Shown piece after piece: positions 1-64,000 of a DNA stretch of 64,000 nucleotides; position 1 is the stretch's first letter; each line of letters starts with the position of its first letter. A program made the position numbers and the translations under genes. The stretch lies in the IMG/VR virus record IMGVR_UViG_3300022752_000051; one strand, 5' to 3'. A model generated the notes under the pieces. The model was not told the DNA's origin, did not search any database, and saw only the letters and a list, made by a program, of their open reading frames with translations. Source of the stretch: an uncultured virus (IMG/VR IMGVR_UViG_3300022752_000051) (lineage: Duplodnaviria > Heunggongvirae > Uroviricota > Caudoviricetes).

Positions 1-3000
1 AGTGGTAGTAGTGGGACATCAGGGTCATCAGGCTCAAGTGGAACAAGTGGTTCATCAGGTACATCAGGAAGTTCAGGAACATCAGGATCATCAGGTACCT
101 CAGGTTCTAGTGGAACGAGTGGTTCTTCAGGAAGTTCAGGAACATCAGGTTCATCAGGTACTTCAGGTTCTAGTGGAACAAGTGGTTCATCGGGAAGTTC
201 AGGAACATCAGGCTCAAGTGGTAGTAGTGGGACATCAGGGTCATCAGGCTCAAGTGGAACAAGTGGTTCATCGGGAAGTTCAGGAACATCAGGTTCAAGT
301 GGTAGTAGTGGTATAAGTGGTTCATCAGGAAGTTCAGGAACATCAGGCTCAAGTGGTAGTAGTGGAACAAGTGGTTCATCGGGAAGTTCAGGAACATCAG
401 GGTCATCAGGCTCAAGTGGAACAAGTGGTTCTTCAGGAAGTTCAGGAACATCAGGTTCAAGTGGTAGTAGTGGAACAAGTGGTTCATCGGGAAGTTCAGG
501 AACATCAGGGTCATCAGGCTCAAGTGGAACAAGTGGTTCTTCAGGAAGTTCAGGAACATCAGGTTCAAGTGGTAGTAGTGGAACAAGTGGTTCATCGGGA
601 AGTTCAGGAACATCAGGGTCATCAGGCTCAAGTGGAACAAGTGGTTCATCGGGAAGTTCAGGAACATCAGGGTCATCAGGCTCAAGTGGAACAAGTGGTT
701 CTTCAGGAAGTTCAGGAACATCAGGTTCAAGTGGTAGTAGTGGTACATCAGGTTCATCAGGATCTAGTGGTACAAGTGGTTCATCGGGAAGTTCAGGAAC
801 ATCAGGTTCATCAGGCTCAAGTGGTACAAGTGGTTCATCAGGAAGTTCAGGAACATCAGGTTCATCAGGTTCTTCAGGCTCAAGTGGAACTTCAGGAGTT
901 GCAGGGGCATCTGGTACATCAGGTTCTTCGGGAAGTTCAGGAACATCAGGGTCTTCAGGTTCTAGTGGAACAAGTGGTTCATCAGGTACTTCGGGTTCTA
1001 GTGGAACAAGTGGGTCATCAGGTACTTCAGGTTCAAGTGGAACAAGTGGTTCTTCAGGAAGTTCAGGTTCAAGTGGAACAAGTGGCTCATCAGGTACTTC
1101 AGGTTCATCAGGTACTTCAGGTTCTAGTGGAACAAGTGGGTCATCAGGTACTTCAGGTTCAAGTGGAACAAGTGGTTCTTCAGGAAGTTCAGGTTCAAGT
1201 GGAACAAGTGGCTCATCAGGTACTTCAGGTTCAAGTGGAACAAGTGGTTCTTCAGGAAGTTCAGGAACATCAGGGTCATCAGGTTCTAGTGGAACAAGTG
1301 GCTCATCAGGAACCTCAGGTTCAAGTGGAACAAGCGGTTCATCGGGAAGTTCAGGAACATCAGGGTCGTCAGGTTCAAGTGGAACAAGTGGCTCTTCAGG
1401 AACCTCAGGTTCTAGTGGAACGAGTGGTTCTTCAGGAAGTTCAGGAACATCAGGCTCATCAGGTACTTCAGGTTCATCAGGTACTTCAGGTTCAAGTGGA
1501 ACAAGTGGTTCATCAGGTACTTCAGGTTCATCAGGTACTTCAGGTTCAAGTGGAACAAGTGGTTCTTCAGGAAGTTCAGGAACATCAGGCTCATCAGGTA
1601 CTTCAGGTTCATCAGGTACTTCAGGTTCAAGTGGAACAAGTGGTTCATCAGGTACTTCAGGTTCTTCAGGAACTTCAGGTTCAAGTGGAACAAGTGGTTC
1701 ATCAGGAAGTTCAGGAACATCAGGCTCAAGTGGTAGTAGTGGGACATCAGGGTCATCAGGCTCAAGTGGAACAAGTGGTTCATCAGGTACATCAGGAAGT
1801 TCAGGAACATCAGGATCATCAGGTACCTCAGGTTCAAGTGGAACAAGTGGTTCTTCAGGAAGTTCTGGTAAGTCAGGTTCTAGTGGAACAAGTGGTTCTT
1901 CAGGAACTTCAGGTTCTTCAGGAACTTCAGGTTCAAGTGGAACAAGTGGTTCTTCAGGAACATCAGGTTCAGCAATTATTAACAATAATGTGGACAATTT
2001 TGTACTTACAGCAACAGGTACTGCTGGAACAATACAAGGAGAACCAGCTTTACAATTCTCAAGTCCAACACTATCTTTCACAGGAACAGGTTCACCTACG
2101 TTAGGTGCTTCCCAAATTTATCTTAATGGTGGAACCTCTAATAGGATTGATTTCAATCAGAATGGAGCTGGAGCCCCCGCATTTACAACAAGAAGTGCGG
2201 GAACAAAAATAGCTTTGTATCCAAATATTAGCGCAAGTACTGTTGATATCGGTTTAGGTTATATGGCCGATGGAGGAGCACCTAGTATGTGGTATTCAAT
2301 ACTAAGTCCAACTTCAAATGGTGCTTTTTATTGGTATGCAGGTACGACTCAAATTATGGCTTTGGTCAATTTAGCGGCGGGAACAAGAAGATTGGATTTA
2401 ACTGCAGGTACTTTAGCAAATCCTGCTATTTCGGCAGGATTGAATTCGTCAGATACTAACACTGGAATTTATTTTCCATTAGCAGACACGATTGGATTTG
2501 TTGAAGGTGGGGCTGAAGCTATGCGAATTGATTCTAATGGTAGAATCAACCTCTTAGCAGGAACAATCGCAAATCCAATATTGAACGCAGGGTTAAACTC
2601 AACTGATACAGACACAGGTCTTTATTTTCCTGCCGCAAACTCATTAGGTTTTGTAACAGGTGGTATTGAAATTATCAGATTAAGTGGTAACACCACTTCA
2701 TTTTCAGGTGGAACAGTATCGTTACCTTCAATCAATGCTGGTTTGAACTCTAACGATACGAATACTGGAATTTACTTCCCATCTAGTGATACGATAGGAT
2801 TTGTAACAAGTGGTACTTCTAGATCTATAATTAACAATACAGGTTTTGGTATCCAAACAACACCATCCGCTTGGATTCATCTCAGCTCCTCACCTATACT
2901 TTCAAATTGGATAAGATTCGATGCAGCTAGAAATGCAAATGTACCACCAGAAAATAATGCAGGTGCTCCTGATACGGGTATAGGCACTCTTGGTGCTATT

Positions 3001-3102
3001 AATAAATACTTACAGGAACCTGATGTCTGGATGGAAGTAATTTTAGATTCCGCAGGAAAAGGAGGAGCGGTAGTCCTAATCCCTTGTTATTTACCCGGAT
3101 AG
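1..3102 (+). CDS. 5'-truncated collagen-like (Gly-X-Ser)n fibre protein with C-terminal tail-fibre-type repeats (>1033 aa)
   Basis: Frame +1 reads SGSSGTSGSSGSSGTS... from base 1 with no stop seen, and runs in frame into the track ORF 1990..3102. The C-terminus has three copies of (A/G)GT.ANP.I.AGLNS.DT(N/D)TG(I/L)YFP..(D/N)(T/S)(I/L)GFV, typical of phage fibre repeats. Confidence 0.85.
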   Translation, partial: SGSSGTSGSSGSSGTSGSSGTSGSSGTSGSSGTSGSSGTSGSSGSSGTSGSSGTSGSSGTSGSSGSSGTSGSSGSSGTSGSSGSSGTSGSSGSSGTSGSSGSSGISGSSGSSGTSGSSGSSGTSGSSGSSGTSGSSGSSGTSGSSGSSGTSGSSGSSGTSGSSGSSGTSGSSGSSGTSGSSGSSGTSGSSGSSGTSGSSGSSGTSGSSGSSGTSGSSGSSGTSGSSGSSGTSGSSGSSGTSGSSGSSGTSGSSGSSGTSGSSGSSGTSGSSGSSGTSGSSGSSGTSGSSGSSGSSGTSGVAGASGTSGSSGSSGTSGSSGSSGTSGSSGTSGSSGTSGSSGTSGSSGTSGSSGSSGSSGTSGSSGTSGSSGTSGSSGTSGSSGTSGSSGTSGSSGSSGSSGTSGSSGTSGSSGTSGSSGSSGTSGSSGSSGTSGSSGTSGSSGTSGSSGSSGTSGSSGSSGTSGSSGTSGSSGTSGSSGSSGTSGSSGTSGSSGTSGSSGTSGSSGTSGSSGTSGSSGTSGSSGSSGTSGSSGTSGSSGTSGSSGTSGSSGTSGSSGTSGSSGTSGSSGSSGTSGSSGSSGTSGSSGSSGTSGSSGTSGSSGTSGSSGTSGSSGTSGSSGSSGKSGSSGTSGSSGTSGSSGTSGSSGTSGSSGTSGSAIINNNVDNFVLTATGTAGTIQGEPALQFSSPTLSFTGTGSPTLGASQIYLNGGTSNRIDFNQNGAGAPAFTTRSAGTKIALYPNISASTVDIGLGYMADGGAPSMWYSILSPTSNGAFYWYAGTTQIMALVNLAAGTRRLDLTAGTLANPAISAGLNSSDTNTGIYFPLADTIGFVEGGAEAMRIDSNGRINLLAGTIANPILNAGLNSTDTDTGLYFPAANSLGFVTGGIEIIRLSGNTTSFSGGTVSLPSINAGLNSNDTNTGIYFPSSDTIGFVTSGTSRSIINNTGFGIQTTPSAWIHLSSSPILSNWIRFDAARNANVPPENNAGAPDTGIGTLGAINKYLQEPDVWMEVILDSAGKGGAVVLIPCYLPG
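4..1971 (+). repeat. 9-bp-period coding tandem repeat, about 218 Gly-X-Y triplets (almost all GSS/GTS)
   Basis: Units such as ggttcatca, ggaacatca and ggaacaagt. Higher-order copies include a 108-bp unit at 355/463/571. Confidence 0.95.
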
Positions 3103-3104
3103 AT

Positions 3105-3662
3105 ATGATAACAGACCCAAAAATAATTGAAAAAATTAAAAATAGTAATGCACGAATTATAAGTGTAAAGGTAGAGGATTTTCAGAAAATGATTCATAAG
3201 GTACATACAATTTCGGGTATGAATGACATTGATATGAATATTACAAGTGAAAGTTACAATAACCAATACAAAATAGAACCACCACCTTTTATAGAGGTTC
3301 CTAAAAAAATAGAAGTCAAATTATCTCATGGTAAGGGTATGGGAGTTTTTGCGGTAGAAAAGATATTGTCAGGAGAAATAATAGAAACTTGTTCACTCAT
3401 TACCCTTCCGAAAGATGGAGATGTCCTCACTGATTATCGTTTTCTTTATCCAAAAAATACTATGAACGAATTTGTAATACCACTTGGTTATGGATGTATT
3501 TATAATCATTCAGATAAACCAAACGCGACTTGGGTAAATCATCCAGAATATAAAGCTTTTAATTTTATTGCAATCAAGGACATAGAAATAAATGAAGAAA
3601 TATGTACATACTATGGAGGAGAATTATATTGGAATTCGAGACAAAACATAAAAGTAATTTGA
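3105..3662 (+). CDS. SET-domain protein-lysine methyltransferase
   Basis: Motifs HGKGMGVFA, GYGCIYNHSDKPNA and DIEINEEICTYYG. ATG at 3105 lies 2 nt after the fibre stop. Confidence 0.9.
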   Translation: MITDPKIIEKIKNSNARIISVKVEDFQKMIHKVHTISGMNDIDMNITSESYNNQYKIEPPPFIEVPKKIEVKLSHGKGMGVFAVEKILSGEIIETCSLITLPKDGDVLTDYRFLYPKNTMNEFVIPLGYGCIYNHSDKPNATWVNHPEYKAFNFIAIKDIEINEEICTYYGGELYWNSRQNIKVI

Positions 3663-3669
3663 AAATAAT

Positions 3670-3960
3670 ATGGCAATACAAGTAACAGGTTTATTTAGAA
3701 ACCCAACATCAAATTTGATTCATGAATCACCTTCTTTGAAACTAATACCAATACTATCTTTTAAAGGTCAATTGGATTTAGATGTTCACATTAATAATTT
3801 TGGGATAGACACTATTGTTTACAAAAATATTGATAGAACTTTGTTACAATACGATAATAATATAATGGATCCGTATGATAGATTAATTTCGGCTTTAGAG
3901 AATTATGTAATTGATAACTTAAAAACAAGAAATACAACGTCAACCTTTACAAAAGGTTAA
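3670..3960 (+). CDS. hypothetical protein
   Basis: 96-aa ORF, tightly packed in the operon. Confidence 0.7.
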   Translation: MAIQVTGLFRNPTSNLIHESPSLKLIPILSFKGQLDLDVHINNFGIDTIVYKNIDRTLLQYDNNIMDPYDRLISALENYVIDNLKTRNTTSTFTKG

Positions 3961-3980
3961 AAAAAAGTATTATTAAATTT

Positions 3981-4232
3981 ATGAAAGTTACACAAGAAGA
4001 GTTTGAAAAAATAAAAGAAATACGTCAACAAGGGGTTAATTTCATTAATGAATTCGGTAAATTGAAAATGGACGAATTAATAATTAAGAAAAGATCCGAA
4101 GATCTCATAAAAAAATATGATATATTTTCTGAAGAAGAAAAAAAGTTCTTCGATTTACTTGCTTACAAATATGGTAAAGTGAATATTGATATCGAAACAG
4201 GTGAAATTACTGAATACTTAGTTCAATCCTAA
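3981..4232 (+). CDS. small coiled-coil protein (possible fibre-associated chaperone)
   Basis: 83 aa, helical and charged, ending YGKVNIDIETGEI. Function inferred only from position. Confidence 0.6.
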   Translation: MKVTQEEFEKIKEIRQQGVNFINEFGKLKMDELIIKKRSEDLIKKYDIFSEEEKKFFDLLAYKYGKVNIDIETGEITEYLVQS

Positions 4233-6494
4233 TTTTTGAAAAACTTGTTTTGGGGTAATAGATCTTTGACACACGTGTTGTTTCTTAGTTCCTTTGTATA
4301 CAGGGCACCAATCCCAATCTGAGGGATCAAATGTAAAAACTTCATCATTCCAACAAAACACACAAGTATTATCGTTGTATATCCTAGTTGTGTTTGATGT
4401 GAATTCGTGACCTGGTCTAGCAAACCCATTTATCATATAGGTGTGTTTACCTAAAGCCCAATTGATCCAAGACAATCCTGATCCGAGACCTATAAATTTG
4501 TCGGCATGAAGCAGAAGTGTCATTACTTCTTGAAGTGATTTATTATTAAAATTGAATGTTTCAGGTATTTTGTATTCCTTTTGTGAAACAACAAAAATAT
4601 CGTAACCTTTTGATTTAATCATTTGTGCTAACTCACACCAATTCTCAAAGGACCATTCTTTACATCCTGCGGTCGCTTGTGGACCAAAAACTACATATTT
4701 TTTTTTGTGATATTTCTCATAGTTTTTTATATTGAGACCATAGTTTAGCTCAAAAAAGTTTAACCCAAGTATATCCGTAGCTGTTTGTTGAAGAGGAATT
4801 AAATTAACTTGATTTGGGTTTCTATCTTTATCCTCCCATAATCCATTCTTTTTAAACCAACCAATTCTATAAGCCGCATAACAATTATGAGTTTCACCTG
4901 GTTTTATAAATTGAATATTATTATAATAGTTCAATCCTTCGAATAAAAAGTTTTGAAAGGTAGATAACAAAACCTTACAATTATTTTTTTTCTGAAACTC
5001 TACAGCATAAGGAACCCAACCTATGGTATCACCTAGAGAACTTGATTCTAACGAAATTAAAATTGTTTTTCCCACGGGATCAAATCTATCAACAATTTCT
5101 CCATTTACTCTTATTCCCCACTCTACATAATATTTGATGGAACAAGCGCACCACATACCGTTCGAAATGGTTGTTGAATATTTAATTTCATTTGTTTTCA
5201 AATCTATAAACTCAACAAAATATTCCTCAGGACTTTGTCCGACAATCTCAACTCTTGGCCCATCCAAATATGTAACTAATATGTCATTTTTAATTGGGTT
5301 TTGTTTGAAATCTTTCATAAATTTATCTATAATATTCTTTGCTTTTCGACTAATATTTGACCAACTGAATTCATTTCTTATAATTTCGGATTCTTGTAGA
5401 GCTTTATTTTTATAAAATTCCCAATTATTGTATACATTCAACATTTTCAAACTCAAATCTGATTTGTCGGGTTCATAATAATTACCAACCGAACTATTGA
5501 AGTGATTATACGTGTTAGCGGATACGGGGCTTTCACCTAATATTTTTACGGGAATACCTTTACCTGATGCAAATTCCATCTGACCTGAACATTCAGAATA
5601 TATGGATGGAATACCACAAGCCATTGCCTCGATTAGTGGTAAATTCCATCCTTCACTTCGAGCACAGGATAGGAAGACATCACAAGATTTGAGTATTTTA
5701 ATGTAATCCTCTCGAGAAGGGAAATGTAAAATTTTTATTCTATCATCATTTATTCCAAAATGTTCTAATCTCTCTTCTGTGGTTGACATTCCATCATTAC
5801 TAAAAGGATTGTCAATAGAAACTATCAAATCAACCTTATCATTTTCGGAAAATGTTGTTAAAAATGTCTCGATAATTTCTTTTGTGAATTTTCTATAATC
5901 CCATCGACCAGCTAAGAAAAACTTAAAACGACCATCTTGAGTTAAATCACAATTTACAATTTCGGGAAAGAAAACCAACGGATCAATACCTTCAGGAACT
6001 ACTTTAACTTTGTCAGGGTCATATCCTTGATTGATTGAACATTGTCTTTGCCATTCAGACGGTACCCAAAGTTGATCAAATTCTTTTAACCTATCAAAAA
6101 AATGTTGTGGTTGGAGAGTCGATTCCCAAACATTATATGCGATTTTTGGCCCTATGTAATGATCGTAAAAAATATGATGATCCGTCTCACACAATACAAT
6201 ATTTAAATTGTGAAAAAAGTTTTTGTTTTCATTTGGATAAATTGGATAGTCTGATCTAGACCCATCGTTATTCCAAAGAATTTGTGAAAATAATAGTTTT
6301 CTGTCGGTGTCATTTAGATATGGCTCTCCGTCATGAGGGGTTTCATTGAAACCGTTCCAACTTGAACCTATGGTAAAATTTCTTACTTTTAATGAATAAT
6401 AATTTGATAATTCGCGAAAAAAATCTCGTGAATGTTGATTATAACCCGTATTTCCTATGTAGGAACAATGGGCAAATATTTTTGTGTCAGCCAT
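4218..6494 (-). CDS. two-domain glycosyltransferase: GT4-like + AAH/TibC (BAHT) autotransporter O-heptosyltransferase-like
   Basis: N-half has the GT4 motif RSEGWNLPLIEAMACGIP. C-half has SSSLGDTIGWVPY, FIGLGSGLSWINWALGK and the Cys cluster CVFCWND..FDPSDWDWCP...QHVCQRSIT. Confidence 0.85.
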   Translation of the reverse strand: MADTKIFAHCSYIGNTGYNQHSRDFFRELSNYYSLKVRNFTIGSSWNGFNETPHDGEPYLNDTDRKLLFSQILWNNDGSRSDYPIYPNENKNFFHNLNIVLCETDHHIFYDHYIGPKIAYNVWESTLQPQHFFDRLKEFDQLWVPSEWQRQCSINQGYDPDKVKVVPEGIDPLVFFPEIVNCDLTQDGRFKFFLAGRWDYRKFTKEIIETFLTTFSENDKVDLIVSIDNPFSNDGMSTTEERLEHFGINDDRIKILHFPSREDYIKILKSCDVFLSCARSEGWNLPLIEAMACGIPSIYSECSGQMEFASGKGIPVKILGESPVSANTYNHFNSSVGNYYEPDKSDLSLKMLNVYNNWEFYKNKALQESEIIRNEFSWSNISRKAKNIIDKFMKDFKQNPIKNDILVTYLDGPRVEIVGQSPEEYFVEFIDLKTNEIKYSTTISNGMWCACSIKYYVEWGIRVNGEIVDRFDPVGKTILISLESSSLGDTIGWVPYAVEFQKKNNCKVLLSTFQNFLFEGLNYYNNIQFIKPGETHNCYAAYRIGWFKKNGLWEDKDRNPNQVNLIPLQQTATDILGLNFFELNYGLNIKNYEKYHKKKYVVFGPQATAGCKEWSFENWCELAQMIKSKGYDIFVVSQKEYKIPETFNFNNKSLQEVMTLLLHADKFIGLGSGLSWINWALGKHTYMINGFARPGHEFTSNTTRIYNDNTCVFCWNDEVFTFDPSDWDWCPVYKGTKKQHVCQRSITPKQVFQKLGLN

Positions 6495-6542
6495 ATAATG
6501 TTGAAAATATTTAAAAAAATAGTATTATTTTAAGAAAAAAAA

Positions 6543-7496
6543 ATGATTGTTTTTACAAGATATTCAGAGGATTATTATACCATTTATTATAAAAATGTTT
6601 CTGACAAACCAATAGAGATAAAAATTTTAGGATTTGAACCTTATCAAAAAAATCCGCATTTTGAAAATAATTTAATATGTGAGCCGCATGTTGAATATTT
6701 TACACACATGGGTCATACAAATTTACAGGGTAGAAAAGTTTTAATTTATGATCGTAACACAAATGAATTATTAGCTCCGTTTGTTTTAGATGGACCAAAT
6801 TCATTGATGGATTATGAATATAAAAATTATATTCACGATATATTATCTGTAAGTGATTCGGCGGATCAAGGTGGAATTTTATTTTGTTTTTCTGAACATC
6901 ACCTACACCCTGAATATGAAAATTTTATAGATATCGAAAAAGGTGACATCGTTGTGGATGTTGGATTTAATTTTGGATTATATTCACTCAGAGCATTGCG
7001 AAGAGGTGCTAAAGAAATATGGGGATTTGAACCTAATCGAAGGATTTATCAAAAGTTAAAAGATCATTATCCTGATCAAGATAGAGTTCATTTGTATAAT
7101 TTTGCAGTATCAGATAAAAATGGGTTTGCAAGGTTTAAAGAAATTTCAGGGACATTGGGGGCTGGTATTTGTGATACACAAGATGATAATAGTGTTTTAG
7201 ATTATTATGATGTACGAATAATAAATTTATATGATTTTTTGATTTATCATAATATTCATCACATAGATCTATTGAAAATTGATTGTGAAGGCACCGAATA
7301 TGAAATTATTGAAAGTATTCCTGATGAATATTTTTCTAACATAAGGAAAATTCATATGGAATATCACATTAATACTGAAAGAAGATTACAAAATATTTTA
7401 GATAAGTTAAATCGAGTTGGATTTGAAATTACATTTGGGAATAATTCTTCAATAGATACTTGGATCGGCATGATTTATTGTAAAAAAAATGGCTAA
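6543..7496 (+). CDS. FkbM-family SAM-dependent methyltransferase
   Basis: Motifs VVDVGFNFGLYS, GFEPN and IDLLKIDCEGTEYEII. Confidence 0.9.
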   Translation: MIVFTRYSEDYYTIYYKNVSDKPIEIKILGFEPYQKNPHFENNLICEPHVEYFTHMGHTNLQGRKVLIYDRNTNELLAPFVLDGPNSLMDYEYKNYIHDILSVSDSADQGGILFCFSEHHLHPEYENFIDIEKGDIVVDVGFNFGLYSLRALRRGAKEIWGFEPNRRIYQKLKDHYPDQDRVHLYNFAVSDKNGFARFKEISGTLGAGICDTQDDNSVLDYYDVRIINLYDFLIYHNIHHIDLLKIDCEGTEYEIIESIPDEYFSNIRKIHMEYHINTERRLQNILDKLNRVGFEITFGNNSSIDTWIGMIYCKKNG

Positions 7497-8133
7497 CGGG
7501 GTTCATAAAATAACTGAAGAATTTGAAAAAGCTCTTTCTGATTATACAGGGGCTCCTTATGTTGTTTGTTTGGATAATATGAGTAACGCTCTGTTTTTAT
7601 CTCTGTATTATGAAAAAAATATAACAGGTTCGATTATTAGTGACACCATAGAAATACCTAATAGAACTTACCCTTCCGTACCTTGTGAAATTATTCACGC
7701 TGGACTAAAAGTAAAATTTTATCCAGTAAGTGGACAAACTATCAAAGGTGAATATCAATTGAAAGGTTCAAATGTATGGGACTGTGCTCTTAGGTTCACG
7801 GGAGATATGTATCGTAAAGGAACTCATCAATGTGTATCTTTCACAGGACCTTATAAACATTTCAAGTTATCTAAGGGAGGAGCAATCCTGACAGATAGTT
7901 TAGAGGCATATCATTGGTTTAAAAGAGCAAGATTTAGTGGAAGAAGAGAGTGTTCATATCATGATGATTATTTTGATATGCTTGGTTGGAATTTTTATAT
8001 GATGCCAGAATTAGCCACAAGAGGACTTCTACTTATGTCACAATTTTATAATTTAGATGGTACTAAAAAACAAATGGAAGATTTAGAATTACCATATCCA
8101 GATCTTTCAGAGTTTGAAATATATCGAAAATAA
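7489..8133 (+). CDS. compact DegT/DnrJ/EryC1/StrS-family PLP sugar aminotransferase
   Basis: Motifs EFEKALSDYTGAPYVV, TYPSVPCEIIHAG, SFTGPYKH...GGAILTD and GWNFYM. Only 214 aa. Confidence 0.8.
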   Translation: MANGVHKITEEFEKALSDYTGAPYVVCLDNMSNALFLSLYYEKNITGSIISDTIEIPNRTYPSVPCEIIHAGLKVKFYPVSGQTIKGEYQLKGSNVWDCALRFTGDMYRKGTHQCVSFTGPYKHFKLSKGGAILTDSLEAYHWFKRARFSGRRECSYHDDYFDMLGWNFYMMPELATRGLLLMSQFYNLDGTKKQMEDLELPYPDLSEFEIYRK

Positions 8134-9518
8134 TGAAAAATTTAGTATATTATTCAGTGGGTAATCACAGCTCTTATGCTGAAATGTTAAAATTATCTAT
8201 TCAAACTATTGATGAAAGTAATGATGATTTTATTGATATTCTAATTATAACTGATACTAAATTTTATGAAAAAAATCTATTAGATTTAAAAAGACCAAAT
8301 CTATTTTTTTATTTCATTGAAGAACCAAAAAATAATGATGAAATTTGTTTTAACAAATATATCATTTTTGATTGGGAAAAAATAGATGAATATTCGAAAG
8401 TTTTGTATTTTGATACTGACATTTTGATTAGTTATGACCTGACTAAGTTATTTGAAAAATGTAAATCTTCAGAAAAACTTTATGTTGTGGTCGAAGATTA
8501 TAGTATTGAAAATCATAAAAGAATTCAATTTGGATTTTCAGATTATAGTGAAAACCAAATTCAATCATTTTCAAATAACCAAATTTTTACTTTTAATGCT
8601 GGAAGTTTTTTATTCACAAATAATCAAATTATCAGACAACATTTCATTAATTTAAGAGAATTAATTCAGAATGGACTTGAGAATTATTGGACACATTTTA
8701 CAGATCAGTCATTTGTAAATTATTATTTCAATACTTTAAATGCGATTGATTATTCTGGATATCGAAAAGAAATTGATTTAGTCTACGTTGTAGACGCTAA
8801 TGTAAACAATCTGATCGATTTTAATCAAAAAATATTTCATTTTCTAATTTCAACTTACTGGGGAATTGATAAACTGGAAGTTATGAAGACTTTCTATGAA
8901 AGTAATCTTAAGTCAAGAAAAAAATATAAACGCGCACTTATTGGTGGCGGCGGTCATACAAGAGAAGTCATAGTACAAATGAATATTAATTTACCAATTT
9001 TTGTTGATGATGAATATTACGTTCAAAAAGAAGGTTATTATAGACTATCTGAATTAGATACTGATAAGTATGAAGTAATGGTATGTGTTGGTAATTCTGA
9101 GTTGAGAAAAAGAATTGTTGATAAACTACCGATCAATATTCGTTTTTTTTCTTTTATACATCCCACAGCTTTAATTATGAGTGATGATATCAAAATTGGT
9201 GATGGAAGTTTTATTGGTGCTTATTCAGTTCTTACTACAAACATACAAATTGGAAAACATTCTTTAATGAATAGATCTTGTCATATTGGACATGATAGTG
9301 TAGTTGGCGATTATTTGAGTATGATGCCAGGATCCATTATTTCTGGCAATGTTAAAGTTGGAGATCAAGTTTTTTTAGGAACAAATTCATCTATAAAGGA
9401 ACAAATAAACATTTGTGATAATGTCGTTATCGGTATGGGTGGTGTTGTTGTTGAAGATATTACTGAAAATGGAACATACGTAGGAGTACCAACAAAAAAA
9501 ATAATTTATGGTGGTTGA
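8133..9518 (+). CDS. GT-A (GT8-like) glycosyltransferase fused to NeuD/PglD-like sugar acetyltransferase
   Basis: N-half has KVLYFDTDIL, FNAGSF and TDQSFVNYYF. C-half has LIGGGGHTREV, IHPTA, HIGHDSVVG hexapeptide repeats and YVGVP. Confidence 0.85.
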   Translation: MKNLVYYSVGNHSSYAEMLKLSIQTIDESNDDFIDILIITDTKFYEKNLLDLKRPNLFFYFIEEPKNNDEICFNKYIIFDWEKIDEYSKVLYFDTDILISYDLTKLFEKCKSSEKLYVVVEDYSIENHKRIQFGFSDYSENQIQSFSNNQIFTFNAGSFLFTNNQIIRQHFINLRELIQNGLENYWTHFTDQSFVNYYFNTLNAIDYSGYRKEIDLVYVVDANVNNLIDFNQKIFHFLISTYWGIDKLEVMKTFYESNLKSRKKYKRALIGGGGHTREVIVQMNINLPIFVDDEYYVQKEGYYRLSELDTDKYEVMVCVGNSELRKRIVDKLPINIRFFSFIHPTALIMSDDIKIGDGSFIGAYSVLTTNIQIGKHSLMNRSCHIGHDSVVGDYLSMMPGSIISGNVKVGDQVFLGTNSSIKEQINICDNVVIGMGGVVVEDITENGTYVGVPTKKIIYGG

Positions 9519-10290
9519 TAAAATAATTTTTGCATCGGACGATAACCCAAATTATTTAGATCTTTGGAAATATGTGTCAAAAGTGTGTAAACTGACTTTG
9601 GGGGTCACTCCAGTTTTGTTTCATATCACTGATGAATATTCAGATTTCAAACAAGATGAATTTGGTGTAGTCAAAAAAATAAAAAAACATCCTGAAATTC
9701 CAACGAGCTTTCAAGCGCAACTTTATAGATTATATGGTACCAAATTTTTCCCAAATGAGAGTTGTTTGATATCGGATATTGATATGTTCACGTTTAATTA
9801 CAAATACTTTATTGAACAAGTTGAACTTTACGAACCACAAGATTTTATTGTTTATCTCTCTGATGCTTACGATTTGTCAAGACCAGATACTCAACAAATG
9901 TGGGCGTTAAATAGGGTACCTATGTGTTATGTTTTGGGTTTGGGGTCTACATTTACCAAACTAATAAAGAATGAATGTGATTTTAACGAATATGTTGAAA
10001 AAGTTCTTGATTTAAATTTTGGTTATGAATTTCCAATATTCCATAGAGATGAAATTTTTTTGGGTAAATGTATTTCAAGAAATTTCGGAAAGGTCAATAT
10101 TATTAAGTTAAAAAGAAACATAGATAACATAAACAATATTCCAGGACGTATTAATAGAGAAGATTTTTACAATTTTCAATACGATTTATTATATGATAAA
10201 ACATATATTGACTGTCATATACCTTCAAATTGGGTTGAAAATATAAACGAATTTGAAAACATATTCAAAACAATTTTGACTTATAATTGA
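9508..10290 (+). CDS. putative GT-A fold glycosyltransferase
   Basis: LISDIDMF (DxD motif), DE motif and IDCH, located inside the glycosylation operon. Confidence 0.6.
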   Translation: MVVDKIIFASDDNPNYLDLWKYVSKVCKLTLGVTPVLFHITDEYSDFKQDEFGVVKKIKKHPEIPTSFQAQLYRLYGTKFFPNESCLISDIDMFTFNYKYFIEQVELYEPQDFIVYLSDAYDLSRPDTQQMWALNRVPMCYVLGLGSTFTKLIKNECDFNEYVEKVLDLNFGYEFPIFHRDEIFLGKCISRNFGKVNIIKLKRNIDNINNIPGRINREDFYNFQYDLLYDKTYIDCHIPSNWVENINEFENIFKTILTYN

Positions 10291-11247
10291 ATGGTAATAC
10301 CTGATGAGAATAGATTGAATTTTATTATTTATCTTTTCACTCCGTTTGCTGAAGCAATGACTGGGGGGTTGGTGGCCCTACATAAATTAGCATACAAATT
10401 AGCTGAAAGAGGTAATGATGTATTTATATTTTGTGAACCAGAATTCCCACATCCAAATATTCATATAATTTCGTCAACCAAAACATATGATGTCGAGTTT
10501 GTACAGGGACACACGTGGGAGCCTTTTAGTTATCCTTTACATAAAACAATTTCAATTTACCCACAAATAACAAGAGGAAATCCTTTTAATACAAAATATG
10601 TAACTAGATGGATTTTATATGATACCCAATTGGATATTGAATCAGACTATGGAATTGAAGATGACTATTTCTTTTATGGTGATTTCAAAACATTCAGAAA
10701 GGTTGATTATAAACCTTTAACCGTTTTCAATTATTTTTTTGATAGATTATACAAATTTAATAACGGTAAACGTAAATCTTTTTGTCATATTATACATAAA
10801 AACACACCACCGAATGGTGTAGACATTTTCAAAAAATTGGGATCCTTCGATTTAACAAATTGGAAAACAAGTGGCGGACATGAATATCTGAGAGATCGTT
10901 TAAATGAGTATGAATATATGCTCACGTATGATCAAAAAACATTTTATTCATTAGCGGCTGGATTATGTGGAACTAAAACTATAATACTAAATGCTGGTTC
11001 TCCATATGTTTTTACACCAAATGCTTATACAGAGTCTGAAGATTATAAAACAAATATGACACCGACAGAATATAGATTAAGAAACCCAATTCAAGCGTTT
11101 GGTGTTGCGTATGGATGGGATGATATTTCATGGGCGAATAAGACAATAGACTTTGTTCCTGATTACCTGAAAGAACTTGAAAAAATTGATGATAAGACTG
11201 TAGATAGTTTTGTTGATTTTTGGAAAAAAAAACTGATGATTGAATAA
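10291..11247 (+). CDS. putative glycosyltransferase (WavQ-like, GT-B type)
   Basis: Motifs GGLVALHKLAYKL, IYPQITRGNPF..KYVTRWIL and YDQKTFYSLAAGLCG. Confidence 0.6.
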   Translation: MVIPDENRLNFIIYLFTPFAEAMTGGLVALHKLAYKLAERGNDVFIFCEPEFPHPNIHIISSTKTYDVEFVQGHTWEPFSYPLHKTISIYPQITRGNPFNTKYVTRWILYDTQLDIESDYGIEDDYFFYGDFKTFRKVDYKPLTVFNYFFDRLYKFNNGKRKSFCHIIHKNTPPNGVDIFKKLGSFDLTNWKTSGGHEYLRDRLNEYEYMLTYDQKTFYSLAAGLCGTKTIILNAGSPYVFTPNAYTESEDYKTNMTPTEYRLRNPIQAFGVAYGWDDISWANKTIDFVPDYLKELEKIDDKTVDSFVDFWKKKLMIE

Positions 11248-11248
11248 T

Positions 11249-13129
11249 ATGGAAATTATCCAAGTTTTTGATTTGAAAATAGGCCTTATACAACTTTGGT
11301 TTGGCCCAATACCTGATTATTTTAAGTATCATCTTGAAACAATAAAAAATATAGATTTTATTGATTTCCATTTTTTTACGGATCAAGAATTGGATATAGA
11401 ACAATCTAATTTTCATTATTATAAAATAGACAGAGAGTATGTTACACAACTTCTGTCAAAAAAGTTAAATTGTGAAATTGAAATAAACTCAGATAAAAAA
11501 TTCTGTGATGTTAAAGCGGCACTGAGTGATATATTTTATTTGTACATTAAAGATTACGACTACGTTGGGTGTTATGATATTGATACTTTGTTTGGTGATG
11601 TAAATAAATTTTTGAAACCACATTTGGGTCTTTATGATTTTATCAGTATTGGTGAAAAAACATTTTATAATAGATTATCTGGGCCATTTTTAATTTATAA
11701 AAATTCAGAAGAACTAAGAACTTTGTACAAAACAAATGAATTCATTCGTTGTATGAATGAACCTGATGTTACGTTCTTTGAAGAAATAGAACTTAATAAA
11801 ATAGTTAATACAAAATATACAAAATACATTATCAGTGATATAAATGTTAACCCTTCTAATGGTAAGTTAATTTACGAAACCAATTGGAATGGTGGACAAC
11901 TTTATTGTGGTAATAGAGAAATTTTTATTCACCATTTCTACAGAAAAAATAACACAATTCTGGGAAAAATCGGAAATACCGTTTTTTCTAAATTTAAAAA
12001 AGTATTGTTAGATGATTTCATGTGGGTTGTCCATTTTTCGAAAAGTTATGAAAAATATGTACCACAACTACTAAAGAGCATCCACAATTATTCTAACAGA
12101 AAATGTATCGTTTATACAATTAATTATGACAGTGAATTAAAATATGAGTATCAGTATATTTCAGATCAATTTATTTTCATTCGATTGGATATAGAACCCG
12201 GTAAACCAGATACCAAAGGACGAGATTCTGCAATTATGAACTCCAAACCTCTTGTATTATCAAATGCTCTTGATCGATTTCCAAATAAAAAGTTTGTTCA
12301 TATTGATACAGATATTTCTTTGACAACTAATTCAGATAAAATATGTCAATATTTTGATCAATTGGAGGATTATCCTTTAATTAATTCACACATTCACGAT
12401 GTAATTTATTTTTATGGATTTGCTGAAGATGGGGGACTAACAAGTTCGTTACACATATTATTAGAAGCGATAGGTGTTGACACCAACGTACCACTTCCAA
12501 GAAGAAAATGTAATATTATAGTTTTTGATGAAAACTCAAGATGGTTTTTTTCCGAACAAATGGAATTGTATCATAGATTCAAAAATTCAGATGACCCAGC
12601 AGTTTTAACACTTCACGATGAAGACACGGCTAATGCGGTTCTAACCAAGTATCAACTGTATAAATGTTTACCACTTATAGACATTGAGGAAACTTTTGAT
12701 TTATCTATGGACGTATTATACAAATACAGTTATAGTCTTACACCAATTTCCGAACATGTAAGTTTACCAAAAAATCTGAATGAAATTTTGTTCTTTCACG
12801 GATTTAAAAGTGAAGAAGATTTTGAAAACATAAATCAACACTATGGTAAAAAAACACTATCACACGATGATATTGACATTTACTATAGAGATGAAACTTT
12901 ATTTATTGAAAGAAACAATTATATGATCGATAAAAAATTTGAACAAAAAGTCGATCTAATCATCTACAAAGAAAATTACACCGAAATCTTTAATTTTTGT
13001 TGTCAAGATATATTCAATAATAATCTGTTTTTTATATCCCAATTTTATTTACCACCATCAACTTATTTACTTGAGATAGTTGAAACCAATTCAAGAAAAG
13101 TAATATATCACAATCACTTCCAAATATGA
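11249..13129 (+). CDS. two-domain glycosyltransferase-like protein (DUF6625-like + GT-A)
   Basis: N-domain has WFGPIPDYF, KFCDVK and YDYVGCYDIDTLFGD. Second domain has FVHIDTD and HDED. ATG 11249 preferred over TTG 11240. Confidence 0.7.
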   Translation: MEIIQVFDLKIGLIQLWFGPIPDYFKYHLETIKNIDFIDFHFFTDQELDIEQSNFHYYKIDREYVTQLLSKKLNCEIEINSDKKFCDVKAALSDIFYLYIKDYDYVGCYDIDTLFGDVNKFLKPHLGLYDFISIGEKTFYNRLSGPFLIYKNSEELRTLYKTNEFIRCMNEPDVTFFEEIELNKIVNTKYTKYIISDINVNPSNGKLIYETNWNGGQLYCGNREIFIHHFYRKNNTILGKIGNTVFSKFKKVLLDDFMWVVHFSKSYEKYVPQLLKSIHNYSNRKCIVYTINYDSELKYEYQYISDQFIFIRLDIEPGKPDTKGRDSAIMNSKPLVLSNALDRFPNKKFVHIDTDISLTTNSDKICQYFDQLEDYPLINSHIHDVIYFYGFAEDGGLTSSLHILLEAIGVDTNVPLPRRKCNIIVFDENSRWFFSEQMELYHRFKNSDDPAVLTLHDEDTANAVLTKYQLYKCLPLIDIEETFDLSMDVLYKYSYSLTPISEHVSLPKNLNEILFFHGFKSEEDFENINQHYGKKTLSHDDIDIYYRDETLFIERNNYMIDKKFEQKVDLIIYKENYTEIFNFCCQDIFNNNLFFISQFYLPPSTYLLEIVETNSRKVIYHNHFQI

Positions 13130-13947
13130 TATCAGTCAATTACACAGAACAAGGAATAAACGTAAATGTTGAAAAAACTTACGGAATATTCAATTTACCA
13201 CTCAAAGTTTGTTTCAACAAGTTTATTTCAAATGAAATCATCTGGCATTCACTCAACAACGATTATACATACTCGACATTTCCACAAAAAGAAATGATTA
13301 ATGTCGAAATACTAGATTCAAACGGAAATCAAATATTGTTCAAAAAATGGAATGTAGTTGAACAAGGAAGTTACATTTATAGACAGTTGTATTTTTATTG
13401 TAAAAACATTCTCAGTTCAGGTCGAACACCAAACGGACTTGCGATTGGAACACACGATGGTGAATTTGGTGAGTGGGTTCCAGTTGCTGATGAACATCTG
13501 AGTAATATTTGTTTGGTCGAAGGAACCAAATCCCATTTCGAGAAACTGAAAAAAAACTTCGAAAATAACAAAAATATTACACTAATACACGATATAATTA
13601 CACCACATGGAGGTGAAGTTGTTTTTTTTGAAGGTGGTCTTGGTTATACCAATTCCGTAGTTGAAAGAGTCATTCAATCTTGGGAAACAGAACAGATATA
13701 TTCAGATAAAAGAAATTCTACGTCAATAAATGAATTGATAAAACATTTACACTCTTTGGATTGGATTCATTTAGATTTAGAGGGACTTGACGCTCAAATT
13801 ATTATGAATATGGATACTCTTCCAAATTTCATTATCTATGAACACAATAATTTACTTGAAAATGAAAAGAATGAATTGGAAACTTTCCTGAAAAATAAAG
13901 GATATCAAATTTTTTGTGAATCAGTGTCTTGTTCCGCAATTAAATAA
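13126..13947 (+). CDS. FkbM-like methyltransferase
   Basis: Motifs AIGTHDG, LVEG, DWIHLDLEGLDAQII and IIYEH. Confidence 0.7.
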   Translation: MISVNYTEQGINVNVEKTYGIFNLPLKVCFNKFISNEIIWHSLNNDYTYSTFPQKEMINVEILDSNGNQILFKKWNVVEQGSYIYRQLYFYCKNILSSGRTPNGLAIGTHDGEFGEWVPVADEHLSNICLVEGTKSHFEKLKKNFENNKNITLIHDIITPHGGEVVFFEGGLGYTNSVVERVIQSWETEQIYSDKRNSTSINELIKHLHSLDWIHLDLEGLDAQIIMNMDTLPNFIIYEHNNLLENEKNELETFLKNKGYQIFCESVSCSAIK

Positions 13948-14121
13948 TTATTTTCTCTGATAGTTATTTAGGTCATTAAATTTTTTTAAAATTTTTAATG
14001 TATCTAAATAATTTTTTTCAGCCCTGTCAATCTCTTTAATATCGGATGTAGACTCCATTATAGAGTTATATTCTCGTTCAGCGTCCTCGACCAATTTTTC
14101 AATTGATTTAATTAGTTTCAT
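13948..14121 (-). CDS. 57-aa hypothetical protein (absent from ORF track)
   Basis: Read manually as MKLIKSIEKLVEDAEREYNSIMESTSDIKEIDRAEKNYLDTLKILKKFNDLNNYQRK*. It fills the gap exactly and has TATTTAT 6 nt upstream. Confidence 0.7.
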   Translation of the reverse strand: MKLIKSIEKLVEDAEREYNSIMESTSDIKEIDRAEKNYLDTLKILKKFNDLNNYQRK

Positions 14122-14127
14122 TGTTTA

Positions 14128-14153
14128 ATAAATATATCATTAAATATATTTAT
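14128..14153. promoter_or_regulatory. divergent pair of TATTTAT motifs (putative phage late promoters)
   Basis: ATAAATA at 14128-14134 faces the minus gene and TATTTAT at 14147-14153 faces the plus gene. Confidence 0.6.
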
Positions 14154-14165
14154 CAAATAAAAATT

Positions 14166-15404
14166 ATGCCAAACGGATTTAAATATTTAAGTGTGGTTAA
14201 CGAATGTGATTGTCAGTCAAATGGAGGTAGTCCAACAACACTAACATACATAAATCAATGTGGATTAACCTCTACGATAACCTGTCCTGTAAGTCCTAAT
14301 CGTAGTTTTTCTTTCTATGCTATAGAAATCACTAATTCTACAGGTAGTAACGTACAAATTTTGGATTCACCAGTATTAATAAATCAAGCATCACCATATG
14401 GTATAGATGGCCCAGATGTAGGTATGGATAATAACACCATAAAAGATAACCTGATTGTCTTCGCAATTAATAGTAGGGGATATGGACCAACAAATGTAAC
14501 GGGGTATTATGCTGGACTTACACCTCCAGCAGGAGGGTATACTATTTATTCCGTTAGAACAGGATGTAGTAATTATGATGTTCGAACAGCAAATAATGAT
14601 ACAACTTTAATAGGAATTGTAAATTCTTATGGAGCTGGAGCTACAACTATTTATGATGCATTGAACTGGGCAATAAACCAAAAATGGATTTCAGTTGTAA
14701 ATAAAGATTATGGAAACATCTATACTGATTATTTATATTTTTGTATAGATCCTAGTTTCAGTGCTTCGTACCCTAAAAGTGGTACTACAGCATATTCAAT
14801 TGCGTCATATCCAAATTGGAGTGGAACTAGTACAACCGCTGTAATGGTAAACGGAACATTTAATTGGAACTCCTCAATTGGAGGAGGGTCTTGGGGTAAC
14901 CCTGGAACAAACAATTTATATTTTAGTGCGGGTACTAGTTTCTATGGTTCTTCTGAGTTTACTATTGATTTTTGGTACATACCTGACAATCTAGATTTGA
15001 ATGACGTATTATTTATTACACATAATTATGGATCGGCTTCTTTCGGGATAAAAATCACAACTACCTTGTTTGATCAAGATAATAGTAAAATAGAGGTTTT
15101 TATTAAAAATAATGGTGTAGAATATTCAGGTCTATTTGTGATAGCTCCTACAGGAATATGGTGTAATATAGTATTATCTTATGATGGTTTTGCTATTAAG
15201 TTGTACAAAAATAATGTTTATGTTGACGTGTTTGATGATATAGCTGGTGATTATAGTGCTACTAGTTTTCGTTATGCTGGAGACGGAGTTTCAGGTGCAG
15301 TATTAGGAGCTATCAGTACCTTAAAAGTTTATTATAAAGATTTGTCTTTAATAAGTGGTGCATTAACTCAAAATTATAATGCAGTTTCTAGTCAATATGT
15401 ATAA
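14166..15404 (+). CDS. LamG/concanavalin-A-like domain virion protein
   Basis: Motifs DPSFSASYPKSGTT, FTIDFW, WCNIVLSYDG..KLYKN and QNYNA. N-terminal block shared with the next two paralogs. Confidence 0.75.
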   Translation: MPNGFKYLSVVNECDCQSNGGSPTTLTYINQCGLTSTITCPVSPNRSFSFYAIEITNSTGSNVQILDSPVLINQASPYGIDGPDVGMDNNTIKDNLIVFAINSRGYGPTNVTGYYAGLTPPAGGYTIYSVRTGCSNYDVRTANNDTTLIGIVNSYGAGATTIYDALNWAINQKWISVVNKDYGNIYTDYLYFCIDPSFSASYPKSGTTAYSIASYPNWSGTSTTAVMVNGTFNWNSSIGGGSWGNPGTNNLYFSAGTSFYGSSEFTIDFWYIPDNLDLNDVLFITHNYGSASFGIKITTTLFDQDNSKIEVFIKNNGVEYSGLFVIAPTGIWCNIVLSYDGFAIKLYKNNVYVDVFDDIAGDYSATSFRYAGDGVSGAVLGAISTLKVYYKDLSLISGALTQNYNAVSSQYV

Positions 15405-18142
15405 TGCCACAAGTTGTTAAATATTCAACAAATCCCGTTGACTATGCTATAAAAAAAGGAAACATGGCAATCGGAGTTAATTCGGTTGACTATGGTGATG
15501 GCACATGGTGGAATACAATCGATGTTCCTTCAGGTGGGTACGTTGCGTATGCAAACAAAGCATCAAACGGTCCATCTATTATGGTTCCGCAAAACGACAT
15601 TAATCTTGTAGGTGCCGCAAGGTCTTTTGGTGCGTCTTCGTCAGTCACCACAGCGGCAGGAGCTTTGAATTATTTTGCTTCACAATCAGACATGATTGTT
15701 GTCAACAAAAACTACAATAATATTGTAACAAGTGGTTTAGTTTTAAATTTGGATGCCTCATTTGTCGCTTCATATCCTGTTAGTGGAACAAGTTGGTATG
15801 ATGTAAGTGGTAGTGGTAATACAGGGATTTTACAAAATGGTCCAGTATACAACACAAATGGATCTATATTGTTTGATGGTGTTGATGACAGAGTACAAAT
15901 GTCACAATCAGTTACGGCATCTAGTTGGAGTGTTACTAGTGTTTTTTCCATGAATTTTCAAAAAATCAAATCTACACAAAATTTAGTATTGACATCGTCT
16001 AGTGTAGGTTTTTCACCTGGTTCAACATTACTACAATTTTCATATAGTGTAACCATTTATACTATCGTTTCTGATTCTTCAGGAAATATCTACATTGGTG
16101 GACGTATAACTGAATACAATGGTACCGTTAGAGTTTTTATAGTTAAAACCGACGGGTCTGGAAATATAGATACAACATTTAATCCTAGTTTAACTTTAAT
16201 ATCAACACAAGAGGTCACTGATTTGGGACTTGATTCATTAGGTAATTTGTACTATGTGGGATACAATCTTGGGAACTTCACAAGAATAAGTACAACGACT
16301 GGGTCACAACTTCAACAAGTAGCGACAGTGAATGCTTCAATCACACAGTCTAATATGGTTTTAGATTTAATGAATGACAAAGTATACATAGGCGGTTGGT
16401 TCACGTCGATCCAAGGTACTACAGCACAAAAATTCGCTAGACTTAATTTGAGTGCAATGACAATTGACACGACATTTAATACTACAACAGGTTTTCCAAC
16501 TGACGACTCAGTTCAAGCTATATGTTTACAAACAGATGGAAAAATTTTAGTTGGTGGACAATTTACCACGTATAAAAGTAATAGTTACAATCGAATTATT
16601 AGATTGAACTCAGATGCTTCAATAGATACAAGTTTCATTATTGGTACAGGGTTCAATAATACTATTAGAAGAAGGTGTATTCAGGTGCAATCAGATGGTA
16701 AAATACTTGTAGGCGGTGATTTCACCGCGTACAGTGGTGTCACTAGAAATAGAATTATCAGGTTGAATTCTGGTGGAACCATAGATGATACTTTCACAAT
16801 AGGAACTGGTTTTAATAGTTCAGTATTATCATTACATATATTATCATCTAGTAAAATAATAGTTGGTGGTTCTTACACTGCATATAGTGGAGTTACTAGA
16901 AATAGAATTATCAGGTTAAATTCAGATGGAAGTATTGATAATACTTTTACAATTGGAACTGGGTTTAACAATGAGGTACAAAGTATTCATATATTGAATG
17001 ATGGAAAAATAATGGTAGGTGGAACATTTACCACTTATAGTGGGATAACGGTAAATCAAATTTGTCGTTTGAACGCCGATGGAACATTAGATAACACTTT
17101 TAATTCAGGTACAGGAATATTGGGAGGGTATAGATTGAATTGTCAAACTAGTTATAGAGATTCGGCAAACGTGGCCACTACAAACTTTTTTTATGCAATA
17201 ACAGATCCCTTGAGATATGATTGGAGAAATTATGAGACCGCTATTTCAGCATTTGTTGGTACACAAAAATTCAATAGTTTTACAATAGTAAAAAGTGGAA
17301 ATACTTATTTGCAATATTGGAACGGAGTTTATAGACAACAAACAACTTATACAAATCCTGTAGATGTTGGAGTAAACATAAACCAAATAGGGTCAGGTGC
17401 GAAAGGAAATATTCAGTATTTGTATCAATATAATCGTGCTTTAAGTAACAGTGAAATACTACAAAATTATTATGGTGGTGCGATTTTGACAACAAATTTG
17501 AGACAAATGTGGGATGCTGGGAACATTATTTCATTTTTGAGTGGAACAACTAGTACTTACGATTTAGTTAGTGATTCTGTAACAGGTACCACCCAAAATG
17601 GTGTTGGTTTCTCTAATGGATACGGGGGTTTTTGGAATTTCGATGGTACGGATGATAGGATAATTTTAGGTTCAAGTATCACTATGGGTAATGGAAGTAC
17701 TGGTTGGACTATTTCAGCCTGGGTCAAAACAACAACAAATGTAAATGGACTTGGACAGGGAACGATTATAAGTAATCAATCTGGAGGTCCTGTATACTCA
17801 CAATTATGTATAAATTCTGGTAAAATTTGTTATTGGGTTTATAAGACTAGTTGGGTTCAGTATACAGGCAATACAAATGTCAATACAGGAAATTGGGTAA
17901 ACTTAGTTTGGAGAAATAATGCTTCAAACACTATGAACTTTTTTGTTAACGGAAATTTAGATGGTACTGTTAGTGATTCGTCTATAGGTGGTCCAACCAC
18001 CAATCCTTTAGACTCAATTGGTCGATCTTGGACTAGTACATTTGCAGGTGATATTGCGTTAATTATGATTCATAGGGCTGCTTTAACTCAAAATGAAATT
18101 ATTCAAAATTTTAATGCACATAGAAACAGATTTGGTCTTTGA
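15404..18142 (+). CDS. LamG-domain protein with inserted delta-60-type (beta-propeller) repeats
   Basis: IVTSGLVLNLDA..SYPVSGTSWYD; repeated Q(S/T)DGKILVGG.FT.Y....NRIIRLN.DGSID.TF.IGTGFN; C-terminal LamG ending QNFNAHRNRFGL. Confidence 0.85.
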   Translation: MPQVVKYSTNPVDYAIKKGNMAIGVNSVDYGDGTWWNTIDVPSGGYVAYANKASNGPSIMVPQNDINLVGAARSFGASSSVTTAAGALNYFASQSDMIVVNKNYNNIVTSGLVLNLDASFVASYPVSGTSWYDVSGSGNTGILQNGPVYNTNGSILFDGVDDRVQMSQSVTASSWSVTSVFSMNFQKIKSTQNLVLTSSSVGFSPGSTLLQFSYSVTIYTIVSDSSGNIYIGGRITEYNGTVRVFIVKTDGSGNIDTTFNPSLTLISTQEVTDLGLDSLGNLYYVGYNLGNFTRISTTTGSQLQQVATVNASITQSNMVLDLMNDKVYIGGWFTSIQGTTAQKFARLNLSAMTIDTTFNTTTGFPTDDSVQAICLQTDGKILVGGQFTTYKSNSYNRIIRLNSDASIDTSFIIGTGFNNTIRRRCIQVQSDGKILVGGDFTAYSGVTRNRIIRLNSGGTIDDTFTIGTGFNSSVLSLHILSSSKIIVGGSYTAYSGVTRNRIIRLNSDGSIDNTFTIGTGFNNEVQSIHILNDGKIMVGGTFTTYSGITVNQICRLNADGTLDNTFNSGTGILGGYRLNCQTSYRDSANVATTNFFYAITDPLRYDWRNYETAISAFVGTQKFNSFTIVKSGNTYLQYWNGVYRQQTTYTNPVDVGVNINQIGSGAKGNIQYLYQYNRALSNSEILQNYYGGAILTTNLRQMWDAGNIISFLSGTTSTYDLVSDSVTGTTQNGVGFSNGYGGFWNFDGTDDRIILGSSITMGNGSTGWTISAWVKTTTNVNGLGQGTIISNQSGGPVYSQLCINSGKICYWVYKTSWVQYTGNTNVNTGNWVNLVWRNNASNTMNFFVNGNLDGTVSDSSIGGPTTNPLDSIGRSWTSTFAGDIALIMIHRAALTQNEIIQNFNAHRNRFGL

Positions 18143-18155
18143 AATATTTAAAGTT

Positions 18156-18419
18156 ATGACAGAAGAATACGAAAACAGAAGGTTTGTTATTTTTAATGTA
18201 ACAGAACTCAATCTCATAGATTTCAATCAAGTTTATGAGACCTCAGAAGAAACCGTTAGAAAATCGGTTGATCAAACAAAAACATTTGTAAAGTATGATA
18301 TACCACAACCATCATCAGTTGCGGCACTTACAACAAAATCTCAAGAATATACCTATGATGAGATTTTACAAATATTATCCACACCAGAGTGGACGGATCC
18401 AAATCCGATAGAACATTAA
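18156..18419 (+). CDS. small conserved phage protein accompanying LamG genes
   Basis: MTEEYENRRFVIFN..IDFNQVYETS..TVRKSVD.TKTFVKY...ILSTPEW. ATG at 18156. Confidence 0.7.
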   Translation: MTEEYENRRFVIFNVTELNLIDFNQVYETSEETVRKSVDQTKTFVKYDIPQPSSVAALTTKSQEYTYDEILQILSTPEWTDPNPIEH

Positions 18420-18427
18420 TATTTTGT

Positions 18428-20050
18428 ATGCCACAACCTGTAAAATATTCCACATCATCAGTTCCCAATGCAATAAAAAAAGGGAATATGGCAATTGGTG
18501 TAAATCAGGTTGAATATTCACCAACATCTACAACTGGATGGTATGCTGGTATTAGTCCACCAGTAAGTGGGTATACAGTATATGTCAATAAAGCCACTCA
18601 AGGGCCATCAATACTAGTCGCGAGTAATGATACTGATTTAGTGAGTGTCGCAAGATCACAAGGTGCCTCAGCATCTGTTACAACCGCGGCTGGTGCTTTG
18701 AATTATTTTGCATCACAATCGGATATGATGGTTGTTAATAAGAATTACAATGATATTGTTACAAGTGGATTGGTTATGAATTGGGACGCATCATTTGTTG
18801 CGTCTTATCCTGTGAGTGGTACAAGTTGGTATGATATCAGTGGTAGTGGAAATACTGGGACGTTAAATAACGGGCCAACTTTTAACTCTTCAGGTTATTT
18901 CGTATTTGATGGTACAGATGATTCTATCACTAGGTCATATAATTCTACATTTAATATTCGTTCTGGTATAACACTTTATGTATTATTTCGTAGAAATTCA
19001 ATATTTACACAATTATCTGATTGTTTTATATTATCAAGACCACCCGCGTGGTATTTTTATGATGAATACAATGCGGGTACTATCCGTGGTGATGTTTTTA
19101 TAGATGGTACAAGACGAGGTAATAGAAGTGTAGCTATGCCGAATGATGGTAGATGGTATGAGTTTGTCTATACTTATGATAGTTCTACAGGTTGGGCTAT
19201 TATGTATAGAAATGGGACTGCGGCCTCATCAACACAAGTCACTGGTCTTAGCAATTATTTGATTGATTCATCAAGTGCTAATTTCCTAAGTATATTTTCT
19301 AGTAATGTTGGTAAAAGTTATTTTGTAAATAGTTTGAGAATTTACAATAGAGCACTATCGGCTACAGAGATTTCACAAAACTATTATGGTGGCCCAATAG
19401 TTACAAGTGGGTTAACATTTGCTGTTGATGCTGGTAATTTGGTATCATTTCAAAATGGGTCTGGATCTACTTTTTCATTAGTTGGATCATATACAGGTAC
19501 ATTACAAAATGGAGTATCTTACACCACTGGAGGTGGTGGTAGTTGGGATTTTGATGGATCTGACGATTGGATATCAATTCCCACTTATACTTTTGGTAAT
19601 GGTGGTTGGACTTGTAATATTTGGACACAAGGCGATAGTATTACTTATAGTACTACTGGAAATCTAATTTCAAATAGTAGTGGAGGGCCTGTCACTAATG
19701 CTATGGGATTTCTCTCAAGTAAAATACATTACCGAAATTATGATGGTGCTTGGAAATCTAACTCAGGTAACACAACATTAACAGCTGGACAATGGTATAT
19801 GCTTACTTGGGTTAATTATTCAGGCGCTACAGCTCAACAAGGTACTATGAAGATGTTTGTTAATGGTAATGTAGATTCTGGAGTGTTTAATTCATATACA
19901 ACTAATGGTGGGCCATGTGACGCTATCGGTAGAAATTGGTTTGATTACTTTAATGGTAGAATAGGATTAGTTCAATTTTACAATAAATCGTTAACAGATG
20001 TTGAGGTTGTGCAAAACTTTAACGCACAAAAAAGAAGATTTGGTTTTTAG
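18428..20050 (+). CDS. tandem LamG-domain virion protein
   Basis: Two IVTSGL..DA..S(Y/F) / FDG.DD / YN(R/K).L...E...N(Y/F) units. Paralog of 15404..18142. Confidence 0.85.
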   Translation: MPQPVKYSTSSVPNAIKKGNMAIGVNQVEYSPTSTTGWYAGISPPVSGYTVYVNKATQGPSILVASNDTDLVSVARSQGASASVTTAAGALNYFASQSDMMVVNKNYNDIVTSGLVMNWDASFVASYPVSGTSWYDISGSGNTGTLNNGPTFNSSGYFVFDGTDDSITRSYNSTFNIRSGITLYVLFRRNSIFTQLSDCFILSRPPAWYFYDEYNAGTIRGDVFIDGTRRGNRSVAMPNDGRWYEFVYTYDSSTGWAIMYRNGTAASSTQVTGLSNYLIDSSSANFLSIFSSNVGKSYFVNSLRIYNRALSATEISQNYYGGPIVTSGLTFAVDAGNLVSFQNGSGSTFSLVGSYTGTLQNGVSYTTGGGGSWDFDGSDDWISIPTYTFGNGGWTCNIWTQGDSITYSTTGNLISNSSGGPVTNAMGFLSSKIHYRNYDGAWKSNSGNTTLTAGQWYMLTWVNYSGATAQQGTMKMFVNGNVDSGVFNSYTTNGGPCDAIGRNWFDYFNGRIGLVQFYNKSLTDVEVVQNFNAQKRRFGF

Positions 20051-20084
20051 TTTGCAATCAAAAACAAATAACTAATATTATGTT

Positions 20085-21074
20085 GTGAACAATTGGAAAA
20101 ACAATTTAATATTTGTTTCTGCACAACCAGATATCCCATATTTTCATTGGCAATGTGAGGTGTATCTTAATAATTTCTTAGATCTAGGAATTCCAAAAGA
20201 TAATATTCACATATTATTTGGAACTCAAGATAATGAAAAGTTATCTCCTGATGCAAAAAAACTAAAACAATACACAAAAAATATTTTTAGTTTCAAAGAT
20301 GAGAGAGATAAAAAACATTATATCCCAAGTATTAAACCATTTTTAATTTACAAGTGGTTGAAACAAAAAAAACAGAGAGGTAAATTACTTTTTGTTCATG
20401 ATTCTGATATCATATTTAACTCACTACCTAACTTTGATAAACTTATTCAGGATGATATTAACTATGTCTCAGATTGTCGAGGTTATTTAAATCACAACTA
20501 TTTAAGATCTTGTGATAATAGATATTATGAAAAACATTCAGATAAAATTTACAGTGGTCAATTAATTCGTGAAATGTGTGATATAATTGGTGTTGAACCA
20601 AGAACCATCAGAGACCAAAACGACAACACGGGTGGTGCACAATATTTATTGAAAGATCAAGATTGGCAACTTTGGTTTAAGATATACAAAAATTCAAATT
20701 TATTGTTTGATAGAATAAAAAGATTTGATAATGAGTATCCGATTGAAAACGGACAATTACAAGTTTGGACAGCTGAAATGTGGTCAATACTTTGGAATCA
20801 ATGGTTTATGGATAAACAAGTTAGAATAACTGATGAATTAAGTTTCTGTTGGGCAAGTGACAAGATCACAGATTGTGATGATAAAAAAATATTTCATCTA
20901 GCTGGTGTAACAGAAGAAATTAGGTTAAATACTTTTTACAAAGGAGATTTCATCAATGTAAACCCATTGAATGTATTGAAAAACAATCCAAATTTTTTCA
21001 ATTTTATCGATAAAACATCCGCAACTAATTTATACGTTGAGTTGATGAAATTAGTTTCAAAAAAACTAATTTGA
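20085..21074 (+). CDS. glycosyltransferase resembling plant peptidyl-Ser galactosyl- / Hyp arabinosyltransferases (GT96/GT95-like)
   Basis: Ordered motifs YFHWQCEV, YIPSIKPFLIYKWL, VHDSDIIF, GGAQYL, WTAEMWS and IFH. GTG start. Confidence 0.65.
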   Translation: MNNWKNNLIFVSAQPDIPYFHWQCEVYLNNFLDLGIPKDNIHILFGTQDNEKLSPDAKKLKQYTKNIFSFKDERDKKHYIPSIKPFLIYKWLKQKKQRGKLLFVHDSDIIFNSLPNFDKLIQDDINYVSDCRGYLNHNYLRSCDNRYYEKHSDKIYSGQLIREMCDIIGVEPRTIRDQNDNTGGAQYLLKDQDWQLWFKIYKNSNLLFDRIKRFDNEYPIENGQLQVWTAEMWSILWNQWFMDKQVRITDELSFCWASDKITDCDDKKIFHLAGVTEEIRLNTFYKGDFINVNPLNVLKNNPNFFNFIDKTSATNLYVELMKLVSKKLI

Positions 21075-21076
21075 GT

Positions 21077-21083
21077 TATTTAT
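21077..21083 (+). promoter_or_regulatory. TATTTAT motif
   Basis: Located 5 nt before ATG 21089. Confidence 0.55.
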
Positions 21084-21088
21084 AGTCA

Positions 21089-23251
21089 ATGGCTTTTTCA
21101 TATTCCTTAAGTGCGTGTTGTCAAAATGGTTTAACATTTAATGTTACCACAAGTGATGTTTTACCATCATTGAATAGGTTTGCTTGTATTCAAACCCTAC
21201 AATACTCTGGGTGTGTTCAAGTCATTAAGTATAATGCCACATATGAAGAGTATGGCTACCAATCGGTATCACCTTACGTGTTTGAATCTTGTGATGATTG
21301 TTATTCATTTTGTAATTGTTCACCATCGTGTAATACTTGTGTTGAATACCAATTAGTTAATAGTGGTAGTGAAGTAACTGTAAATTTTACAGATTGTAAT
21401 GGATATCCAAGACAACTTGTTTTGGGAGATACGGCCACAGATTATGTTTGTGCCAAACAAGGAAGTGTAACATCAATAGATGGTGTAACCATTACAGCTG
21501 GTGGTGCATGTACTTTAGCACCATTCTCAACTATTTGTGGTAAATTCAGTGGAACGTCAGCACCTGAAGGTGTTACCATTCAATACAAAGATTGTTTTGT
21601 AGGGTCTAATGTTAGTAATAAAGTATTAACAGTTCAATACGGATCTTCAACCGAAATAGCTTATTGTGCTTGTGTCCAAGGAGATATTATTGAGGGTAGT
21701 TTGGTTTCAGGTGGTGGTCGAATAGCCAATTGTGATTGTGAAGGTGTACCAACAACACCAACACCAACACCCAGTGTCACACCAACTTTTACACCAACAC
21801 CGACTAACACACCAAGTAATACACCCACGTTAACACCAACACCGACGAACACACCAACTAATACAGTATCACCATCAATTACACCGACAAATACTGTTAC
21901 ACGGACTGTTACACGATCATCAACAACACCAACACCAACACCGACTACTGACCCAACTTTTGACATCTATCTATTTCAACCTTGTTGTGGACAACCTGAT
22001 TTCAGATTAAGCTATATTCCAGGTTCAGCATCAGTTGGTGAAATTTTCTATATCAACGCACCATTTTTTATTGGTTGTGCTGAAATAATACCGTATAAAG
22101 CCACTGGAACAATTTATAGTGCTAAAGGTATTGATATTACTTATGGTATTGGATCGTGTGAAAATATGGAGTTTTGTGAGTGTCTCACACCAACACCTAC
22201 ACCAACAATAAGTTGTAAATGTAATAATTATAATATTTTTAATGGTGGTACAACAGGATATTTTTCATATACTGATTGTGATAATAATTTTAGAACCGTA
22301 TTTTTAGAAAAAGGAGCGACGGTAGCATTGTGTTCTTGTTCAGAAAAAAGTTTTATATTACCACAATTTTATTCTTATGTGTTGGTAGGTCCGTGTGACG
22401 TACCAAGTCCAACACCACAACCAACACCAACACAAACACCTTCTAATTCGTCACAACCAACAACATGTCCGATTACAGGTTTTTGTTTAAATACATACTT
22501 TACACCACTAGAAATTTATGATGGAAATTATACGGTTGGACCCGGAACTTACAATTCAAGAAGTTATTATACAGGTTCTACAGGTACATACATTTTTTTC
22601 AATTCAGGAACCACTACTTGGTGTTTATCAACAGTTATGGGGGGTAATTGTATTTTACGAGGGACAGTGCCTTGCAATGGATCCTGCCCAGATTTCAACC
22701 CAACATATTTTTCAAATGGAGTTTGTCTCACAACCACAACAACAACATCACCTTGCGGTGTGTTCAATTTTGAAGGATATTTCGATTGTGCACCAAGTGC
22801 GATCACTCCAACATTATCAACAACGATGACACCAACACCGACTGTGACTATAACACCAAGTTCTACTAACTATTGTTTTTCATATACTGGTGACGTAAGT
22901 TTTAGTTCCTATACATCCACTACTACAACAACTACAACAACTACCACAACAATTAATAGAAATTTACTAATCACTGGTGAAGAAAACTTTAGTTTAGTAA
23001 ATACAATATTTATAAGTCCAGGACAATGTTTTTGGTTTAGATTATGTGATAGTTTAGTAGATTACTTTATAGAACCATCTGATTTATTCAATGATGTCGA
23101 TTTAATTATTGGTAGAATATATGATATGAATATAAACAACTCTAGGTACTGTTTTATTTTCTTTGGTGCAACCACAGCATCACCAAATAGCTATGTTATA
23201 GAAATAAACAACAATTATATTAATTGTGCAACTTGTATAAGTAATTTATAA
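21089..23251 (+). CDS. Cys-rich, Thr-Pro-linker modular (mucin-like) putative virion protein
   Basis: TPTPTPS tracts separate C..Y...(F/Y)TDC...C and CC modules. Confidence 0.8.
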   Translation: MAFSYSLSACCQNGLTFNVTTSDVLPSLNRFACIQTLQYSGCVQVIKYNATYEEYGYQSVSPYVFESCDDCYSFCNCSPSCNTCVEYQLVNSGSEVTVNFTDCNGYPRQLVLGDTATDYVCAKQGSVTSIDGVTITAGGACTLAPFSTICGKFSGTSAPEGVTIQYKDCFVGSNVSNKVLTVQYGSSTEIAYCACVQGDIIEGSLVSGGGRIANCDCEGVPTTPTPTPSVTPTFTPTPTNTPSNTPTLTPTPTNTPTNTVSPSITPTNTVTRTVTRSSTTPTPTPTTDPTFDIYLFQPCCGQPDFRLSYIPGSASVGEIFYINAPFFIGCAEIIPYKATGTIYSAKGIDITYGIGSCENMEFCECLTPTPTPTISCKCNNYNIFNGGTTGYFSYTDCDNNFRTVFLEKGATVALCSCSEKSFILPQFYSYVLVGPCDVPSPTPQPTPTQTPSNSSQPTTCPITGFCLNTYFTPLEIYDGNYTVGPGTYNSRSYYTGSTGTYIFFNSGTTTWCLSTVMGGNCILRGTVPCNGSCPDFNPTYFSNGVCLTTTTTTSPCGVFNFEGYFDCAPSAITPTLSTTMTPTPTVTITPSSTNYCFSYTGDVSFSSYTSTTTTTTTTTTTINRNLLITGEENFSLVNTIFISPGQCFWFRLCDSLVDYFIEPSDLFNDVDLIIGRIYDMNINNSRYCFIFFGATTASPNSYVIEINNNYINCATCISNL

Positions 23252-23258
23252 TCCTATT

Positions 23259-23474
23259 ATGCCAATTCAAATATCAATAAATGCAATGACTGGATCAAGT
23301 CCGTATGATGTTTACTTATGTGATATTCAATTAGTTAACTGTTTTTATATCGAAACAATAACAAATCTACCATATGTTTTTGATATTCCACCTCCTATGA
23401 ATAATCAATCATCAGCTTGTGTTAAAATAGTTGATAATCTAAATTGTGTAACATATACCTGTCAAAATTTTTAA
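23259..23474 (+). CDS. small Cys-containing beta-rich protein
   Basis: 71 aa, TGSSPYDVYLCD...VKIVDNLNC. Confidence 0.7.
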   Translation: MPIQISINAMTGSSPYDVYLCDIQLVNCFYIETITNLPYVFDIPPPMNNQSSACVKIVDNLNCVTYTCQNF

Positions 23475-23477
23475 CAA

Positions 23478-26400
23478 ATGGCAATTTTAAATAAAGTATT
23501 TACCAACTGTCTTAATTCATCCGATACACAAATATTTCAGTATAACGATTTATTGTTTGTACCGGGTAGTGTGATTTCTCAAAATGGTAATTGCTATCGT
23601 GACACACAAATTACATCTGATTTGGTCGCAACATTGAGCATTAAGTCTACTGGTTTTACCAATTGTCAAGAATGTTTAACAACAACAATGACTGGATTAG
23701 TTGTTTCTGGATGTTCAGGTGGTACATTTATGTATCTGACATTACCAAATGATGAAGTTCCACCGATCGGATATACAGTCCTTTATAACTCTTTTTGTTG
23801 GACTGTAGTTTCAGCAACTACAGAATTTTATAACGTTCAATCAAACATTCCTTCTTTTGAGGATTGTGAAACATGTAATCTTTTTGGTACCACAGTTGAA
23901 AGGACAGGTGGTGGTTCAACTACAGGACCGGGAGATCCCGGAGATCCAGGTGGAGGAGGCGGTGGAGGTGGTTACCAACCTAATTATGAGGTAACAAAAT
24001 TTGTTCAGTGTTGTGATAGTTCAGTATCAAGGTGGTATGAAATTGATATTAATTCTCAGGGTTGGGGACCTACAGGTACACAAGTATATTATGATTTTAC
24101 AAATCAAATTGCTTGGGTACGTACAAATGTTATTTGCAATCCTCCATACCAAAATTGTATTTCTTTTGGTCAATTACCAGGATTTCTAAGTAATAGTTGT
24201 GGTGATGTGGCACAATGTCCGACACCTACTGTAACACAAACACCAACAGCAACATCACAACAATATTCGTATTGGGGCGCATCTTCGGTACTTAATGGTA
24301 CTCCACCTACTTTTCAAGATACTTGTAATAATTGGGTTCCCCCCGGTCAATATTACTATGGATTTAAACCATTTAATTTACTTCAAGTAAATGATTATTT
24401 ATACTCTGCAGCCTCAAGAAATTCTACCAGTTTAGTTGTAGGTAGTGATTATGCTGTATTACCTTTAGCATCAAGTAATACAACAAATGTCGAAAAATAT
24501 TTTCAAGTGAGTTCGACAGGAAGAATAGCCGCGATTGTCAATTGCACACCTATAACTTTTTATCCATATAAAATTTCAGAAATACAAGTACTTTCTGGAT
24601 ATTTTACAAATACACAAGAAGCTTGCAATTACCCATTTAGTGTTTATTGGCGTATTATTTACGGATTGAAACCAATTGATCTACTTGTGACTGGTGATGT
24701 TCTGTATGCCACAAGTGATTTTAGTACACCACTTACAGCTTTTTACTGGTTAGGTAATACGTATAGACCTATGTATGAGTGGAGTACAACAACAAACACA
24801 ATTGTTGGGCCTAAATATGTTGTTAGGAGTGCTGCAGGTGGAAATGGGGCAATTAGTTTTATAGCTACATGTGATAGTGTTGCACCACCATTTACACCAA
24901 CTCCAACAATAACATCCACAGGATGTGTTGCACCGGGAACTGTAGTAGATTGTGTTTCTTATAAACTTTTTGCGAACGGAAACACAGCTGTTGTTTTCAA
25001 TTACGATCGGTGCACAAACAATGGAATTGATTATGGACTTCAAATTACTGTCCAACCTTTTAGTGATACAATAGTTTGTAGTTCTAGTCTTCCAACATTT
25101 GTATCTGGAGGACCATATGGTATACAAACACTACTGGGATGTAATAGAATATGTATTGACCCAACACCTACACCAACTTTAACACCAACAAATACCCAAA
25201 CTCCAACTAAAACATCTACAGAGACACCTACACCAACAAATACCGTATCACCCACACAATCACCATCCATTACACCATCTAATTCCCAGACTGGAACACC
25301 ACCACCATCAGGAACAAACTTCCCAACTCCAACACCGTCAGTCACAAACACTCAAACACCTACGAACACACCGACAAACACTCAAACACCTACGAACACA
25401 CCGACAAATATGTCGACACAAACACCAACTTTGACACAAACATCAAGCCAAACAGGAACACCAGTACTAACACCGACTAATACACCTAGTGTCACTCGTA
25501 GAGCAACAACAACTACTACAAGACCATCAGGTATAGAAGAGTGTCGCGTAATAACTGTAGAACCAATGGGTGTGACTTGTAATGTCATCAATGCTACAAC
25601 ACCAGGAGCATTGAGTACGGCCGCATTAATTATTACAGGTGGAACTTCACCATATAATATTTTGTGGGATCACGGAATAAATCCACCACAATATCAGATA
25701 TTAAATAACTTAACAAATGGTATTTATTCGGCAACGGTTACAGATTTTTTCCAAGATTATAGAGTTAAAGTTTTTTGTGTTGTTACAGGAGCTTCAATAA
25801 CTGTAACATCTACACCAACAGTGACACCAACTCAAACTGGAACACCACCACCATCAGGAACAGCTGGGCCAACACCACCTGTTACAAGTACACCAACTTT
25901 CACACCATCACCCACAGTAACATCAGTATCACAATTGTGTGCTACGTTTAATATAACAGATGGTAATGGTATTCAAAGATTTGAACAATACCAATTCTTT
26001 TACGGAAACCAAATTAACGGCACCAATTCATGGACTGCCACTACTACACAAAACTATTTAACAAATAGTGGATCTTTATTATTGAGATTTCAACCAACAG
26101 TCTCTAATCTAGGAAATTGGTACATATCACAAATTTCCGCATCAAACAATATAGTTTGGCCATTTACTATACTGACTGGGAATGCAAACAGAAATTCATT
26201 ACCTACAAATGGATGGGGGTTTCTTGGGCCTACAACCTATACTGATAGTTTCGGCAGAAGTAATACGGTTAATAGTTTGCAAGTCACAATCGGACAATGT
26301 ACCGTACCACCACTATCAATAACATTAATCACCCAGAACGCTACTTGTCCATTATCCTTCGACGGTAGTATCAGTATTGTAACAGCTGGTGGAACGCCAC

Positions 26401-27656
26401 CATATTTTTATTCCTTAGATAATACAAATTTTCAAACAAGTAATACATTCATTAATCTTTCAAATGGATTTTATACAGCATATATTAAAGATAGTGCTAC
26501 ACCACCACAAACGTCTTCTCAATCATTTACTATAAATACAACTTATAATCAAGCACGACCAACAACATTAAATTTTACTCGAACACAATATATTCCCAAT
26601 AATAGTCAACCAACAATTTTTGATAATTTTTCACAATATGAATTAAATTTAAATCAACTAGCGAATGGAGTGAGTTTATCTACATTAAATTTTGATTTAG
26701 AAATTCAAAATATTACAAGTAGTCCTGGTACAACAGACGCTATTGGTACGGCAGTTACTGTATTGGTCAATAATCAAACTGTGTTCACAACAGGTGTTAC
26801 ATCATCTACACTATGGACTGAAACATCAACAACGCCAAGAACTAGTGTAGGTTGTAGTAATCAAAATGCAACAATTACAACTCAAAAAATATTAGTTCCA
26901 GACAGAACTCTCGGTTCCCTTGGTATTCGAGTAGCCGCATTTTTTGGTAGAGCTATTGAAAATACTGATGTTGTGATCATCAATATCACAAATAAAGCAA
27001 GAATTATTTCACCATCAACCATACAAACTTGTCCAACAGAGTTAACAAATAAAATAATGATCAATACAAATTATGTTGTGACTGGACCAAATCAAAATTG
27101 TTTTCCAGTACAAGGTAATCCATCAATTACTGTAACTGATTCTAAATCAGCAACACAAGCCGTAAGTACCACTTACACGGGTGAATGGAGAATACAAGTC
27201 ACAAACGCAGCAACATGTTTTGCGGTTGTTAGTGTAAAGACGCAAGGTATAATTGGATCAGGCACTTTGAATGCTAATTGTAATAGACAGTCAACTAGTA
27301 TACCAAATCCATGGCCTGGCGGTCAAATTAATGTTTTCAGAGGACAAACTTTGAGAGTAATGCCTCCAGCTTATAGTACTTGTGTTCCAATACCTGTAGC
27401 GGCTTCAGATTATATTCAGATTCAGTACATTATGTATACATCTACTAATTGTACCAATAGTGTATCTCCTGGTAATTCTACACCGTGTAGTGGAGATTAT
27501 GAATTGATGCTTTATGTTGACCAACAACAATATGGACCAATGTTATTACCCACTATTGGTGGAGCAAGTACAGTAGCTCTTATTTTTAATGGTCAAAGAC
27601 CTGTAATTAACCCCAATAGTAATGTGACTATAATAATTGATTGCGTTTCACCTTAA
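23478..27656 (+). CDS. 1392-aa Cys/Thr-Pro-rich protein with SprB-like repeats
   Basis: NATCPLSFDGSISIVTAGGTPPYFYSLD...FINLSNGFYTAYIKDS and GGTSPYNILW...NLTNGIYSATVTD, plus long TP tracts and a poly-Gly stretch. Confidence 0.8.
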   Translation: MAILNKVFTNCLNSSDTQIFQYNDLLFVPGSVISQNGNCYRDTQITSDLVATLSIKSTGFTNCQECLTTTMTGLVVSGCSGGTFMYLTLPNDEVPPIGYTVLYNSFCWTVVSATTEFYNVQSNIPSFEDCETCNLFGTTVERTGGGSTTGPGDPGDPGGGGGGGGYQPNYEVTKFVQCCDSSVSRWYEIDINSQGWGPTGTQVYYDFTNQIAWVRTNVICNPPYQNCISFGQLPGFLSNSCGDVAQCPTPTVTQTPTATSQQYSYWGASSVLNGTPPTFQDTCNNWVPPGQYYYGFKPFNLLQVNDYLYSAASRNSTSLVVGSDYAVLPLASSNTTNVEKYFQVSSTGRIAAIVNCTPITFYPYKISEIQVLSGYFTNTQEACNYPFSVYWRIIYGLKPIDLLVTGDVLYATSDFSTPLTAFYWLGNTYRPMYEWSTTTNTIVGPKYVVRSAAGGNGAISFIATCDSVAPPFTPTPTITSTGCVAPGTVVDCVSYKLFANGNTAVVFNYDRCTNNGIDYGLQITVQPFSDTIVCSSSLPTFVSGGPYGIQTLLGCNRICIDPTPTPTLTPTNTQTPTKTSTETPTPTNTVSPTQSPSITPSNSQTGTPPPSGTNFPTPTPSVTNTQTPTNTPTNTQTPTNTPTNMSTQTPTLTQTSSQTGTPVLTPTNTPSVTRRATTTTTRPSGIEECRVITVEPMGVTCNVINATTPGALSTAALIITGGTSPYNILWDHGINPPQYQILNNLTNGIYSATVTDFFQDYRVKVFCVVTGASITVTSTPTVTPTQTGTPPPSGTAGPTPPVTSTPTFTPSPTVTSVSQLCATFNITDGNGIQRFEQYQFFYGNQINGTNSWTATTTQNYLTNSGSLLLRFQPTVSNLGNWYISQISASNNIVWPFTILTGNANRNSLPTNGWGFLGPTTYTDSFGRSNTVNSLQVTIGQCTVPPLSITLITQNATCPLSFDGSISIVTAGGTPPYFYSLDNTNFQTSNTFINLSNGFYTAYIKDSATPPQTSSQSFTINTTYNQARPTTLNFTRTQYIPNNSQPTIFDNFSQYELNLNQLANGVSLSTLNFDLEIQNITSSPGTTDAIGTAVTVLVNNQTVFTTGVTSSTLWTETSTTPRTSVGCSNQNATITTQKILVPDRTLGSLGIRVAAFFGRAIENTDVVIINITNKARIISPSTIQTCPTELTNKIMINTNYVVTGPNQNCFPVQGNPSITVTDSKSATQAVSTTYTGEWRIQVTNAATCFAVVSVKTQGIIGSGTLNANCNRQSTSIPNPWPGGQINVFRGQTLRVMPPAYSTCVPIPVAASDYIQIQYIMYTSTNCTNSVSPGNSTPCSGDYELMLYVDQQQYGPMLLPTIGGASTVALIFNGQRPVINPNSNVTIIIDCVSP

Positions 27657-27667
27657 ATAAATAAAAA

Positions 27668-29830
27668 ATGGGATATATCATAAAAAATACATCTGGGTTG
27701 ATAAATACCCAAATAACAGATACAGGTAGAAAATACCTATCGCAAGGAAATTTTAACATAGCATACTTTCAGGTCGGCGATTCTGAAGTTTGTTATACTG
27801 GAGGCTCAGTGATACCGAATGGGTATATTTTTGAAGCTGATTATAATGCGCAGAATTCAACACCATATCCACAATCAAATCGAGAATATATCAAATATCC
27901 ATATTATTTAGAAGGAACCTCTGGAAATACTTACGGTATACCAGCCGATTTATCAGCCGAAACGTTGATTTTCAATTATACGGATATGCTTGGATTCTTT
28001 ATGACTGGAGCGTCGAATAACTATATCGTAAACACAACAACAGGTCTTACATTAACAGCCAATTATATTTTTGATTTGAATGTATGTAACGGTGCTAATA
28101 TTATTCTTTTGCAAGATTTTATTTGTACGCCAAGTGTCAATAACCCATCTACAGGAGATTTTATTACAATGTATTTTGATTTCACTCCTGATTGTGGAAA
28201 CATAGATAATTTTATGATATTAACCTATAAAATAACTTCTTTTCAAGATTTGGGTGAGGGGTTATATCGAGTGAGTTTGGATAGAAGTTTACCGAATTTT
28301 GCTAGTGTTTCGGATTGTTTGGGTCAAGCTAGAGCTTATATTTACCCATCAGAATTTGATACATATTATGATGTAACGGTACCTTCAAATTATTTTGCAC
28401 TTCCTTGTACTACCACATCCCAAGTCAATATTTGGAATATGAATATACCGTGGAGTGAAAGTCCAGCTGGTTTGCTTGAAACAAGTTATAAAGGTTATAC
28501 GTATTTCGGATCTGTAAATTATATTGGTAGTAAAGAATATCTAGGGTATCAAACGGATAGTGGTCAATACTTTATAGATAGTTCTGGAATTACGGCAACG
28601 ACAGACTCTTTCTATTTTAATTCTTACGGAGAAAAAGTTGATGTAAAACCTTCAGAACAAAAAACTATTGCGATTGTAAGTTATACAAACCAAAGTATTA
28701 ACAATTACTATGGAGAAAAGTTCGCTGTAGAACCGTATGATCAATCAAATCCCGGACAAGAGGGACAGGCTAGAAACCTTAAAGTTATATTACCAACATT
28801 AATGTGGCATAAATCTACGGGAAATACCATTGGTGAAACATTTTATATTGATCCTCCAGGATTTAATTTACTTTCACCATCATATATGAAAAGTACCAAG
28901 AACTCAGATTTCAATACACCGGGTATGAGGTATTATCATTTATGGGATACAAATTCAAATCCAAATGGATTACCTAACAGAGTTGGAAAAGTTTACCCAG
29001 ATTCAAAAATTGTGGTGTTTGATGATGAAGAAATCGTGGCAGCAATGTCATATAAATCAAATAGAAATTGGACTTTACCAGCACCACAATTAAATTTATT
29101 GGCACCTAATTTGTGTACAGGTGATATTGATTCTGTTGGTATTTTAAATAATAGTGGTCAAACACTTTATTTAACATATAGATTTACATCTACAGCATTT
29201 ACACAATCTCTTCATTGTAATTACTATTCCAAAATAGTTGGTCCAACTGATACGTCTCAACCTATGAATGTTGCATTTAGGTTTGGAAATGAATTTCCAT
29301 TTTTATCTGACGGTTGTTATGGATTTCATGCGAATGGAATGAAAATATTAGCTCAAATTGTACCAACAAATACAAAACCACTACCAAATTTTTGGACTGA
29401 AATTGATGTAACCTCGGATCTCAGTGGGTCATTAGTAAATGGGTATATTGTTCAATCAAACATAGTAAACACAACTTTTGTATTAAGTTTGAATGATTTT
29501 ACAGGTGGAACACCTTATAACTTAGCGAACGTTATTAATCTACCAACTTTGGGATCTGTAGGTGGACTTAATTTTGGAGATGAATATTATTTCTATGGAA
29601 ATTTTGTTTCTGATATTGAAGCTACAATTTATGAAATGAAATATGGTATAAATTTGACTAGTCAACAATTTACAAATTCGTCTAATCCAACATCAAGTGG
29701 AACCTCAACTAATTATATTACAGAAATTGGTCTTTATAATTCCAAAAAAGAACTTATGATTTTATCAAAATTGAGTGCACCTCAAACCAGACGTGCACTA
29801 CAACAATTCTTAGTAAAATATGACTTTTAA
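27668..29830 (+). CDS. putative tail/baseplate structural protein
   Basis: N-terminal ITDTGRKYLSQGNFNIAYFQVGDSEV and C-terminal YITEIGLYNSKKELMILSKLSAP resemble tail-collar/baseplate attachment motifs. Confidence 0.6.
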   Translation: MGYIIKNTSGLINTQITDTGRKYLSQGNFNIAYFQVGDSEVCYTGGSVIPNGYIFEADYNAQNSTPYPQSNREYIKYPYYLEGTSGNTYGIPADLSAETLIFNYTDMLGFFMTGASNNYIVNTTTGLTLTANYIFDLNVCNGANIILLQDFICTPSVNNPSTGDFITMYFDFTPDCGNIDNFMILTYKITSFQDLGEGLYRVSLDRSLPNFASVSDCLGQARAYIYPSEFDTYYDVTVPSNYFALPCTTTSQVNIWNMNIPWSESPAGLLETSYKGYTYFGSVNYIGSKEYLGYQTDSGQYFIDSSGITATTDSFYFNSYGEKVDVKPSEQKTIAIVSYTNQSINNYYGEKFAVEPYDQSNPGQEGQARNLKVILPTLMWHKSTGNTIGETFYIDPPGFNLLSPSYMKSTKNSDFNTPGMRYYHLWDTNSNPNGLPNRVGKVYPDSKIVVFDDEEIVAAMSYKSNRNWTLPAPQLNLLAPNLCTGDIDSVGILNNSGQTLYLTYRFTSTAFTQSLHCNYYSKIVGPTDTSQPMNVAFRFGNEFPFLSDGCYGFHANGMKILAQIVPTNTKPLPNFWTEIDVTSDLSGSLVNGYIVQSNIVNTTFVLSLNDFTGGTPYNLANVINLPTLGSVGGLNFGDEYYFYGNFVSDIEATIYEMKYGINLTSQQFTNSSNPTSSGTSTNYITEIGLYNSKKELMILSKLSAPQTRRALQQFLVKYDF

Positions 29831-29832
29831 TA

Positions 29833-30435
29833 ATGGCAAAATCTAAATTACAAAATTCTCCCAAAGTTCTGGGTCTTGATGTATCTACAGCCACAATTGG
29901 TTGGGCTCTTTTTGATATTCAGACAAAACAATTACTAGAATTGACACACATATCCCCCCGACCTAAGCTGGAAACAGATGATAAAGTTGAGGAGTTAATA
30001 CGTAAGTCAGACGTGTTTAAAACAAAGTTACTTGAGTATACAAACATGGGTATAACTAAAGTTGTCATCGAAGAACCACTACTGCATTCAAATAATATTT
30101 ATACAGTACAAACACTTATGCGATATAATTCATTTATCACAAAAGTAATTTATGATACTTTAAATATTATTCCTGAATTCATTTCAACGTATGATTCAAG
30201 AAAATTTGCTTTTCCCAATTTGGTAAAAGAAAACGATAAAGGTAAATTCGTTCTTTTTGGTGGTCTTCCAAAAGATGTGGATAAAAAACAAATAATTTGG
30301 GAAAATGTGGCAAAATTAGAACCACAAATTACTTGGCAATACACCAAAAAACAAACACTTAAGAAAGAAAATTTTGATATGACGGACTCATATACTTGTG
30401 TACTCGGTTATATGAAATCAAAAAAAATTTGGTAA
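29833..30435 (+). CDS. RuvC-like Holliday junction resolvase
   Basis: Motifs VLGLDVSTATIGWA, VVIEEPL and DMTDSY. Confidence 0.8.
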   Translation: MAKSKLQNSPKVLGLDVSTATIGWALFDIQTKQLLELTHISPRPKLETDDKVEELIRKSDVFKTKLLEYTNMGITKVVIEEPLLHSNNIYTVQTLMRYNSFITKVIYDTLNIIPEFISTYDSRKFAFPNLVKENDKGKFVLFGGLPKDVDKKQIIWENVAKLEPQITWQYTKKQTLKKENFDMTDSYTCVLGYMKSKKIW

Positions 30436-30459
30436 TTTGATTTTTCCGTTGTATATTTG
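30428..30459 (+). promoter_or_regulatory. Bacteroidota-type promoter (-33 TTTG, -7 TAnnTTTG)
   Basis: TTTG at 30428-31, 20-nt spacer, TATATTTG at 30452-59, upstream of the primase. Confidence 0.7.
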
Positions 30460-30463
30460 AAGA

Positions 30464-31351
30464 ATGGAAGAGTTTAAGGTAATTGTAAAATTACTTACAG
30501 AGTTTTTAGGAAGACCAAAAAGGACTTACGAAAGTAAAAGCCAATGCAGTTTTGATTGTGTTGAGTGTGACGAAGGTGGTCACAAAGGGAATTTAGAGGT
30601 CAATATTGAAAAAGGTCTGTTTCATTGCTGGTCTTGCGGAATATCAGGAGCTCTAGGTAAATTAATAGATAATTACGGAAATCCGAAGATCAAGAGAGCC
30701 TATCTACTATTAAAACCAGAAGAACAAAATCGGTCAATTGAAGATACCAAAATTATACTTAAACTTCCGAAAGAATACAAAAAATTTTCGGAATCAAATC
30801 CTAGGTTTATACCTCATCGAGAAGCTCTGAATTACTTACACGGTCGTGGTATTACGGATGAAATGATAGAAAAATTTCAAATAGGATTTGCTTCAGATGG
30901 CGATTATTCGACTTGTGTCATTATACCTTCTTATGACAAAGACAATCAATTGAACTATTTCGTTGCTAGATCTTGGGTCAAAGGTCGGGTGAAATATAAA
31001 AACCCACCAGCGGCAAAAGATCAAATTATTTTTGGAGAAAATAGGATTGACTTCAAAAAAGACGTATATTTGACGGAAGGTGTATTTGATATGTTTTTTT
31101 TGGACAATTCAATACCTCTACTTGGTAAATTTGTATCTGATGTATTATTTGAGAGATTGTATAATGAATGCGAAGGTGACATTCACATTTGTTTGGATGG
31201 AGATGCCTGGGACAATGCTGTTGAAATTTTTCACCACTTGAATGGTGGACGATTATACGGTAAAATTAAGATATTAAAACTACCAAAAGACAAAGACGTT
31301 TGTGATTTACGTGGAAACATCACAGAATATTACTTTAAATTAATAAAATGA
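30464..31351 (+). CDS. DnaG-type DNA primase (Zn-binding + TOPRIM)
   Basis: CVECD...FHCWSCG; YLHGRGIT; KYKNP; YLTEGVFD; CLDGDA. Confidence 0.85.
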   Translation: MEEFKVIVKLLTEFLGRPKRTYESKSQCSFDCVECDEGGHKGNLEVNIEKGLFHCWSCGISGALGKLIDNYGNPKIKRAYLLLKPEEQNRSIEDTKIILKLPKEYKKFSESNPRFIPHREALNYLHGRGITDEMIEKFQIGFASDGDYSTCVIIPSYDKDNQLNYFVARSWVKGRVKYKNPPAAKDQIIFGENRIDFKKDVYLTEGVFDMFFLDNSIPLLGKFVSDVLFERLYNECEGDIHICLDGDAWDNAVEIFHHLNGGRLYGKIKILKLPKDKDVCDLRGNITEYYFKLIK

Positions 31352-32118
31352 CATTTGATTTTCTAGAACTCGCAAAATTCAATAGCATCAAATATTATGA
31401 TGCTGAACACAAGTATTATAGTGGGGATACTGAATTCACTTCAGCCACCACCTTTATTGGAAAGTTCAAACCAAAATTTGATACTCAAAGGATTGCTGAA
31501 GAATATGCAAACAAACGAGGTCTGGATGTAAATTCAGTAATAGCTGAGTGGGATCTCAAGAGAGATGTTTCGACATTCAAAGGCACTCTTGTTCATAGTC
31601 TGGCTGAAAATTGGTGGAACAATAAATTCTTTCCTTACAACCCATCCGAAAGCGTTAAAGCTTTTGGTTACGATATTATCACCGAAAAATATGAAAAATG
31701 TAGGGATATGTTTTTCAAGTTTTATGAAGATGCGAAACAAAATCTAGTACCAGTAAAAATGGAACTTGTGGTGGGAGACGAAGAATATAAAATTGCTGGT
31801 CAAATTGACGGATTGTTTTTCAACAAAAAATCAAACGAACTTGAAATTTGGGATTATAAAACCAATAAAGAAATCAAATACTCAAATGATTTTGGACAAA
31901 AATTCCAGGATCCAATTGCACACTTAGATGTTTGTGAATTCAACACGTACTCACTACAGTTGTCTCTGTACAAACACATTATCCAAAAAAATACCAACCT
32001 TAAAATAGGTTCTAACTATTTGGTTTGGATAAATGAAAATATTTCCAAATACAAAGTTATCAAGTGTCAAGATATGGAAGCTGAAATTAAATTGATGATT
32101 GACCACTTGGCAAAATGA
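31348..32118 (+). CDS. PD-(D/E)XK (RecB-like) nuclease
   Basis: Motifs KGTLVH, IAGQIDGLF, IWDYKT and YSLQLSLY. Confidence 0.85.
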   Translation: MTFDFLELAKFNSIKYYDAEHKYYSGDTEFTSATTFIGKFKPKFDTQRIAEEYANKRGLDVNSVIAEWDLKRDVSTFKGTLVHSLAENWWNNKFFPYNPSESVKAFGYDIITEKYEKCRDMFFKFYEDAKQNLVPVKMELVVGDEEYKIAGQIDGLFFNKKSNELEIWDYKTNKEIKYSNDFGQKFQDPIAHLDVCEFNTYSLQLSLYKHIIQKNTNLKIGSNYLVWINENISKYKVIKCQDMEAEIKLMIDHLAK

Positions 32119-32146
32119 AAAAATTAACTATTTTTAATAAAAAAGT

Positions 32147-32350
32147 ATGAACAATTCAGAGTTTTTGGCAAAAGTAATTCAAGAAAAATTACAGAACGAT
32201 ATTGATGGGAATATTGCGTTAGGTATCTCTATTTCACCTTTTCTGGAAAATCCAGAGACAAATCAATATAAAATACATGTATTATTTGGGGGAGATAAGT
32301 TTACCATAACAGTATCACCTTACACATCCCAAACAGAACAAAATTCTTGA
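32147..32350 (+). CDS. hypothetical protein
   Basis: 67-aa ORF with an A-rich leader. Confidence 0.6.
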   Translation: MNNSEFLAKVIQEKLQNDIDGNIALGISISPFLENPETNQYKIHVLFGGDKFTITVSPYTSQTEQNS

Positions 32351-32550
32351 TGTTTATGGATAATTTACAGATTTCATACAACAAATGGAAAAAAAATCCT
32401 AATAATACACTCACATTTGAAGAGTGGAAAAAAAATAATACTTACTTATCTTATAATTTCAAACATGATGATGACTATTTGGATGAAATGAAAGATTGGG
32501 ATGTTACATTATCGGATGGTTTGGATGATGATTACCCAGACGACGTTTAA
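32350..32550 (+). CDS. small acidic hypothetical protein
   Basis: TGATG coupling to the upstream gene; ends DWDVTLSDGLDDD. Confidence 0.6.
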   Translation: MFMDNLQISYNKWKKNPNNTLTFEEWKKNNTYLSYNFKHDDDYLDEMKDWDVTLSDGLDDDYPDDV

Positions 32551-32561
32551 AAAAAATCAAA

Positions 32562-32768
32562 ATGGAAAAAAAAATTAATTTAAGTGAACAACCAGACGTT
32601 GTTTGTGAAAACTGTGGGAGTAGATTTTTTCGTGAGGTCAATATGATCAAAAGAGTATCATGGGAATCCAAAGATCTAGAAGAAACTTTTGTTCCTTTCC
32701 CAACTTATTGTTGTAATAACTGTAATCACGTGAATGAAGAATTCATAACTTTTTTTTCTAAAATATGA
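32562..32768 (+). CDS. small zinc-ribbon protein
   Basis: CENCG...CNNCNH. Confidence 0.7.
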   Translation: MEKKINLSEQPDVVCENCGSRFFREVNMIKRVSWESKDLEETFVPFPTYCCNNCNHVNEEFITFFSKI

Positions 32769-33544
32769 TTAACAAACTAGTACACTTTTCGGATCTTCAC
32801 ATCCGACTTTATAAAGATCACAATCTTTATCGTGAGATTATATCTGATATGTTAAATCAATTCAGAGAAATAAATCCTGACAGGATAGTATTCACAGGTG
32901 ATTTGGTTCATTCCAAAAATCAAATGACACCAGAACTTATCAATATGGTTGCTTGGGTATTAACAGAATGTTCCAAGATAGCAAAAACAATTCTTATAAT
33001 TGGTAATCACGATTTTTTGGAAAGCAATATGGAAAGGTTGGATGCATTAACACCAATTATTGACTCACTTGCAAACGAAAACATTGTTTACTATAAAAAT
33101 AAAGGTGTTTTCACAGATTCAAATATTGACTGGGTTGTTTTTTCTCTTATGGATCATAATGTCCCACCTGAGATCCCAAAATCCAAAAATAAAAAAATCG
33201 GACTATTTCATGGCCCTGTAGTTGGACTTACTACCAATGTCGGTTATAAGTTTGAAGATGGTTTTACAAGTGATAAATTTGATGGTTGTGATGTGGTTTT
33301 ATGTGGGGATATTCATAAAAGACAAGTCTTTGATATTCCAAATGGAAAAAAAGCTTGGATGATTGGCTCCACAGTACAACAAAACTATGGTGAAAGTGTA
33401 AGGTATCATGGGTTTGGAATCTATGATGTTATAAATGATGATTACACGTTTGTTGATTTGAAAAACAAAAAACCTTTCATTTCTTTCAAAGTAACATCTT
33501 ATGAAGATATCTTGAATGGAAAAGAACAAATCCTTAATTATTAA
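32765..33544 (+). CDS. Mre11/SbcD (gp47-like) metallophosphoesterase nuclease
   Basis: Motifs SDLH, GDLVH, GNHD, FHG and GDIH. Confidence 0.85.
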   Translation: MINKLVHFSDLHIRLYKDHNLYREIISDMLNQFREINPDRIVFTGDLVHSKNQMTPELINMVAWVLTECSKIAKTILIIGNHDFLESNMERLDALTPIIDSLANENIVYYKNKGVFTDSNIDWVVFSLMDHNVPPEIPKSKNKKIGLFHGPVVGLTTNVGYKFEDGFTSDKFDGCDVVLCGDIHKRQVFDIPNGKKAWMIGSTVQQNYGESVRYHGFGIYDVINDDYTFVDLKNKKPFISFKVTSYEDILNGKEQILNY

Positions 33545-34172
33545 TTTATCTTATTCTGAAGGAATAGATTTAAACAGTTTTATTACCCTCAACAATATTG
33601 AGGATGAAACTAAATTCAACAAAAAATGTTGGAAACAAGGGTTTGATATTGAAAAATATGGATTATTAGTTCCTACTGACAATGTTAGAGAAAAAATTGT
33701 TGAAATTGAAAAAATAATTGAAGTTCCCGTTGATAGAGTGGTTGAGGTAGAAGTTGTAAAAGAAATTGTTAAAGAAGTTGTTATCGATAAAATTATAGAA
33801 AAAGAAATTTTTGTAACCGACGATCAAAAAGTTAATGAACTCATTTTAAAACTAGAAATTGCTGAAAACAAAATTAAAGAACTTTCAGATGAAATAACCG
33901 AATTATCTAGTATTCAACCAGTTGAAAAAATTGTAGAAGTTCCCGTAGAAATTGTAGTTGAAAAAGTTATTGAAGTTAACAATAATGAAGACAGTCAAAA
34001 AAAACAACAGATGTTACAAGACACCATTCAAAAACTCAGACAAGAATTACAAAACAAAACTCAAGAAATTTCAGATTTAACTCAAAAATTAAACAATCGT
34101 CATTTTACTTCTGATGTAAAAGGCATATATTTAGATGGGTCAAACCTCAATAAAACAATCAAAACAAATTAA
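33516..34172 (+). CDS. coiled-coil protein with EKIVEVPV-type repeats
   Basis: EKIVEIEKIIEVPVDRVVEVEVVKEIVKEVV and VEKIVEVPVEIVVEKVIEV. Confidence 0.7.
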   Translation: MEKNKSLIINLSYSEGIDLNSFITLNNIEDETKFNKKCWKQGFDIEKYGLLVPTDNVREKIVEIEKIIEVPVDRVVEVEVVKEIVKEVVIDKIIEKEIFVTDDQKVNELILKLEIAENKIKELSDEITELSSIQPVEKIVEVPVEIVVEKVIEVNNNEDSQKKQQMLQDTIQKLRQELQNKTQEISDLTQKLNNRHFTSDVKGIYLDGSNLNKTIKTN

Positions 34173-34175
34173 TTT

Positions 34176-34547
34176 ATGCAACAACTATTATTTTTAGGAT
34201 TTGCCGCATATGGGATGACAAACATTCTAGTGTGGGGATCTATTTTTGCTGGTTTCAGAAACTGGTTATATGAAGGATCAAAAAGTTCAAGCCCTTTTAA
34301 AGACATATACAACTTTTTTTCAGAATTACTTGGATGTATGCTATGTACAGGAACCTGGGTAGGATTTATACTATCAATACTCTGGTTTTCAGTCTCATCT
34401 TTTATTGTTCCAATACAAGATATGTCACCAATCGGAGTTTCAATTATACCTGCGATCAATGTTTTTGTGGACGGTATGTTCGCAGCTGGATTTGTATGGT
34501 TCATAAACACAATCGTTGAATTTTTAGAATATCGTAAATCAAATTAA
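34176..34547 (+). CDS. DUF1360-like membrane protein
   Basis: About three hydrophobic segments and ELLGCMLCTGTWVG. Confidence 0.65.
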   Translation: MQQLLFLGFAAYGMTNILVWGSIFAGFRNWLYEGSKSSSPFKDIYNFFSELLGCMLCTGTWVGFILSILWFSVSSFIVPIQDMSPIGVSIIPAINVFVDGMFAAGFVWFINTIVEFLEYRKSN

Positions 34548-34549
34548 TT

Positions 34550-34741
34550 ATGCCAAAATCAAGAAATCGTGGAGGTGCCAAGGAGCATCGAGCGAAAGTT
34601 AAAAAAAGAAATGCAAGAATATTGTCAGAAAAAAATGCGTTCCGTAAAGAGTATACACGAATGATGGAACAAAAAATTGAAGAAATGAAAGCACAAGAAC
34701 AATCTGAACAAGGTTCAAGTGAAGATAATACTCAATCCTAA
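34550..34741 (+). CDS. small basic hypothetical protein
   Basis: MPKSRNRGGAKEHRAKVKKRN. Confidence 0.65.
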   Translation: MPKSRNRGGAKEHRAKVKKRNARILSEKNAFRKEYTRMMEQKIEEMKAQEQSEQGSSEDNTQS

Positions 34742-34784
34742 TAATTACGATCTATTCAATCCAATAATCACAAAAGAAATCTCT

Positions 34785-37112
34785 ATGTCACACAAGTTAG
34801 GTGAGTTGGAAAATCCATATATCCAAGTAGTTTGGGAAGATGACTCTTCAAATTTCTCACAAGAACGAATCAAAAGTATCAAAGAATATTTTCAAAAAAA
34901 GTATTCATCACAAAATGTGAACATCATTACTAAGTTGAAAACTTCCAACCAAGAAGATCAACAAGTTGCTGAGGTTGCTTTGAATATTTTAGATAGAGAC
35001 CAACAAAAAAATATGATTCGGTCATATTTGGAAAGTAAATCTCAAGAAAACTACTTGGATCAAATCTTAGAGATAGATAAAAATGTTGAGAGTAGGATTT
35101 TACTGAACTCTGAAGACAATTTTGCTTTCAGGAAGTGGTATATCAAAAAAATCGAATTCAGTAACTTTTTATCGTATGGTGAAAATCAAGTTGTCGACTT
35201 TACTCGATTGGATGGTATTACTGCCATTGAGTCCAATCCACCCAATTTTGGGGGTAAAAGTGTTCTTTCTGTGGACTTACTATTATTTTTATTCTTTAAC
35301 ACAACTACTAAGACAACAAAAGCTGAAGAGATCTTCAACAGATTTACTGACAAGAACAAAGTAAGTGTATCTGGTGAAATTACTATTGATGGTGAAGATT
35401 ATCTTATTGTTAGAAATTTAGAAAGAAAATTATCAAAATCTGGTGATTGGAATGTAAAAACAGAACTCGACTTTTTTAAAAAGTTAGAGAATGGAGAACT
35501 ACAAAATTTTACCGGGGAGCAACGGAGAGAGACTGAAAAATTTATCAAAACCTCTATTGGTGAACAAGAAGATTTCTTAATGACGATCTTAACAACCGCA
35601 TCGAATTTAGAGGATTTACTTGAAGCTAAACCAACAGCTCGAGGACAAGTTTTAAGTAAATTTTTAGGACTTGACTTTTTGAAAAGAAAAGAAGAGACTG
35701 GAAAAGAAATATTCTCTGAATTTTCAAAACAAATGGTTTCTAATGTCTATTCCAATACAACTCTAACGAAAGAGAATGAGGAAATGGAAACACGGATTAC
35801 CACTATAAAATCAGATAATGAACAAATACAATCGAATATTAATTCATTGTCTGATAGTATATCCAAAGGTGAAGCATATAAAGTCACACTTTTAACCCGT
35901 AAACATACAGATATTGATCAAAAACTTTCAATATTGAATCCTAAGACCATTTTAGACACAATCAGAACCCTTGAAATCGAGTACGGAGAACAAAAAAAAC
36001 AATTTGATTCAATTGTTGTTAAAGAACCATCAGAATTTTACGATGAGGAAACCCATGATCAAGTAAAAAAACAAATCAAGTTAGAATATGGTAAGTCAAT
36101 TCAAGTTGAAACACAAATTCGAGAGATTGAAAAATTAAAGTCTAGCGTAAGTGGTGGTATAAAATGTGAACATTGTGGTATCGATTTACTCACGGCTTCA
36201 TTAACCGCAGGTAAATTGGGTTTACTTGACGGACTTATCATTCAAAAACAAGAAATAACCACCTTAATGAATGAATTATCACTCAAAGATAATTCTTTTG
36301 CTACCTTAAAAAAGGAATTTGATGAGTACGAGAGAAACAAGTTGATCCGAGAAAAAGTCGAGGCTAAAATGGAATCCATTCAAATGAAGATTTCAAACGA
36401 ACAGGACACTCATCGAAGATACTTGGAACAACAAACCAAAATAGAAGAGAACAAGAAAACAGACGAGTTACTTATGAAAACGGATGTACGTTTGAATGAG
36501 CTTGGTCGTGAAAAATCTCAATCAGAAAGAACCTTGGGTTCAAATCAACAATCAATTATCGATTTAGAAAGTAAAATCAAGAAAAATATTGATCTTATTG
36601 TTAAAATTGGATTGGAATTTGAACGAGAAAAAATCTATAAAATGTATTTGGAAATTTTTGGTAAAAATGGGATATCAAAAATTATAATGAAAACTATGAT
36701 GCCCATTATAAATTCAGAACTGACAAGACTTCTGCAAGATAGCGCTTATTTCAAACTTGAAATTAGAATTAGTGACAAAAATGAGGTAGAATTTGTTATG
36801 ATTGACAATTCGACAGGTGTTGAAAAACTAATGATTTCTGGATCTGGTTATGAAAAATCTATAGCATCATTAGCACTCAGAGCTGTTTTGTCTAAGGTTT
36901 GTTCTTTACCAAAACCAAATATAATAGTGTTTGATGAAGTTTTTGGTAAAATCTCAAATGAGAACTTAGAAATGGTGGGTGAATTTTTCACGAAAATTAA
37001 AGAATACTTTGAAAAAATACTTGTGATCACTCATAATCCTTTAGTTACAAACTGGGCTGACAATATTCTTAGAATTGAAAAACAAGGGAATATATCAAGA
37101 GTAGTCGACTAA
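34785..37112 (+). CDS. Rad50/SbcC (gp46-like) ATPase with N-terminal extension
   Basis: IEFSNFLSYG, Walker A-like NFGGKS, zinc hook CEHC, SGSGYEK, Walker B IVFDEVFG and VITH. ATG 34785 preferred. Confidence 0.9.
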   Translation: MSHKLGELENPYIQVVWEDDSSNFSQERIKSIKEYFQKKYSSQNVNIITKLKTSNQEDQQVAEVALNILDRDQQKNMIRSYLESKSQENYLDQILEIDKNVESRILLNSEDNFAFRKWYIKKIEFSNFLSYGENQVVDFTRLDGITAIESNPPNFGGKSVLSVDLLLFLFFNTTTKTTKAEEIFNRFTDKNKVSVSGEITIDGEDYLIVRNLERKLSKSGDWNVKTELDFFKKLENGELQNFTGEQRRETEKFIKTSIGEQEDFLMTILTTASNLEDLLEAKPTARGQVLSKFLGLDFLKRKEETGKEIFSEFSKQMVSNVYSNTTLTKENEEMETRITTIKSDNEQIQSNINSLSDSISKGEAYKVTLLTRKHTDIDQKLSILNPKTILDTIRTLEIEYGEQKKQFDSIVVKEPSEFYDEETHDQVKKQIKLEYGKSIQVETQIREIEKLKSSVSGGIKCEHCGIDLLTASLTAGKLGLLDGLIIQKQEITTLMNELSLKDNSFATLKKEFDEYERNKLIREKVEAKMESIQMKISNEQDTHRRYLEQQTKIEENKKTDELLMKTDVRLNELGREKSQSERTLGSNQQSIIDLESKIKKNIDLIVKIGLEFEREKIYKMYLEIFGKNGISKIIMKTMMPIINSELTRLLQDSAYFKLEIRISDKNEVEFVMIDNSTGVEKLMISGSGYEKSIASLALRAVLSKVCSLPKPNIIVFDEVFGKISNENLEMVGEFFTKIKEYFEKILVITHNPLVTNWADNILRIEKQGNISRVVD

Positions 37113-37612
37113 GCTTCGTATTTTTGGATTGGAGTTACGTCTGTAAAGATTGCGCCTCCTTTTCCTTTTTTAAATTTGTAAATTTTTGAATTTGGACGAA
37201 TCGATTCAAAATCGTCAAAGGAACCTTCATATTCCATTGGCCCTCTTTGTTCAGGGTCTGGATGTGGATATTCATAAGATTTCCCAATTTCTAATTCACT
37301 AGGATCGATATCTTCTTGTATCTCTTTTTGTGACCCTTTGAAACCTCCAATATTTTTAGCAAAATTTGCCATTTTAACAACTTTAGGATCCTCAGATTTC
37401 ATTGCTTTGTTGATACATTTCATAGTAACTTTACCCTCTTCACTTGCTAAATTATTTCTTTTACACCAATCACCAAATTTACCAGTTGTACCTTTTTTTT
37501 CTTGTTTTTCAACAGCTTTTTGAATAAATTTATTTTCTTTCTTTGACTCTTGAACAACCTTCTCGATGATGTCTCTTAACTGACTCTCATTTAAATAAAC
37601 AACCTTCTTCAT
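37109..37612 (-). CDS. putative head-internal protein
   Basis: Starts MKKVVYLNESQLRDIIEKVVQE; TATTTAT at 37630-36 on the minus strand. Confidence 0.6.
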   Translation of the reverse strand: MKKVVYLNESQLRDIIEKVVQESKKENKFIQKAVEKQEKKGTTGKFGDWCKRNNLASEEGKVTMKCINKAMKSEDPKVVKMANFAKNIGGFKGSQKEIQEDIDPSELEIGKSYEYPHPDPEQRGPMEYEGSFDDFESIRPNSKIYKFKKGKGGAIFTDVTPIQKYEA

Positions 37613-37615
37613 AAA

Positions 37616-37647
37616 TTTGGATTTTGTCAATAAATACCTTATCTTTG
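37616..37647 (+). promoter_or_regulatory. Bacteroidota-type promoter overlapping an oppositely oriented TATTTAT
   Basis: TTTG at 37616-19, 20-nt spacer, TATCTTTG at 37640-47. ATAAATA at 37630-36 lies inside the spacer. Confidence 0.7.
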
Positions 37648-37659
37648 TAAAAAAAACAT

Positions 37660-38247
37660 ATGAACCCAAACAAATTCCTACTCCAGATTATACCTAATGA
37701 AAAAATGTCACCTGAAAGGAAAATGGCATTGATGGCTGAATTATCATTATTGTGTATCGATGTAAATTTTTTACAAGTTAAAGATCATACATTTTACAAT
37801 ATCACTGGAGATTTTGGTATCGATGTTTTACATCAATTCGCAATATCTCAAATTCTCACTGATGAAATTTATTTCATTACCGAAATTAAAGGAGATGTTG
37901 GTGCGAATATTGATAGAGAAGTATTTACTCACTTTATGTCACAAACAGATACTCCAGAAATCAATTCACCAATAATTAAAATTACCCCGTCGAGCACATT
38001 TTTATCTCAATTTCCGTTTAGGGTTCAACTAGGTTATGATATCACTCAACTTCCTTGGGTCAATGATATTATCAAAAAGAACAATGATAATATTGAAGAC
38101 TATATTGACGATGACGACGATGATGATGACGATTTCAATGTTTTACGTCAATGTCCATCCGTTGATGATGTTTTGGATAAAATAATTGAACATGGAGTTG
38201 GTTCATTAACAGATCAAGATAAAGAAATTCTTAAAAAATTCAAATAG
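37660..38247 (+). CDS. hypothetical protein with poly-Asp tract and C-terminal DUF6576-like motif
   Basis: VDDVLDKIIEHGVGSLTDQDKEIL. Confidence 0.6.
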   Translation: MNPNKFLLQIIPNEKMSPERKMALMAELSLLCIDVNFLQVKDHTFYNITGDFGIDVLHQFAISQILTDEIYFITEIKGDVGANIDREVFTHFMSQTDTPEINSPIIKITPSSTFLSQFPFRVQLGYDITQLPWVNDIIKKNNDNIEDYIDDDDDDDDDFNVLRQCPSVDDVLDKIIEHGVGSLTDQDKEILKKFK

Positions 38248-38250
38248 ACT

Positions 38251-39051
38251 ATGAAAGACAAACAAATTTCAACAGGTATAGATCAAAAACAGATCGTACA
38301 TTACCTCAAAGACGTAAAAAAACTTAAAGTTATGACACCTGAAAGGGAGAGAGAACTCTCTGAAATCATGTGTAGTGGAACCGTAACCGAGGAACAAAAA
38401 AAATTAATCTATCAAGAATTGATTGATGGTAATTTACGTTTTGTAATTACTGTTGCCAAACAATATCAAAATCAAGGTTTAGATCTTGACGATCTTATTG
38501 CTGAAGGTAACGTTGGACTACTCAAAGCGATTCAAAATTTCGATTGGACAAAAAAACTCAGATTTATTTCCTACGCTGTTTGGTGGATCCGTCAATCCAT
38601 ATTTCAGTCTTTGAATGAAAATTCTAGAACAATTCGACTACCAGTAAATATTGTTCAAGAAATGCAAAGAGAAAAAAAATTATTCAAACCTATCGATGAG
38701 TTTGGATCTTATGACAAATTTGCTAACTTACCAACCACACAGTCCTACAACAGGATTAATGATGAGGGGGATGAACATATCAATTCAATTGCTGATATGA
38801 ACGGTGAAATGCCAGACGATCCTTTTGACACCAAAACACAACTTGTTGTTAAATTGATGACTATGTTGGATATTTTGGATTCAAGAGAAAAAGGAATTAT
38901 TTCAGAATATTTTGGATTGTCTGGGAAACCAAAAACACTAGAGGAAATTGGTTCAGGACTTAACTTAACCAAGGAAAGAGTAAGACAAATCAAAGAAAAA
39001 GCACTCCGTAAACTAAGAAACGATAGTATGGAGTTATTCGAATACATGTAA
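38251..39051 (+). CDS. sigma70-family (RpoD/SigA-like) RNA polymerase sigma factor, Bacteroidota type
   Basis: NLRFVITVAKQYQNQGL, FISYAVWWIRQSI, RTIRLP and TLEEIG..LNLTKERVRQIKEKALRKL. No region 1.1. Confidence 0.95.
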   Translation: MKDKQISTGIDQKQIVHYLKDVKKLKVMTPERERELSEIMCSGTVTEEQKKLIYQELIDGNLRFVITVAKQYQNQGLDLDDLIAEGNVGLLKAIQNFDWTKKLRFISYAVWWIRQSIFQSLNENSRTIRLPVNIVQEMQREKKLFKPIDEFGSYDKFANLPTTQSYNRINDEGDEHINSIADMNGEMPDDPFDTKTQLVVKLMTMLDILDSREKGIISEYFGLSGKPKTLEEIGSGLNLTKERVRQIKEKALRKLRNDSMELFEYM

Positions 39052-39064
39052 TCATTTATCCCTA

Positions 39065-39071
39065 TATTTAT
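39065..39071 (+). promoter_or_regulatory. TATTTAT motif
   Basis: Located 13 nt before ATG 39085, at the head of the lysis-like operon. Confidence 0.55.
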
Positions 39072-39084
39072 TATAAAAAAAATT

Positions 39085-39393
39085 ATGAAAGACTTTATAA
39101 TTAAAAATCATACGTTAATTTCTTTTTTACTACTTCTAACTATGACGGCTAGAACGTGTGGAACTCACAATAACACAATCAAACTCAAGAATGATATAAA
39201 AAAAATTGAGACTGAAATGTACACACCAGGAGAACTCAATTTGATTATACAAATTGAAGGTCTTAAAACCGAAAAGAGAATGATACAATCAACAGATAGA
39301 AAAATTCTTGACGTTCAAAGACAATCTGAGATCGACAAAGAAATAAATTTATTGGAAAAAAAATTAAAAGATGAAAGAGTGGATCAAGAATAA
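39085..39393 (+). CDS. membrane-anchored coiled-coil protein
   Basis: N-terminal hydrophobic stretch followed by TCG and a coiled coil. Confidence 0.65.
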   Translation: MKDFIIKNHTLISFLLLLTMTARTCGTHNNTIKLKNDIKKIETEMYTPGELNLIIQIEGLKTEKRMIQSTDRKILDVQRQSEIDKEINLLEKKLKDERVDQE

Positions 39394-40126
39394 TATTAAT
39401 AACATTATTATAGGATCATTTTTGATCCCTATATTACTTGTTGCTTTCGTTTCAATATCTCACGTAACGACTTTCTATGGATTATCCAATCCATTCAGTT
39501 GGGCTATTTATCTGTCTGTAGCTGTCGAAATAGCAGCACTAGCATCGCTTGCTGGAATATCCGCAAAGTTTGGTAGATTTATTTATATTCCTTTTGGAAT
39601 AGTTACTTTGATACAATTCGTAGGAAATTTTTTCTATTCATATTCGTTTGTCAATATGGACAGTGAATCATTCAAAAATTGGGTTGATATGATTTCTGGT
39701 ATATTCGAGGTTTTTGGAGTAGAACCTACAAATTTTGTTGCACACAGAAGAATACTTGCGTTTTTGACAGGTGGAATGATCCCTTTCATTTCGCTCACAT
39801 TCGCGCATATGTTAATTGTATATTCATCCAAAATACAAGATGAAAAAGTTGAAAGCAAAACACTAGATTTTGATGGTAAAATAATTGACCAACTATCTAA
39901 AAATGCTGGTATGGTTGAAGCTAAAAATATTGAAACTCCTTGGGTTCCAACACAGTCTGAATTGGAAGAATTCGAAAAGAATCTGTTAGCTAATCAAGTC
40001 ACCGACCAAGTCACCGATCAAGTTACCGACCAAGTTACCGCAGAAGTTCCTGAATTAATTACAACTGAAGAGGAAACTTCATCTGAGCCTCCCAAAAATA
40101 GGTTAGTATACACTAAAAATGTTTAG
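39371..40126 (+). CDS. multi-pass membrane protein (about 4 TM; possible holin-like)
   Basis: Four hydrophobic segments, then an acidic tail with QVTD repeats. Directly upstream of the amidase. Confidence 0.6.
   Translation: MKEWIKNNINNIIIGSFLIPILLVAFVSISHVTTFYGLSNPFSWAIYLSVAVEIAALASLAGISAKFGRFIYIPFGIVTLIQFVGNFFYSYSFVNMDSESFKNWVDMISGIFEVFGVEPTNFVAHRRILAFLTGGMIPFISLTFAHMLIVYSSKIQDEKVESKTLDFDGKIIDQLSKNAGMVEAKNIETPWVPTQSELEEFEKNLLANQVTDQVTDQVTDQVTAEVPELITTEEETSSEPPKNRLVYTKNV
39995..40040 (+). repeat. 12-bp coding tandem repeat x4 (QVTD)
   Basis: caagtcaccgac caagtcaccgat caagttaccgac caagttaccg. Confidence 0.9.
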
Positions 40127-40721
40127 TTTGGTTGAAAGTTTGACTAAAAGAGTTGTCGGTAAAACAAATACAAAAACTCAAATAATTTTATGTCACACGT
40201 CTCGTAGTGCAAACGAATATTTAATTTCTTTGAAATATCGTAAAAACGGGAAGTATGATAAAGTTCCAAATTTTTTGATTACCAAAGATGGTAAAGTCGT
40301 TGATTTAATTCCATCTGAAACATATTGTAATTTTTTTGATAACCAAGATGTTAATAAAAATTCTATAATCATTTCGTTAGAGAATTTAGGGTGGCTTGAA
40401 AAAGTTCAGTTGTCATCTAATTACAATAACTGGATTGGAGATATTTATAAAGGTGTGCCTTACGAAAGAAAATGGAGAGATTATTTTCTTTGGGATCCAT
40501 ACACATCTGAACAAATACAATCATTAGTAACTTTATGTTTACAATTATGTAAAAAACATAAAATACCAACCGAATGTATTGGTCATAATACAAAAATAAC
40601 AAATATTGAAAAATTAAATGGGATCGTATCAAGAAGTAACTTTGACCAAGTATTTACAGATGTAAGTCCAGCGTTTGACTTTGATAAATTTACAAATATG
40701 TTGAAAAATGAACAACTATGA
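40119..40721 (+). CDS. N-acetylmuramoyl-L-alanine amidase (Amidase_2)-like protein
   Basis: IILCHT, FLITKDGKV, NSIIISLEN.G, YTSEQIQSL..L...LCKKH.IP and TDVSP. Confidence 0.75.
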   Translation: MFSLVESLTKRVVGKTNTKTQIILCHTSRSANEYLISLKYRKNGKYDKVPNFLITKDGKVVDLIPSETYCNFFDNQDVNKNSIIISLENLGWLEKVQLSSNYNNWIGDIYKGVPYERKWRDYFLWDPYTSEQIQSLVTLCLQLCKKHKIPTECIGHNTKITNIEKLNGIVSRSNFDQVFTDVSPAFDFDKFTNMLKNEQL

Positions 40722-41322
40722 CGAAATAAAGAAACTGTTGAAATCCTCGAGAAGTCTTCTCGAAAAAAACAATAGTTTATCAAATATACGAGAAACCTAT
40801 ACAAAAAAAGGTTTGATGCTTGAACAAGACACTAATGTAAGTTCGACTACCAATTTGGGACAACCAAGACCCAACGTGGCCGCTGATATGGAAAAAGAAA
40901 TTAACCAAGAAACAAAACCAAAAGACGATAAACAACAAGCATATAGGATTTCGGGTGGAATATTAGTGATGCATGGAAAATCTAAAACAGATTTGGAAAT
41001 TACAACTGAGGATAAAAGATCTTTTCAAGAAACTATGGATGAATTCGTAGATGAAGTGTCTGAAATGGTTGATTTTTACCCACTTAATGTCTACACTACA
41101 AGTGTTGAATGGAGTGGGAAGGTGATCGATCAAGATTTAGAATTTTTATACTCAATAGGTGAAAACAATGGAGTTTATATTAATGGAACACTATCCAGAG
41201 TTGATGATGAGTTTTTAGATTTTGTATCGAAACTAAGAGCATATTTTCAAAAATTTAAAACAAAATGGGCTAAAGTATTAGCATCAAGAAAGAAAACACA
41301 AATAGGTACAGATGAAGAATAG
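40708..41322 (+). CDS. hypothetical protein
   Basis: 204-aa ORF coupled to both neighbours. Confidence 0.7.
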   Translation: MNNYDEIKKLLKSSRSLLEKNNSLSNIRETYTKKGLMLEQDTNVSSTTNLGQPRPNVAADMEKEINQETKPKDDKQQAYRISGGILVMHGKSKTDLEITTEDKRSFQETMDEFVDEVSEMVDFYPLNVYTTSVEWSGKVIDQDLEFLYSIGENNGVYINGTLSRVDDEFLDFVSKLRAYFQKFKTKWAKVLASRKKTQIGTDEE

Positions 41323-41653
41323 TTTAATAATTTCAGTAATAATAAACACAATCTTGGTTGGTTTTATTTATTACAACCAATTAGATTTGAAAAAAACTCA
41401 AAATAAATTTCAAATTTTACAGGTTGAAATTGATTCACTTTCGAGTATTATTCACGAAAAGGATACAGAAATTTGTAATTTACATACGATGGAAACTTAC
41501 TATCAAGAACAAATTTCTAATTCGCAAAACGAACTCAAAAATTTGAATAATAAATCCAAAAAAATACAAAAAGAGCATGAAGCTAAAATTAATTCTCTTA
41601 ACAATCTTAACAATTCTGACGTTTCAAAGTTATTCACAGAAGAGTTCGAATGA
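41312..41653 (+). CDS. N-terminal TM + coiled-coil protein (i-spanin-like topology)
   Basis: LIISVIINTILVGFIYY followed by a heptad-rich region. Confidence 0.55.
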   Translation: MKNSLIISVIINTILVGFIYYNQLDLKKTQNKFQILQVEIDSLSSIIHEKDTEICNLHTMETYYQEQISNSQNELKNLNNKSKKIQKEHEAKINSLNNLNNSDVSKLFTEEFE

Positions 41654-41978
41654 TTCAATAAGCTGCGTCCCAACCTCATCATTAAGAAAAGCTTTAGTGA
41701 TGAAAACAAACTATAAAAAACTATTAGAAGAAATTACAATAGTAAGAGATTCGAATTCAATTTTATTGGATATTATTTCAAATAAAGACACGATTATCGA
41801 TTTGAAAGAAAAACAAATTGTTTTGTATAAAGACAAAGAAGATTTATTTAAAAAACAACTCACAATCAAAGACGTACAAATTGAACTTTATAAAAATAAA
41901 TTTACTGGAACCAAAAGAAAATTTATTTTTATTTCTGGAGTTGGTGGAATTATAATTACATTGTTAATTTTGTTATAG
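41577..41978 (+). CDS. signal peptide + coiled coil + C-terminal TM protein
   Basis: MKLKLILLTILTILTFQSYS-Q; C-terminal FIFISGVGGIIITLLILL. Overlaps the upstream gene by 77 nt. Confidence 0.6.
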   Translation: MKLKLILLTILTILTFQSYSQKSSNDSISCVPTSSLRKALVMKTNYKKLLEEITIVRDSNSILLDIISNKDTIIDLKEKQIVLYKDKEDLFKKQLTIKDVQIELYKNKFTGTKRKFIFISGVGGIIITLLILL

Positions 41979-41995
41979 TTTAGATATTTATCTGT

Positions 41996-42238
41996 ATGCT
42001 TACAGCTTCAGATAAAAACGAGATAGAATCAATTGTAAAAAAACAAATCAAGTCTATCATTGATGCCTCGACTGCAAAACAGTTCGAAGACAAAGTCTTG
42101 GATTTGGTTGTTAAAGACATTCAGAGAGGAAAATCTGAAAAAGAATTGAAGGAACTTATAATAAAAATGTTCACAGAATTCTACGCAATGATGTATCAAC
42201 AAAGAAGTATGTGGCAAGGTAGACTAAAGAACGCCTGA
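41996..42238 (+). CDS. hypothetical protein
   Basis: 80 aa; TATTTAT at 41985-91. Confidence 0.7.
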   Translation: MLTASDKNEIESIVKKQIKSIIDASTAKQFEDKVLDLVVKDIQRGKSEKELKELIIKMFTEFYAMMYQQRSMWQGRLKNA

Positions 42239-43101
42239 TGGAAAATTTGAAGAAAGGGTTTCAGAATATTGTGTCCACTGCAAAAACATATGCAAAAGAT
42301 ACTCAGAGTCTTGTTGATCTCAACAAACTAGGTGATACTTTTCAACAAAATATGAAAGAAGATACGACTGATTATTTTACCAATTCAAAGTTTGGTGATG
42401 AAGATGGGAATATTTTTTACGTTGAAGAAATATATGATTTTGTTCACAATAATTCAAACAAATATTATCATAAAAAATATCCATTAGACAAATTGAAACA
42501 TAATTTGGAATGGTGGGATAAAAACTATAGTATCAAAAATAACTCGGATAAAAAAAGGATGATGAACGCAAACACATCATTTCCACTTTTGGTTATCAAA
42601 GAAATGAATAATTTATCAGTGGCTGATGGTCTTAACAGATTATACAAAGCAATAAAAATTGAAAAGAGGGATCATCTTCCTGTTTATTTAGTCCCAAAAA
42701 AAGATATTATGAAATTTGCAGTAAAACCAAAGAAAAAAGAACCAAAAGAAGCTACAGGTGCAGCTGCGGCTAATGGATATTCAGCACCCTTATTCGGTGG
42801 TAAAGTTGAAGCTAAAGAAGCAACAACGACCTTTTCATCTGGACAATATTCCACCCCCGCTTGGGTGGCGCCCAATTCTAAACAATGGAGAGGTCGGTCC
42901 AAACCTCAAATACCCGGTGGTAAATTTGTTACTGTCAAGGGTAAGTGTCAAAAATTTCCATATTGTAACCAAGGTGATATTAAAGCTCTAAAAATAACTG
43001 AAAACGAGGTTATAGAGTTATCTAGAAAATTATCCAAAGAGTTTGGTATCAGTGAAGCAATTGTTAGGAAACTAGTCATAAACAATTACAACAATTTGTA
43101 A
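42238..43101 (+). CDS. hypothetical protein with ParB/Srx-like segment
   Basis: FPLLVI....SVADGLNRLYKA....HLPVYLV, plus two KEAT.....Y S.P repeats. Confidence 0.5.
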   Translation: MENLKKGFQNIVSTAKTYAKDTQSLVDLNKLGDTFQQNMKEDTTDYFTNSKFGDEDGNIFYVEEIYDFVHNNSNKYYHKKYPLDKLKHNLEWWDKNYSIKNNSDKKRMMNANTSFPLLVIKEMNNLSVADGLNRLYKAIKIEKRDHLPVYLVPKKDIMKFAVKPKKKEPKEATGAAAANGYSAPLFGGKVEAKEATTTFSSGQYSTPAWVAPNSKQWRGRSKPQIPGGKFVTVKGKCQKFPYCNQGDIKALKITENEVIELSRKLSKEFGISEAIVRKLVINNYNNL

Positions 43102-43127
43102 TTTAAGATATTTATAATAAAAAAAAT

Positions 43128-44231
43128 ATGAAAGATTTAAACAATATGGTGGACAGAGTAATCCAAGAGATTGCAACACAACACTCCGAAAATATTTTGA
43201 ATGAAGCAAAAAAATTGAGTGGTGGTCAACATTTTATTGCAAAACAAGCTGAACCAAAGAATAAAATCACTGGTGCGGATTTTGCTGAGTTGAGAAAAAA
43301 GAAGAAAGAGACAAAGGAAGATGAAATGGGTGAGGGTAATGCTTTCACGGCAAAATTAGCTCAAACCAAAAAAGGTGAAAAATTTAAACTCGGAAATAAG
43401 ACATATACTGACACCTCAGACATCGAAGAGGTTAAAGAAGAAGAACCATTATACAGAGGAACAAAATTTGCCTGTGAGGATGTGGATGAGTCTACAGATG
43501 GTGATGACATTGAGGATGTTAAACCATATCGAGATATGAAAAGTACGGTTTCTCCAAAACTAAAAAACGAAAGTTTGAAAAAAAGTTTGACACTTACTGA
43601 AAATGAATTAATCGATTTAATCGAAAAAGTTGTGGAAGAACAAACTCAAGTCGGAGATACTAATAAAGCACTGAAAGCCGATAAAACTGAAAATACTGAC
43701 TACTATAAAGTCGTAAAGAAAAAGATGGCCGATTATGTGAAAAAAGGATCCAAGGGTAATTTTGAGACAAACCCAACGTTTTTTCCTAAGGGTAATGGTG
43801 AATTAGCCAAAATGGATAAGAAAGCTTACACACCATCCAAAGCTGTTGAAGAATACATTGAAAACTTTGCGTATTCACCAGGAATGGAAAACTTATCCTA
43901 TGATGAGATTAAACCCAACGATGATTGGATGGAGATGAATATTGAAGGTTCATCAAAGACTGGCAACGGTCCTGGAGCAAATGCTATAGACACTGGTTTG
44001 GGTAAAAAAATTAATGCTAAAAGGATAGCAAATTTGTTTGGTGCAGAAAAACAAAGATCTTATAATAGAGTTACACAACCAGTTGATAATGCTGGTGAAA
44101 CAAAGGGTGCTGATAATTTAGATGATATGTTTGCTAAATTGGGTGAGAGTGAAGAAAAAAAATCAAAACTCATCAAAGAAGATATGGACAAAATATTTCA
44201 TATGATGTCTTACAACAAAAAAACCCAGTAA
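43128..44231 (+). CDS. highly charged putative head-internal/core protein
   Basis: E/K-rich, contains LTLTENELIDLIEKVVEE; TATTTAT at 43109-15. Confidence 0.55.
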   Translation: MKDLNNMVDRVIQEIATQHSENILNEAKKLSGGQHFIAKQAEPKNKITGADFAELRKKKKETKEDEMGEGNAFTAKLAQTKKGEKFKLGNKTYTDTSDIEEVKEEEPLYRGTKFACEDVDESTDGDDIEDVKPYRDMKSTVSPKLKNESLKKSLTLTENELIDLIEKVVEEQTQVGDTNKALKADKTENTDYYKVVKKKMADYVKKGSKGNFETNPTFFPKGNGELAKMDKKAYTPSKAVEEYIENFAYSPGMENLSYDEIKPNDDWMEMNIEGSSKTGNGPGANAIDTGLGKKINAKRIANLFGAEKQRSYNRVTQPVDNAGETKGADNLDDMFAKLGESEEKKSKLIKEDMDKIFHMMSYNKKTQ

Positions 44232-44281
44232 TATACAAAAAAACATAATAATTTATTATAATTGTCCATGAATGTAAATTT

Positions 44282-44761
44282 ATGGACAATTTTTTTTCGT
44301 GGGTAATGAAACCAATCCCTAAAGACGATGTTGAAACTTGGTTTAATGTAAACAACATTATACTAGAGAAGAAAGAATTATTTTCAGATTTTGTACATAG
44401 TTTAATTGATCTAATTAAATCAACGTATTTGGGAGATCAAGTAGATACTCAAAAAACGGAAACAACAATTCAACTTCAGCAAGAAGATAAACAAAAACAT
44501 TTTGATTGGTGTTGGTCAAAAACAATAGACGCGTTCTCCAAAGAAAATATTAATTTTGAACTCAATGGCGATCATAAAGATTATTTTTCCAATCTTTTAA
44601 TGGACTTGTTTTACAATACTGAAAACAGGATAATATCAGATAATATTGAACCTTTTTTTGTGAATTTATTCGACGACAAGGTCGGGTATTCACAATCTGA
44701 TTTAGAAATGATTACAGAGATATACAAATTATTAAACAAAAATATAATTCGTGTGAATTGA
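44282..44761 (+). CDS. hypothetical protein
   Basis: 159-aa ORF. Confidence 0.7.
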   Translation: MDNFFSWVMKPIPKDDVETWFNVNNIILEKKELFSDFVHSLIDLIKSTYLGDQVDTQKTETTIQLQQEDKQKHFDWCWSKTIDAFSKENINFELNGDHKDYFSNLLMDLFYNTENRIISDNIEPFFVNLFDDKVGYSQSDLEMITEIYKLLNKNIIRVN

Positions 44762-44802
44762 CTTATTTCGAATTTACACTATGTTTTCAAACAAAAAAAA
44801 TT

Positions 44803-44988
44803 ATGGAAACACTCGAAAATATAAAAAGTTTGATGGAAAAACTTTCTATTGACACGAACAAGTTCTTCAAGGGAAATGCAAGTGCTGGAAGAAGAGCCAG
44901 AAAGACGGCACAGGAAATGAAGTCTTTACTACAATCTTTGAGAATAGAAATCAATACACAAAGAAAAGAAAATATTTCAGAAAATTGA
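44803..44988 (+). CDS. histone H1-like (Hc1 N-terminal domain) protein
   Basis: DTNKFFKGNASAGRRARKTAQEMKSLLQSLR matches the KGNKAA..R.R core of Hc1-family proteins. Confidence 0.75.
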   Translation: METLENIKSLMEKLSIDTNKFFKGNASAGRRARKTAQEMKSLLQSLRIEINTQRKENISEN

Positions 44989-44989
44989 T

Positions 44990-45160
44990 ATGGAACTCTT
45001 TATTTTCACATTTTGTTGTATTGCTATATTGAGAATAATACTTCTTTCATACTTTACATTGGTCAATGATCCTAACCCTAGTAAAATTATTCTCAAGCGA
45101 AATGAATTGATTTTCTACGGTTTGGCGTTATCTTACATTATAACTTACTTAGTCAAATGA
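44990..45160 (+). CDS. 56-aa two-TM membrane protein (absent from ORF track)
   Basis: MELFIFTFCCIAILRIILLSYFTLVNDPNPSKIILKRNELIFYGLALSYIITYLVK*. ATGA overlap with the next gene. Confidence 0.7.
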   Translation: MELFIFTFCCIAILRIILLSYFTLVNDPNPSKIILKRNELIFYGLALSYIITYLVK

Positions 45161-45579
45161 ATTTCATAGAATTATTAAATTACTTACAACCCTATTTCAG
45201 ATCAATTAGAAAAATTAAAAGTTTTTTCTCAATCGATTTATTATTTCCACCAACTTGGAAATTCCCAAATGAAATTTTAGAAAAGGTAAAAGCAGTACAA
45301 GATGAAAATTACAAAGGCCCCCCAGGAATAGCGATGTCTTTTTTAATCGATTTATCTACAGAACAAGAAGAACCCCAGATGGAAAAAATATTTGAACTCA
45401 TTACGTTCAATTTGGAGTTGGAAGAAAAAACTCGACTATTTAGAGAAAAAACAGAACATCTAAAACAAATTTTTGAAAGTAACTCTTTGGATGATCTTCA
45501 AAACTTGGTGATTAACATTGAGGATAAACTGGTACCTGTAATACCTAAGAAATCAAGAAAGAATGAGCCAGAACAATAA
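45157..45579 (+). CDS. hypothetical protein
   Basis: 140-aa coupled ORF. Confidence 0.7.
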   Translation: MNFIELLNYLQPYFRSIRKIKSFFSIDLLFPPTWKFPNEILEKVKAVQDENYKGPPGIAMSFLIDLSTEQEEPQMEKIFELITFNLELEEKTRLFREKTEHLKQIFESNSLDDLQNLVINIEDKLVPVIPKKSRKNEPEQ

Positions 45580-45754
45580 TTTTACAAAAGAAGAAAAAGA
45601 GTGGTATGAAAATGAGCGATTAAAAGATGCGATCGAACTTTACAAATACAAACAGGAACTTATAGCTCAAATAAAAAAAACCAAAAAAGAAGATATCATA
45701 GTTATTAAAAAATTATCATTATGGCAAAAACTGAAAAAGATGCTGGGTTTCTAA
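45563..45754 (+). CDS. hypothetical protein
   Basis: 63 aa, ends in amphipathic SLWQKLKKMLGF. Confidence 0.65.
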   Translation: MSQNNNFTKEEKEWYENERLKDAIELYKYKQELIAQIKKTKKEDIIVIKKLSLWQKLKKMLGF

Positions 45755-45954
45755 CCGAGTTAGCAAAATTAGCGGATAGTATTGAAACCACACATCCATT
45801 TGCAAAAACAACCATTATTTTAGAAATGGATAATGAAGATTTTGAATTTACCAAAAAAAATTTACCTCAAGTTGAATCAGCACAAGATAAGTTTAGACTT
45901 CAAATATCCAACGTTGAATTCATATATCTACTAAAGTCTCAAGTGACCGGGTAA
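45721..45954 (+). CDS. hypothetical protein
   Basis: 77-aa ORF. Confidence 0.6.
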   Translation: MAKTEKDAGFLTELAKLADSIETTHPFAKTTIILEMDNEDFEFTKKNLPQVESAQDKFRLQISNVEFIYLLKSQVTG

Positions 45955-46580
45955 GTAGTTTCTTTACGATAAAGGTAATCAATGTTCATTCCTTTTTGTG
46001 TAAGGTAATCGTAAAGATACTTTCTTTGGGCAACATCAAGATCTCTGACAAACATACAATCGTATTTTTTTATATTCTTGAAGTGATCAAACAGTTCATC
46101 AAATAACCTATGAACCTCCTCATCATTTTTCAAAACAAATAGACTTAATTGTTCCTCATTTTGAACAATCATTTTATTGTTAAGTTTTGAAATCATTTTC
46201 AAACCATCTTTGGAAAGATATTGTTTGATGAATTTTTCCACTGGTATTTTTTTTTTCGTTTGATGATCAAAAATGAGTTCAGGTTCCCTAAAGTTTTGTA
46301 TCTTTACAATCTGATAGTTAGCATCATCTAAATCAACTTTTTGATTTCTACCAAATTCATCTCGAATAAAAAAGGGTGTAGTTTTAGTTGATTTTTTTTG
46401 TAACAGACATAATTCTAAATTAATTGGTTTACCCTCAACCACTCTTTTTTCAAACAAAACCTTATCACTTTTGTCGAGCATTTTTTGATAAAACTCCTCA
46501 GCACGCTCTTTACTCGCGTATTTCTTGATTATTCGTCTTTTTTTCTTATTTTTAAATAAAACAATCTGAAAATTTATCAT
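45939..46580 (-). CDS. basic hypothetical protein
   Basis: 213 aa from ATG 46580, Lys-rich. Confidence 0.7.
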
Positions 46581-46582
46581 AT

Positions 46583-47539
46583 ATGAAAGATTATTATCAA
46601 ATATTAGGTGTTGACAAAAAAGCATCCCAAGATGAAATTAAGAAAGCTTATCGTAAATTAAGTAAGCAATATCACCCAGATGTAAATCCTCAAGGAGAGG
46701 AAAAATTCAAAGAAATTGCCGAAGCCTATGATATTCTTGGTGACGAAACAAAAAAAAATAACTATGATATGGGGGGAATGTCAGGATTTGGTTCGTCAGC
46801 TTTTGAAGAGTTCTTCAGAAACATGGGTGGTAACAATCCTTTTAGTTCTCACTTTGGAAATAGGAGACCAGCCCAAGCACCAGATAAAGTTATTCAGATC
46901 GATATTACACCAATGGAATCGTATAAATCTGTAGAAAAGACCGTGGATTATCGTAGAAACATTTCATGTGATGGGTGTAAAGGTTCTGGTGGAGAAAAAC
47001 AAATTTGTACAACTTGCAAAGGTTCTGGACAAATTCAACAAGTATTCGGAAACGCATTTTTCAGACAAGTACAAACATCAGTGTGTCCTAATTGTCAAGG
47101 AACTGGACAAAAAATTATCAAAGCTTGTTATGGATGTGGTGGTTCAGGGGTTAAACCAGAGATGAAATCCTTAAAATTCAAGATTCCACATGGGAGTGAT
47201 TCTGGAGATTTTTTCAGGTTAGAAGGTCTAGGGGATTACTATCAAGAAAGGGGGTTTGGTAATCTACTCATCAAAATAAATATGACCTCTGACGAACAGT
47301 GGGAAAAAATGGGTAATGATTTAGTTTATATCAATGTTTTAGATTACGATGATCTTAAAAAAGACGACTTTAATGTACCACACCCAAATGGTGAAATGAA
47401 ATTAAAGTTTCCAGAAATTTTTGATACGTCAACACCTTTACGAGTCAGAGGCAAAGGGTTTCACAAAGAAGCTCCTATTGGTGACCTATACGTAAGGAGT
47501 GTAGTTAGATTCAAAAGAAACTTTTTAAAAGAGGAATAA
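46583..47539 (+). CDS. dnaJ: DnaJ (Hsp40) chaperone, type I
   Basis: J-domain with HPD, G/F-rich region, four CxxCxGxG repeats and C-terminal domain. Confidence 0.95.
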
Positions 47540-47654
47540 GTTTGTCAAATAAATAAATGTGACCAATAATCGAAGTTATAAAAATTTCGGTAGATAAAAT
47601 CATCATCCAAGTAAATTTAATTTCAGCTCGTTCTTTACATTGATTACAACTCAT
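47511..47654 (-). CDS. 47-aa CxxC + TM microprotein (absent from ORF track)
   Basis: [47 protein letters not shown], with an A-rich leader. Confidence 0.5.
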
Positions 47655-47766
47655 ATTGTTTTTTTTGTAAAATATAATTATTTCAATTACAAAAAAAATA
47701 CTTCACTAATACATTTTGTTGATCGAATTATTATCAACTAATTAGTATTTATATTAAAATTAAAGT

Positions 47767-49653
47767 ATGAATTTAAAAGATACGGTTAAGAAAATTCTTA
47801 TCAATGAGATATCTTCTAAAATTGTAGACAAATTAGTTCAACAATGGACAAAGGATACAAACTTGGATCCGAGTGTAGTAAAAGAATATATTGATGAATT
47901 TTCAGGTATTTCATCTTCATTACCTGTTCAGTTTCGTGATATTACTCGTTTAGATTTTCCTTCCGTAAAAAAAATAGTTGATGCTCGTAGAGCAAAAACC
48001 AGAGTTAAGACACTCACTACGAAATTCAAAACTATGGAGTATCCTGAAGGTCAACCAAAACCGTCAAATACCGAATTAAAATCAACAATCCGTAAATATA
48101 ATGAGATTTATCCCTTCTTGACTGATAGAGAAAGAAAGAGTCTTGAAAATACCACTTGGTTACAATTTTTATCTAAAACTAATCAATTTTTTGAAACAAA
48201 ATTTGCTAGTGAATTATTAAAAAAAATAAAGAAAGAAGAACCGAATTGGACTGAAGATCAAATTATGTACTATTTGTTATCAATTGTACAAAATTATAAC
48301 GAAATTCCTGAAAACACACCACCGTTCTATTTATTATCAATTTCGGAAATAGAACATATTATTGATGGATTACCAACGTCAAAAAAAGTAGAAAACATAA
48401 AATCGGATATTACAGATATTCCCCAAGTATTAAATCCGAGAAAAAATTTGTTAATCTATGCACCTACTGGTAAACCTGATTGTATTAAATTAAAAAATGG
48501 TAGACCCTGGTGTACTTCTAGAGAAGGATCAAATAATTTGTATTACAACTATAGATTTGATAAAAATTTGACATTGTATTATGTAATAGATGAAGATTTA
48601 CCATTTGATAATTTAAACTTTGCCACAGTTATTTTGGTTGATCCTGATGGTGGTATGAGATTGGCTGATGCATCCAATCACGGTGATTATGGAGGACATG
48701 TTGTACTACCTTGGGAACAAATTGTAAAGAAACTACCAAAGTTAGATGGTTTGAAAGAACTATTTGTACCCAAACCACTTACTGAAAACGAGAAAAGTGT
48801 AATTCAGGCTTTGAGACGAGCAAGAGGTGAATCCGATCTAAATTCATGGGCTAAGAACTTTTTGGAATCCAATCCGACATTTTCTGAAGAATATTCACCT
48901 TACGATATCATTGAACTTTGGATGGAAGTCAACAGTCAAAGACTTTCGGATATGCAATATGCATCGTTAGATCCTGAACTTAAGAAAAAATATATTGGAC
49001 TAGGACATGATCTTAGTAGTGATATGATAAACAATTCTGAGAGTAGTGTACTGACATATTATGCTAATAAAAAATTAGAAAGTATTCTTAAAAAATCATT
49101 GAAAGACTTATCAGATGAAGACATCGCTTTACTTAATAACCAGAGTTTTAAAAAACACAAAACTTATCTTAAAGATAGATTTATAACTCAACTAAGTGAT
49201 CCGTCAGGAACCAATAATGAATTTATAAATGTCGATTTAAGGTCACGGAATATTTCATCACCTGTTGATAAATTTATAAAATTGTATGGTTTGGATTTTC
49301 TTATTTCAAAATTACCATTAAATATAAAAAGTTTATCTATTGTAGCAGATGATGACGCTAGTGTAACATTAAAATTTGGTGACGACCTGAGCAGATTACA
49401 AAACTTAGAACAACTTGAATTAACTAATTGTGTAAATGAATTTCCAATTGTCATAAAAAAATTGAATCTAGATGTACTGACAATAAGTGACAAAAGAATT
49501 GAAAAAGTTCCAAATTGGGTCGGTGATTTAAATCTTTTCTTTTTGAACTTATCTAAAGAAACATATTTAGATCCAAAAATTATAGAACGTCTCACAAAAA
49601 AAGCAGAAGGAGATTTTTCAGTTGGTATAATTTCTTCAAATGAAAAATATTGA
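47767..49653 (+). CDS. 628-aa protein with central WCTS-motif domain and C-terminal leucine-rich repeats
   Basis: GRPWCTS...YY.Y....TLYYVID; LSRLQNLEQLELTN, IKKLNLDVLTISD and VGDLNLFFLNLS; TATTTAT at 47746-52. Confidence 0.65.
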   Translation: MNLKDTVKKILINEISSKIVDKLVQQWTKDTNLDPSVVKEYIDEFSGISSSLPVQFRDITRLDFPSVKKIVDARRAKTRVKTLTTKFKTMEYPEGQPKPSNTELKSTIRKYNEIYPFLTDRERKSLENTTWLQFLSKTNQFFETKFASELLKKIKKEEPNWTEDQIMYYLLSIVQNYNEIPENTPPFYLLSISEIEHIIDGLPTSKKVENIKSDITDIPQVLNPRKNLLIYAPTGKPDCIKLKNGRPWCTSREGSNNLYYNYRFDKNLTLYYVIDEDLPFDNLNFATVILVDPDGGMRLADASNHGDYGGHVVLPWEQIVKKLPKLDGLKELFVPKPLTENEKSVIQALRRARGESDLNSWAKNFLESNPTFSEEYSPYDIIELWMEVNSQRLSDMQYASLDPELKKKYIGLGHDLSSDMINNSESSVLTYYANKKLESILKKSLKDLSDEDIALLNNQSFKKHKTYLKDRFITQLSDPSGTNNEFINVDLRSRNISSPVDKFIKLYGLDFLISKLPLNIKSLSIVADDDASVTLKFGDDLSRLQNLEQLELTNCVNEFPIVIKKLNLDVLTISDKRIEKVPNWVGDLNLFFLNLSKETYLDPKIIERLTKKAEGDFSVGIISSNEKY

Positions 49654-49933
49654 CGCTCAAATCTATTATAAAAAAATAGTAGATTTTTTCGAAAACAATC
49701 CAACACAACTTCATACTTTGATTGGTAATATGGATAAAAAAAACTTTTATTCTAAAATCAAAAATAAAGTGGAACAGAATTGTACTGATGGATCCGACTT
49801 TGAGTTAAACAGAAAAGAGTTAGCTGACATTATATTTGAATTATTCCAAGAGACAAACCAAAAAACAAAAAATAAAATTGTAATGGATGGAAAATTTGTG
49901 GAAACTAATTTTGGATATTTTTCTTTGAATTGA
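49640..49933 (+). CDS. hypothetical protein
   Basis: 97-aa ORF. Confidence 0.7.
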   Translation: MKNIDAQIYYKKIVDFFENNPTQLHTLIGNMDKKNFYSKIKNKVEQNCTDGSDFELNRKELADIIFELFQETNQKTKNKIVMDGKFVETNFGYFSLN

Positions 49934-49970
49934 CTTTTTTAAAGTTGTGATTATAATTTAACTAAAAAAA

Positions 49971-50102
49971 ATGAAACAGACATCCAGTGGAACTCATCAT
50001 ACTTCAACAAAAAAAAGAAGAAAAGGTGTACATGCTAAGACAAAGCACTCAACTCACAAAACATCTAAACATTACGTAAAAGTATCAAGAGGACAAGGAT
50101 GA
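49971..50102 (+). CDS. 43-aa basic microprotein ending RGQG (absent from ORF track)
   Basis: MKQTSSGTHHTSTKKRRKGVHAKTKHSTHKTSKHYVKVSRGQG*. ATGA overlap with the next gene. Confidence 0.75.
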   Translation: MKQTSSGTHHTSTKKRRKGVHAKTKHSTHKTSKHYVKVSRGQG

Positions 50103-50404
50103 TAGAAGTTTCTAGAGTAGATAAAGTTATGGAAAAGATTGAATCCAAAGAACGGTTTTTCTTTTCCACTTTTCGTGATAAAATGTTCAATTTTGAATTC
50201 GTAAATAAATTATTAAATAATTCAATAGTTGTTTATTGTGATTATGTTGGTGATTATGTGAGCGAAGCTCTTTTAAGAACAAAACATCCATTCTACTTTT
50301 ATATCAGAAAAAATGGAAATGATATTTATAAATCAACTATTTATTTCGAAGAAATAAAAAAACAAGAATTAATATTATTCCTAAATTTAGCCGAAAAAAA
50401 ATAA
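50099..50404 (+). CDS. hypothetical protein
   Basis: 101-aa ORF. Confidence 0.65.
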   Translation: MIEVSRVDKVMEKIESKERFFFSTFRDKMFNFEFVNKLLNNSIVVYCDYVGDYVSEALLRTKHPFYFYIRKNGNDIYKSTIYFEEIKKQELILFLNLAEKK

Positions 50405-50407
50405 ATT

Positions 50408-50707
50408 ATGATAGAATTAAATGCTGAACAACTTAAAAATAAAATAAATTCTGGTGAAAAGTTCGTTGTGGACTTTTATGCCACTTGGTGTGGGCCATGT
50501 AAATATTTTTCTAAAATTTTAGAAGAACATAGTGACAAGTTTGGGGTGCCTGTATACAAATTTGATATCGAGACTGATAGAGATATGAGTGTCAAATATA
50601 ATATCAGAAGCGTACCAACCCTTAAATTATTCAATGAAGGTAATTCCATAAAAACTCATCTTGGAATTCTTTCCGAATCCGAGTTTAACAAATTTTCTAA
50701 CTCATGA
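50408..50707 (+). CDS. trxA: thioredoxin
   Basis: VVDFYATWCGPCK and IRSVPT. Confidence 0.95.
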   Translation: MIELNAEQLKNKINSGEKFVVDFYATWCGPCKYFSKILEEHSDKFGVPVYKFDIETDRDMSVKYNIRSVPTLKLFNEGNSIKTHLGILSESEFNKFSNS

Positions 50708-50979
50708 AAAATTTAATTGTATTATCAATGAAAGGTTGTCCGTATTGTGATCAGTTAAAAAACTTATTATCTGAAGGTAAAGTTCCATTCACTGAAATAG
50801 ATATCGAAAATTTCACCACAGAATACGATATGTTCAAAAGAATTACAAAATCAGATTATCTACCGGGTTTTATGGTTGTTGATGAAGACACTAGGACATT
50901 GGAATGTTATGCCGCAGAACAAGATTTCTTCACTATTGAAGAAGCATTTCAAAAGTCAAAAAATTTAATTCAGAATTGA
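50704..50979 (+). CDS. glutaredoxin-like protein
   Basis: GCPYCDQLK, FTEIDI and LP cis-Pro position. Confidence 0.85.
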   Translation: MKNLIVLSMKGCPYCDQLKNLLSEGKVPFTEIDIENFTTEYDMFKRITKSDYLPGFMVVDEDTRTLECYAAEQDFFTIEEAFQKSKNLIQN

Positions 50980-51096
50980 TTACTTTTTGTTGTAATATTT
51001 CTGAATTGTTTTTTTGATTGATTCTTGTACAGGTTTAGATTGTCCTTGATTAACTGGACTTTGAGATAAGTTCGTATTTTTTTTACAACCACACAT
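50980..51096 (-). CDS. 38-aa MCGCKK microprotein (absent from ORF track)
   Basis: MCGCKKNTNLSQSPVNQGQSKPVQESIKKTIQKYYNKK*; TATTTAT at 51111-17 on the minus strand. Confidence 0.65.
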   Translation of the reverse strand: MCGCKKNTNLSQSPVNQGQSKPVQESIKKTIQKYYNKK

Positions 51097-51186
51097 AGTT
51101 TTTTTTTCATATAAATATCAATTAGTTGAGTTTTGTACAACTGTATTTGATATTTATTTAATGAGAAAAAATAATATTTTTATTGT

Positions 51187-51930
51187 ATGAATGAATACAA
51201 AAATCTAGAAATAGATGATTATAAAGATCTAGAAACCGACTGGTTTTTAAAAAAACCTATAGATTTAGAACATAAAGAATATGTTTTGAATTATTTTTTG
51301 AAACGGGTTGAGGAGAGTTTATCTGGGGGTGAAATATATCCTTTTTTTTCGTTAGTTTCTCTGCATTTATGTTCTTTGGGACATTATGCTAAAACAGGTA
51401 AAATTTTAAAACTCAAAAAGAAAATTATAGATTTTGACACGGAAATTTCCATAGAGGATCTCAAAGAATATAAACCAAGAGTAAAAATGAGTGATCGTGA
51501 TATTGAGGAAATAAAAAAGATAGTTAAGTATGGGCAAGAAAAACTGACACAATATTTTACGGTATGTAAAACGATCTGGCAATTCACATTCGAAGCGACA
51601 TCAGTCAAATTAAGAAAAGTTGGATCTGATGTACAAGACAAATTTTTATTCTTATACAAAGACATATACAATAAAGAATTCACACTCTGGGAGTTTCAAT
51701 ACAGAAAAGTAAAAAATCACAGAAAACTGATCATCAACAAAATAGTTACTGAAAAATTAAATCACTTCGATGTAATGGACAATTTATCTGAAAGTGATCA
51801 ATATAAAACTCTATCGATTGTTGAAGGGTTTTCCACACAAAATCTACCAATAGAAAATACTTTATTACCTTTGTTCAAAAGAAAAATACAGATAATTTTT
51901 CAAAAGAGTTTAGCACAAAACAATGGGTAG
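51187..51930 (+). CDS. hypothetical protein
   Basis: 247 aa, WFLKKPIDLEHKEYVL; TATTTAT at 51151-57. Confidence 0.7.
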   Translation: MNEYKNLEIDDYKDLETDWFLKKPIDLEHKEYVLNYFLKRVEESLSGGEIYPFFSLVSLHLCSLGHYAKTGKILKLKKKIIDFDTEISIEDLKEYKPRVKMSDRDIEEIKKIVKYGQEKLTQYFTVCKTIWQFTFEATSVKLRKVGSDVQDKFLFLYKDIYNKEFTLWEFQYRKVKNHRKLIINKIVTEKLNHFDVMDNLSESDQYKTLSIVEGFSTQNLPIENTLLPLFKRKIQIIFQKSLAQNNG

Positions 51931-52111
51931 TCCAAAAAAAGTTTTAGATAAAGAAAAAATCAAAAATTATTTGTCTGCTGGGTACTCACTCAAAAGCATA
52001 TTTAATAATTTATGTCTACAGTTTGATGACATGGAGTCTTTACAAATATTCAAAGAGTTTGAAAGTGGATCAACAGAAAATCAAATAATCAAAAAGTTTT
52101 TTGACATTTGA
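51923..52111 (+). CDS. hypothetical protein
   Basis: 62-aa coupled ORF. Confidence 0.6.
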   Translation: MGSPKKVLDKEKIKNYLSAGYSLKSIFNNLCLQFDDMESLQIFKEFESGSTENQIIKKFFDI

Positions 52112-52131
52112 ATTATCTTTGATTATATTTG
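52100..52131 (+). promoter_or_regulatory. Bacteroidota-type promoter
   Basis: TTTG at 52100-03, 20-nt spacer, TATATTTG at 52124-31. Confidence 0.7.
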
Positions 52132-52143
52132 AAGAAAAAAACT

Positions 52144-52359
52144 ATGAAGACTGTTTTAAATACCTCAACTCAAGAGATCAAAAGGTTGGATGACCGCAAG
52201 GCGGAAACTTTGGTAAAAGGCACAAGTTCTCCTTGGCAATACGTACCAAAAAAAGAATGGAAAGAAAAGGTACGTGATGTTAAAAAAAATGAACCTAAAA
52301 ACGAAAAAAATGATACAGATAAATCTAACAGAGGAAGAAATTCTAAAAAATCCAAATGA
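52144..52359 (+). CDS. small basic hypothetical protein
   Basis: EIKRLDD..AE.LV....WQYVPKKEWKEKVR; ATG at 52144. Confidence 0.65.
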   Translation: MKTVLNTSTQEIKRLDDRKAETLVKGTSSPWQYVPKKEWKEKVRDVKKNEPKNEKNDTDKSNRGRNSKKSK

Positions 52360-52630
52360 TTCTGATTTGGGTGGGTACATTCGAAAAAAATATTTTGATA
52401 AAAAAACAAATATGGAACAAATTAATTCAAAACTTTTGGAGAAAAAAAACCTTGATAAAGTTCTTGGTAAACTTAGACAACCATGTCATGTTGATTTTAT
52501 TTCTTCACTCCTCAAAGTCGATAATGCTCAAACTTTAATGGTAATTAATTATTTGGTTGAAAATGATTTAATTGTTGAAAGTCCCTCATATCCTGGTTAT
52601 TATTCTACTGTAAAAAATTATAAAAAATGA
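52310..52630 (+). CDS. hypothetical protein, possible winged-helix C-terminal part
   Basis: EILKNPNDSDLGGYIR then LRQPCHVDFIS...YLVENDLIVES..PGYY. Start uncertain (52310 or 52412). Confidence 0.55.
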   Translation: MIQINLTEEEILKNPNDSDLGGYIRKKYFDKKTNMEQINSKLLEKKNLDKVLGKLRQPCHVDFISSLLKVDNAQTLMVINYLVENDLIVESPSYPGYYSTVKNYKK

Positions 52631-53886
52631 GTATAACAGCAGAATATATTTGGTTGGATGGTTACAGTCCAGAACCGAATCTCAGAAGTAAGGTTAAAAT
52701 AATTCGTGAATGGAAAGGAAATCCGGGAGATGTTAATTTTTTTCCTGAGTGGTCTTTTGACGGTTCATCAACTCAACAAGCGGATGGTCACTTTTCAGAT
52801 AGAATTTTAAAACCTGTTCGAGTAATACCCAATCCATTCGATAAAACTTTGTATGATAAAAGTTATTTAGTTCTATGTGAGGTAATGAATCCTGATGGAA
52901 CACCGCATGAAAGTAATTTAAGAAATTTGTTACCCGATGTTGATCAAACATGGTATGGTTTTGAACAAGAGTATACCATCATCAAAGATGGTCGACCACT
53001 TGGATTTCCAATGAATGGGTATCCACAACCGCAAGGAAAATACTATTGTGGTGTTGGTAGTAATCAAGTCCATGGTAGGAGATTTGTTGAAGAACATATG
53101 AAATTATGTTTATGGGCAGGATTGGATATAACAGGCATCAATGCGGAAGTATTATTGGGACAATGGGAATTTCAAATCTTTGGTGATAGTTCCAAAAGAG
53201 CTGCGGATGATCTGTGGATAGCTAGATATATTCTACAGAGACTATCTGAAAATTGGGGATATACTATCGAGTTTCACCCAAAACCAGTAGTGGGCGATTG
53301 GAATGGAAGTGGGTTACATTGTAATTTTTCAACCAAAAAAATGAGAGAAGAAGGTGGAGAAAAATACTTTAAATCAATTTTTTCAGCATTCGAAAACAGA
53401 CATGACATTCATATTGAAAATTACGGTTCATCAAATGAATTGAGACTCACAGGTAAACACGAAACCCAATCAATTGATAAGTTCAGTTGGGGTATTTCAG
53501 ACCGAGGAGCATCCATAAGAGTCCCAATACAAACTGCAAAAGAATGGAAGGGATATCTTGAAGATAGAAGACCCGCTTCAAATGCTGATCCTTATAAAAT
53601 TACAAAGGTTATTCTAGATACACTCAAAATCGCTGAACAATTAAATGTTGTCCATAAACACATGTATTACGAAGGAAAGTATGAACATGTTGATACCAAA
53701 TTTTCAACACTATCGAATGAAGAACTTTTGTCTGATTATAGAAATGAAGATACAAACGAATACGACACTTGTGTAATTTGTGGTATTAAAACAAGACAAC
53801 CTAAGTCAGCTCATATTGATACTCGTGTAGGATATATCGAAGGTGGTGGGCAAGGTTGTGATGGATCCTGTGGTACATTCAAATGA
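52627..53886 (+). CDS. glnII: glutamine synthetase type II with C-terminal Cys-rich extension
   Basis: AEYIWLDG, WSFDGSST, GFEQEY, PQGKYYCGVG, GINAEV..GQWEFQ, GDWNGSG.H, RLTGKHET, RGASIRVP and YLEDRRPASNADPY. Confidence 0.92.
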   Translation: MSITAEYIWLDGYSPEPNLRSKVKIIREWKGNPGDVNFFPEWSFDGSSTQQADGHFSDRILKPVRVIPNPFDKTLYDKSYLVLCEVMNPDGTPHESNLRNLLPDVDQTWYGFEQEYTIIKDGRPLGFPMNGYPQPQGKYYCGVGSNQVHGRRFVEEHMKLCLWAGLDITGINAEVLLGQWEFQIFGDSSKRAADDLWIARYILQRLSENWGYTIEFHPKPVVGDWNGSGLHCNFSTKKMREEGGEKYFKSIFSAFENRHDIHIENYGSSNELRLTGKHETQSIDKFSWGISDRGASIRVPIQTAKEWKGYLEDRRPASNADPYKITKVILDTLKIAEQLNVVHKHMYYEGKYEHVDTKFSTLSNEELLSDYRNEDTNEYDTCVICGIKTRQPKSAHIDTRVGYIEGGGQGCDGSCGTFK

Positions 53887-53893
53887 TTTGATT

Positions 53894-54121
53894 ATGGAAA
53901 ACAAGGAAATGGTAAATCACCCATCTCATTATGGTGGAGCTGAAAATGTCTACGAAGCAATCAAAGTAATTGAAGCGTGGGAATTAGATTTCCATCTTGG
54001 AAACACTGTCAAGTATATTTCAAGAGCAGGTAAAAAGAATCAAGAAAAAGAATTAGAAGATCTTCTAAAAGCAAAATGGTACTTAGACAGGAAGATTGAA
54101 AATCTAAAAAAATCTAAATGA
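53894..54121 (+). CDS. DUF3310 (SaV-like / T7 gp1.7-like) protein
   Basis: VNHPSHY, FHLGNTVKYISRAGKK and EDLLKAKWYL. Confidence 0.9.
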   Translation: MENKEMVNHPSHYGGAENVYEAIKVIEAWELDFHLGNTVKYISRAGKKNQEKELEDLLKAKWYLDRKIENLKKSK

Positions 54122-54135
54122 TTATTTGGTTTTTT

Positions 54136-55230
54136 TTAGTTACAAGCACCATCTATTTGACGTAAATATGCTTGGTTTTCCAAACCAAGTATACTTGATA
54201 CAGTACTAGTTGGTACAAATCCTTGATATGAGTAGATGTAAACCCAGTCAGGGTAGGCTGATGGTTTGTAAAATCTTAATTTTATATCACCATCTGATGA
54301 TCTACTATTCCCACTTGATCTGGGATAGTTTGTTACAACACCTATTTGACCCGGAGCACCAAAAGCTGGTACAGGTGTACCCCAAGGAAAATTACCTGGA
54401 TTATATTGTGCGCCCCAATTGTTATCTCGGTCAACTCTAGTCATGGCTAAAAAACTATTTTCTACATCAGTAAAACCACTCGTTAAACAATAATCTGTGT
54501 AACGTCCTCGTGCTGGGGCTCTCCACGATTGTGATGATCCACAAGCTTTACTACAATTTTCCCATACGATGGCTTGACGACCTCTCCAGTAATCTTTTAC
54601 ATCATTACGGAAATGCCTCAAACCCTCACCAACAAATAGTGAATCACAAACTTTAGTCATACCAGCTTGACCACCAGAAGCACCGTTATAATCCCACCAA
54701 ATTTGAAATCTATTTGGACGCCAAAACGCACTAAATGTAAAATCTATATCACCAACACTAGTACCTACATGTACTTTTATTCTTTGGATTTCTTGACTTT
54801 GATAATAATGAAAAACTATTGGATTATCCCAAGTCAAACAATTTGTTGGTTGACATCTGTCATACAAAGTAGCTTCCTCTCCGTCAGAAGTAATTCCATT
54901 ACATGGAAAACAAGTTCTATCTATAGCACAAGGAAAACGTTGTATACATAAATTACAACTTGGTACAGCTGTAAAAATATATTGACTATCAGGTTCGAAT
55001 GCATTTGGATCATAATTAAGTGCTGGGGCCGCTCCGTTCAAATTATAACATTGTAATATACCTCGGTATAATGAGGGTACACTAGTATTACCAGTCCATA
55101 GAAAGGTGATATTATTAAAAGCTTGAGTAGTTGGATCTATATTACATCCAAAATTAAGTAAAACATTTTCAATTTTAATTTCGGGTTGACAACAAAGTTC
55201 AAGACTACATTGATAGGTATTACAAGCCAT
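54136..55230 (-). CDS. Cys-rich putative virion protein
   Basis: N-terminal CC module like the neighbouring giant protein; co-oriented 4 nt downstream of it. Confidence 0.7.
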   Translation of the reverse strand: MACNTYQCSLELCCQPEIKIENVLLNFGCNIDPTTQAFNNITFLWTGNTSVPSLYRGILQCYNLNGAAPALNYDPNAFEPDSQYIFTAVPSCNLCIQRFPCAIDRTCFPCNGITSDGEEATLYDRCQPTNCLTWDNPIVFHYYQSQEIQRIKVHVGTSVGDIDFTFSAFWRPNRFQIWWDYNGASGGQAGMTKVCDSLFVGEGLRHFRNDVKDYWRGRQAIVWENCSKACGSSQSWRAPARGRYTDYCLTSGFTDVENSFLAMTRVDRDNNWGAQYNPGNFPWGTPVPAFGAPGQIGVVTNYPRSSGNSRSSDGDIKLRFYKPSAYPDWVYIYSYQGFVPTSTVSSILGLENQAYLRQIDGACN

Positions 55231-55234
55231 GTTT

Positions 55235-58200
55235 TTAACGTTTATTAAATTTTATACCATAAGATTGATTGAAACTAAAATTCCAATTTCTTGTACCGGG
55301 ACAATTAGTAATAGGTGTAACTGTGAAATTAAAAACGGTTTGATTTGAAAGTATTGAAGTATTAGTAATAGTAAAAGATCTAGATCTTGAACTAAATGAA
55401 TCAAATATTTCAATAATCACATTATTACCTAAATTGTTTAAAAAATTGAACAAATCACCACCATTTGTTGAATACCTACTGACGGATATATTTTGTATAA
55501 AACAAGAATTTTGGGCACAACTAAAATAATTTTGTTGTAATGTTGAAGTATTAGTAAAATACCAACGATAGATAGGTAGCGGTGTTGGTGTCGGTGTGGT
55601 TGTTGTGGTTGGAGTTAAACTAGGTAATGGTGGGTTACAAACAGTACAACCTGTATATTGATAGAAGCCAATGTAACCGTTTCTATTGTTTGGATATGTG
55701 TAATCATGATTATAAAGACCATATTCTGAAGGACTAACAACAGGCTGAACAAATTCATCAAAATACAAACAACAATATGTTAAACCTAAATTGTCTACAG
55801 TGTAATTCAAAGATACCCAAATATAATTTGTATTCAAAATAGTCCCAGTATAAATAATATTATCTGTACAACAATCTCTTAGTACAACACACACTTCTTC
55901 AGAAAAACCAACATCATTACAACCACAAGAATTAGCAATTAGTCTTGGTACATTATTTCCTAAGGTTGTTAAATTAAATACCGTGTCACCCGGTATATCG
56001 TCTTGAGACATACCTTTCCATCCACCATACACACTGATTGGATTTTGTAAATTTGGAACTATTAACGGATAATCTAGATTTGTGCAAGGAGCATTTACTA
56101 CAACACTGTACCAAGCCCACCACTGAAATGGATTTACAGTGCAAGCCGAGTAAGCAACACCAGCATAATTTGGTGGTATAGGTGAACCAATGACCGTAGC
56201 ACCTACTTGAGGTACACTGGGACCACCACAATAAGGAATAATCCAACTTTCTTGTCCAGACATTTCGGATAGATACCTTACTAAAGGTAGACATTCTACC
56301 CCAGAACTACATCCATAATAACACCCGCACTGATTTATTGTAGATTGGAAAACTAATAGTCTTGAGAAAACATCGTTTGTTGGTGAACCAGATATAAAGA
56401 TTGGGGTGTAATAAGCACAAATTGTAAAATTGTCAGCATCAAATTGATCATCAACGGTCATTACAAAATTTCCTCTATCACAATTTGTATAAATAAAAGT
56501 TACTGTCTCTCCAGGGTCCAATAAGTTTGTAAATTGCCACTCTAAACAACTACCAACTGGTTCTGGTAAGTTAGGGATTGGATTCGAACAAATTTGAGTT
56601 AAAGTTGGTTGCGTTTTAACAAAAGCACCAGCAGTTCCAGTAATTATTGTTGGAACTTCTAAACTACAGATAAAATATGTACCTTGGAATAACGTAGTTG
56701 AATACTGACTTCGACTTATTTCATCACATTTTACAATAGTTAAATTTGTAATAGACCCATTTTGTGGAACAAAAACTTCCCAAGTAAAACAAACTCGGTT
56801 TGTACAATCCTCTGAAAGTTTTACAACACAAGCGGCATCTTCACAATTTGGAGCTAATGTAAATGTGGGTTTCTCACAAGCACAAATAGTGAATCTAGTT
56901 TCAGGAATGTAAGATGTTGTATACCCAAGATCAGATCCAGTAAGATATACAGTTTGATCAAAACAATTACGAAATACAATTTCTTGTACACAACCTTGAA
57001 ATGGAATACCTGGACTTCCTTGTTGAACTGTTACCAAAAATTGGGAACATGGAAAACATAAAAGACACCTCCCACCTTGATTTATAGTAGCGTAATTCGA
57101 TGGACATATAATTGTACACTGTAAATCACAACAAAGAATAGGTGTCTCTAATGCACAAATGACTAATTCTTGGGGACTTACAAGTGTATTCCCAAGAGTA
57201 AATTGTGCTACTTGATTAAAACCTGGAAGTTGTCCCGGATTAAGGTAATTTATTATTTGAGTATTATTATCACAATCAATATATTTTATACCCCATATAT
57301 CAGGAGACACAATTGTAATTATGTATTCTCTACATTCTCTATTACCAGTTGATGATGGTGTCTGTGTAACCGTCATACTCGGTGTTTGTGTAACCGTACT
57401 TGAAGGTGTTGGTGTATTTGTAGATGTGGATGTCGTTGTGTTTGTTGGTGTGTTTGAAGTTGTAGGTGTCGGGGTCAATGTAGATGTTGTACTAGGACTT
57501 GCGGTCAAAGTAGTTGTAGGACTTGCGGTCAAAGTAGTTGTAGGACTTGCGGTCAAAGTGGTTGTTGGAGTTGATGGGGGTGTTGATGTCGGTGTTTGTG
57601 TATTCGTACTTGTTGGTGTTAAAGTTGGTGTTGGTGTTAAACAATATATTTCATTACACCCAGGATTTACGGAGTCTATTGTCCAAAGTGATCCTTGACC
57701 TTGACCTTGTGGTTGTGAACATGAACATATACAATATCTTGTAGCTGGTGAATTTGTTGGTAACCAATAAGAAACAATATTTCCACTATCACAGTCTCTT
57801 ATTTGCAAGAAACGAACTCTATCAGCTACTAAAATATCAATTACGTAGGTTGAACAAGCACATCTTGATGGTGTGACTGTTGGTGTGGTAGTATATGTTG
57901 GTGTTTGTGTTGTCGTTTGAGTATTGGTTATGGTATTGGTAGGTGTTTGTGTATTGGTTATGGTATTGGTAGGTGTTTGTGTATTTGTATTTGTTGGTGA
58001 TATTGTATTTGTTGGTGATATTGTATTTGTTGGTGATATTGTATTTGTTGGAGTTTCTGTAGTTGTAGGTGTTGAAGTATTCGTAGGTGTATTTGTTGGA
58101 GTTTCTGATGGTGTGGATGTTGGTGTGGTTGTATTTCTAGGTGATCCAGTTGGTTCAGCAGTTCCTGTTTGAGTTGGTGTTGCGGTAAGTGTCGTTGTTG

Positions 58201-61200
58201 TTGTAGGTGTAGGTGTTGTTGTTGTTGTAGGTGTAGGTGATGGAGTAGTTGGTGGAGTTTCGGTAGGTGTTTGAGTATTTGTTACTGAAGGACTTACAGA
58301 ACTTGTAGGCGTGTTTGTTTGTGAAGGACTAATTGTGTTTGTTGGTGTTGGTGTTGATGTTTGAGTTGGTGAAACACTTGAAGATGGAGATTGAGTAGGT
58401 GAGTTCGTTTGTGATATTGTATTTGTTGGTGTGACACTTTGAGTTTTTGTTGCCGAGGGTGTTGGATCTGTTACACAGGTTGGATAATCTTCTCTGATTG
58501 AAATACAATTTTGTGGACCACCGATAGGTGTGAAAGTTGCAGAACAAGCACAAATACTTATGGAGTATCCAATTGGAAAATATGGATTAGGTTGTGTTGG
58601 GGTCAAGTTTACTAAATTATTATCACAATTTGTGTATCGGATGGAAGAAATATTACAATCAGAAACTAGTTCAATAAAATAAGTTTTACAAGCACACCTA
58701 GTAGTTGATGGTGTTGGGGTGAAAGTTGGACTTGTCGTTGGTGTTGGACTATTTGTTGGTGTAAATGTATTAGTTGGTGTGGCGCTTAATGTTGTTGTAC
58801 TTGTTGGACTTTGTGTTTGTGAATTAGTGATAGTATTTGTCGGTGTTTGTGAATTAGTGATAGTATTTGTCGGTGTTTGTGTATTTGTCGGTGTTTGTGT
58901 GTTTGTTGAAGTATTTGTTGGTGTTGGGGTATTTGTTGGAGTTTCTGTAGTTGGAGGTGTTGAAGTATTCGTAGGTGTATTTGTTGGAGTTTCTGATGGT
59001 GTGGATGTTGGTGTGGTTGTATTTCTAGGTGATCCAGTTGGTTCAGCGGTTTCTGTATTCGTTTGTGTTGGTGTATTTGTTGGTGTTTCTGTTGGTGTAA
59101 ACGTATTTGATGGCGTATTTGTTGGAGTTTCTGTTGGAGTTAATGTTGATGTTACAGTAGAACTTATTGTATTCGTTGGAGTATTTGTAGAAGTTTTTGT
59201 TGTTGTATTTGTTGGTGTTGTTGTATTTGTTGGTGTTGGTGTAGGTTGACAGTAATTTCCACATTGTGAACCTGTGGTAATAGTTGGGGCAATTCCCGCC
59301 AGATCTGGATAGTTCTTCGAACAAATACTGATAGTTTGTCCATTACTTAAATTATTGATTCTCGGAATATTTGAACAATCAGTATAACCAATGGTAATAG
59401 TACCTCTTGCGGTAATTGTATATTCAAAACAAGGTGGACACGTAACTGTTGGTGTCTGTGTAACTGTTGGTGTCTGTGTAACATCCGCTGTCTGTGGTGG
59501 AGTACCAGTATTACTTACAGTTTGTGTTGGAGAAACTGATGGTGTTGTAGTATTTGTTGGTGTTACTGATGGTGTTGTAGTACTTGTTGGAGTTTCTGTA
59601 GTTGGAGGCGTTGAAGTATTCGTAGGTGTATTTGTTGGAGTTTCTGATGGTGTGGATGTTGGTGTGGTTGTACTTCTAGGTGATCCAGTTGGTTCAGCGG
59701 TTTCTGTTTGAGTAGGTGTTGCTGTAAGCGTTTCAGTAGTAGTTGGTGTGAATGTATTTGTTGGGGTTTGAGTCGGACTAGTTGTTAAAGTCGGAGTATT
59801 TGTTGGGCAAGATGCTGGAACACATTCTTCGTTAGTAAGTATAATTGTGATTGGATAGGGTGAGATCCCATCTCCGTAACCAACGGGTACTGAACATGAA
59901 CAGAAACAAATCTGAAAATTTCTAGGAAAAACTCCACTTACCGTGTACTGATAACCATATATTTGTTGAGGTAGATTATTACAATCTGTATATTCTATTA
60001 TTGTAATATTGTTGTTTATAGCATCTGCATTTACTGTTACAGAATAAGTTTTACAAGAACATCTTGTTTGTGTAGGTGTAAATGTCGGAGATTGACTTGG
60101 TGATAAAGATATTGATGGCGAAAGAGTTAGTGTGTTAGTTGGTGTCGGAGTTGGTGAACTTGTTCTTGTCGGTGTCAATGTTGGACATGGTACACATCTA
60201 TCACATATATTATCGAAAATATCTGTCGTTCTAAAGTCATAAGGTAAATTTATAAGATCACCTATCAACCAACATTGTCCATTGTACACAACACCTGTAG
60301 ACGTTGTAATGTTCAAACCAGTTGGTATTGACACAACAATCGTTGTTCCAAAAATTACACAACAGTTTTGTGCAATGTAATTTGAAAAAACTAATGTTTC
60401 TGTTGGACTTACGGTTGGAGTTGTCGTATTAGATGGAGTTGTAGTTATTGTTGGTGTAGATGTTGGAAATGTTAGACATCCAGGACCAATTTCAGAAAAA
60501 TAACCTCTGGGAGTTTCACAAGTCCCTTGGAAAGCTGGCACAGAACACGAACATATGTAATAACTCCAGTTTAATGGAAAAAATGTTAAGTTTAATAAAG
60601 ATTGTGCTTCAAGTACTATTAAAGTTCCAGAACAATCGGTATAACGAATTCTTGTCACACAATTTATTTTGGTAACTTCTATGTAATAAGTTTTACAACT
60701 ACAAGATGTTTTTGTTGGGGTTGGGGTCGGAGTATTCTGTGGGGCACCAGTATCGGATGGTGTGTTTGTTGGTGTTTCAGTTGGTGGTGGTGTTGGTAAA
60801 TCTGTACCTGTTGGTGGTGGTGTTGGTGTTTCTGAATTTGTTGGTGTATTGGTAGGTGTTGGAGTATTTGTTTCAGGATTTGTTCTTGTTGGTGATAAAG
60901 ACAATGTAGGCGTTGTGGTAGGTGTTATTGTTGTAGTCGGCGTAGGTTGTGGACATGGTGAACCAATACTTTGACTACAAATGTTCGGTATTATTGAGGT
61001 GTATCGTATGTTGTAAGTCGTGAAATCTGTGGGTTCAATTATGTAATACCTGAAACCTTCAAAAACAACACCATCAACATTAAAATTGATGATAATACCG
61101 CTTGGAAGACTAATTACAATTGATTGAACAACATCTTCACAACAATTTTCAGCAATATAATTTATAAAAGTTGTTGTTGAGGTTGGTGTGTTCGGTGGTG

Positions 61201-63259
61201 TACTGTTTGGTGTTGCTGTTATAGTCGGTGTAACTGTGTTAGTTGGTGTAGGAGTTTTAAATTCCGTTGATGATGGTGATGGTGTTAGAGTTGATGTAGG
61301 AGTTACTGAAGGAGTTGGATTCAAACAGAAATAACCACAAATATTAAATCTTTGTATTATTCCTTGATTTCCTCCGACATTTTGTGGTTGTTGAGGACTA
61401 CATATCAATTCTACTGGATTAACTGATGACGACATCGAGAGTGTCGTCAAAATTCCATCACAATTTGTGTATACGTAAACTGACTGTGCACCAAAACCAA
61501 CCAAACTTATTTGCCATAAGTAACAAGGGATTGAAGTACCACCATCACATATTGGTTGAGTTGCATTTGGTGTTGGTGGAGGTGTTTGTGAATTTGTATT
61601 TGTCGGTGTGAAACTAGGTGTCTGACTTAATGATAAACTGATAGTTGGTGTTGTTGAAGATGTTGGTGTTGACCTTGGAGTTTCTGTCGGTATTGGTGTT
61701 TGAAAAGGTGTTAATGGAGGTGTTGATGTATTTGTCGGTGTCAAAGGGGGGGTTGCCGTTGGACTATTTGTGGGTAAAGGTGTGACACCTGAACTCCGTG
61801 ACTGTGTAGGTGTTGGACTAAATGTTCTTGTTTGTGTTGGGGTTCTTGTGTTTGTACGTGTTGGTGTTTGGCTAGCGGTTATGGCGGGAGTACTTGTTTG
61901 AGTGGGTGTTGGGGTTTTAGTTGGAGTTTGAGTCGGTGGGATACAAAATAAACCACAAGTTCTGATAGGAGTTGCTGGGGTAAAACTACCAGTTCCTAAA
62001 AATGTCGGTATAATTCTCGAACAAACATAAGCAATCTCATTACTCGGGACATTTATAGAAACTTCAAGACCAGACGAACAATCTATTAAACTCCACTGAC
62101 CTGAACCTAAACCAGATTGACTAATTAAAAACTCAGTACAAGATTGAGAACCACCAATACAAGTTGCCAGAGGTGTGGAAGTTGGTGTTGGTGTGATTGT
62201 TTGTGTACTCGTTCTAGTAACTGTTGGTGTTGTTGTTCTAGTTGGTGATGGTGTAAGAGTAGGACAAACTGAGGTATTACATATTGGAGAAACTTGAGAT
62301 ACCGTATAGTCTGATGGTGTAACTAAAGTACCAAGGAAACTTAATTGTGAACATGAACAAATACAATTTGAGTAATTTACTGGAAAAAATTGTGCTGGAC
62401 TAGGCGATATAAACGATAATTGACCTTGACAATTTTGATATGTTATAAGTGTAATTCTGTTATTTGCAAAAATTCTAAAATTATAGGTTCTACAATCACA
62501 AGTAATATTAGTGGGTGTTTGGCTCGGAGTTATTGGAGGTGTTGCTGTGTTTGAAGGTGTTATTGATGGTGATGGTGTTAATGTTGGTGTTGGTGGAATA
62601 GGTGGACATAAACTCAGATCACATGAACTATATTGTAAAATAGAATAATCGCTCGGTAAAAGATTTTGTGTTCCACCTATTATTGGTTGTGAACAAGAAC
62701 AGAAACATTCAATTCTTCCTTGTGGAAAGTACGAAGGTGATGATATGAAACTAAACTGACCACTACAATTCGTATAACTAATTAAACTTACTTTGTTGTT
62801 TGATCTAATTGTAATTACATATGTGTTACAAGAACAAGAAGTTTTTGTTGGTGTAATACTTGGTGTAATATCTGGTGTTGTGGGTGGTGTTGACGTGTTT
62901 GTTGGTGTTGACGTGATTGTTGGAGTATTGGTAGGTGTTAAGGTTGGAGTTTCAGAAACTGGAAGTGTTGGCGGGTTTGAAGGTGTTATTGATGGTGATG
63001 GTGTTAAACTTATAGTTGGGGTGGGTGTGAGTAGAATTGGTAAACATAGATCTGAAATGATTTGGTAATTTGTTACATTGAACGCGGTTTGAAATGTACC
63101 TGATAAATAACTAAATTGAAATATTTCATTTGGTGCAAGGTTTCTATTTGTAACAGTCTCATTGTCACATCTATTATATGTTATTACAATAGTAATATTA
63201 CTTATATTTTGTATTGTCATTTGACAACACCTACATGTTCCTAGTATACAATTACTCAT
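55235..63259 (-). CDS. 2674-aa Cys-module / Thr-Pro-linker (mucin-like) giant protein
   Basis: About 15 C..(Y/W/F).I...Y(T)(D/N)C...(I/V)C(S/A) modules and three CC modules, separated by TPT(N/P/S)T tracts. Confidence 0.85.
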   Translation of the reverse strand: MSNCILGTCRCCQMTIQNISNITIVITYNRCDNETVTNRNLAPNEIFQFSYLSGTFQTAFNVTNYQIISDLCLPILLTPTPTISLTPSPSITPSNPPTLPVSETPTLTPTNTPTITSTPTNTSTPPTTPDITPSITPTKTSCSCNTYVITIRSNNKVSLISYTNCSGQFSFISSPSYFPQGRIECFCSCSQPIIGGTQNLLPSDYSILQYSSCDLSLCPPIPPTPTLTPSPSITPSNTATPPITPSQTPTNITCDCRTYNFRIFANNRITLITYQNCQGQLSFISPSPAQFFPVNYSNCICSCSQLSFLGTLVTPSDYTVSQVSPICNTSVCPTLTPSPTRTTTPTVTRTSTQTITPTPTSTPLATCIGGSQSCTEFLISQSGLGSGQWSLIDCSSGLEVSINVPSNEIAYVCSRIIPTFLGTGSFTPATPIRTCGLFCIPPTQTPTKTPTPTQTSTPAITASQTPTRTNTRTPTQTRTFSPTPTQSRSSGVTPLPTNSPTATPPLTPTNTSTPPLTPFQTPIPTETPRSTPTSSTTPTISLSLSQTPSFTPTNTNSQTPPPTPNATQPICDGGTSIPCYLWQISLVGFGAQSVYVYTNCDGILTTLSMSSSVNPVELICSPQQPQNVGGNQGIIQRFNICGYFCLNPTPSVTPTSTLTPSPSSTEFKTPTPTNTVTPTITATPNSTPPNTPTSTTTFINYIAENCCEDVVQSIVISLPSGIIINFNVDGVVFEGFRYYIIEPTDFTTYNIRYTSIIPNICSQSIGSPCPQPTPTTTITPTTTPTLSLSPTRTNPETNTPTPTNTPTNSETPTPPPTGTDLPTPPPTETPTNTPSDTGAPQNTPTPTPTKTSCSCKTYYIEVTKINCVTRIRYTDCSGTLIVLEAQSLLNLTFFPLNWSYYICSCSVPAFQGTCETPRGYFSEIGPGCLTFPTSTPTITTTPSNTTTPTVSPTETLVFSNYIAQNCCVIFGTTIVVSIPTGLNITTSTGVVYNGQCWLIGDLINLPYDFRTTDIFDNICDRCVPCPTLTPTRTSSPTPTPTNTLTLSPSISLSPSQSPTFTPTQTRCSCKTYSVTVNADAINNNITIIEYTDCNNLPQQIYGYQYTVSGVFPRNFQICFCSCSVPVGYGDGISPYPITIILTNEECVPASCPTNTPTLTTSPTQTPTNTFTPTTTETLTATPTQTETAEPTGSPRSTTTPTSTPSETPTNTPTNTSTPPTTETPTSTTTPSVTPTNTTTPSVSPTQTVSNTGTPPQTADVTQTPTVTQTPTVTCPPCFEYTITARGTITIGYTDCSNIPRINNLSNGQTISICSKNYPDLAGIAPTITTGSQCGNYCQPTPTPTNTTTPTNTTTKTSTNTPTNTISSTVTSTLTPTETPTNTPSNTFTPTETPTNTPTQTNTETAEPTGSPRNTTTPTSTPSETPTNTPTNTSTPPTTETPTNTPTPTNTSTNTQTPTNTQTPTNTITNSQTPTNTITNSQTQSPTSTTTLSATPTNTFTPTNSPTPTTSPTFTPTPSTTRCACKTYFIELVSDCNISSIRYTNCDNNLVNLTPTQPNPYFPIGYSISICACSATFTPIGGPQNCISIREDYPTCVTDPTPSATKTQSVTPTNTISQTNSPTQSPSSSVSPTQTSTPTPTNTISPSQTNTPTSSVSPSVTNTQTPTETPPTTPSPTPTTTTTPTPTTTTTLTATPTQTGTAEPTGSPRNTTTPTSTPSETPTNTPTNTSTPTTTETPTNTISPTNTISPTNTISPTNTNTQTPTNTITNTQTPTNTITNTQTTTQTPTYTTTPTVTPSRCACSTYVIDILVADRVRFLQIRDCDSGNIVSYWLPTNSPATRYCICSCSQPQGQGQGSLWTIDSVNPGCNEIYCLTPTPTLTPTSTNTQTPTSTPPSTPTTTLTASPTTTLTASPTTTLTASPSTTSTLTPTPTTSNTPTNTTTSTSTNTPTPSSTVTQTPSMTVTQTPSSTGNRECREYIITIVSPDIWGIKYIDCDNNTQIINYLNPGQLPGFNQVAQFTLGNTLVSPQELVICALETPILCCDLQCTIICPSNYATINQGGRCLLCFPCSQFLVTVQQGSPGIPFQGCVQEIVFRNCFDQTVYLTGSDLGYTTSYIPETRFTICACEKPTFTLAPNCEDAACVVKLSEDCTNRVCFTWEVFVPQNGSITNLTIVKCDEISRSQYSTTLFQGTYFICSLEVPTIITGTAGAFVKTQPTLTQICSNPIPNLPEPVGSCLEWQFTNLLDPGETVTFIYTNCDRGNFVMTVDDQFDADNFTICAYYTPIFISGSPTNDVFSRLLVFQSTINQCGCYYGCSSGVECLPLVRYLSEMSGQESWIIPYCGGPSVPQVGATVIGSPIPPNYAGVAYSACTVNPFQWWAWYSVVVNAPCTNLDYPLIVPNLQNPISVYGGWKGMSQDDIPGDTVFNLTTLGNNVPRLIANSCGCNDVGFSEEVCVVLRDCCTDNIIYTGTILNTNYIWVSLNYTVDNLGLTYCCLYFDEFVQPVVSPSEYGLYNHDYTYPNNRNGYIGFYQYTGCTVCNPPLPSLTPTTTTTPTPTPLPIYRWYFTNTSTLQQNYFSCAQNSCFIQNISVSRYSTNGGDLFNFLNNLGNNVIIEIFDSFSSRSRSFTITNTSILSNQTVFNFTVTPITNCPGTRNWNFSFNQSYGIKFNKR
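57493..57564. repeat. 24-bp coding tandem repeat x3 (TTTLTASP)
   Basis: taggacttgcggtcaaagtagttg at 57493, 57517 and 57541. Confidence 0.9.
58041..59698. repeat. three dispersed near-identical ~119-bp direct repeats
   Basis: Copies at about 58041-58159, 58929-59047 and 59580-59698, encoding AEPTGSPR(N/S)TTTPTSTPSETPTNTPTNTSTP.TTETPT. Confidence 0.9.
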
Positions 63260-63344
63260 TATTGGGAATTGATTTTTATCCTAACATAATTATCATACAA
63301 ACAAAATATTTCTCAATAACAAAATATTTATATTAAAAATTTTT

Positions 63345-64000
63345 ATGAATTTAGTACTCAATGAAACTCAATACGAACTACTCAAAAAAAATTTGTTGAA
63401 TGAGGATGGTGTCATCTCCGAAGCTACTGGGTGGAATACCTTTTTTGATGTTGTCGGAATATTTGATCCTTCGGGGATCGTTGATTTTCTAAACGGTGTT
63501 TCATATTTGAAACAAGGTGATACAGTTTTTGGTCTACTTTCTATGATTTCTGTTTTACCGTTTATTGGTGATTTAGCGGCAAAACCTCTTTTACTTTTAG
63601 GTAAATCTGGTGCAGTAATCAGAAAAACTGAATTAGCTATGAAAATGGTTAAAGCTGGTGAAATGGGTAAGGCGACCAAAATAATACAAGACTTATCCAA
63701 AACAAACAAACATTTGTCAAAATTGAAAAATACTGTAAGAACTTGGGGTCCTAAATTAATTGAGGGAATCGATAATTTACCTAAAGGTTATTTATTTCAG
63801 GGACTAAGAACAACAATCATTGATTGGATTAGATTATTTACAAATGCTAATCAAGGTTCTAGATCCGCCATTAGAATGGCACGTAGAGTATCAAAATTAC
63901 CACCAGGAGCACGTTTGAAACCATCTGAGGCTGAAAACATTCTTAAAAAAATGAACCAGTTAGCACAAAGTGACCAAAGATTATTTTCGGGTTTAGGTGG
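63345..64000 (+). CDS. 3'-truncated protein with pre-toxin-TG-like helical domain (absent from ORF track)
   Basis: MNLVLNETQYELLKKNLLNE...FFDVVGIFDPSGIVDFLNGVSYLKQGDTVFGLLSMISVLPFIGDLAAK, open to the window end; TATTTAT at 63325-31. Confidence 0.75.
   Translation, partial: MNLVLNETQYELLKKNLLNEDGVISEATGWNTFFDVVGIFDPSGIVDFLNGVSYLKQGDTVFGLLSMISVLPFIGDLAAKPLLLLGKSGAVIRKTELAMKMVKAGEMGKATKIIQDLSKTNKHLSKLKNTVRTWGPKLIEGIDNLPKGYLFQGLRTTIIDWIRLFTNANQGSRSAIRMARRVSKLPPGARLKPSEAENILKKMNQLAQSDQRLFSGLG

Follow-up and report, generated by a model that had tools for sequence, protein, structure and literature searches.

A putative glycosylation module for a Gly-Ser/Thr collagen-like tail fiber in an uncultured jumbo phage

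To our knowledge, the only known activity of the BAHT family, which includes TibC and AAH, is the direct O-glycosylation of protein serines. The substrates described for the family are beta-helical autotransporter repeats (PMC4358343), whereas the candidate acceptor in the phage studied here is a collagen-like helix. Bacterial and viral triple helices otherwise depend on proline or salt bridges, and (Gly-Pro-Thr)10 is described as a random coil unless its threonines are galactosylated (PMC11923368). Literature searches found no paper on the pairing of a BAHT enzyme with a Gly-Ser/Thr collagen-like fiber.

We analyzed a window of 64,000 nt from an uncultured Caudoviricetes phage (IMG/VR IMGVR_UViG_3300022752_000051), a jumbo phage of roughly 300 kb, and compared it with 84 fetched loci, with 80 related core loci, and with 50 related jumbo-phage records for co-occurrence. 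All gene positions given in an earlier note on this DNA were confirmed (Table 1). The observations of that note largely hold, and its interpretation is supported in part. We propose that the phage probably sugar-coats its own Gly-Ser-Ser/Gly-Thr-Ser tail fiber. Positions 1-13947 would form a putative fiber glycosylation module, a designation supported by our data, and we consider it rather likely that the fiber is the acceptor.

Table 1. Features of the analyzed window, with strand and main evidence
Position	Strand	Feature	Evidence or remark
1..3102	+	Tail-fiber gene, proposed acceptor	5' end cut by window edge
3084..3662	+	SET-domain protein	PF00856 44 bits
3981..4232	+	83-aa ORF	Adjoins 3' end of BAHT gene
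4218..6494	-	GT4-BAHT fusion, 758 aa	PF00534, TIGR04414, and TibC match
6543..7496	+	FkbM-family methyltransferase	TIGR01444 84.1 bits (cut-off 37.7); PF05050 58.7 bits
7489..8133	+	Short DegT/PseC-like protein, 214 aa	PF01041 37.1 bits
8133..9518	+	GT8 fused to NeuD/PglD-type sugar N-acetyltransferase	PF01501 29.0 (cut-off 24.3); TIGR03570 164.4 (cut-off 160.8)
9508..10290	+	260-aa ORF, GT possible	No family match
10291..11247	+	318-aa ORF, weak GT-B leads	Atlas clusters
11240..13129	+	629-aa protein: DUF6625, GT8/GT6-like GT-A, C-terminal beta-sandwich	
13126..13947	+	Weak FkbM-like methyltransferase	TIGR01444 26.7 bits, below cut-off 37.7, E=6.3e-6
14121..20050	+	Three structural-type proteins, 427, 912, and 553 aa	LamG/ConA-like and DUF5122 beta-propeller domains
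20085..21074	+	GT8-like retaining GT-A glycosyltransferase, 329 aa	phrog_4417 3.6e-69
21089..23251	+	720-aa protein, Cys-bearing modules joined by Thr/Pro/Ser linkers	26% S+T
23478..27656	+	1392-aa protein with Thr/Pro linkers	25% S+T
55235..63259	-	2674-aa protein, small C-x-C...Y-T-D-C modules and long Thr/Pro/Ser linkers	32% S+T, 12% Pro

The collagen-like fiber and the GT4-BAHT fusion protein

The fiber comprises 219 uninterrupted Gly-X-Y triplets (130 GSS, 84 GTS, and 5 other), in which 433 of the 438 X and Y positions are Ser or Thr. The repeat matches the collagen profile PF01391 with 311.9 bits (cut-off 27.2), and its 658 aa include a single charged residue but not one proline. It is followed by a 375-aa non-collagen C-terminal part with tail-fiber repeats (phrog_18345, tail fiber, 8.8e-13). 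Relatives carry up to 2418 aa of such Gly-X-Y repeats, with 0% proline and at most 3% charged residues. Since the repeat lacks proline and is almost uncharged, a sugar coat would probably be more than a shield or binder; if present, and by analogy with glycosylated collagens, it probably also stabilizes or stiffens the triple helix.

The gene of the 758-aa GT4-BAHT protein lies 1.1 kb from the fiber gene. Its N-terminal half is a GT4 domain (PF00534, 44.8 bits, cut-off 26.4; phrog_2170, 5.6e-35), and its C-terminal half (aa 403-754) exceeds the curated cut-off of the BAHT model TIGR04414 (227.4 vs. 200 bits). This half matches TibC (4rap) with E=4.8e-41 over TibC residues 24-379 of 406, i.e., across beta-barrel, catalytic domain, and iron finger. 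When the functional residues of TibC defined in PMC4358343 were mapped, the catalytic base (D489), the phosphate/sugar binders (T608, K612, and W676), and the four Fe-coordinating cysteines (C711, C714, C730, and C742) were all found to be kept, and none of them varies among the 27 distinct phage BAHT copies. Judged by its sequence, the domain is a true TibC/AAH-family homologue, in line with the resemblance that the earlier note had seen in one of the glycosyltransferases. One position differs: TibC needs the adenine-reading Arg-286 for activity, whereas the phage protein has a valine there (V657). An arginine occurs at this position in none of the 27 phage copies and in only 30 of the 148 nearest clusters. 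Because this residue is replaced, the sugar donor need not be ADP-heptose, and the chemistry of the domain may differ from that of the named family.

GT4 stands directly N-terminal of BAHT in 11 of 14 proteins scanned, preceded by variable modules (methyltransferase, GT25, DXD-GT, or pyruvyl-transferase). The 83-aa ORF, for which Pfam and PHROGs returned no family, has homologues directly downstream of BAHT in two further loci, L003 and L004 (35% and 30% identity, blastp).

We propose aa 403-754 as an initiating protein Ser/Thr O-glycosyltransferase and aa ~100-390 as an extending GT4. In the order of action that we infer, the BAHT domain would place the first sugar directly on Ser/Thr hydroxyls of the fiber in the host cytoplasm, modelled on TibC and AAH acting on adhesin serines. 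The fused GT4 and the neighboring soluble GT8/GT-A enzymes would extend the glycan, and FkbM methyltransferases together with the NeuD/PglD acetyltransferase would modify either the sugars themselves or the nucleotide precursors. The resulting glycans would stabilize or stiffen the triple helix, like the glycosylated threonines of proline-poor collagens.

Further enzymes of the glycosyltransferase island

The island covers 4218-13947 and 20085-21074. About seven GT-like domains had been counted there, which is a fair number: profiles and GT-A folds support five of them well (GT4, the TibC/BAHT-type domain, GT8, and two GT8-like GT-A folds), one is likely (DUF6625), and two ORFs are without assignment. 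In the 629-aa protein, DUF6625 occupies aa 17-230 (PF20330, 93.3 bits). The predicted structure (pLDDT 90.8) clearly points to a GT-A fold for aa ~257-540, which superimposes on LgtC (Z=17.1, rmsd 3.8 Å, 240 aligned residues), and the best Foldseek match of the protein is the bifunctional GT WbbM (1.1e-9). An alignment of 28 sequences showed no variation at D113/D115 and D356/D358. With its invariant D113-I114-D115 (a DxD motif), DUF6625 is likely a GT-A domain, but the LgtC comparison barely sampled its fold. The 329-aa enzyme (model pLDDT 95.4) resembles glycogenin (Z=15.6, rmsd 3.4 Å, 227 aligned residues) as well as UGGT and LgtC (both Z=14.2), and its D106 and D108 are invariant. The suggested resemblance of a second glycosyltransferase to GT95/GT96 was not confirmed for this enzyme: neither PF23452 nor any other Pfam family matched at E≤10, and the one weak lead comes from an atlas cluster at rank 12, 10% of whose members carry PF23452. 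The 260-aa ORF had no match in Pfam, PHROGs, NCBIfam, or PDB sequences, and its hhalign probability against A1 and A2 was below 1%. For the 318-aa ORF, Pfam and NCBIfam gave no family match, and the nearest named atlas clusters score only 0.83, which is lead level (T4-Gluco-transf 40%, Glyco_trans_1_2 34%).

Among the tailoring enzymes, the acetyltransferase was recovered as described. Of the two proposed FkbM-like methyltransferases, the one at 6543-7496 is firm and the one at 13126-13947, with homologues in 10 of 84 loci, stays below the cut-off. The aminotransferase is represented by a DegT match that covers only profile positions 26-98 of 360. The protein is thus a truncated form of the sugar aminotransferase fold, and its activity is uncertain. 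It is kept at the same length with 78-94% identity in three other loci (L001, L041, and L052). The sugar-precursor set is incomplete because the DegT-like protein is truncated and the window contains no sugar-nucleotide dehydratase. Furthermore, neither GmhA nor a heptose-1-phosphate adenylyltransferase for heptose activation was found in five complete relatives. The claim of a complete pathway building a virion glycocalyx is thus not supported. Membrane-like segments are absent from all nine enzyme ORFs, consistent with a cytoplasmic route directed at proteins.

Co-occurrence of BAHT and Gly-Ser/Thr repeats

Among the 50 related records, 30 carry both BAHT and the repeat, 15 neither, 2 only BAHT, and 3 only the repeat (Fisher p=4e-8, relatedness ignored), and the reversed-pattern control gave no match in any of them. 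All five discordant records are incomplete contigs. The seven genomes that are at least 90% complete are concordant (4 both, 3 neither), representing only six lineages (p=0.1). With relatedness considered, eight independent pairs remain, of which 5-6 point in the same direction, none in the opposite, and 2-3 in neither (p 0.03-0.06). The signal is then modest. It is also confounded, since the two genes are usually neighbors and fragmentary contigs lose both. Of 32 BAHT neighborhoods, 23 include a repeat ORF at a distance of no more than about 4 kb; the spacing is 11-50 kb or unspecified in seven records that carry both. The other island glycosyltransferases do not track the repeat (DUF6625 in 7 and phrog_4417 in 6 of 50 records); among the island genes, only BAHT does.

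We also inspected independent lineages, i.e., phages without the 720-aa core protein. In the cultured Microcystis phage Mel-JY01, a 1226-aa GT4...BAHT protein is encoded about 1.7 kb from a 1016-aa open frame, of which 606 aa are GSS/GTS-rich Gly-X-Y. In the 735-kb megaphage LR756501, a collagen-like ORF lies about 3.6 kb from a 743-aa GT4-BAHT protein. A further megaphage, LR756504, also encodes BAHT, but no repeat lies within 20 kb of it.

Other candidate acceptors and alternative functions

Composition confirmed four Ser/Thr-rich proteins in the window, with 25-49% S+T (the fiber being highest at 49%) vs. mostly 7-17% in other ORFs. In the 720-aa protein, up to 25 of 30 residues are S/T/P. 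This protein has homologues in 68 of the 80 core loci, and the 1392-aa protein (phrog_26672, virion structural protein, 4.4e-6) has them in 66. Two of the three complete genomes without BAHT and the 329-aa GT retain such Thr-Pro proteins. The 2674-aa protein matches phrog_15511 (7.4e-19) and has no homologue in the 84 loci. The view of these proteins as dedicated acceptors is therefore not supported, and the proposed co-occurrence of glycosyltransferases and acceptors stands for BAHT and the Gly-Ser/Thr repeat, not for the Thr-Pro proteins. With respect to BAHT and the 329-aa GT, relatives thus keep the latter while lacking the enzymes, an outcome that the earlier note had named as refuting its proposal. 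Each of the three complete genomes nonetheless has 2-4 GT2 domains.

The enzymes might nevertheless glycosylate virion proteins other than the collagen-like repeat, with the Thr/Pro-linker proteins (21089, 23478, and 55235), the LamG/propeller proteins, and the C-terminal repeat domain of the fiber as candidates. The linker proteins (25-32% S+T) belong to the same structural block, the one at 21089 is abutted by the gene of the 329-aa GT, and the nearest folds of this GT include glycogenin, UGGT, Skp1 galactosyltransferase, and GlyE, which act on proteins or protein-linked glycans. The natural TibC substrates described in PMC4358343 are beta-rich repeats, closer to the C-terminal fiber repeats than to a triple helix. 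However, given the wide distribution of the Thr/Pro proteins irrespective of BAHT and phrog_4417, the rarity of phrog_4417, and the tracking of the Gly-Ser/Thr repeat by BAHT instead, we regard this as unlikely. Slightly less probable still is an auxiliary or host-takeover module remodelling host envelope glycans or surface proteins (LPS core, capsule, S-layer, or adhesins), e.g., blocking superinfection. Polysaccharide clusters typically contain GT4, GT8, FkbM, and PglD families, PHROGs lists the GT4 family under 'moron, auxiliary metabolic gene and host takeover', and a huge-phage survey assigned a phage heptosyltransferase I gene to LPS (PMC10747093). Yet the cluster is embedded among the structural genes and occurs together with the fiber of the phage itself, and membrane proteins, flippases, polymerases, and lipid-carrier transferases are all missing from it. 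Its BAHT family stands for direct protein O-glycosylation rather than LPS synthesis, and LPS heptosyltransferase models reach only 32 and 16 bits on the enzyme (cut-offs 185 and 437).

Fiber gene and island could also merely share a hypervariable, exchanged region and be gained or lost by linkage, with no enzyme-substrate relation. The island is indeed very plastic: locus L001, whose BAHT protein is 96% identical, carries two extra methyltransferases, DUF6625 and phrog_4417 come and go, and on the tree of the core protein BAHT and repeat each switch about 10 times. We consider this improbable, as the co-occurrence persists at distances of tens of kilobases, recurs in the differently organized genomes of Mel-JY01, LR756501, and L003 (here beside a tail sheath gene), and is restricted to BAHT among the island genes. 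Modification of phage DNA bases is very improbable. Phage glycosyltransferases hypermodifying DNA are known (bioRxiv 10.1101/2023.12.21.572611), and the 318-aa ORF has the T4-Gluco-transf lead; but the atlas tool itself rates this lead as no better than chance, the window contains no base-hydroxymethylase or TET-like gene, and BAHT, GT8, FkbM, and PglD are not DNA-modifying families. Glycosylation of the collagen-like fiber is thus the reading that we prefer.

The three structural genes at 14121..20050 (PF17164, 211 bits; PF13385, 71 bits; phrog_8510, virion structural protein, 7e-27 and 1.4e-13) stand between the main part of the island and its last glycosyltransferase. The SET-domain protein next to the fiber is conserved in L001 (97%) and L007/L008 (46%).

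Genomic setting and content of the enzyme island

The window has about 30% G+C, and its genes are densely packed, mostly on one strand. Matches to phage families comprise a primase, a RuvC-like resolvase, a PD-(D/E)XK exonuclease, an SbcCD-like nuclease, and a sigma factor, and furthermore an amidase, DnaJ, a thioredoxin, a glutaredoxin, and a glutamine-synthetase-like protein (see table). Among 50,697 deposited phage records, none was similar, either by DNA (4000-24000) or by the core protein, a conserved 720-aa product used for comparisons between genomes. In IMG/VR contigs, this protein has 323 relatives, several on contigs of 295-322 kb rated 98-100% complete, and the window is therefore a member of a large uncultured jumbo-phage family. 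Scans of 3000-15000 returned 73 promoter-like sites (77 expected) and four terminator-like sites (3.8 expected). Two adjoining structural proteins share near-identical N-terminal regions of about 150 residues and LamG/ConA-like matches, with six DUF5122 beta-propeller repeats in one of them; they look like paralogous, perhaps carbohydrate-binding, fibre or baseplate proteins.

Features of the window and their assignments
Feature	Position	Strand	Details
Collagen-like fibre	1-3102	+	Open frame running past the window's 5' edge
SET-domain protein	3084-3662		Lysine methyltransferase type
83-aa ORF	3981-4232		No known family
GT4-BAHT fusion	4218-6494	-	758 aa; GT4 ~100-390, BAHT 403-754
FkbM methyltransferase	6543-7496		TIGR01444 84.1 bits (cut-off 37.7)
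DegT-like protein	7489-8133		214 aa; PF01041 profile positions 26-98 of 360 only
GT8 + NeuD/PglD-type acetyltransferase fusion	8133-9518		PF01501 29.0 bits (cut-off 24.3); TIGR03570 164.4 bits (cut-off 160.8)
Candidate ORF	9508-10290		No family in Pfam, PHROGs, NCBIfam or PDB sequences
Candidate ORF	10291-11247		No family match
DUF6625 + GT-A protein	11240-13129		629 aa; DUF6625 93 bits
Weak FkbM-like protein	13126-13947		TIGR01444 26.7 bits (under cut-off 37.7)
Structural protein	15404-18142		LamG/ConA-like
Structural protein	18389-20050		LamG/ConA-like
GT8-like GT-A protein	20085-21074		phrog_4417 3.6e-69; model pLDDT 95.4
Thr/Pro protein	21089-23251		720 aa
Thr/Pro protein	23478-27656		1392 aa
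Core protein	27668-29830		720 aa
Sigma-70-type factor	38251-39051		
DnaJ	46583-47539		Complete: J domain, zinc finger, C-terminal domains
Glutamine-synthetase-like protein	52627-53886		
Ser/Thr-rich protein	55235-63259	-	2674 aa

All enzymes were located where the earlier note had placed them, and its count of about seven glycosyltransferase (GT)-like domains is fair: HMM searches and fold models gave five well-supported domains and one likely domain, with two further ORFs as candidates only. The GT4 half of the 758-aa protein matched PF00534 (44.8 bits, cut-off 26.4, aa 188-308) and phrog_2170 (5.6e-35). The DUF6625 protein was folded with a 28-sequence alignment (pLDDT 90.8), and residues ~257-540 of the predicted model adopt a GT-A fold of the retaining type (LgtC, Z = 17.1, rmsd 3.8 Å over 240 aligned residues); the best full-length Foldseek match was the bifunctional transferase WbbM, and Mimivirus R699 was among the fold neighbours. 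Its DUF6625 half, barely sampled in the fold matches, is likely also a GT-A domain, as D113-I114-D115 is invariant in the alignment. The model of the phrog_4417 protein matched glycogenin (Z = 15.6) as well as UGGT and LgtC (14.2); PDB 5gvv (GlyE) was also among its fold matches. Searches of PDB sequences with the ORFs starting at 9508, 10291, 11240, 13126, and 20085 gave no match below E = 0.4, the phrog_4417 family profile gave no meaningful match there, and a permissive Pfam scan (E ≤ 10) of five proteins without a family returned the DegT match alone. For the candidate ORF at 9508, hhalign against profiles A1 and A2 stayed below 1% probability, and for the one at 10291 an atlas search yielded chance-level leads only.

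Regarding the sugar-tailoring enzymes of the earlier note, the FkbM methyltransferase at 6543 and the NeuD/PglD-type acetyltransferase (aa 268-455 of the fusion, with PglD_N and hexapeptide repeats) stand, but the second FkbM falls below its cut-off and the proposed aminotransferase is too short for the full-length fold of about 360 profile positions. On the latter protein, models for PseC and LegC scored 22 and 20 bits, respectively, against cut-offs of over 420. Membrane-like segments were found in none of the nine enzyme ORFs of the window. Two additional sugar methyltransferases are encoded on a contig with a BAHT protein that shares 96% identity with the window's.

A BAHT-family domain beside a collagen-like fibre

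The C-terminal half of the 758-aa fusion belongs to the bacterial autotransporter heptosyltransferase (BAHT) family. It scored 227.4 bits against TIGR04414 (curated equivalog cut-off 200; profile positions 10-370 of 374) and matched the solved TibC with E = 4.8e-41 over residues 24-379 of 406. The resemblance to TibC/AAH is a true family relationship. Two GTs had been likened to families that modify protein side chains directly, and the TibC/AAH half of this claim is borne out by the scores and by the residues described below, while the half on GT95/GT96, the families of HPAT and peptidyl-Ser galactosyltransferase, was not substantiated. The 20085-21074 product has no Pfam match even at E ≤ 10, and no solved GT95/GT96 structure was among the fold matches of its model; PF23452 (HPAT), present on 10% of members of one atlas cluster at rank 12, is a weak lead.

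According to PMC4358343, TibC uses Asp-110 as catalytic base, binds its ligand through Thr-226, Lys-230, and Trp-305, and coordinates iron in a finger of Cys-339, 342, 358, and 370. Pairwise alignment with TibC maps these residues to D489, T608, K612, W676, and C711, C714, C730, and C742 of the window, and all are invariant in 27/27 distinct phage copies. The same study describes Arg-286 as reading adenine N1 and underlying the choice of an ADP-activated donor, with the R286A mutation abolishing or largely diminishing activity, and assigns heptose stereoselectivity to residue Pro-300 of TibC and residue Ser-294 of AAH. The window has V657 at the former position and G671 at the latter; across the 27 phage copies, the Arg-286 position is V, T, L, or A, never Arg. 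An exhaustive search for BAHT relatives yielded 1362 representative clusters at E ≤ 0.001. Among the best 148 of these, Arg occupies the Arg-286 position in 30, the Asp and Trp are found in 148 each, the Lys in 147, and the Thr in 138, and 119 represent proteins with 600 aa or more. Because Arg-286 is replaced, we treat the phage enzyme as a BAHT-family homologue and not as an ADP-heptose heptosyltransferase; its donor may differ from ADP-heptose. In agreement with this, GmhA and heptose-1-phosphate adenylyltransferase (rfaE domain II) were absent from all five complete relatives searched.

Of 14 scanned proteins with a BAHT domain, 11 have GT4 immediately N-terminal to it. Modules further N-terminal vary among the 14 and include FkbM and other methyltransferases, GT25, a DXD sugar-binding GT, and polysaccharide pyruvyl transferase. 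Together with the lack of membrane-like segments in the enzyme ORFs of the window, these architectures suggest a constant pair of initiating and first-extending enzymes to which a tailoring layer of variable make-up is added, all of them soluble, which would fit stepwise cytoplasmic protein glycosylation better than a lipid-linked polysaccharide route. In five related records (G001, G002, G004, G005, and G045), the GT4-BAHT gene is followed directly downstream by a further BAHT paralogue of only 292-298 aa (e.g., locus L135, 11015-11911). This short version matches profile positions ~80-373 and so has no N-terminal beta-barrel, but retains all four Cys along with the Asp, Thr, Lys, and Trp.

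An autotransporter, the usual neighbour of a BAHT gene, is absent from the window; a collagen-like fibre adjoins instead. Fibre residues 1-658 comprise 219 Gly-X-Y triplets in register (219/219 Gly), of which 130 are GSS, 84 GTS, and five other, with no proline and one charged residue, and the fibre scored 311.9 bits against PF01391 Collagen (cut-off 27.2). Its C-terminal 375 aa matched tail-fibre PHROGs only; the related fibre of locus L003 has at its end an intramolecular chaperone domain, Peptidase_S74 (62.8 bits; 'chaperone of endosialidase'). Related fibres have up to 2418 repeat residues with 0% proline and ≤ 3% charged residues. PMC11923368 describes non-animal triple helices as depending on proline or Lys-Glu/Asp salt bridges, and (Gly-Pro-Thr)10 as randomly coiled unless galactose is attached to its threonines. 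The usual stabilisers (Pro/Hyp or Lys-Glu/Asp salt bridges) are missing from the fibre repeat, a putative triple helix; a dedicated glycosyltransferase next door would therefore be mechanistically attractive.

Within 1-2104, several reading frames of the repeat DNA are open, on both strands (ORFs 3-2081 (-), 317-2104 (+), and 170-757 (-)). Only the Gly-X-Y frame continues into the tail-fibre-homologous domain, and gene callers may choose the wrong one. The SET-domain gene overlaps the 3' end of this virion fibre gene and is kept in L001 (97%) and L007/L008 (46%). The 83-aa ORF adjoining the BAHT gene has counterparts of 30-35% identity at L003 7031-7282 and L004 2279-2530, likewise next to BAHT, and could encode a small partner protein.

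Co-occurrence of the enzymes with their proposed acceptors

The sample comprised 50 records of the family: every one of the 39 with 88 kb or more, the five next largest, and six that are near the window or known BAHT carriers. Each was searched for BAHT by means of TIGR04414 and for the fibre repeat by means of a degenerate pattern of six Gly-Ser/Thr-Ser triplets. BAHT exceeded its cut-off in 32 records and the repeat was found in 33, with 30 records having both, two BAHT only, three the repeat only, and 15 neither (Fisher p = 4e-8, uncorrected for kinship). A reversed-pattern control matched none of the 50. Specificity controls gave DUF6625 in 7/50 and phrog_4417 in 6/50 records, and among the island GTs, BAHT alone tracks the repeat.

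As the two genes are usually neighbours, fragments lose both together, which confounds the co-occurrence. Of 32 BAHT neighbourhoods, 23 have an ORF with the repeat no more than about 4 kb away; in seven further records with both features, the repeat is 11-50 kb off or at unknown distance. The five discordant records are all incomplete: one is a 6-kb fragment ending at BAHT, and in another (G024) the repeats begin at base 15 of the contig. Genomes of at least 90% completeness were concordant in 7/7 cases (four with both, three with neither), although these represent six lineages only (p = 0.1). Eight independent pairs on the core-protein tree gave 5-6 concordant, no opposite, and 2-3 uninformative pairs (p 0.03-0.06, confounded by incomplete contigs).

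BAHT was furthermore found in four deposited phage records, none of which has a detectable relative of the core protein. In the cultured Microcystis phage Mel-JY01 (190 kb), it forms the end of a 1226-aa protein that also carries GT4 and is annotated 'methyltransferase FkbM'. About 1.7 kb upstream of this gene lies an open frame of 1016 aa, 606 of them in Gly-X-Y rich in GSS/GTS, and a similar but shorter frame is located just downstream. Megaphage LR756501 (735 kb) encodes a 743-aa GT4-BAHT protein with a collagen-like ORF about 3.6 kb off, and LR756503 has an identical BAHT match. LR756504 has a stand-alone BAHT with no Gly-Ser/Thr repeat within 20 kb. In the Mel-JY01 record (PP395634.1, locus L144), the 1016-aa frame is not annotated as one gene; over 1-3052, hypothetical CDSs are annotated on the minus strand (1-651 and 739-2298) and a short CDS on the plus strand (2519-3052). 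The open frame starts with the record's first bases, and the record may itself begin inside the collagen-like gene. A second stretch noted in this record spans 9444-9983.

The other proposed acceptors behave differently from the fibre. The Ser/Thr-rich proteins described in the earlier note are real; in the 720-, 1392-, and 2674-aa products, Thr/Pro/Ser linkers string together small modules that bear Cys. Their claimed role as dedicated acceptors found no support. The two Thr/Pro-linker proteins are near-universal (68/80 and 66/80 loci) and persist in two of the three complete genomes that lack BAHT as well as phrog_4417, which contradicts this role with respect to those enzymes. GT2 domains were present in all ten near-complete genomes searched (2-6 in each), so the linkers may be glycosylated by other enzymes. 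These domains form, elsewhere in the genome, a further cluster that also has weak GT1 matches and is present in all near-complete members of the family, those without BAHT included (G009, G012, G029, and G039; e.g., G012, 78-93 kb). For the 2674-aa protein, neither a homologue in the fetched loci nor a tie to the enzyme cluster was found. It is the sole examined product with a 19-residue hydrophobic stretch above a membrane-like threshold (residue ~966, mean Kyte-Doolittle 1.76).

As the sugar-precursor set in the window is incomplete and the proposed Thr/Pro acceptors are untied, a complete pathway building a virion glycocalyx goes beyond the evidence. What the data support, with somewhat better than even confidence on our part, is a fibre-glycosylation module.

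Relation to known glycosylation systems

According to PMC4358343, BAHT enzymes partner bacterial autotransporters. Characterised members of the family add heptose to serines of such a partner and assemble into a dodecameric ring. The phage BAHT is of the same family, over cut-off, as TibC-TibA and AAH-AIDA-I of E. coli (PDB 4RAP/4RB4), with a common domain order (beta-barrel, GT-B catalytic core, iron finger) and common catalytic Asp, Thr/Lys/Trp, and four Cys; like these enzymes, it is predicted to be soluble and cytoplasmic, lies beside a repetitive Ser-rich surface protein, and would be expected to hyperglycosylate many serines. In contrast to them, it is phage-encoded and fused to GT4 (in relatives also to methyltransferase, GT25, or pyruvyl-transferase modules), its neighbour is a collagen-like Gly-X-Y fibre instead of an autotransporter beta-helix, Arg-286 is replaced by Val/Thr/Leu/Ala, and its relatives are without heptose-activation genes. 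To our knowledge, BAHT enzymes have been known solely as partners of bacterial virulence adhesins.

BclA-type collagen-like glycoproteins and glycosylated-threonine collagens are named in PMC11923368. The fibre shares with the BclA type a collagen-like repeat with hydroxyl residues; however, its X and Y positions are nearly all Ser/Thr without proline, the candidate transferase is BAHT and not a spore-system enzyme, and its glycosylation is predicted. In the BclA-type exosporium of Bacillus and in glycosylated-threonine collagens, Gly-X-Thr-type repeats without hydroxyproline carry O-glycans on hydroxyl residues, and glycosylation can stand in for hydroxyproline in triple-helix stabilisation.

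Actinobacteriophage GTs near structural genes have been proposed or shown to O-glycosylate virion proteins, the acceptors being capsid and tail-tube termini. GT families, acceptors, and hosts differ from those considered here, and neither BAHT nor a collagen-like acceptor is known there. Virion glycosylation is described for actinophages in PMC11256854, and giant-virus glycosylation for Mimivirus fibrils and the chlorovirus capsid in PMC9614988 and PMC7019647. Giant viruses likewise use virus-encoded GTs together with a sugar aminotransferase, acetyltransferase, and methyltransferase to decorate surface fibres without host machinery; they are viruses of eukaryotes, however, and the sugar-nucleotide pathway of the window is incomplete. 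We know of no BAHT in giant viruses, and of glycosylated phage-particle proteins in few phages only, mostly actinophages. In Gram-positive Ser-rich-repeat adhesin systems (GtfA/B, GlyE), cytoplasmic O-glycosylation is stepwise, with an initiating GT followed by several GT8-type extenders encoded nearby. Their initiator differs from that of the phage (GtfA TIGR02918 15.7 bits versus 574.6), and their acceptors are disordered, not Gly-X-Y, in bacterial, export-coupled systems. The huge-phage survey in PMC10747093 assigns the heptosyltransferase of a phage to the LPS genes.

Our literature search, largely outside subscription journals, found no paper pairing a phage BAHT with a collagen-like fibre and none naming Mel-JY01. 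Enzyme family and acceptor type are each known; the combination and the host are new to print.

A more speculative reading, to which we give rather little credence, joins these observations: proline- and charge-free fibres would become triple-helical only through hyperglycosylation by the BAHT megaenzyme, and would represent a novel biological material, a 'sugar-stabilised collagen'. With 219 to about 800 triplets each, the (Gly-Ser/Thr-Ser)n chains, roughly 0.2-0.7 micrometre long if triple-helical (at an assumed rise per residue), would be sugared at essentially every X and Y position by a megaenzyme of BAHT, GT4, and tailoring modules, yielding a bottlebrush, mucin-like collagen. The donor would be other than ADP-heptose because the adenine-reading Arg is lost, and the variable outer layer of GTs and methyltransferases would vary the glycan, which would then serve as a code for host range or against recognition.

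If the reading as a fibre-glycosylation module holds, a whole abundant environmental jumbo-phage family would make glycoprotein fibres with its own machinery, and unrelated cyanophages and megaphages would do likewise. This would bear on phage host recognition, on protease resistance or adhesion of phage fibres, and on building a collagen helix without proline, and soluble modular enzymes glycosylating a simple repeat would be usable for glyco-engineering. As Mel-JY01, a carrier, is in culture, the hypothesis is directly testable. A prolyl 4-hydroxylase is annotated in this phage (locus L147, PP395634.1 146571-147170), and its collagen-like frame contains about 2% proline.
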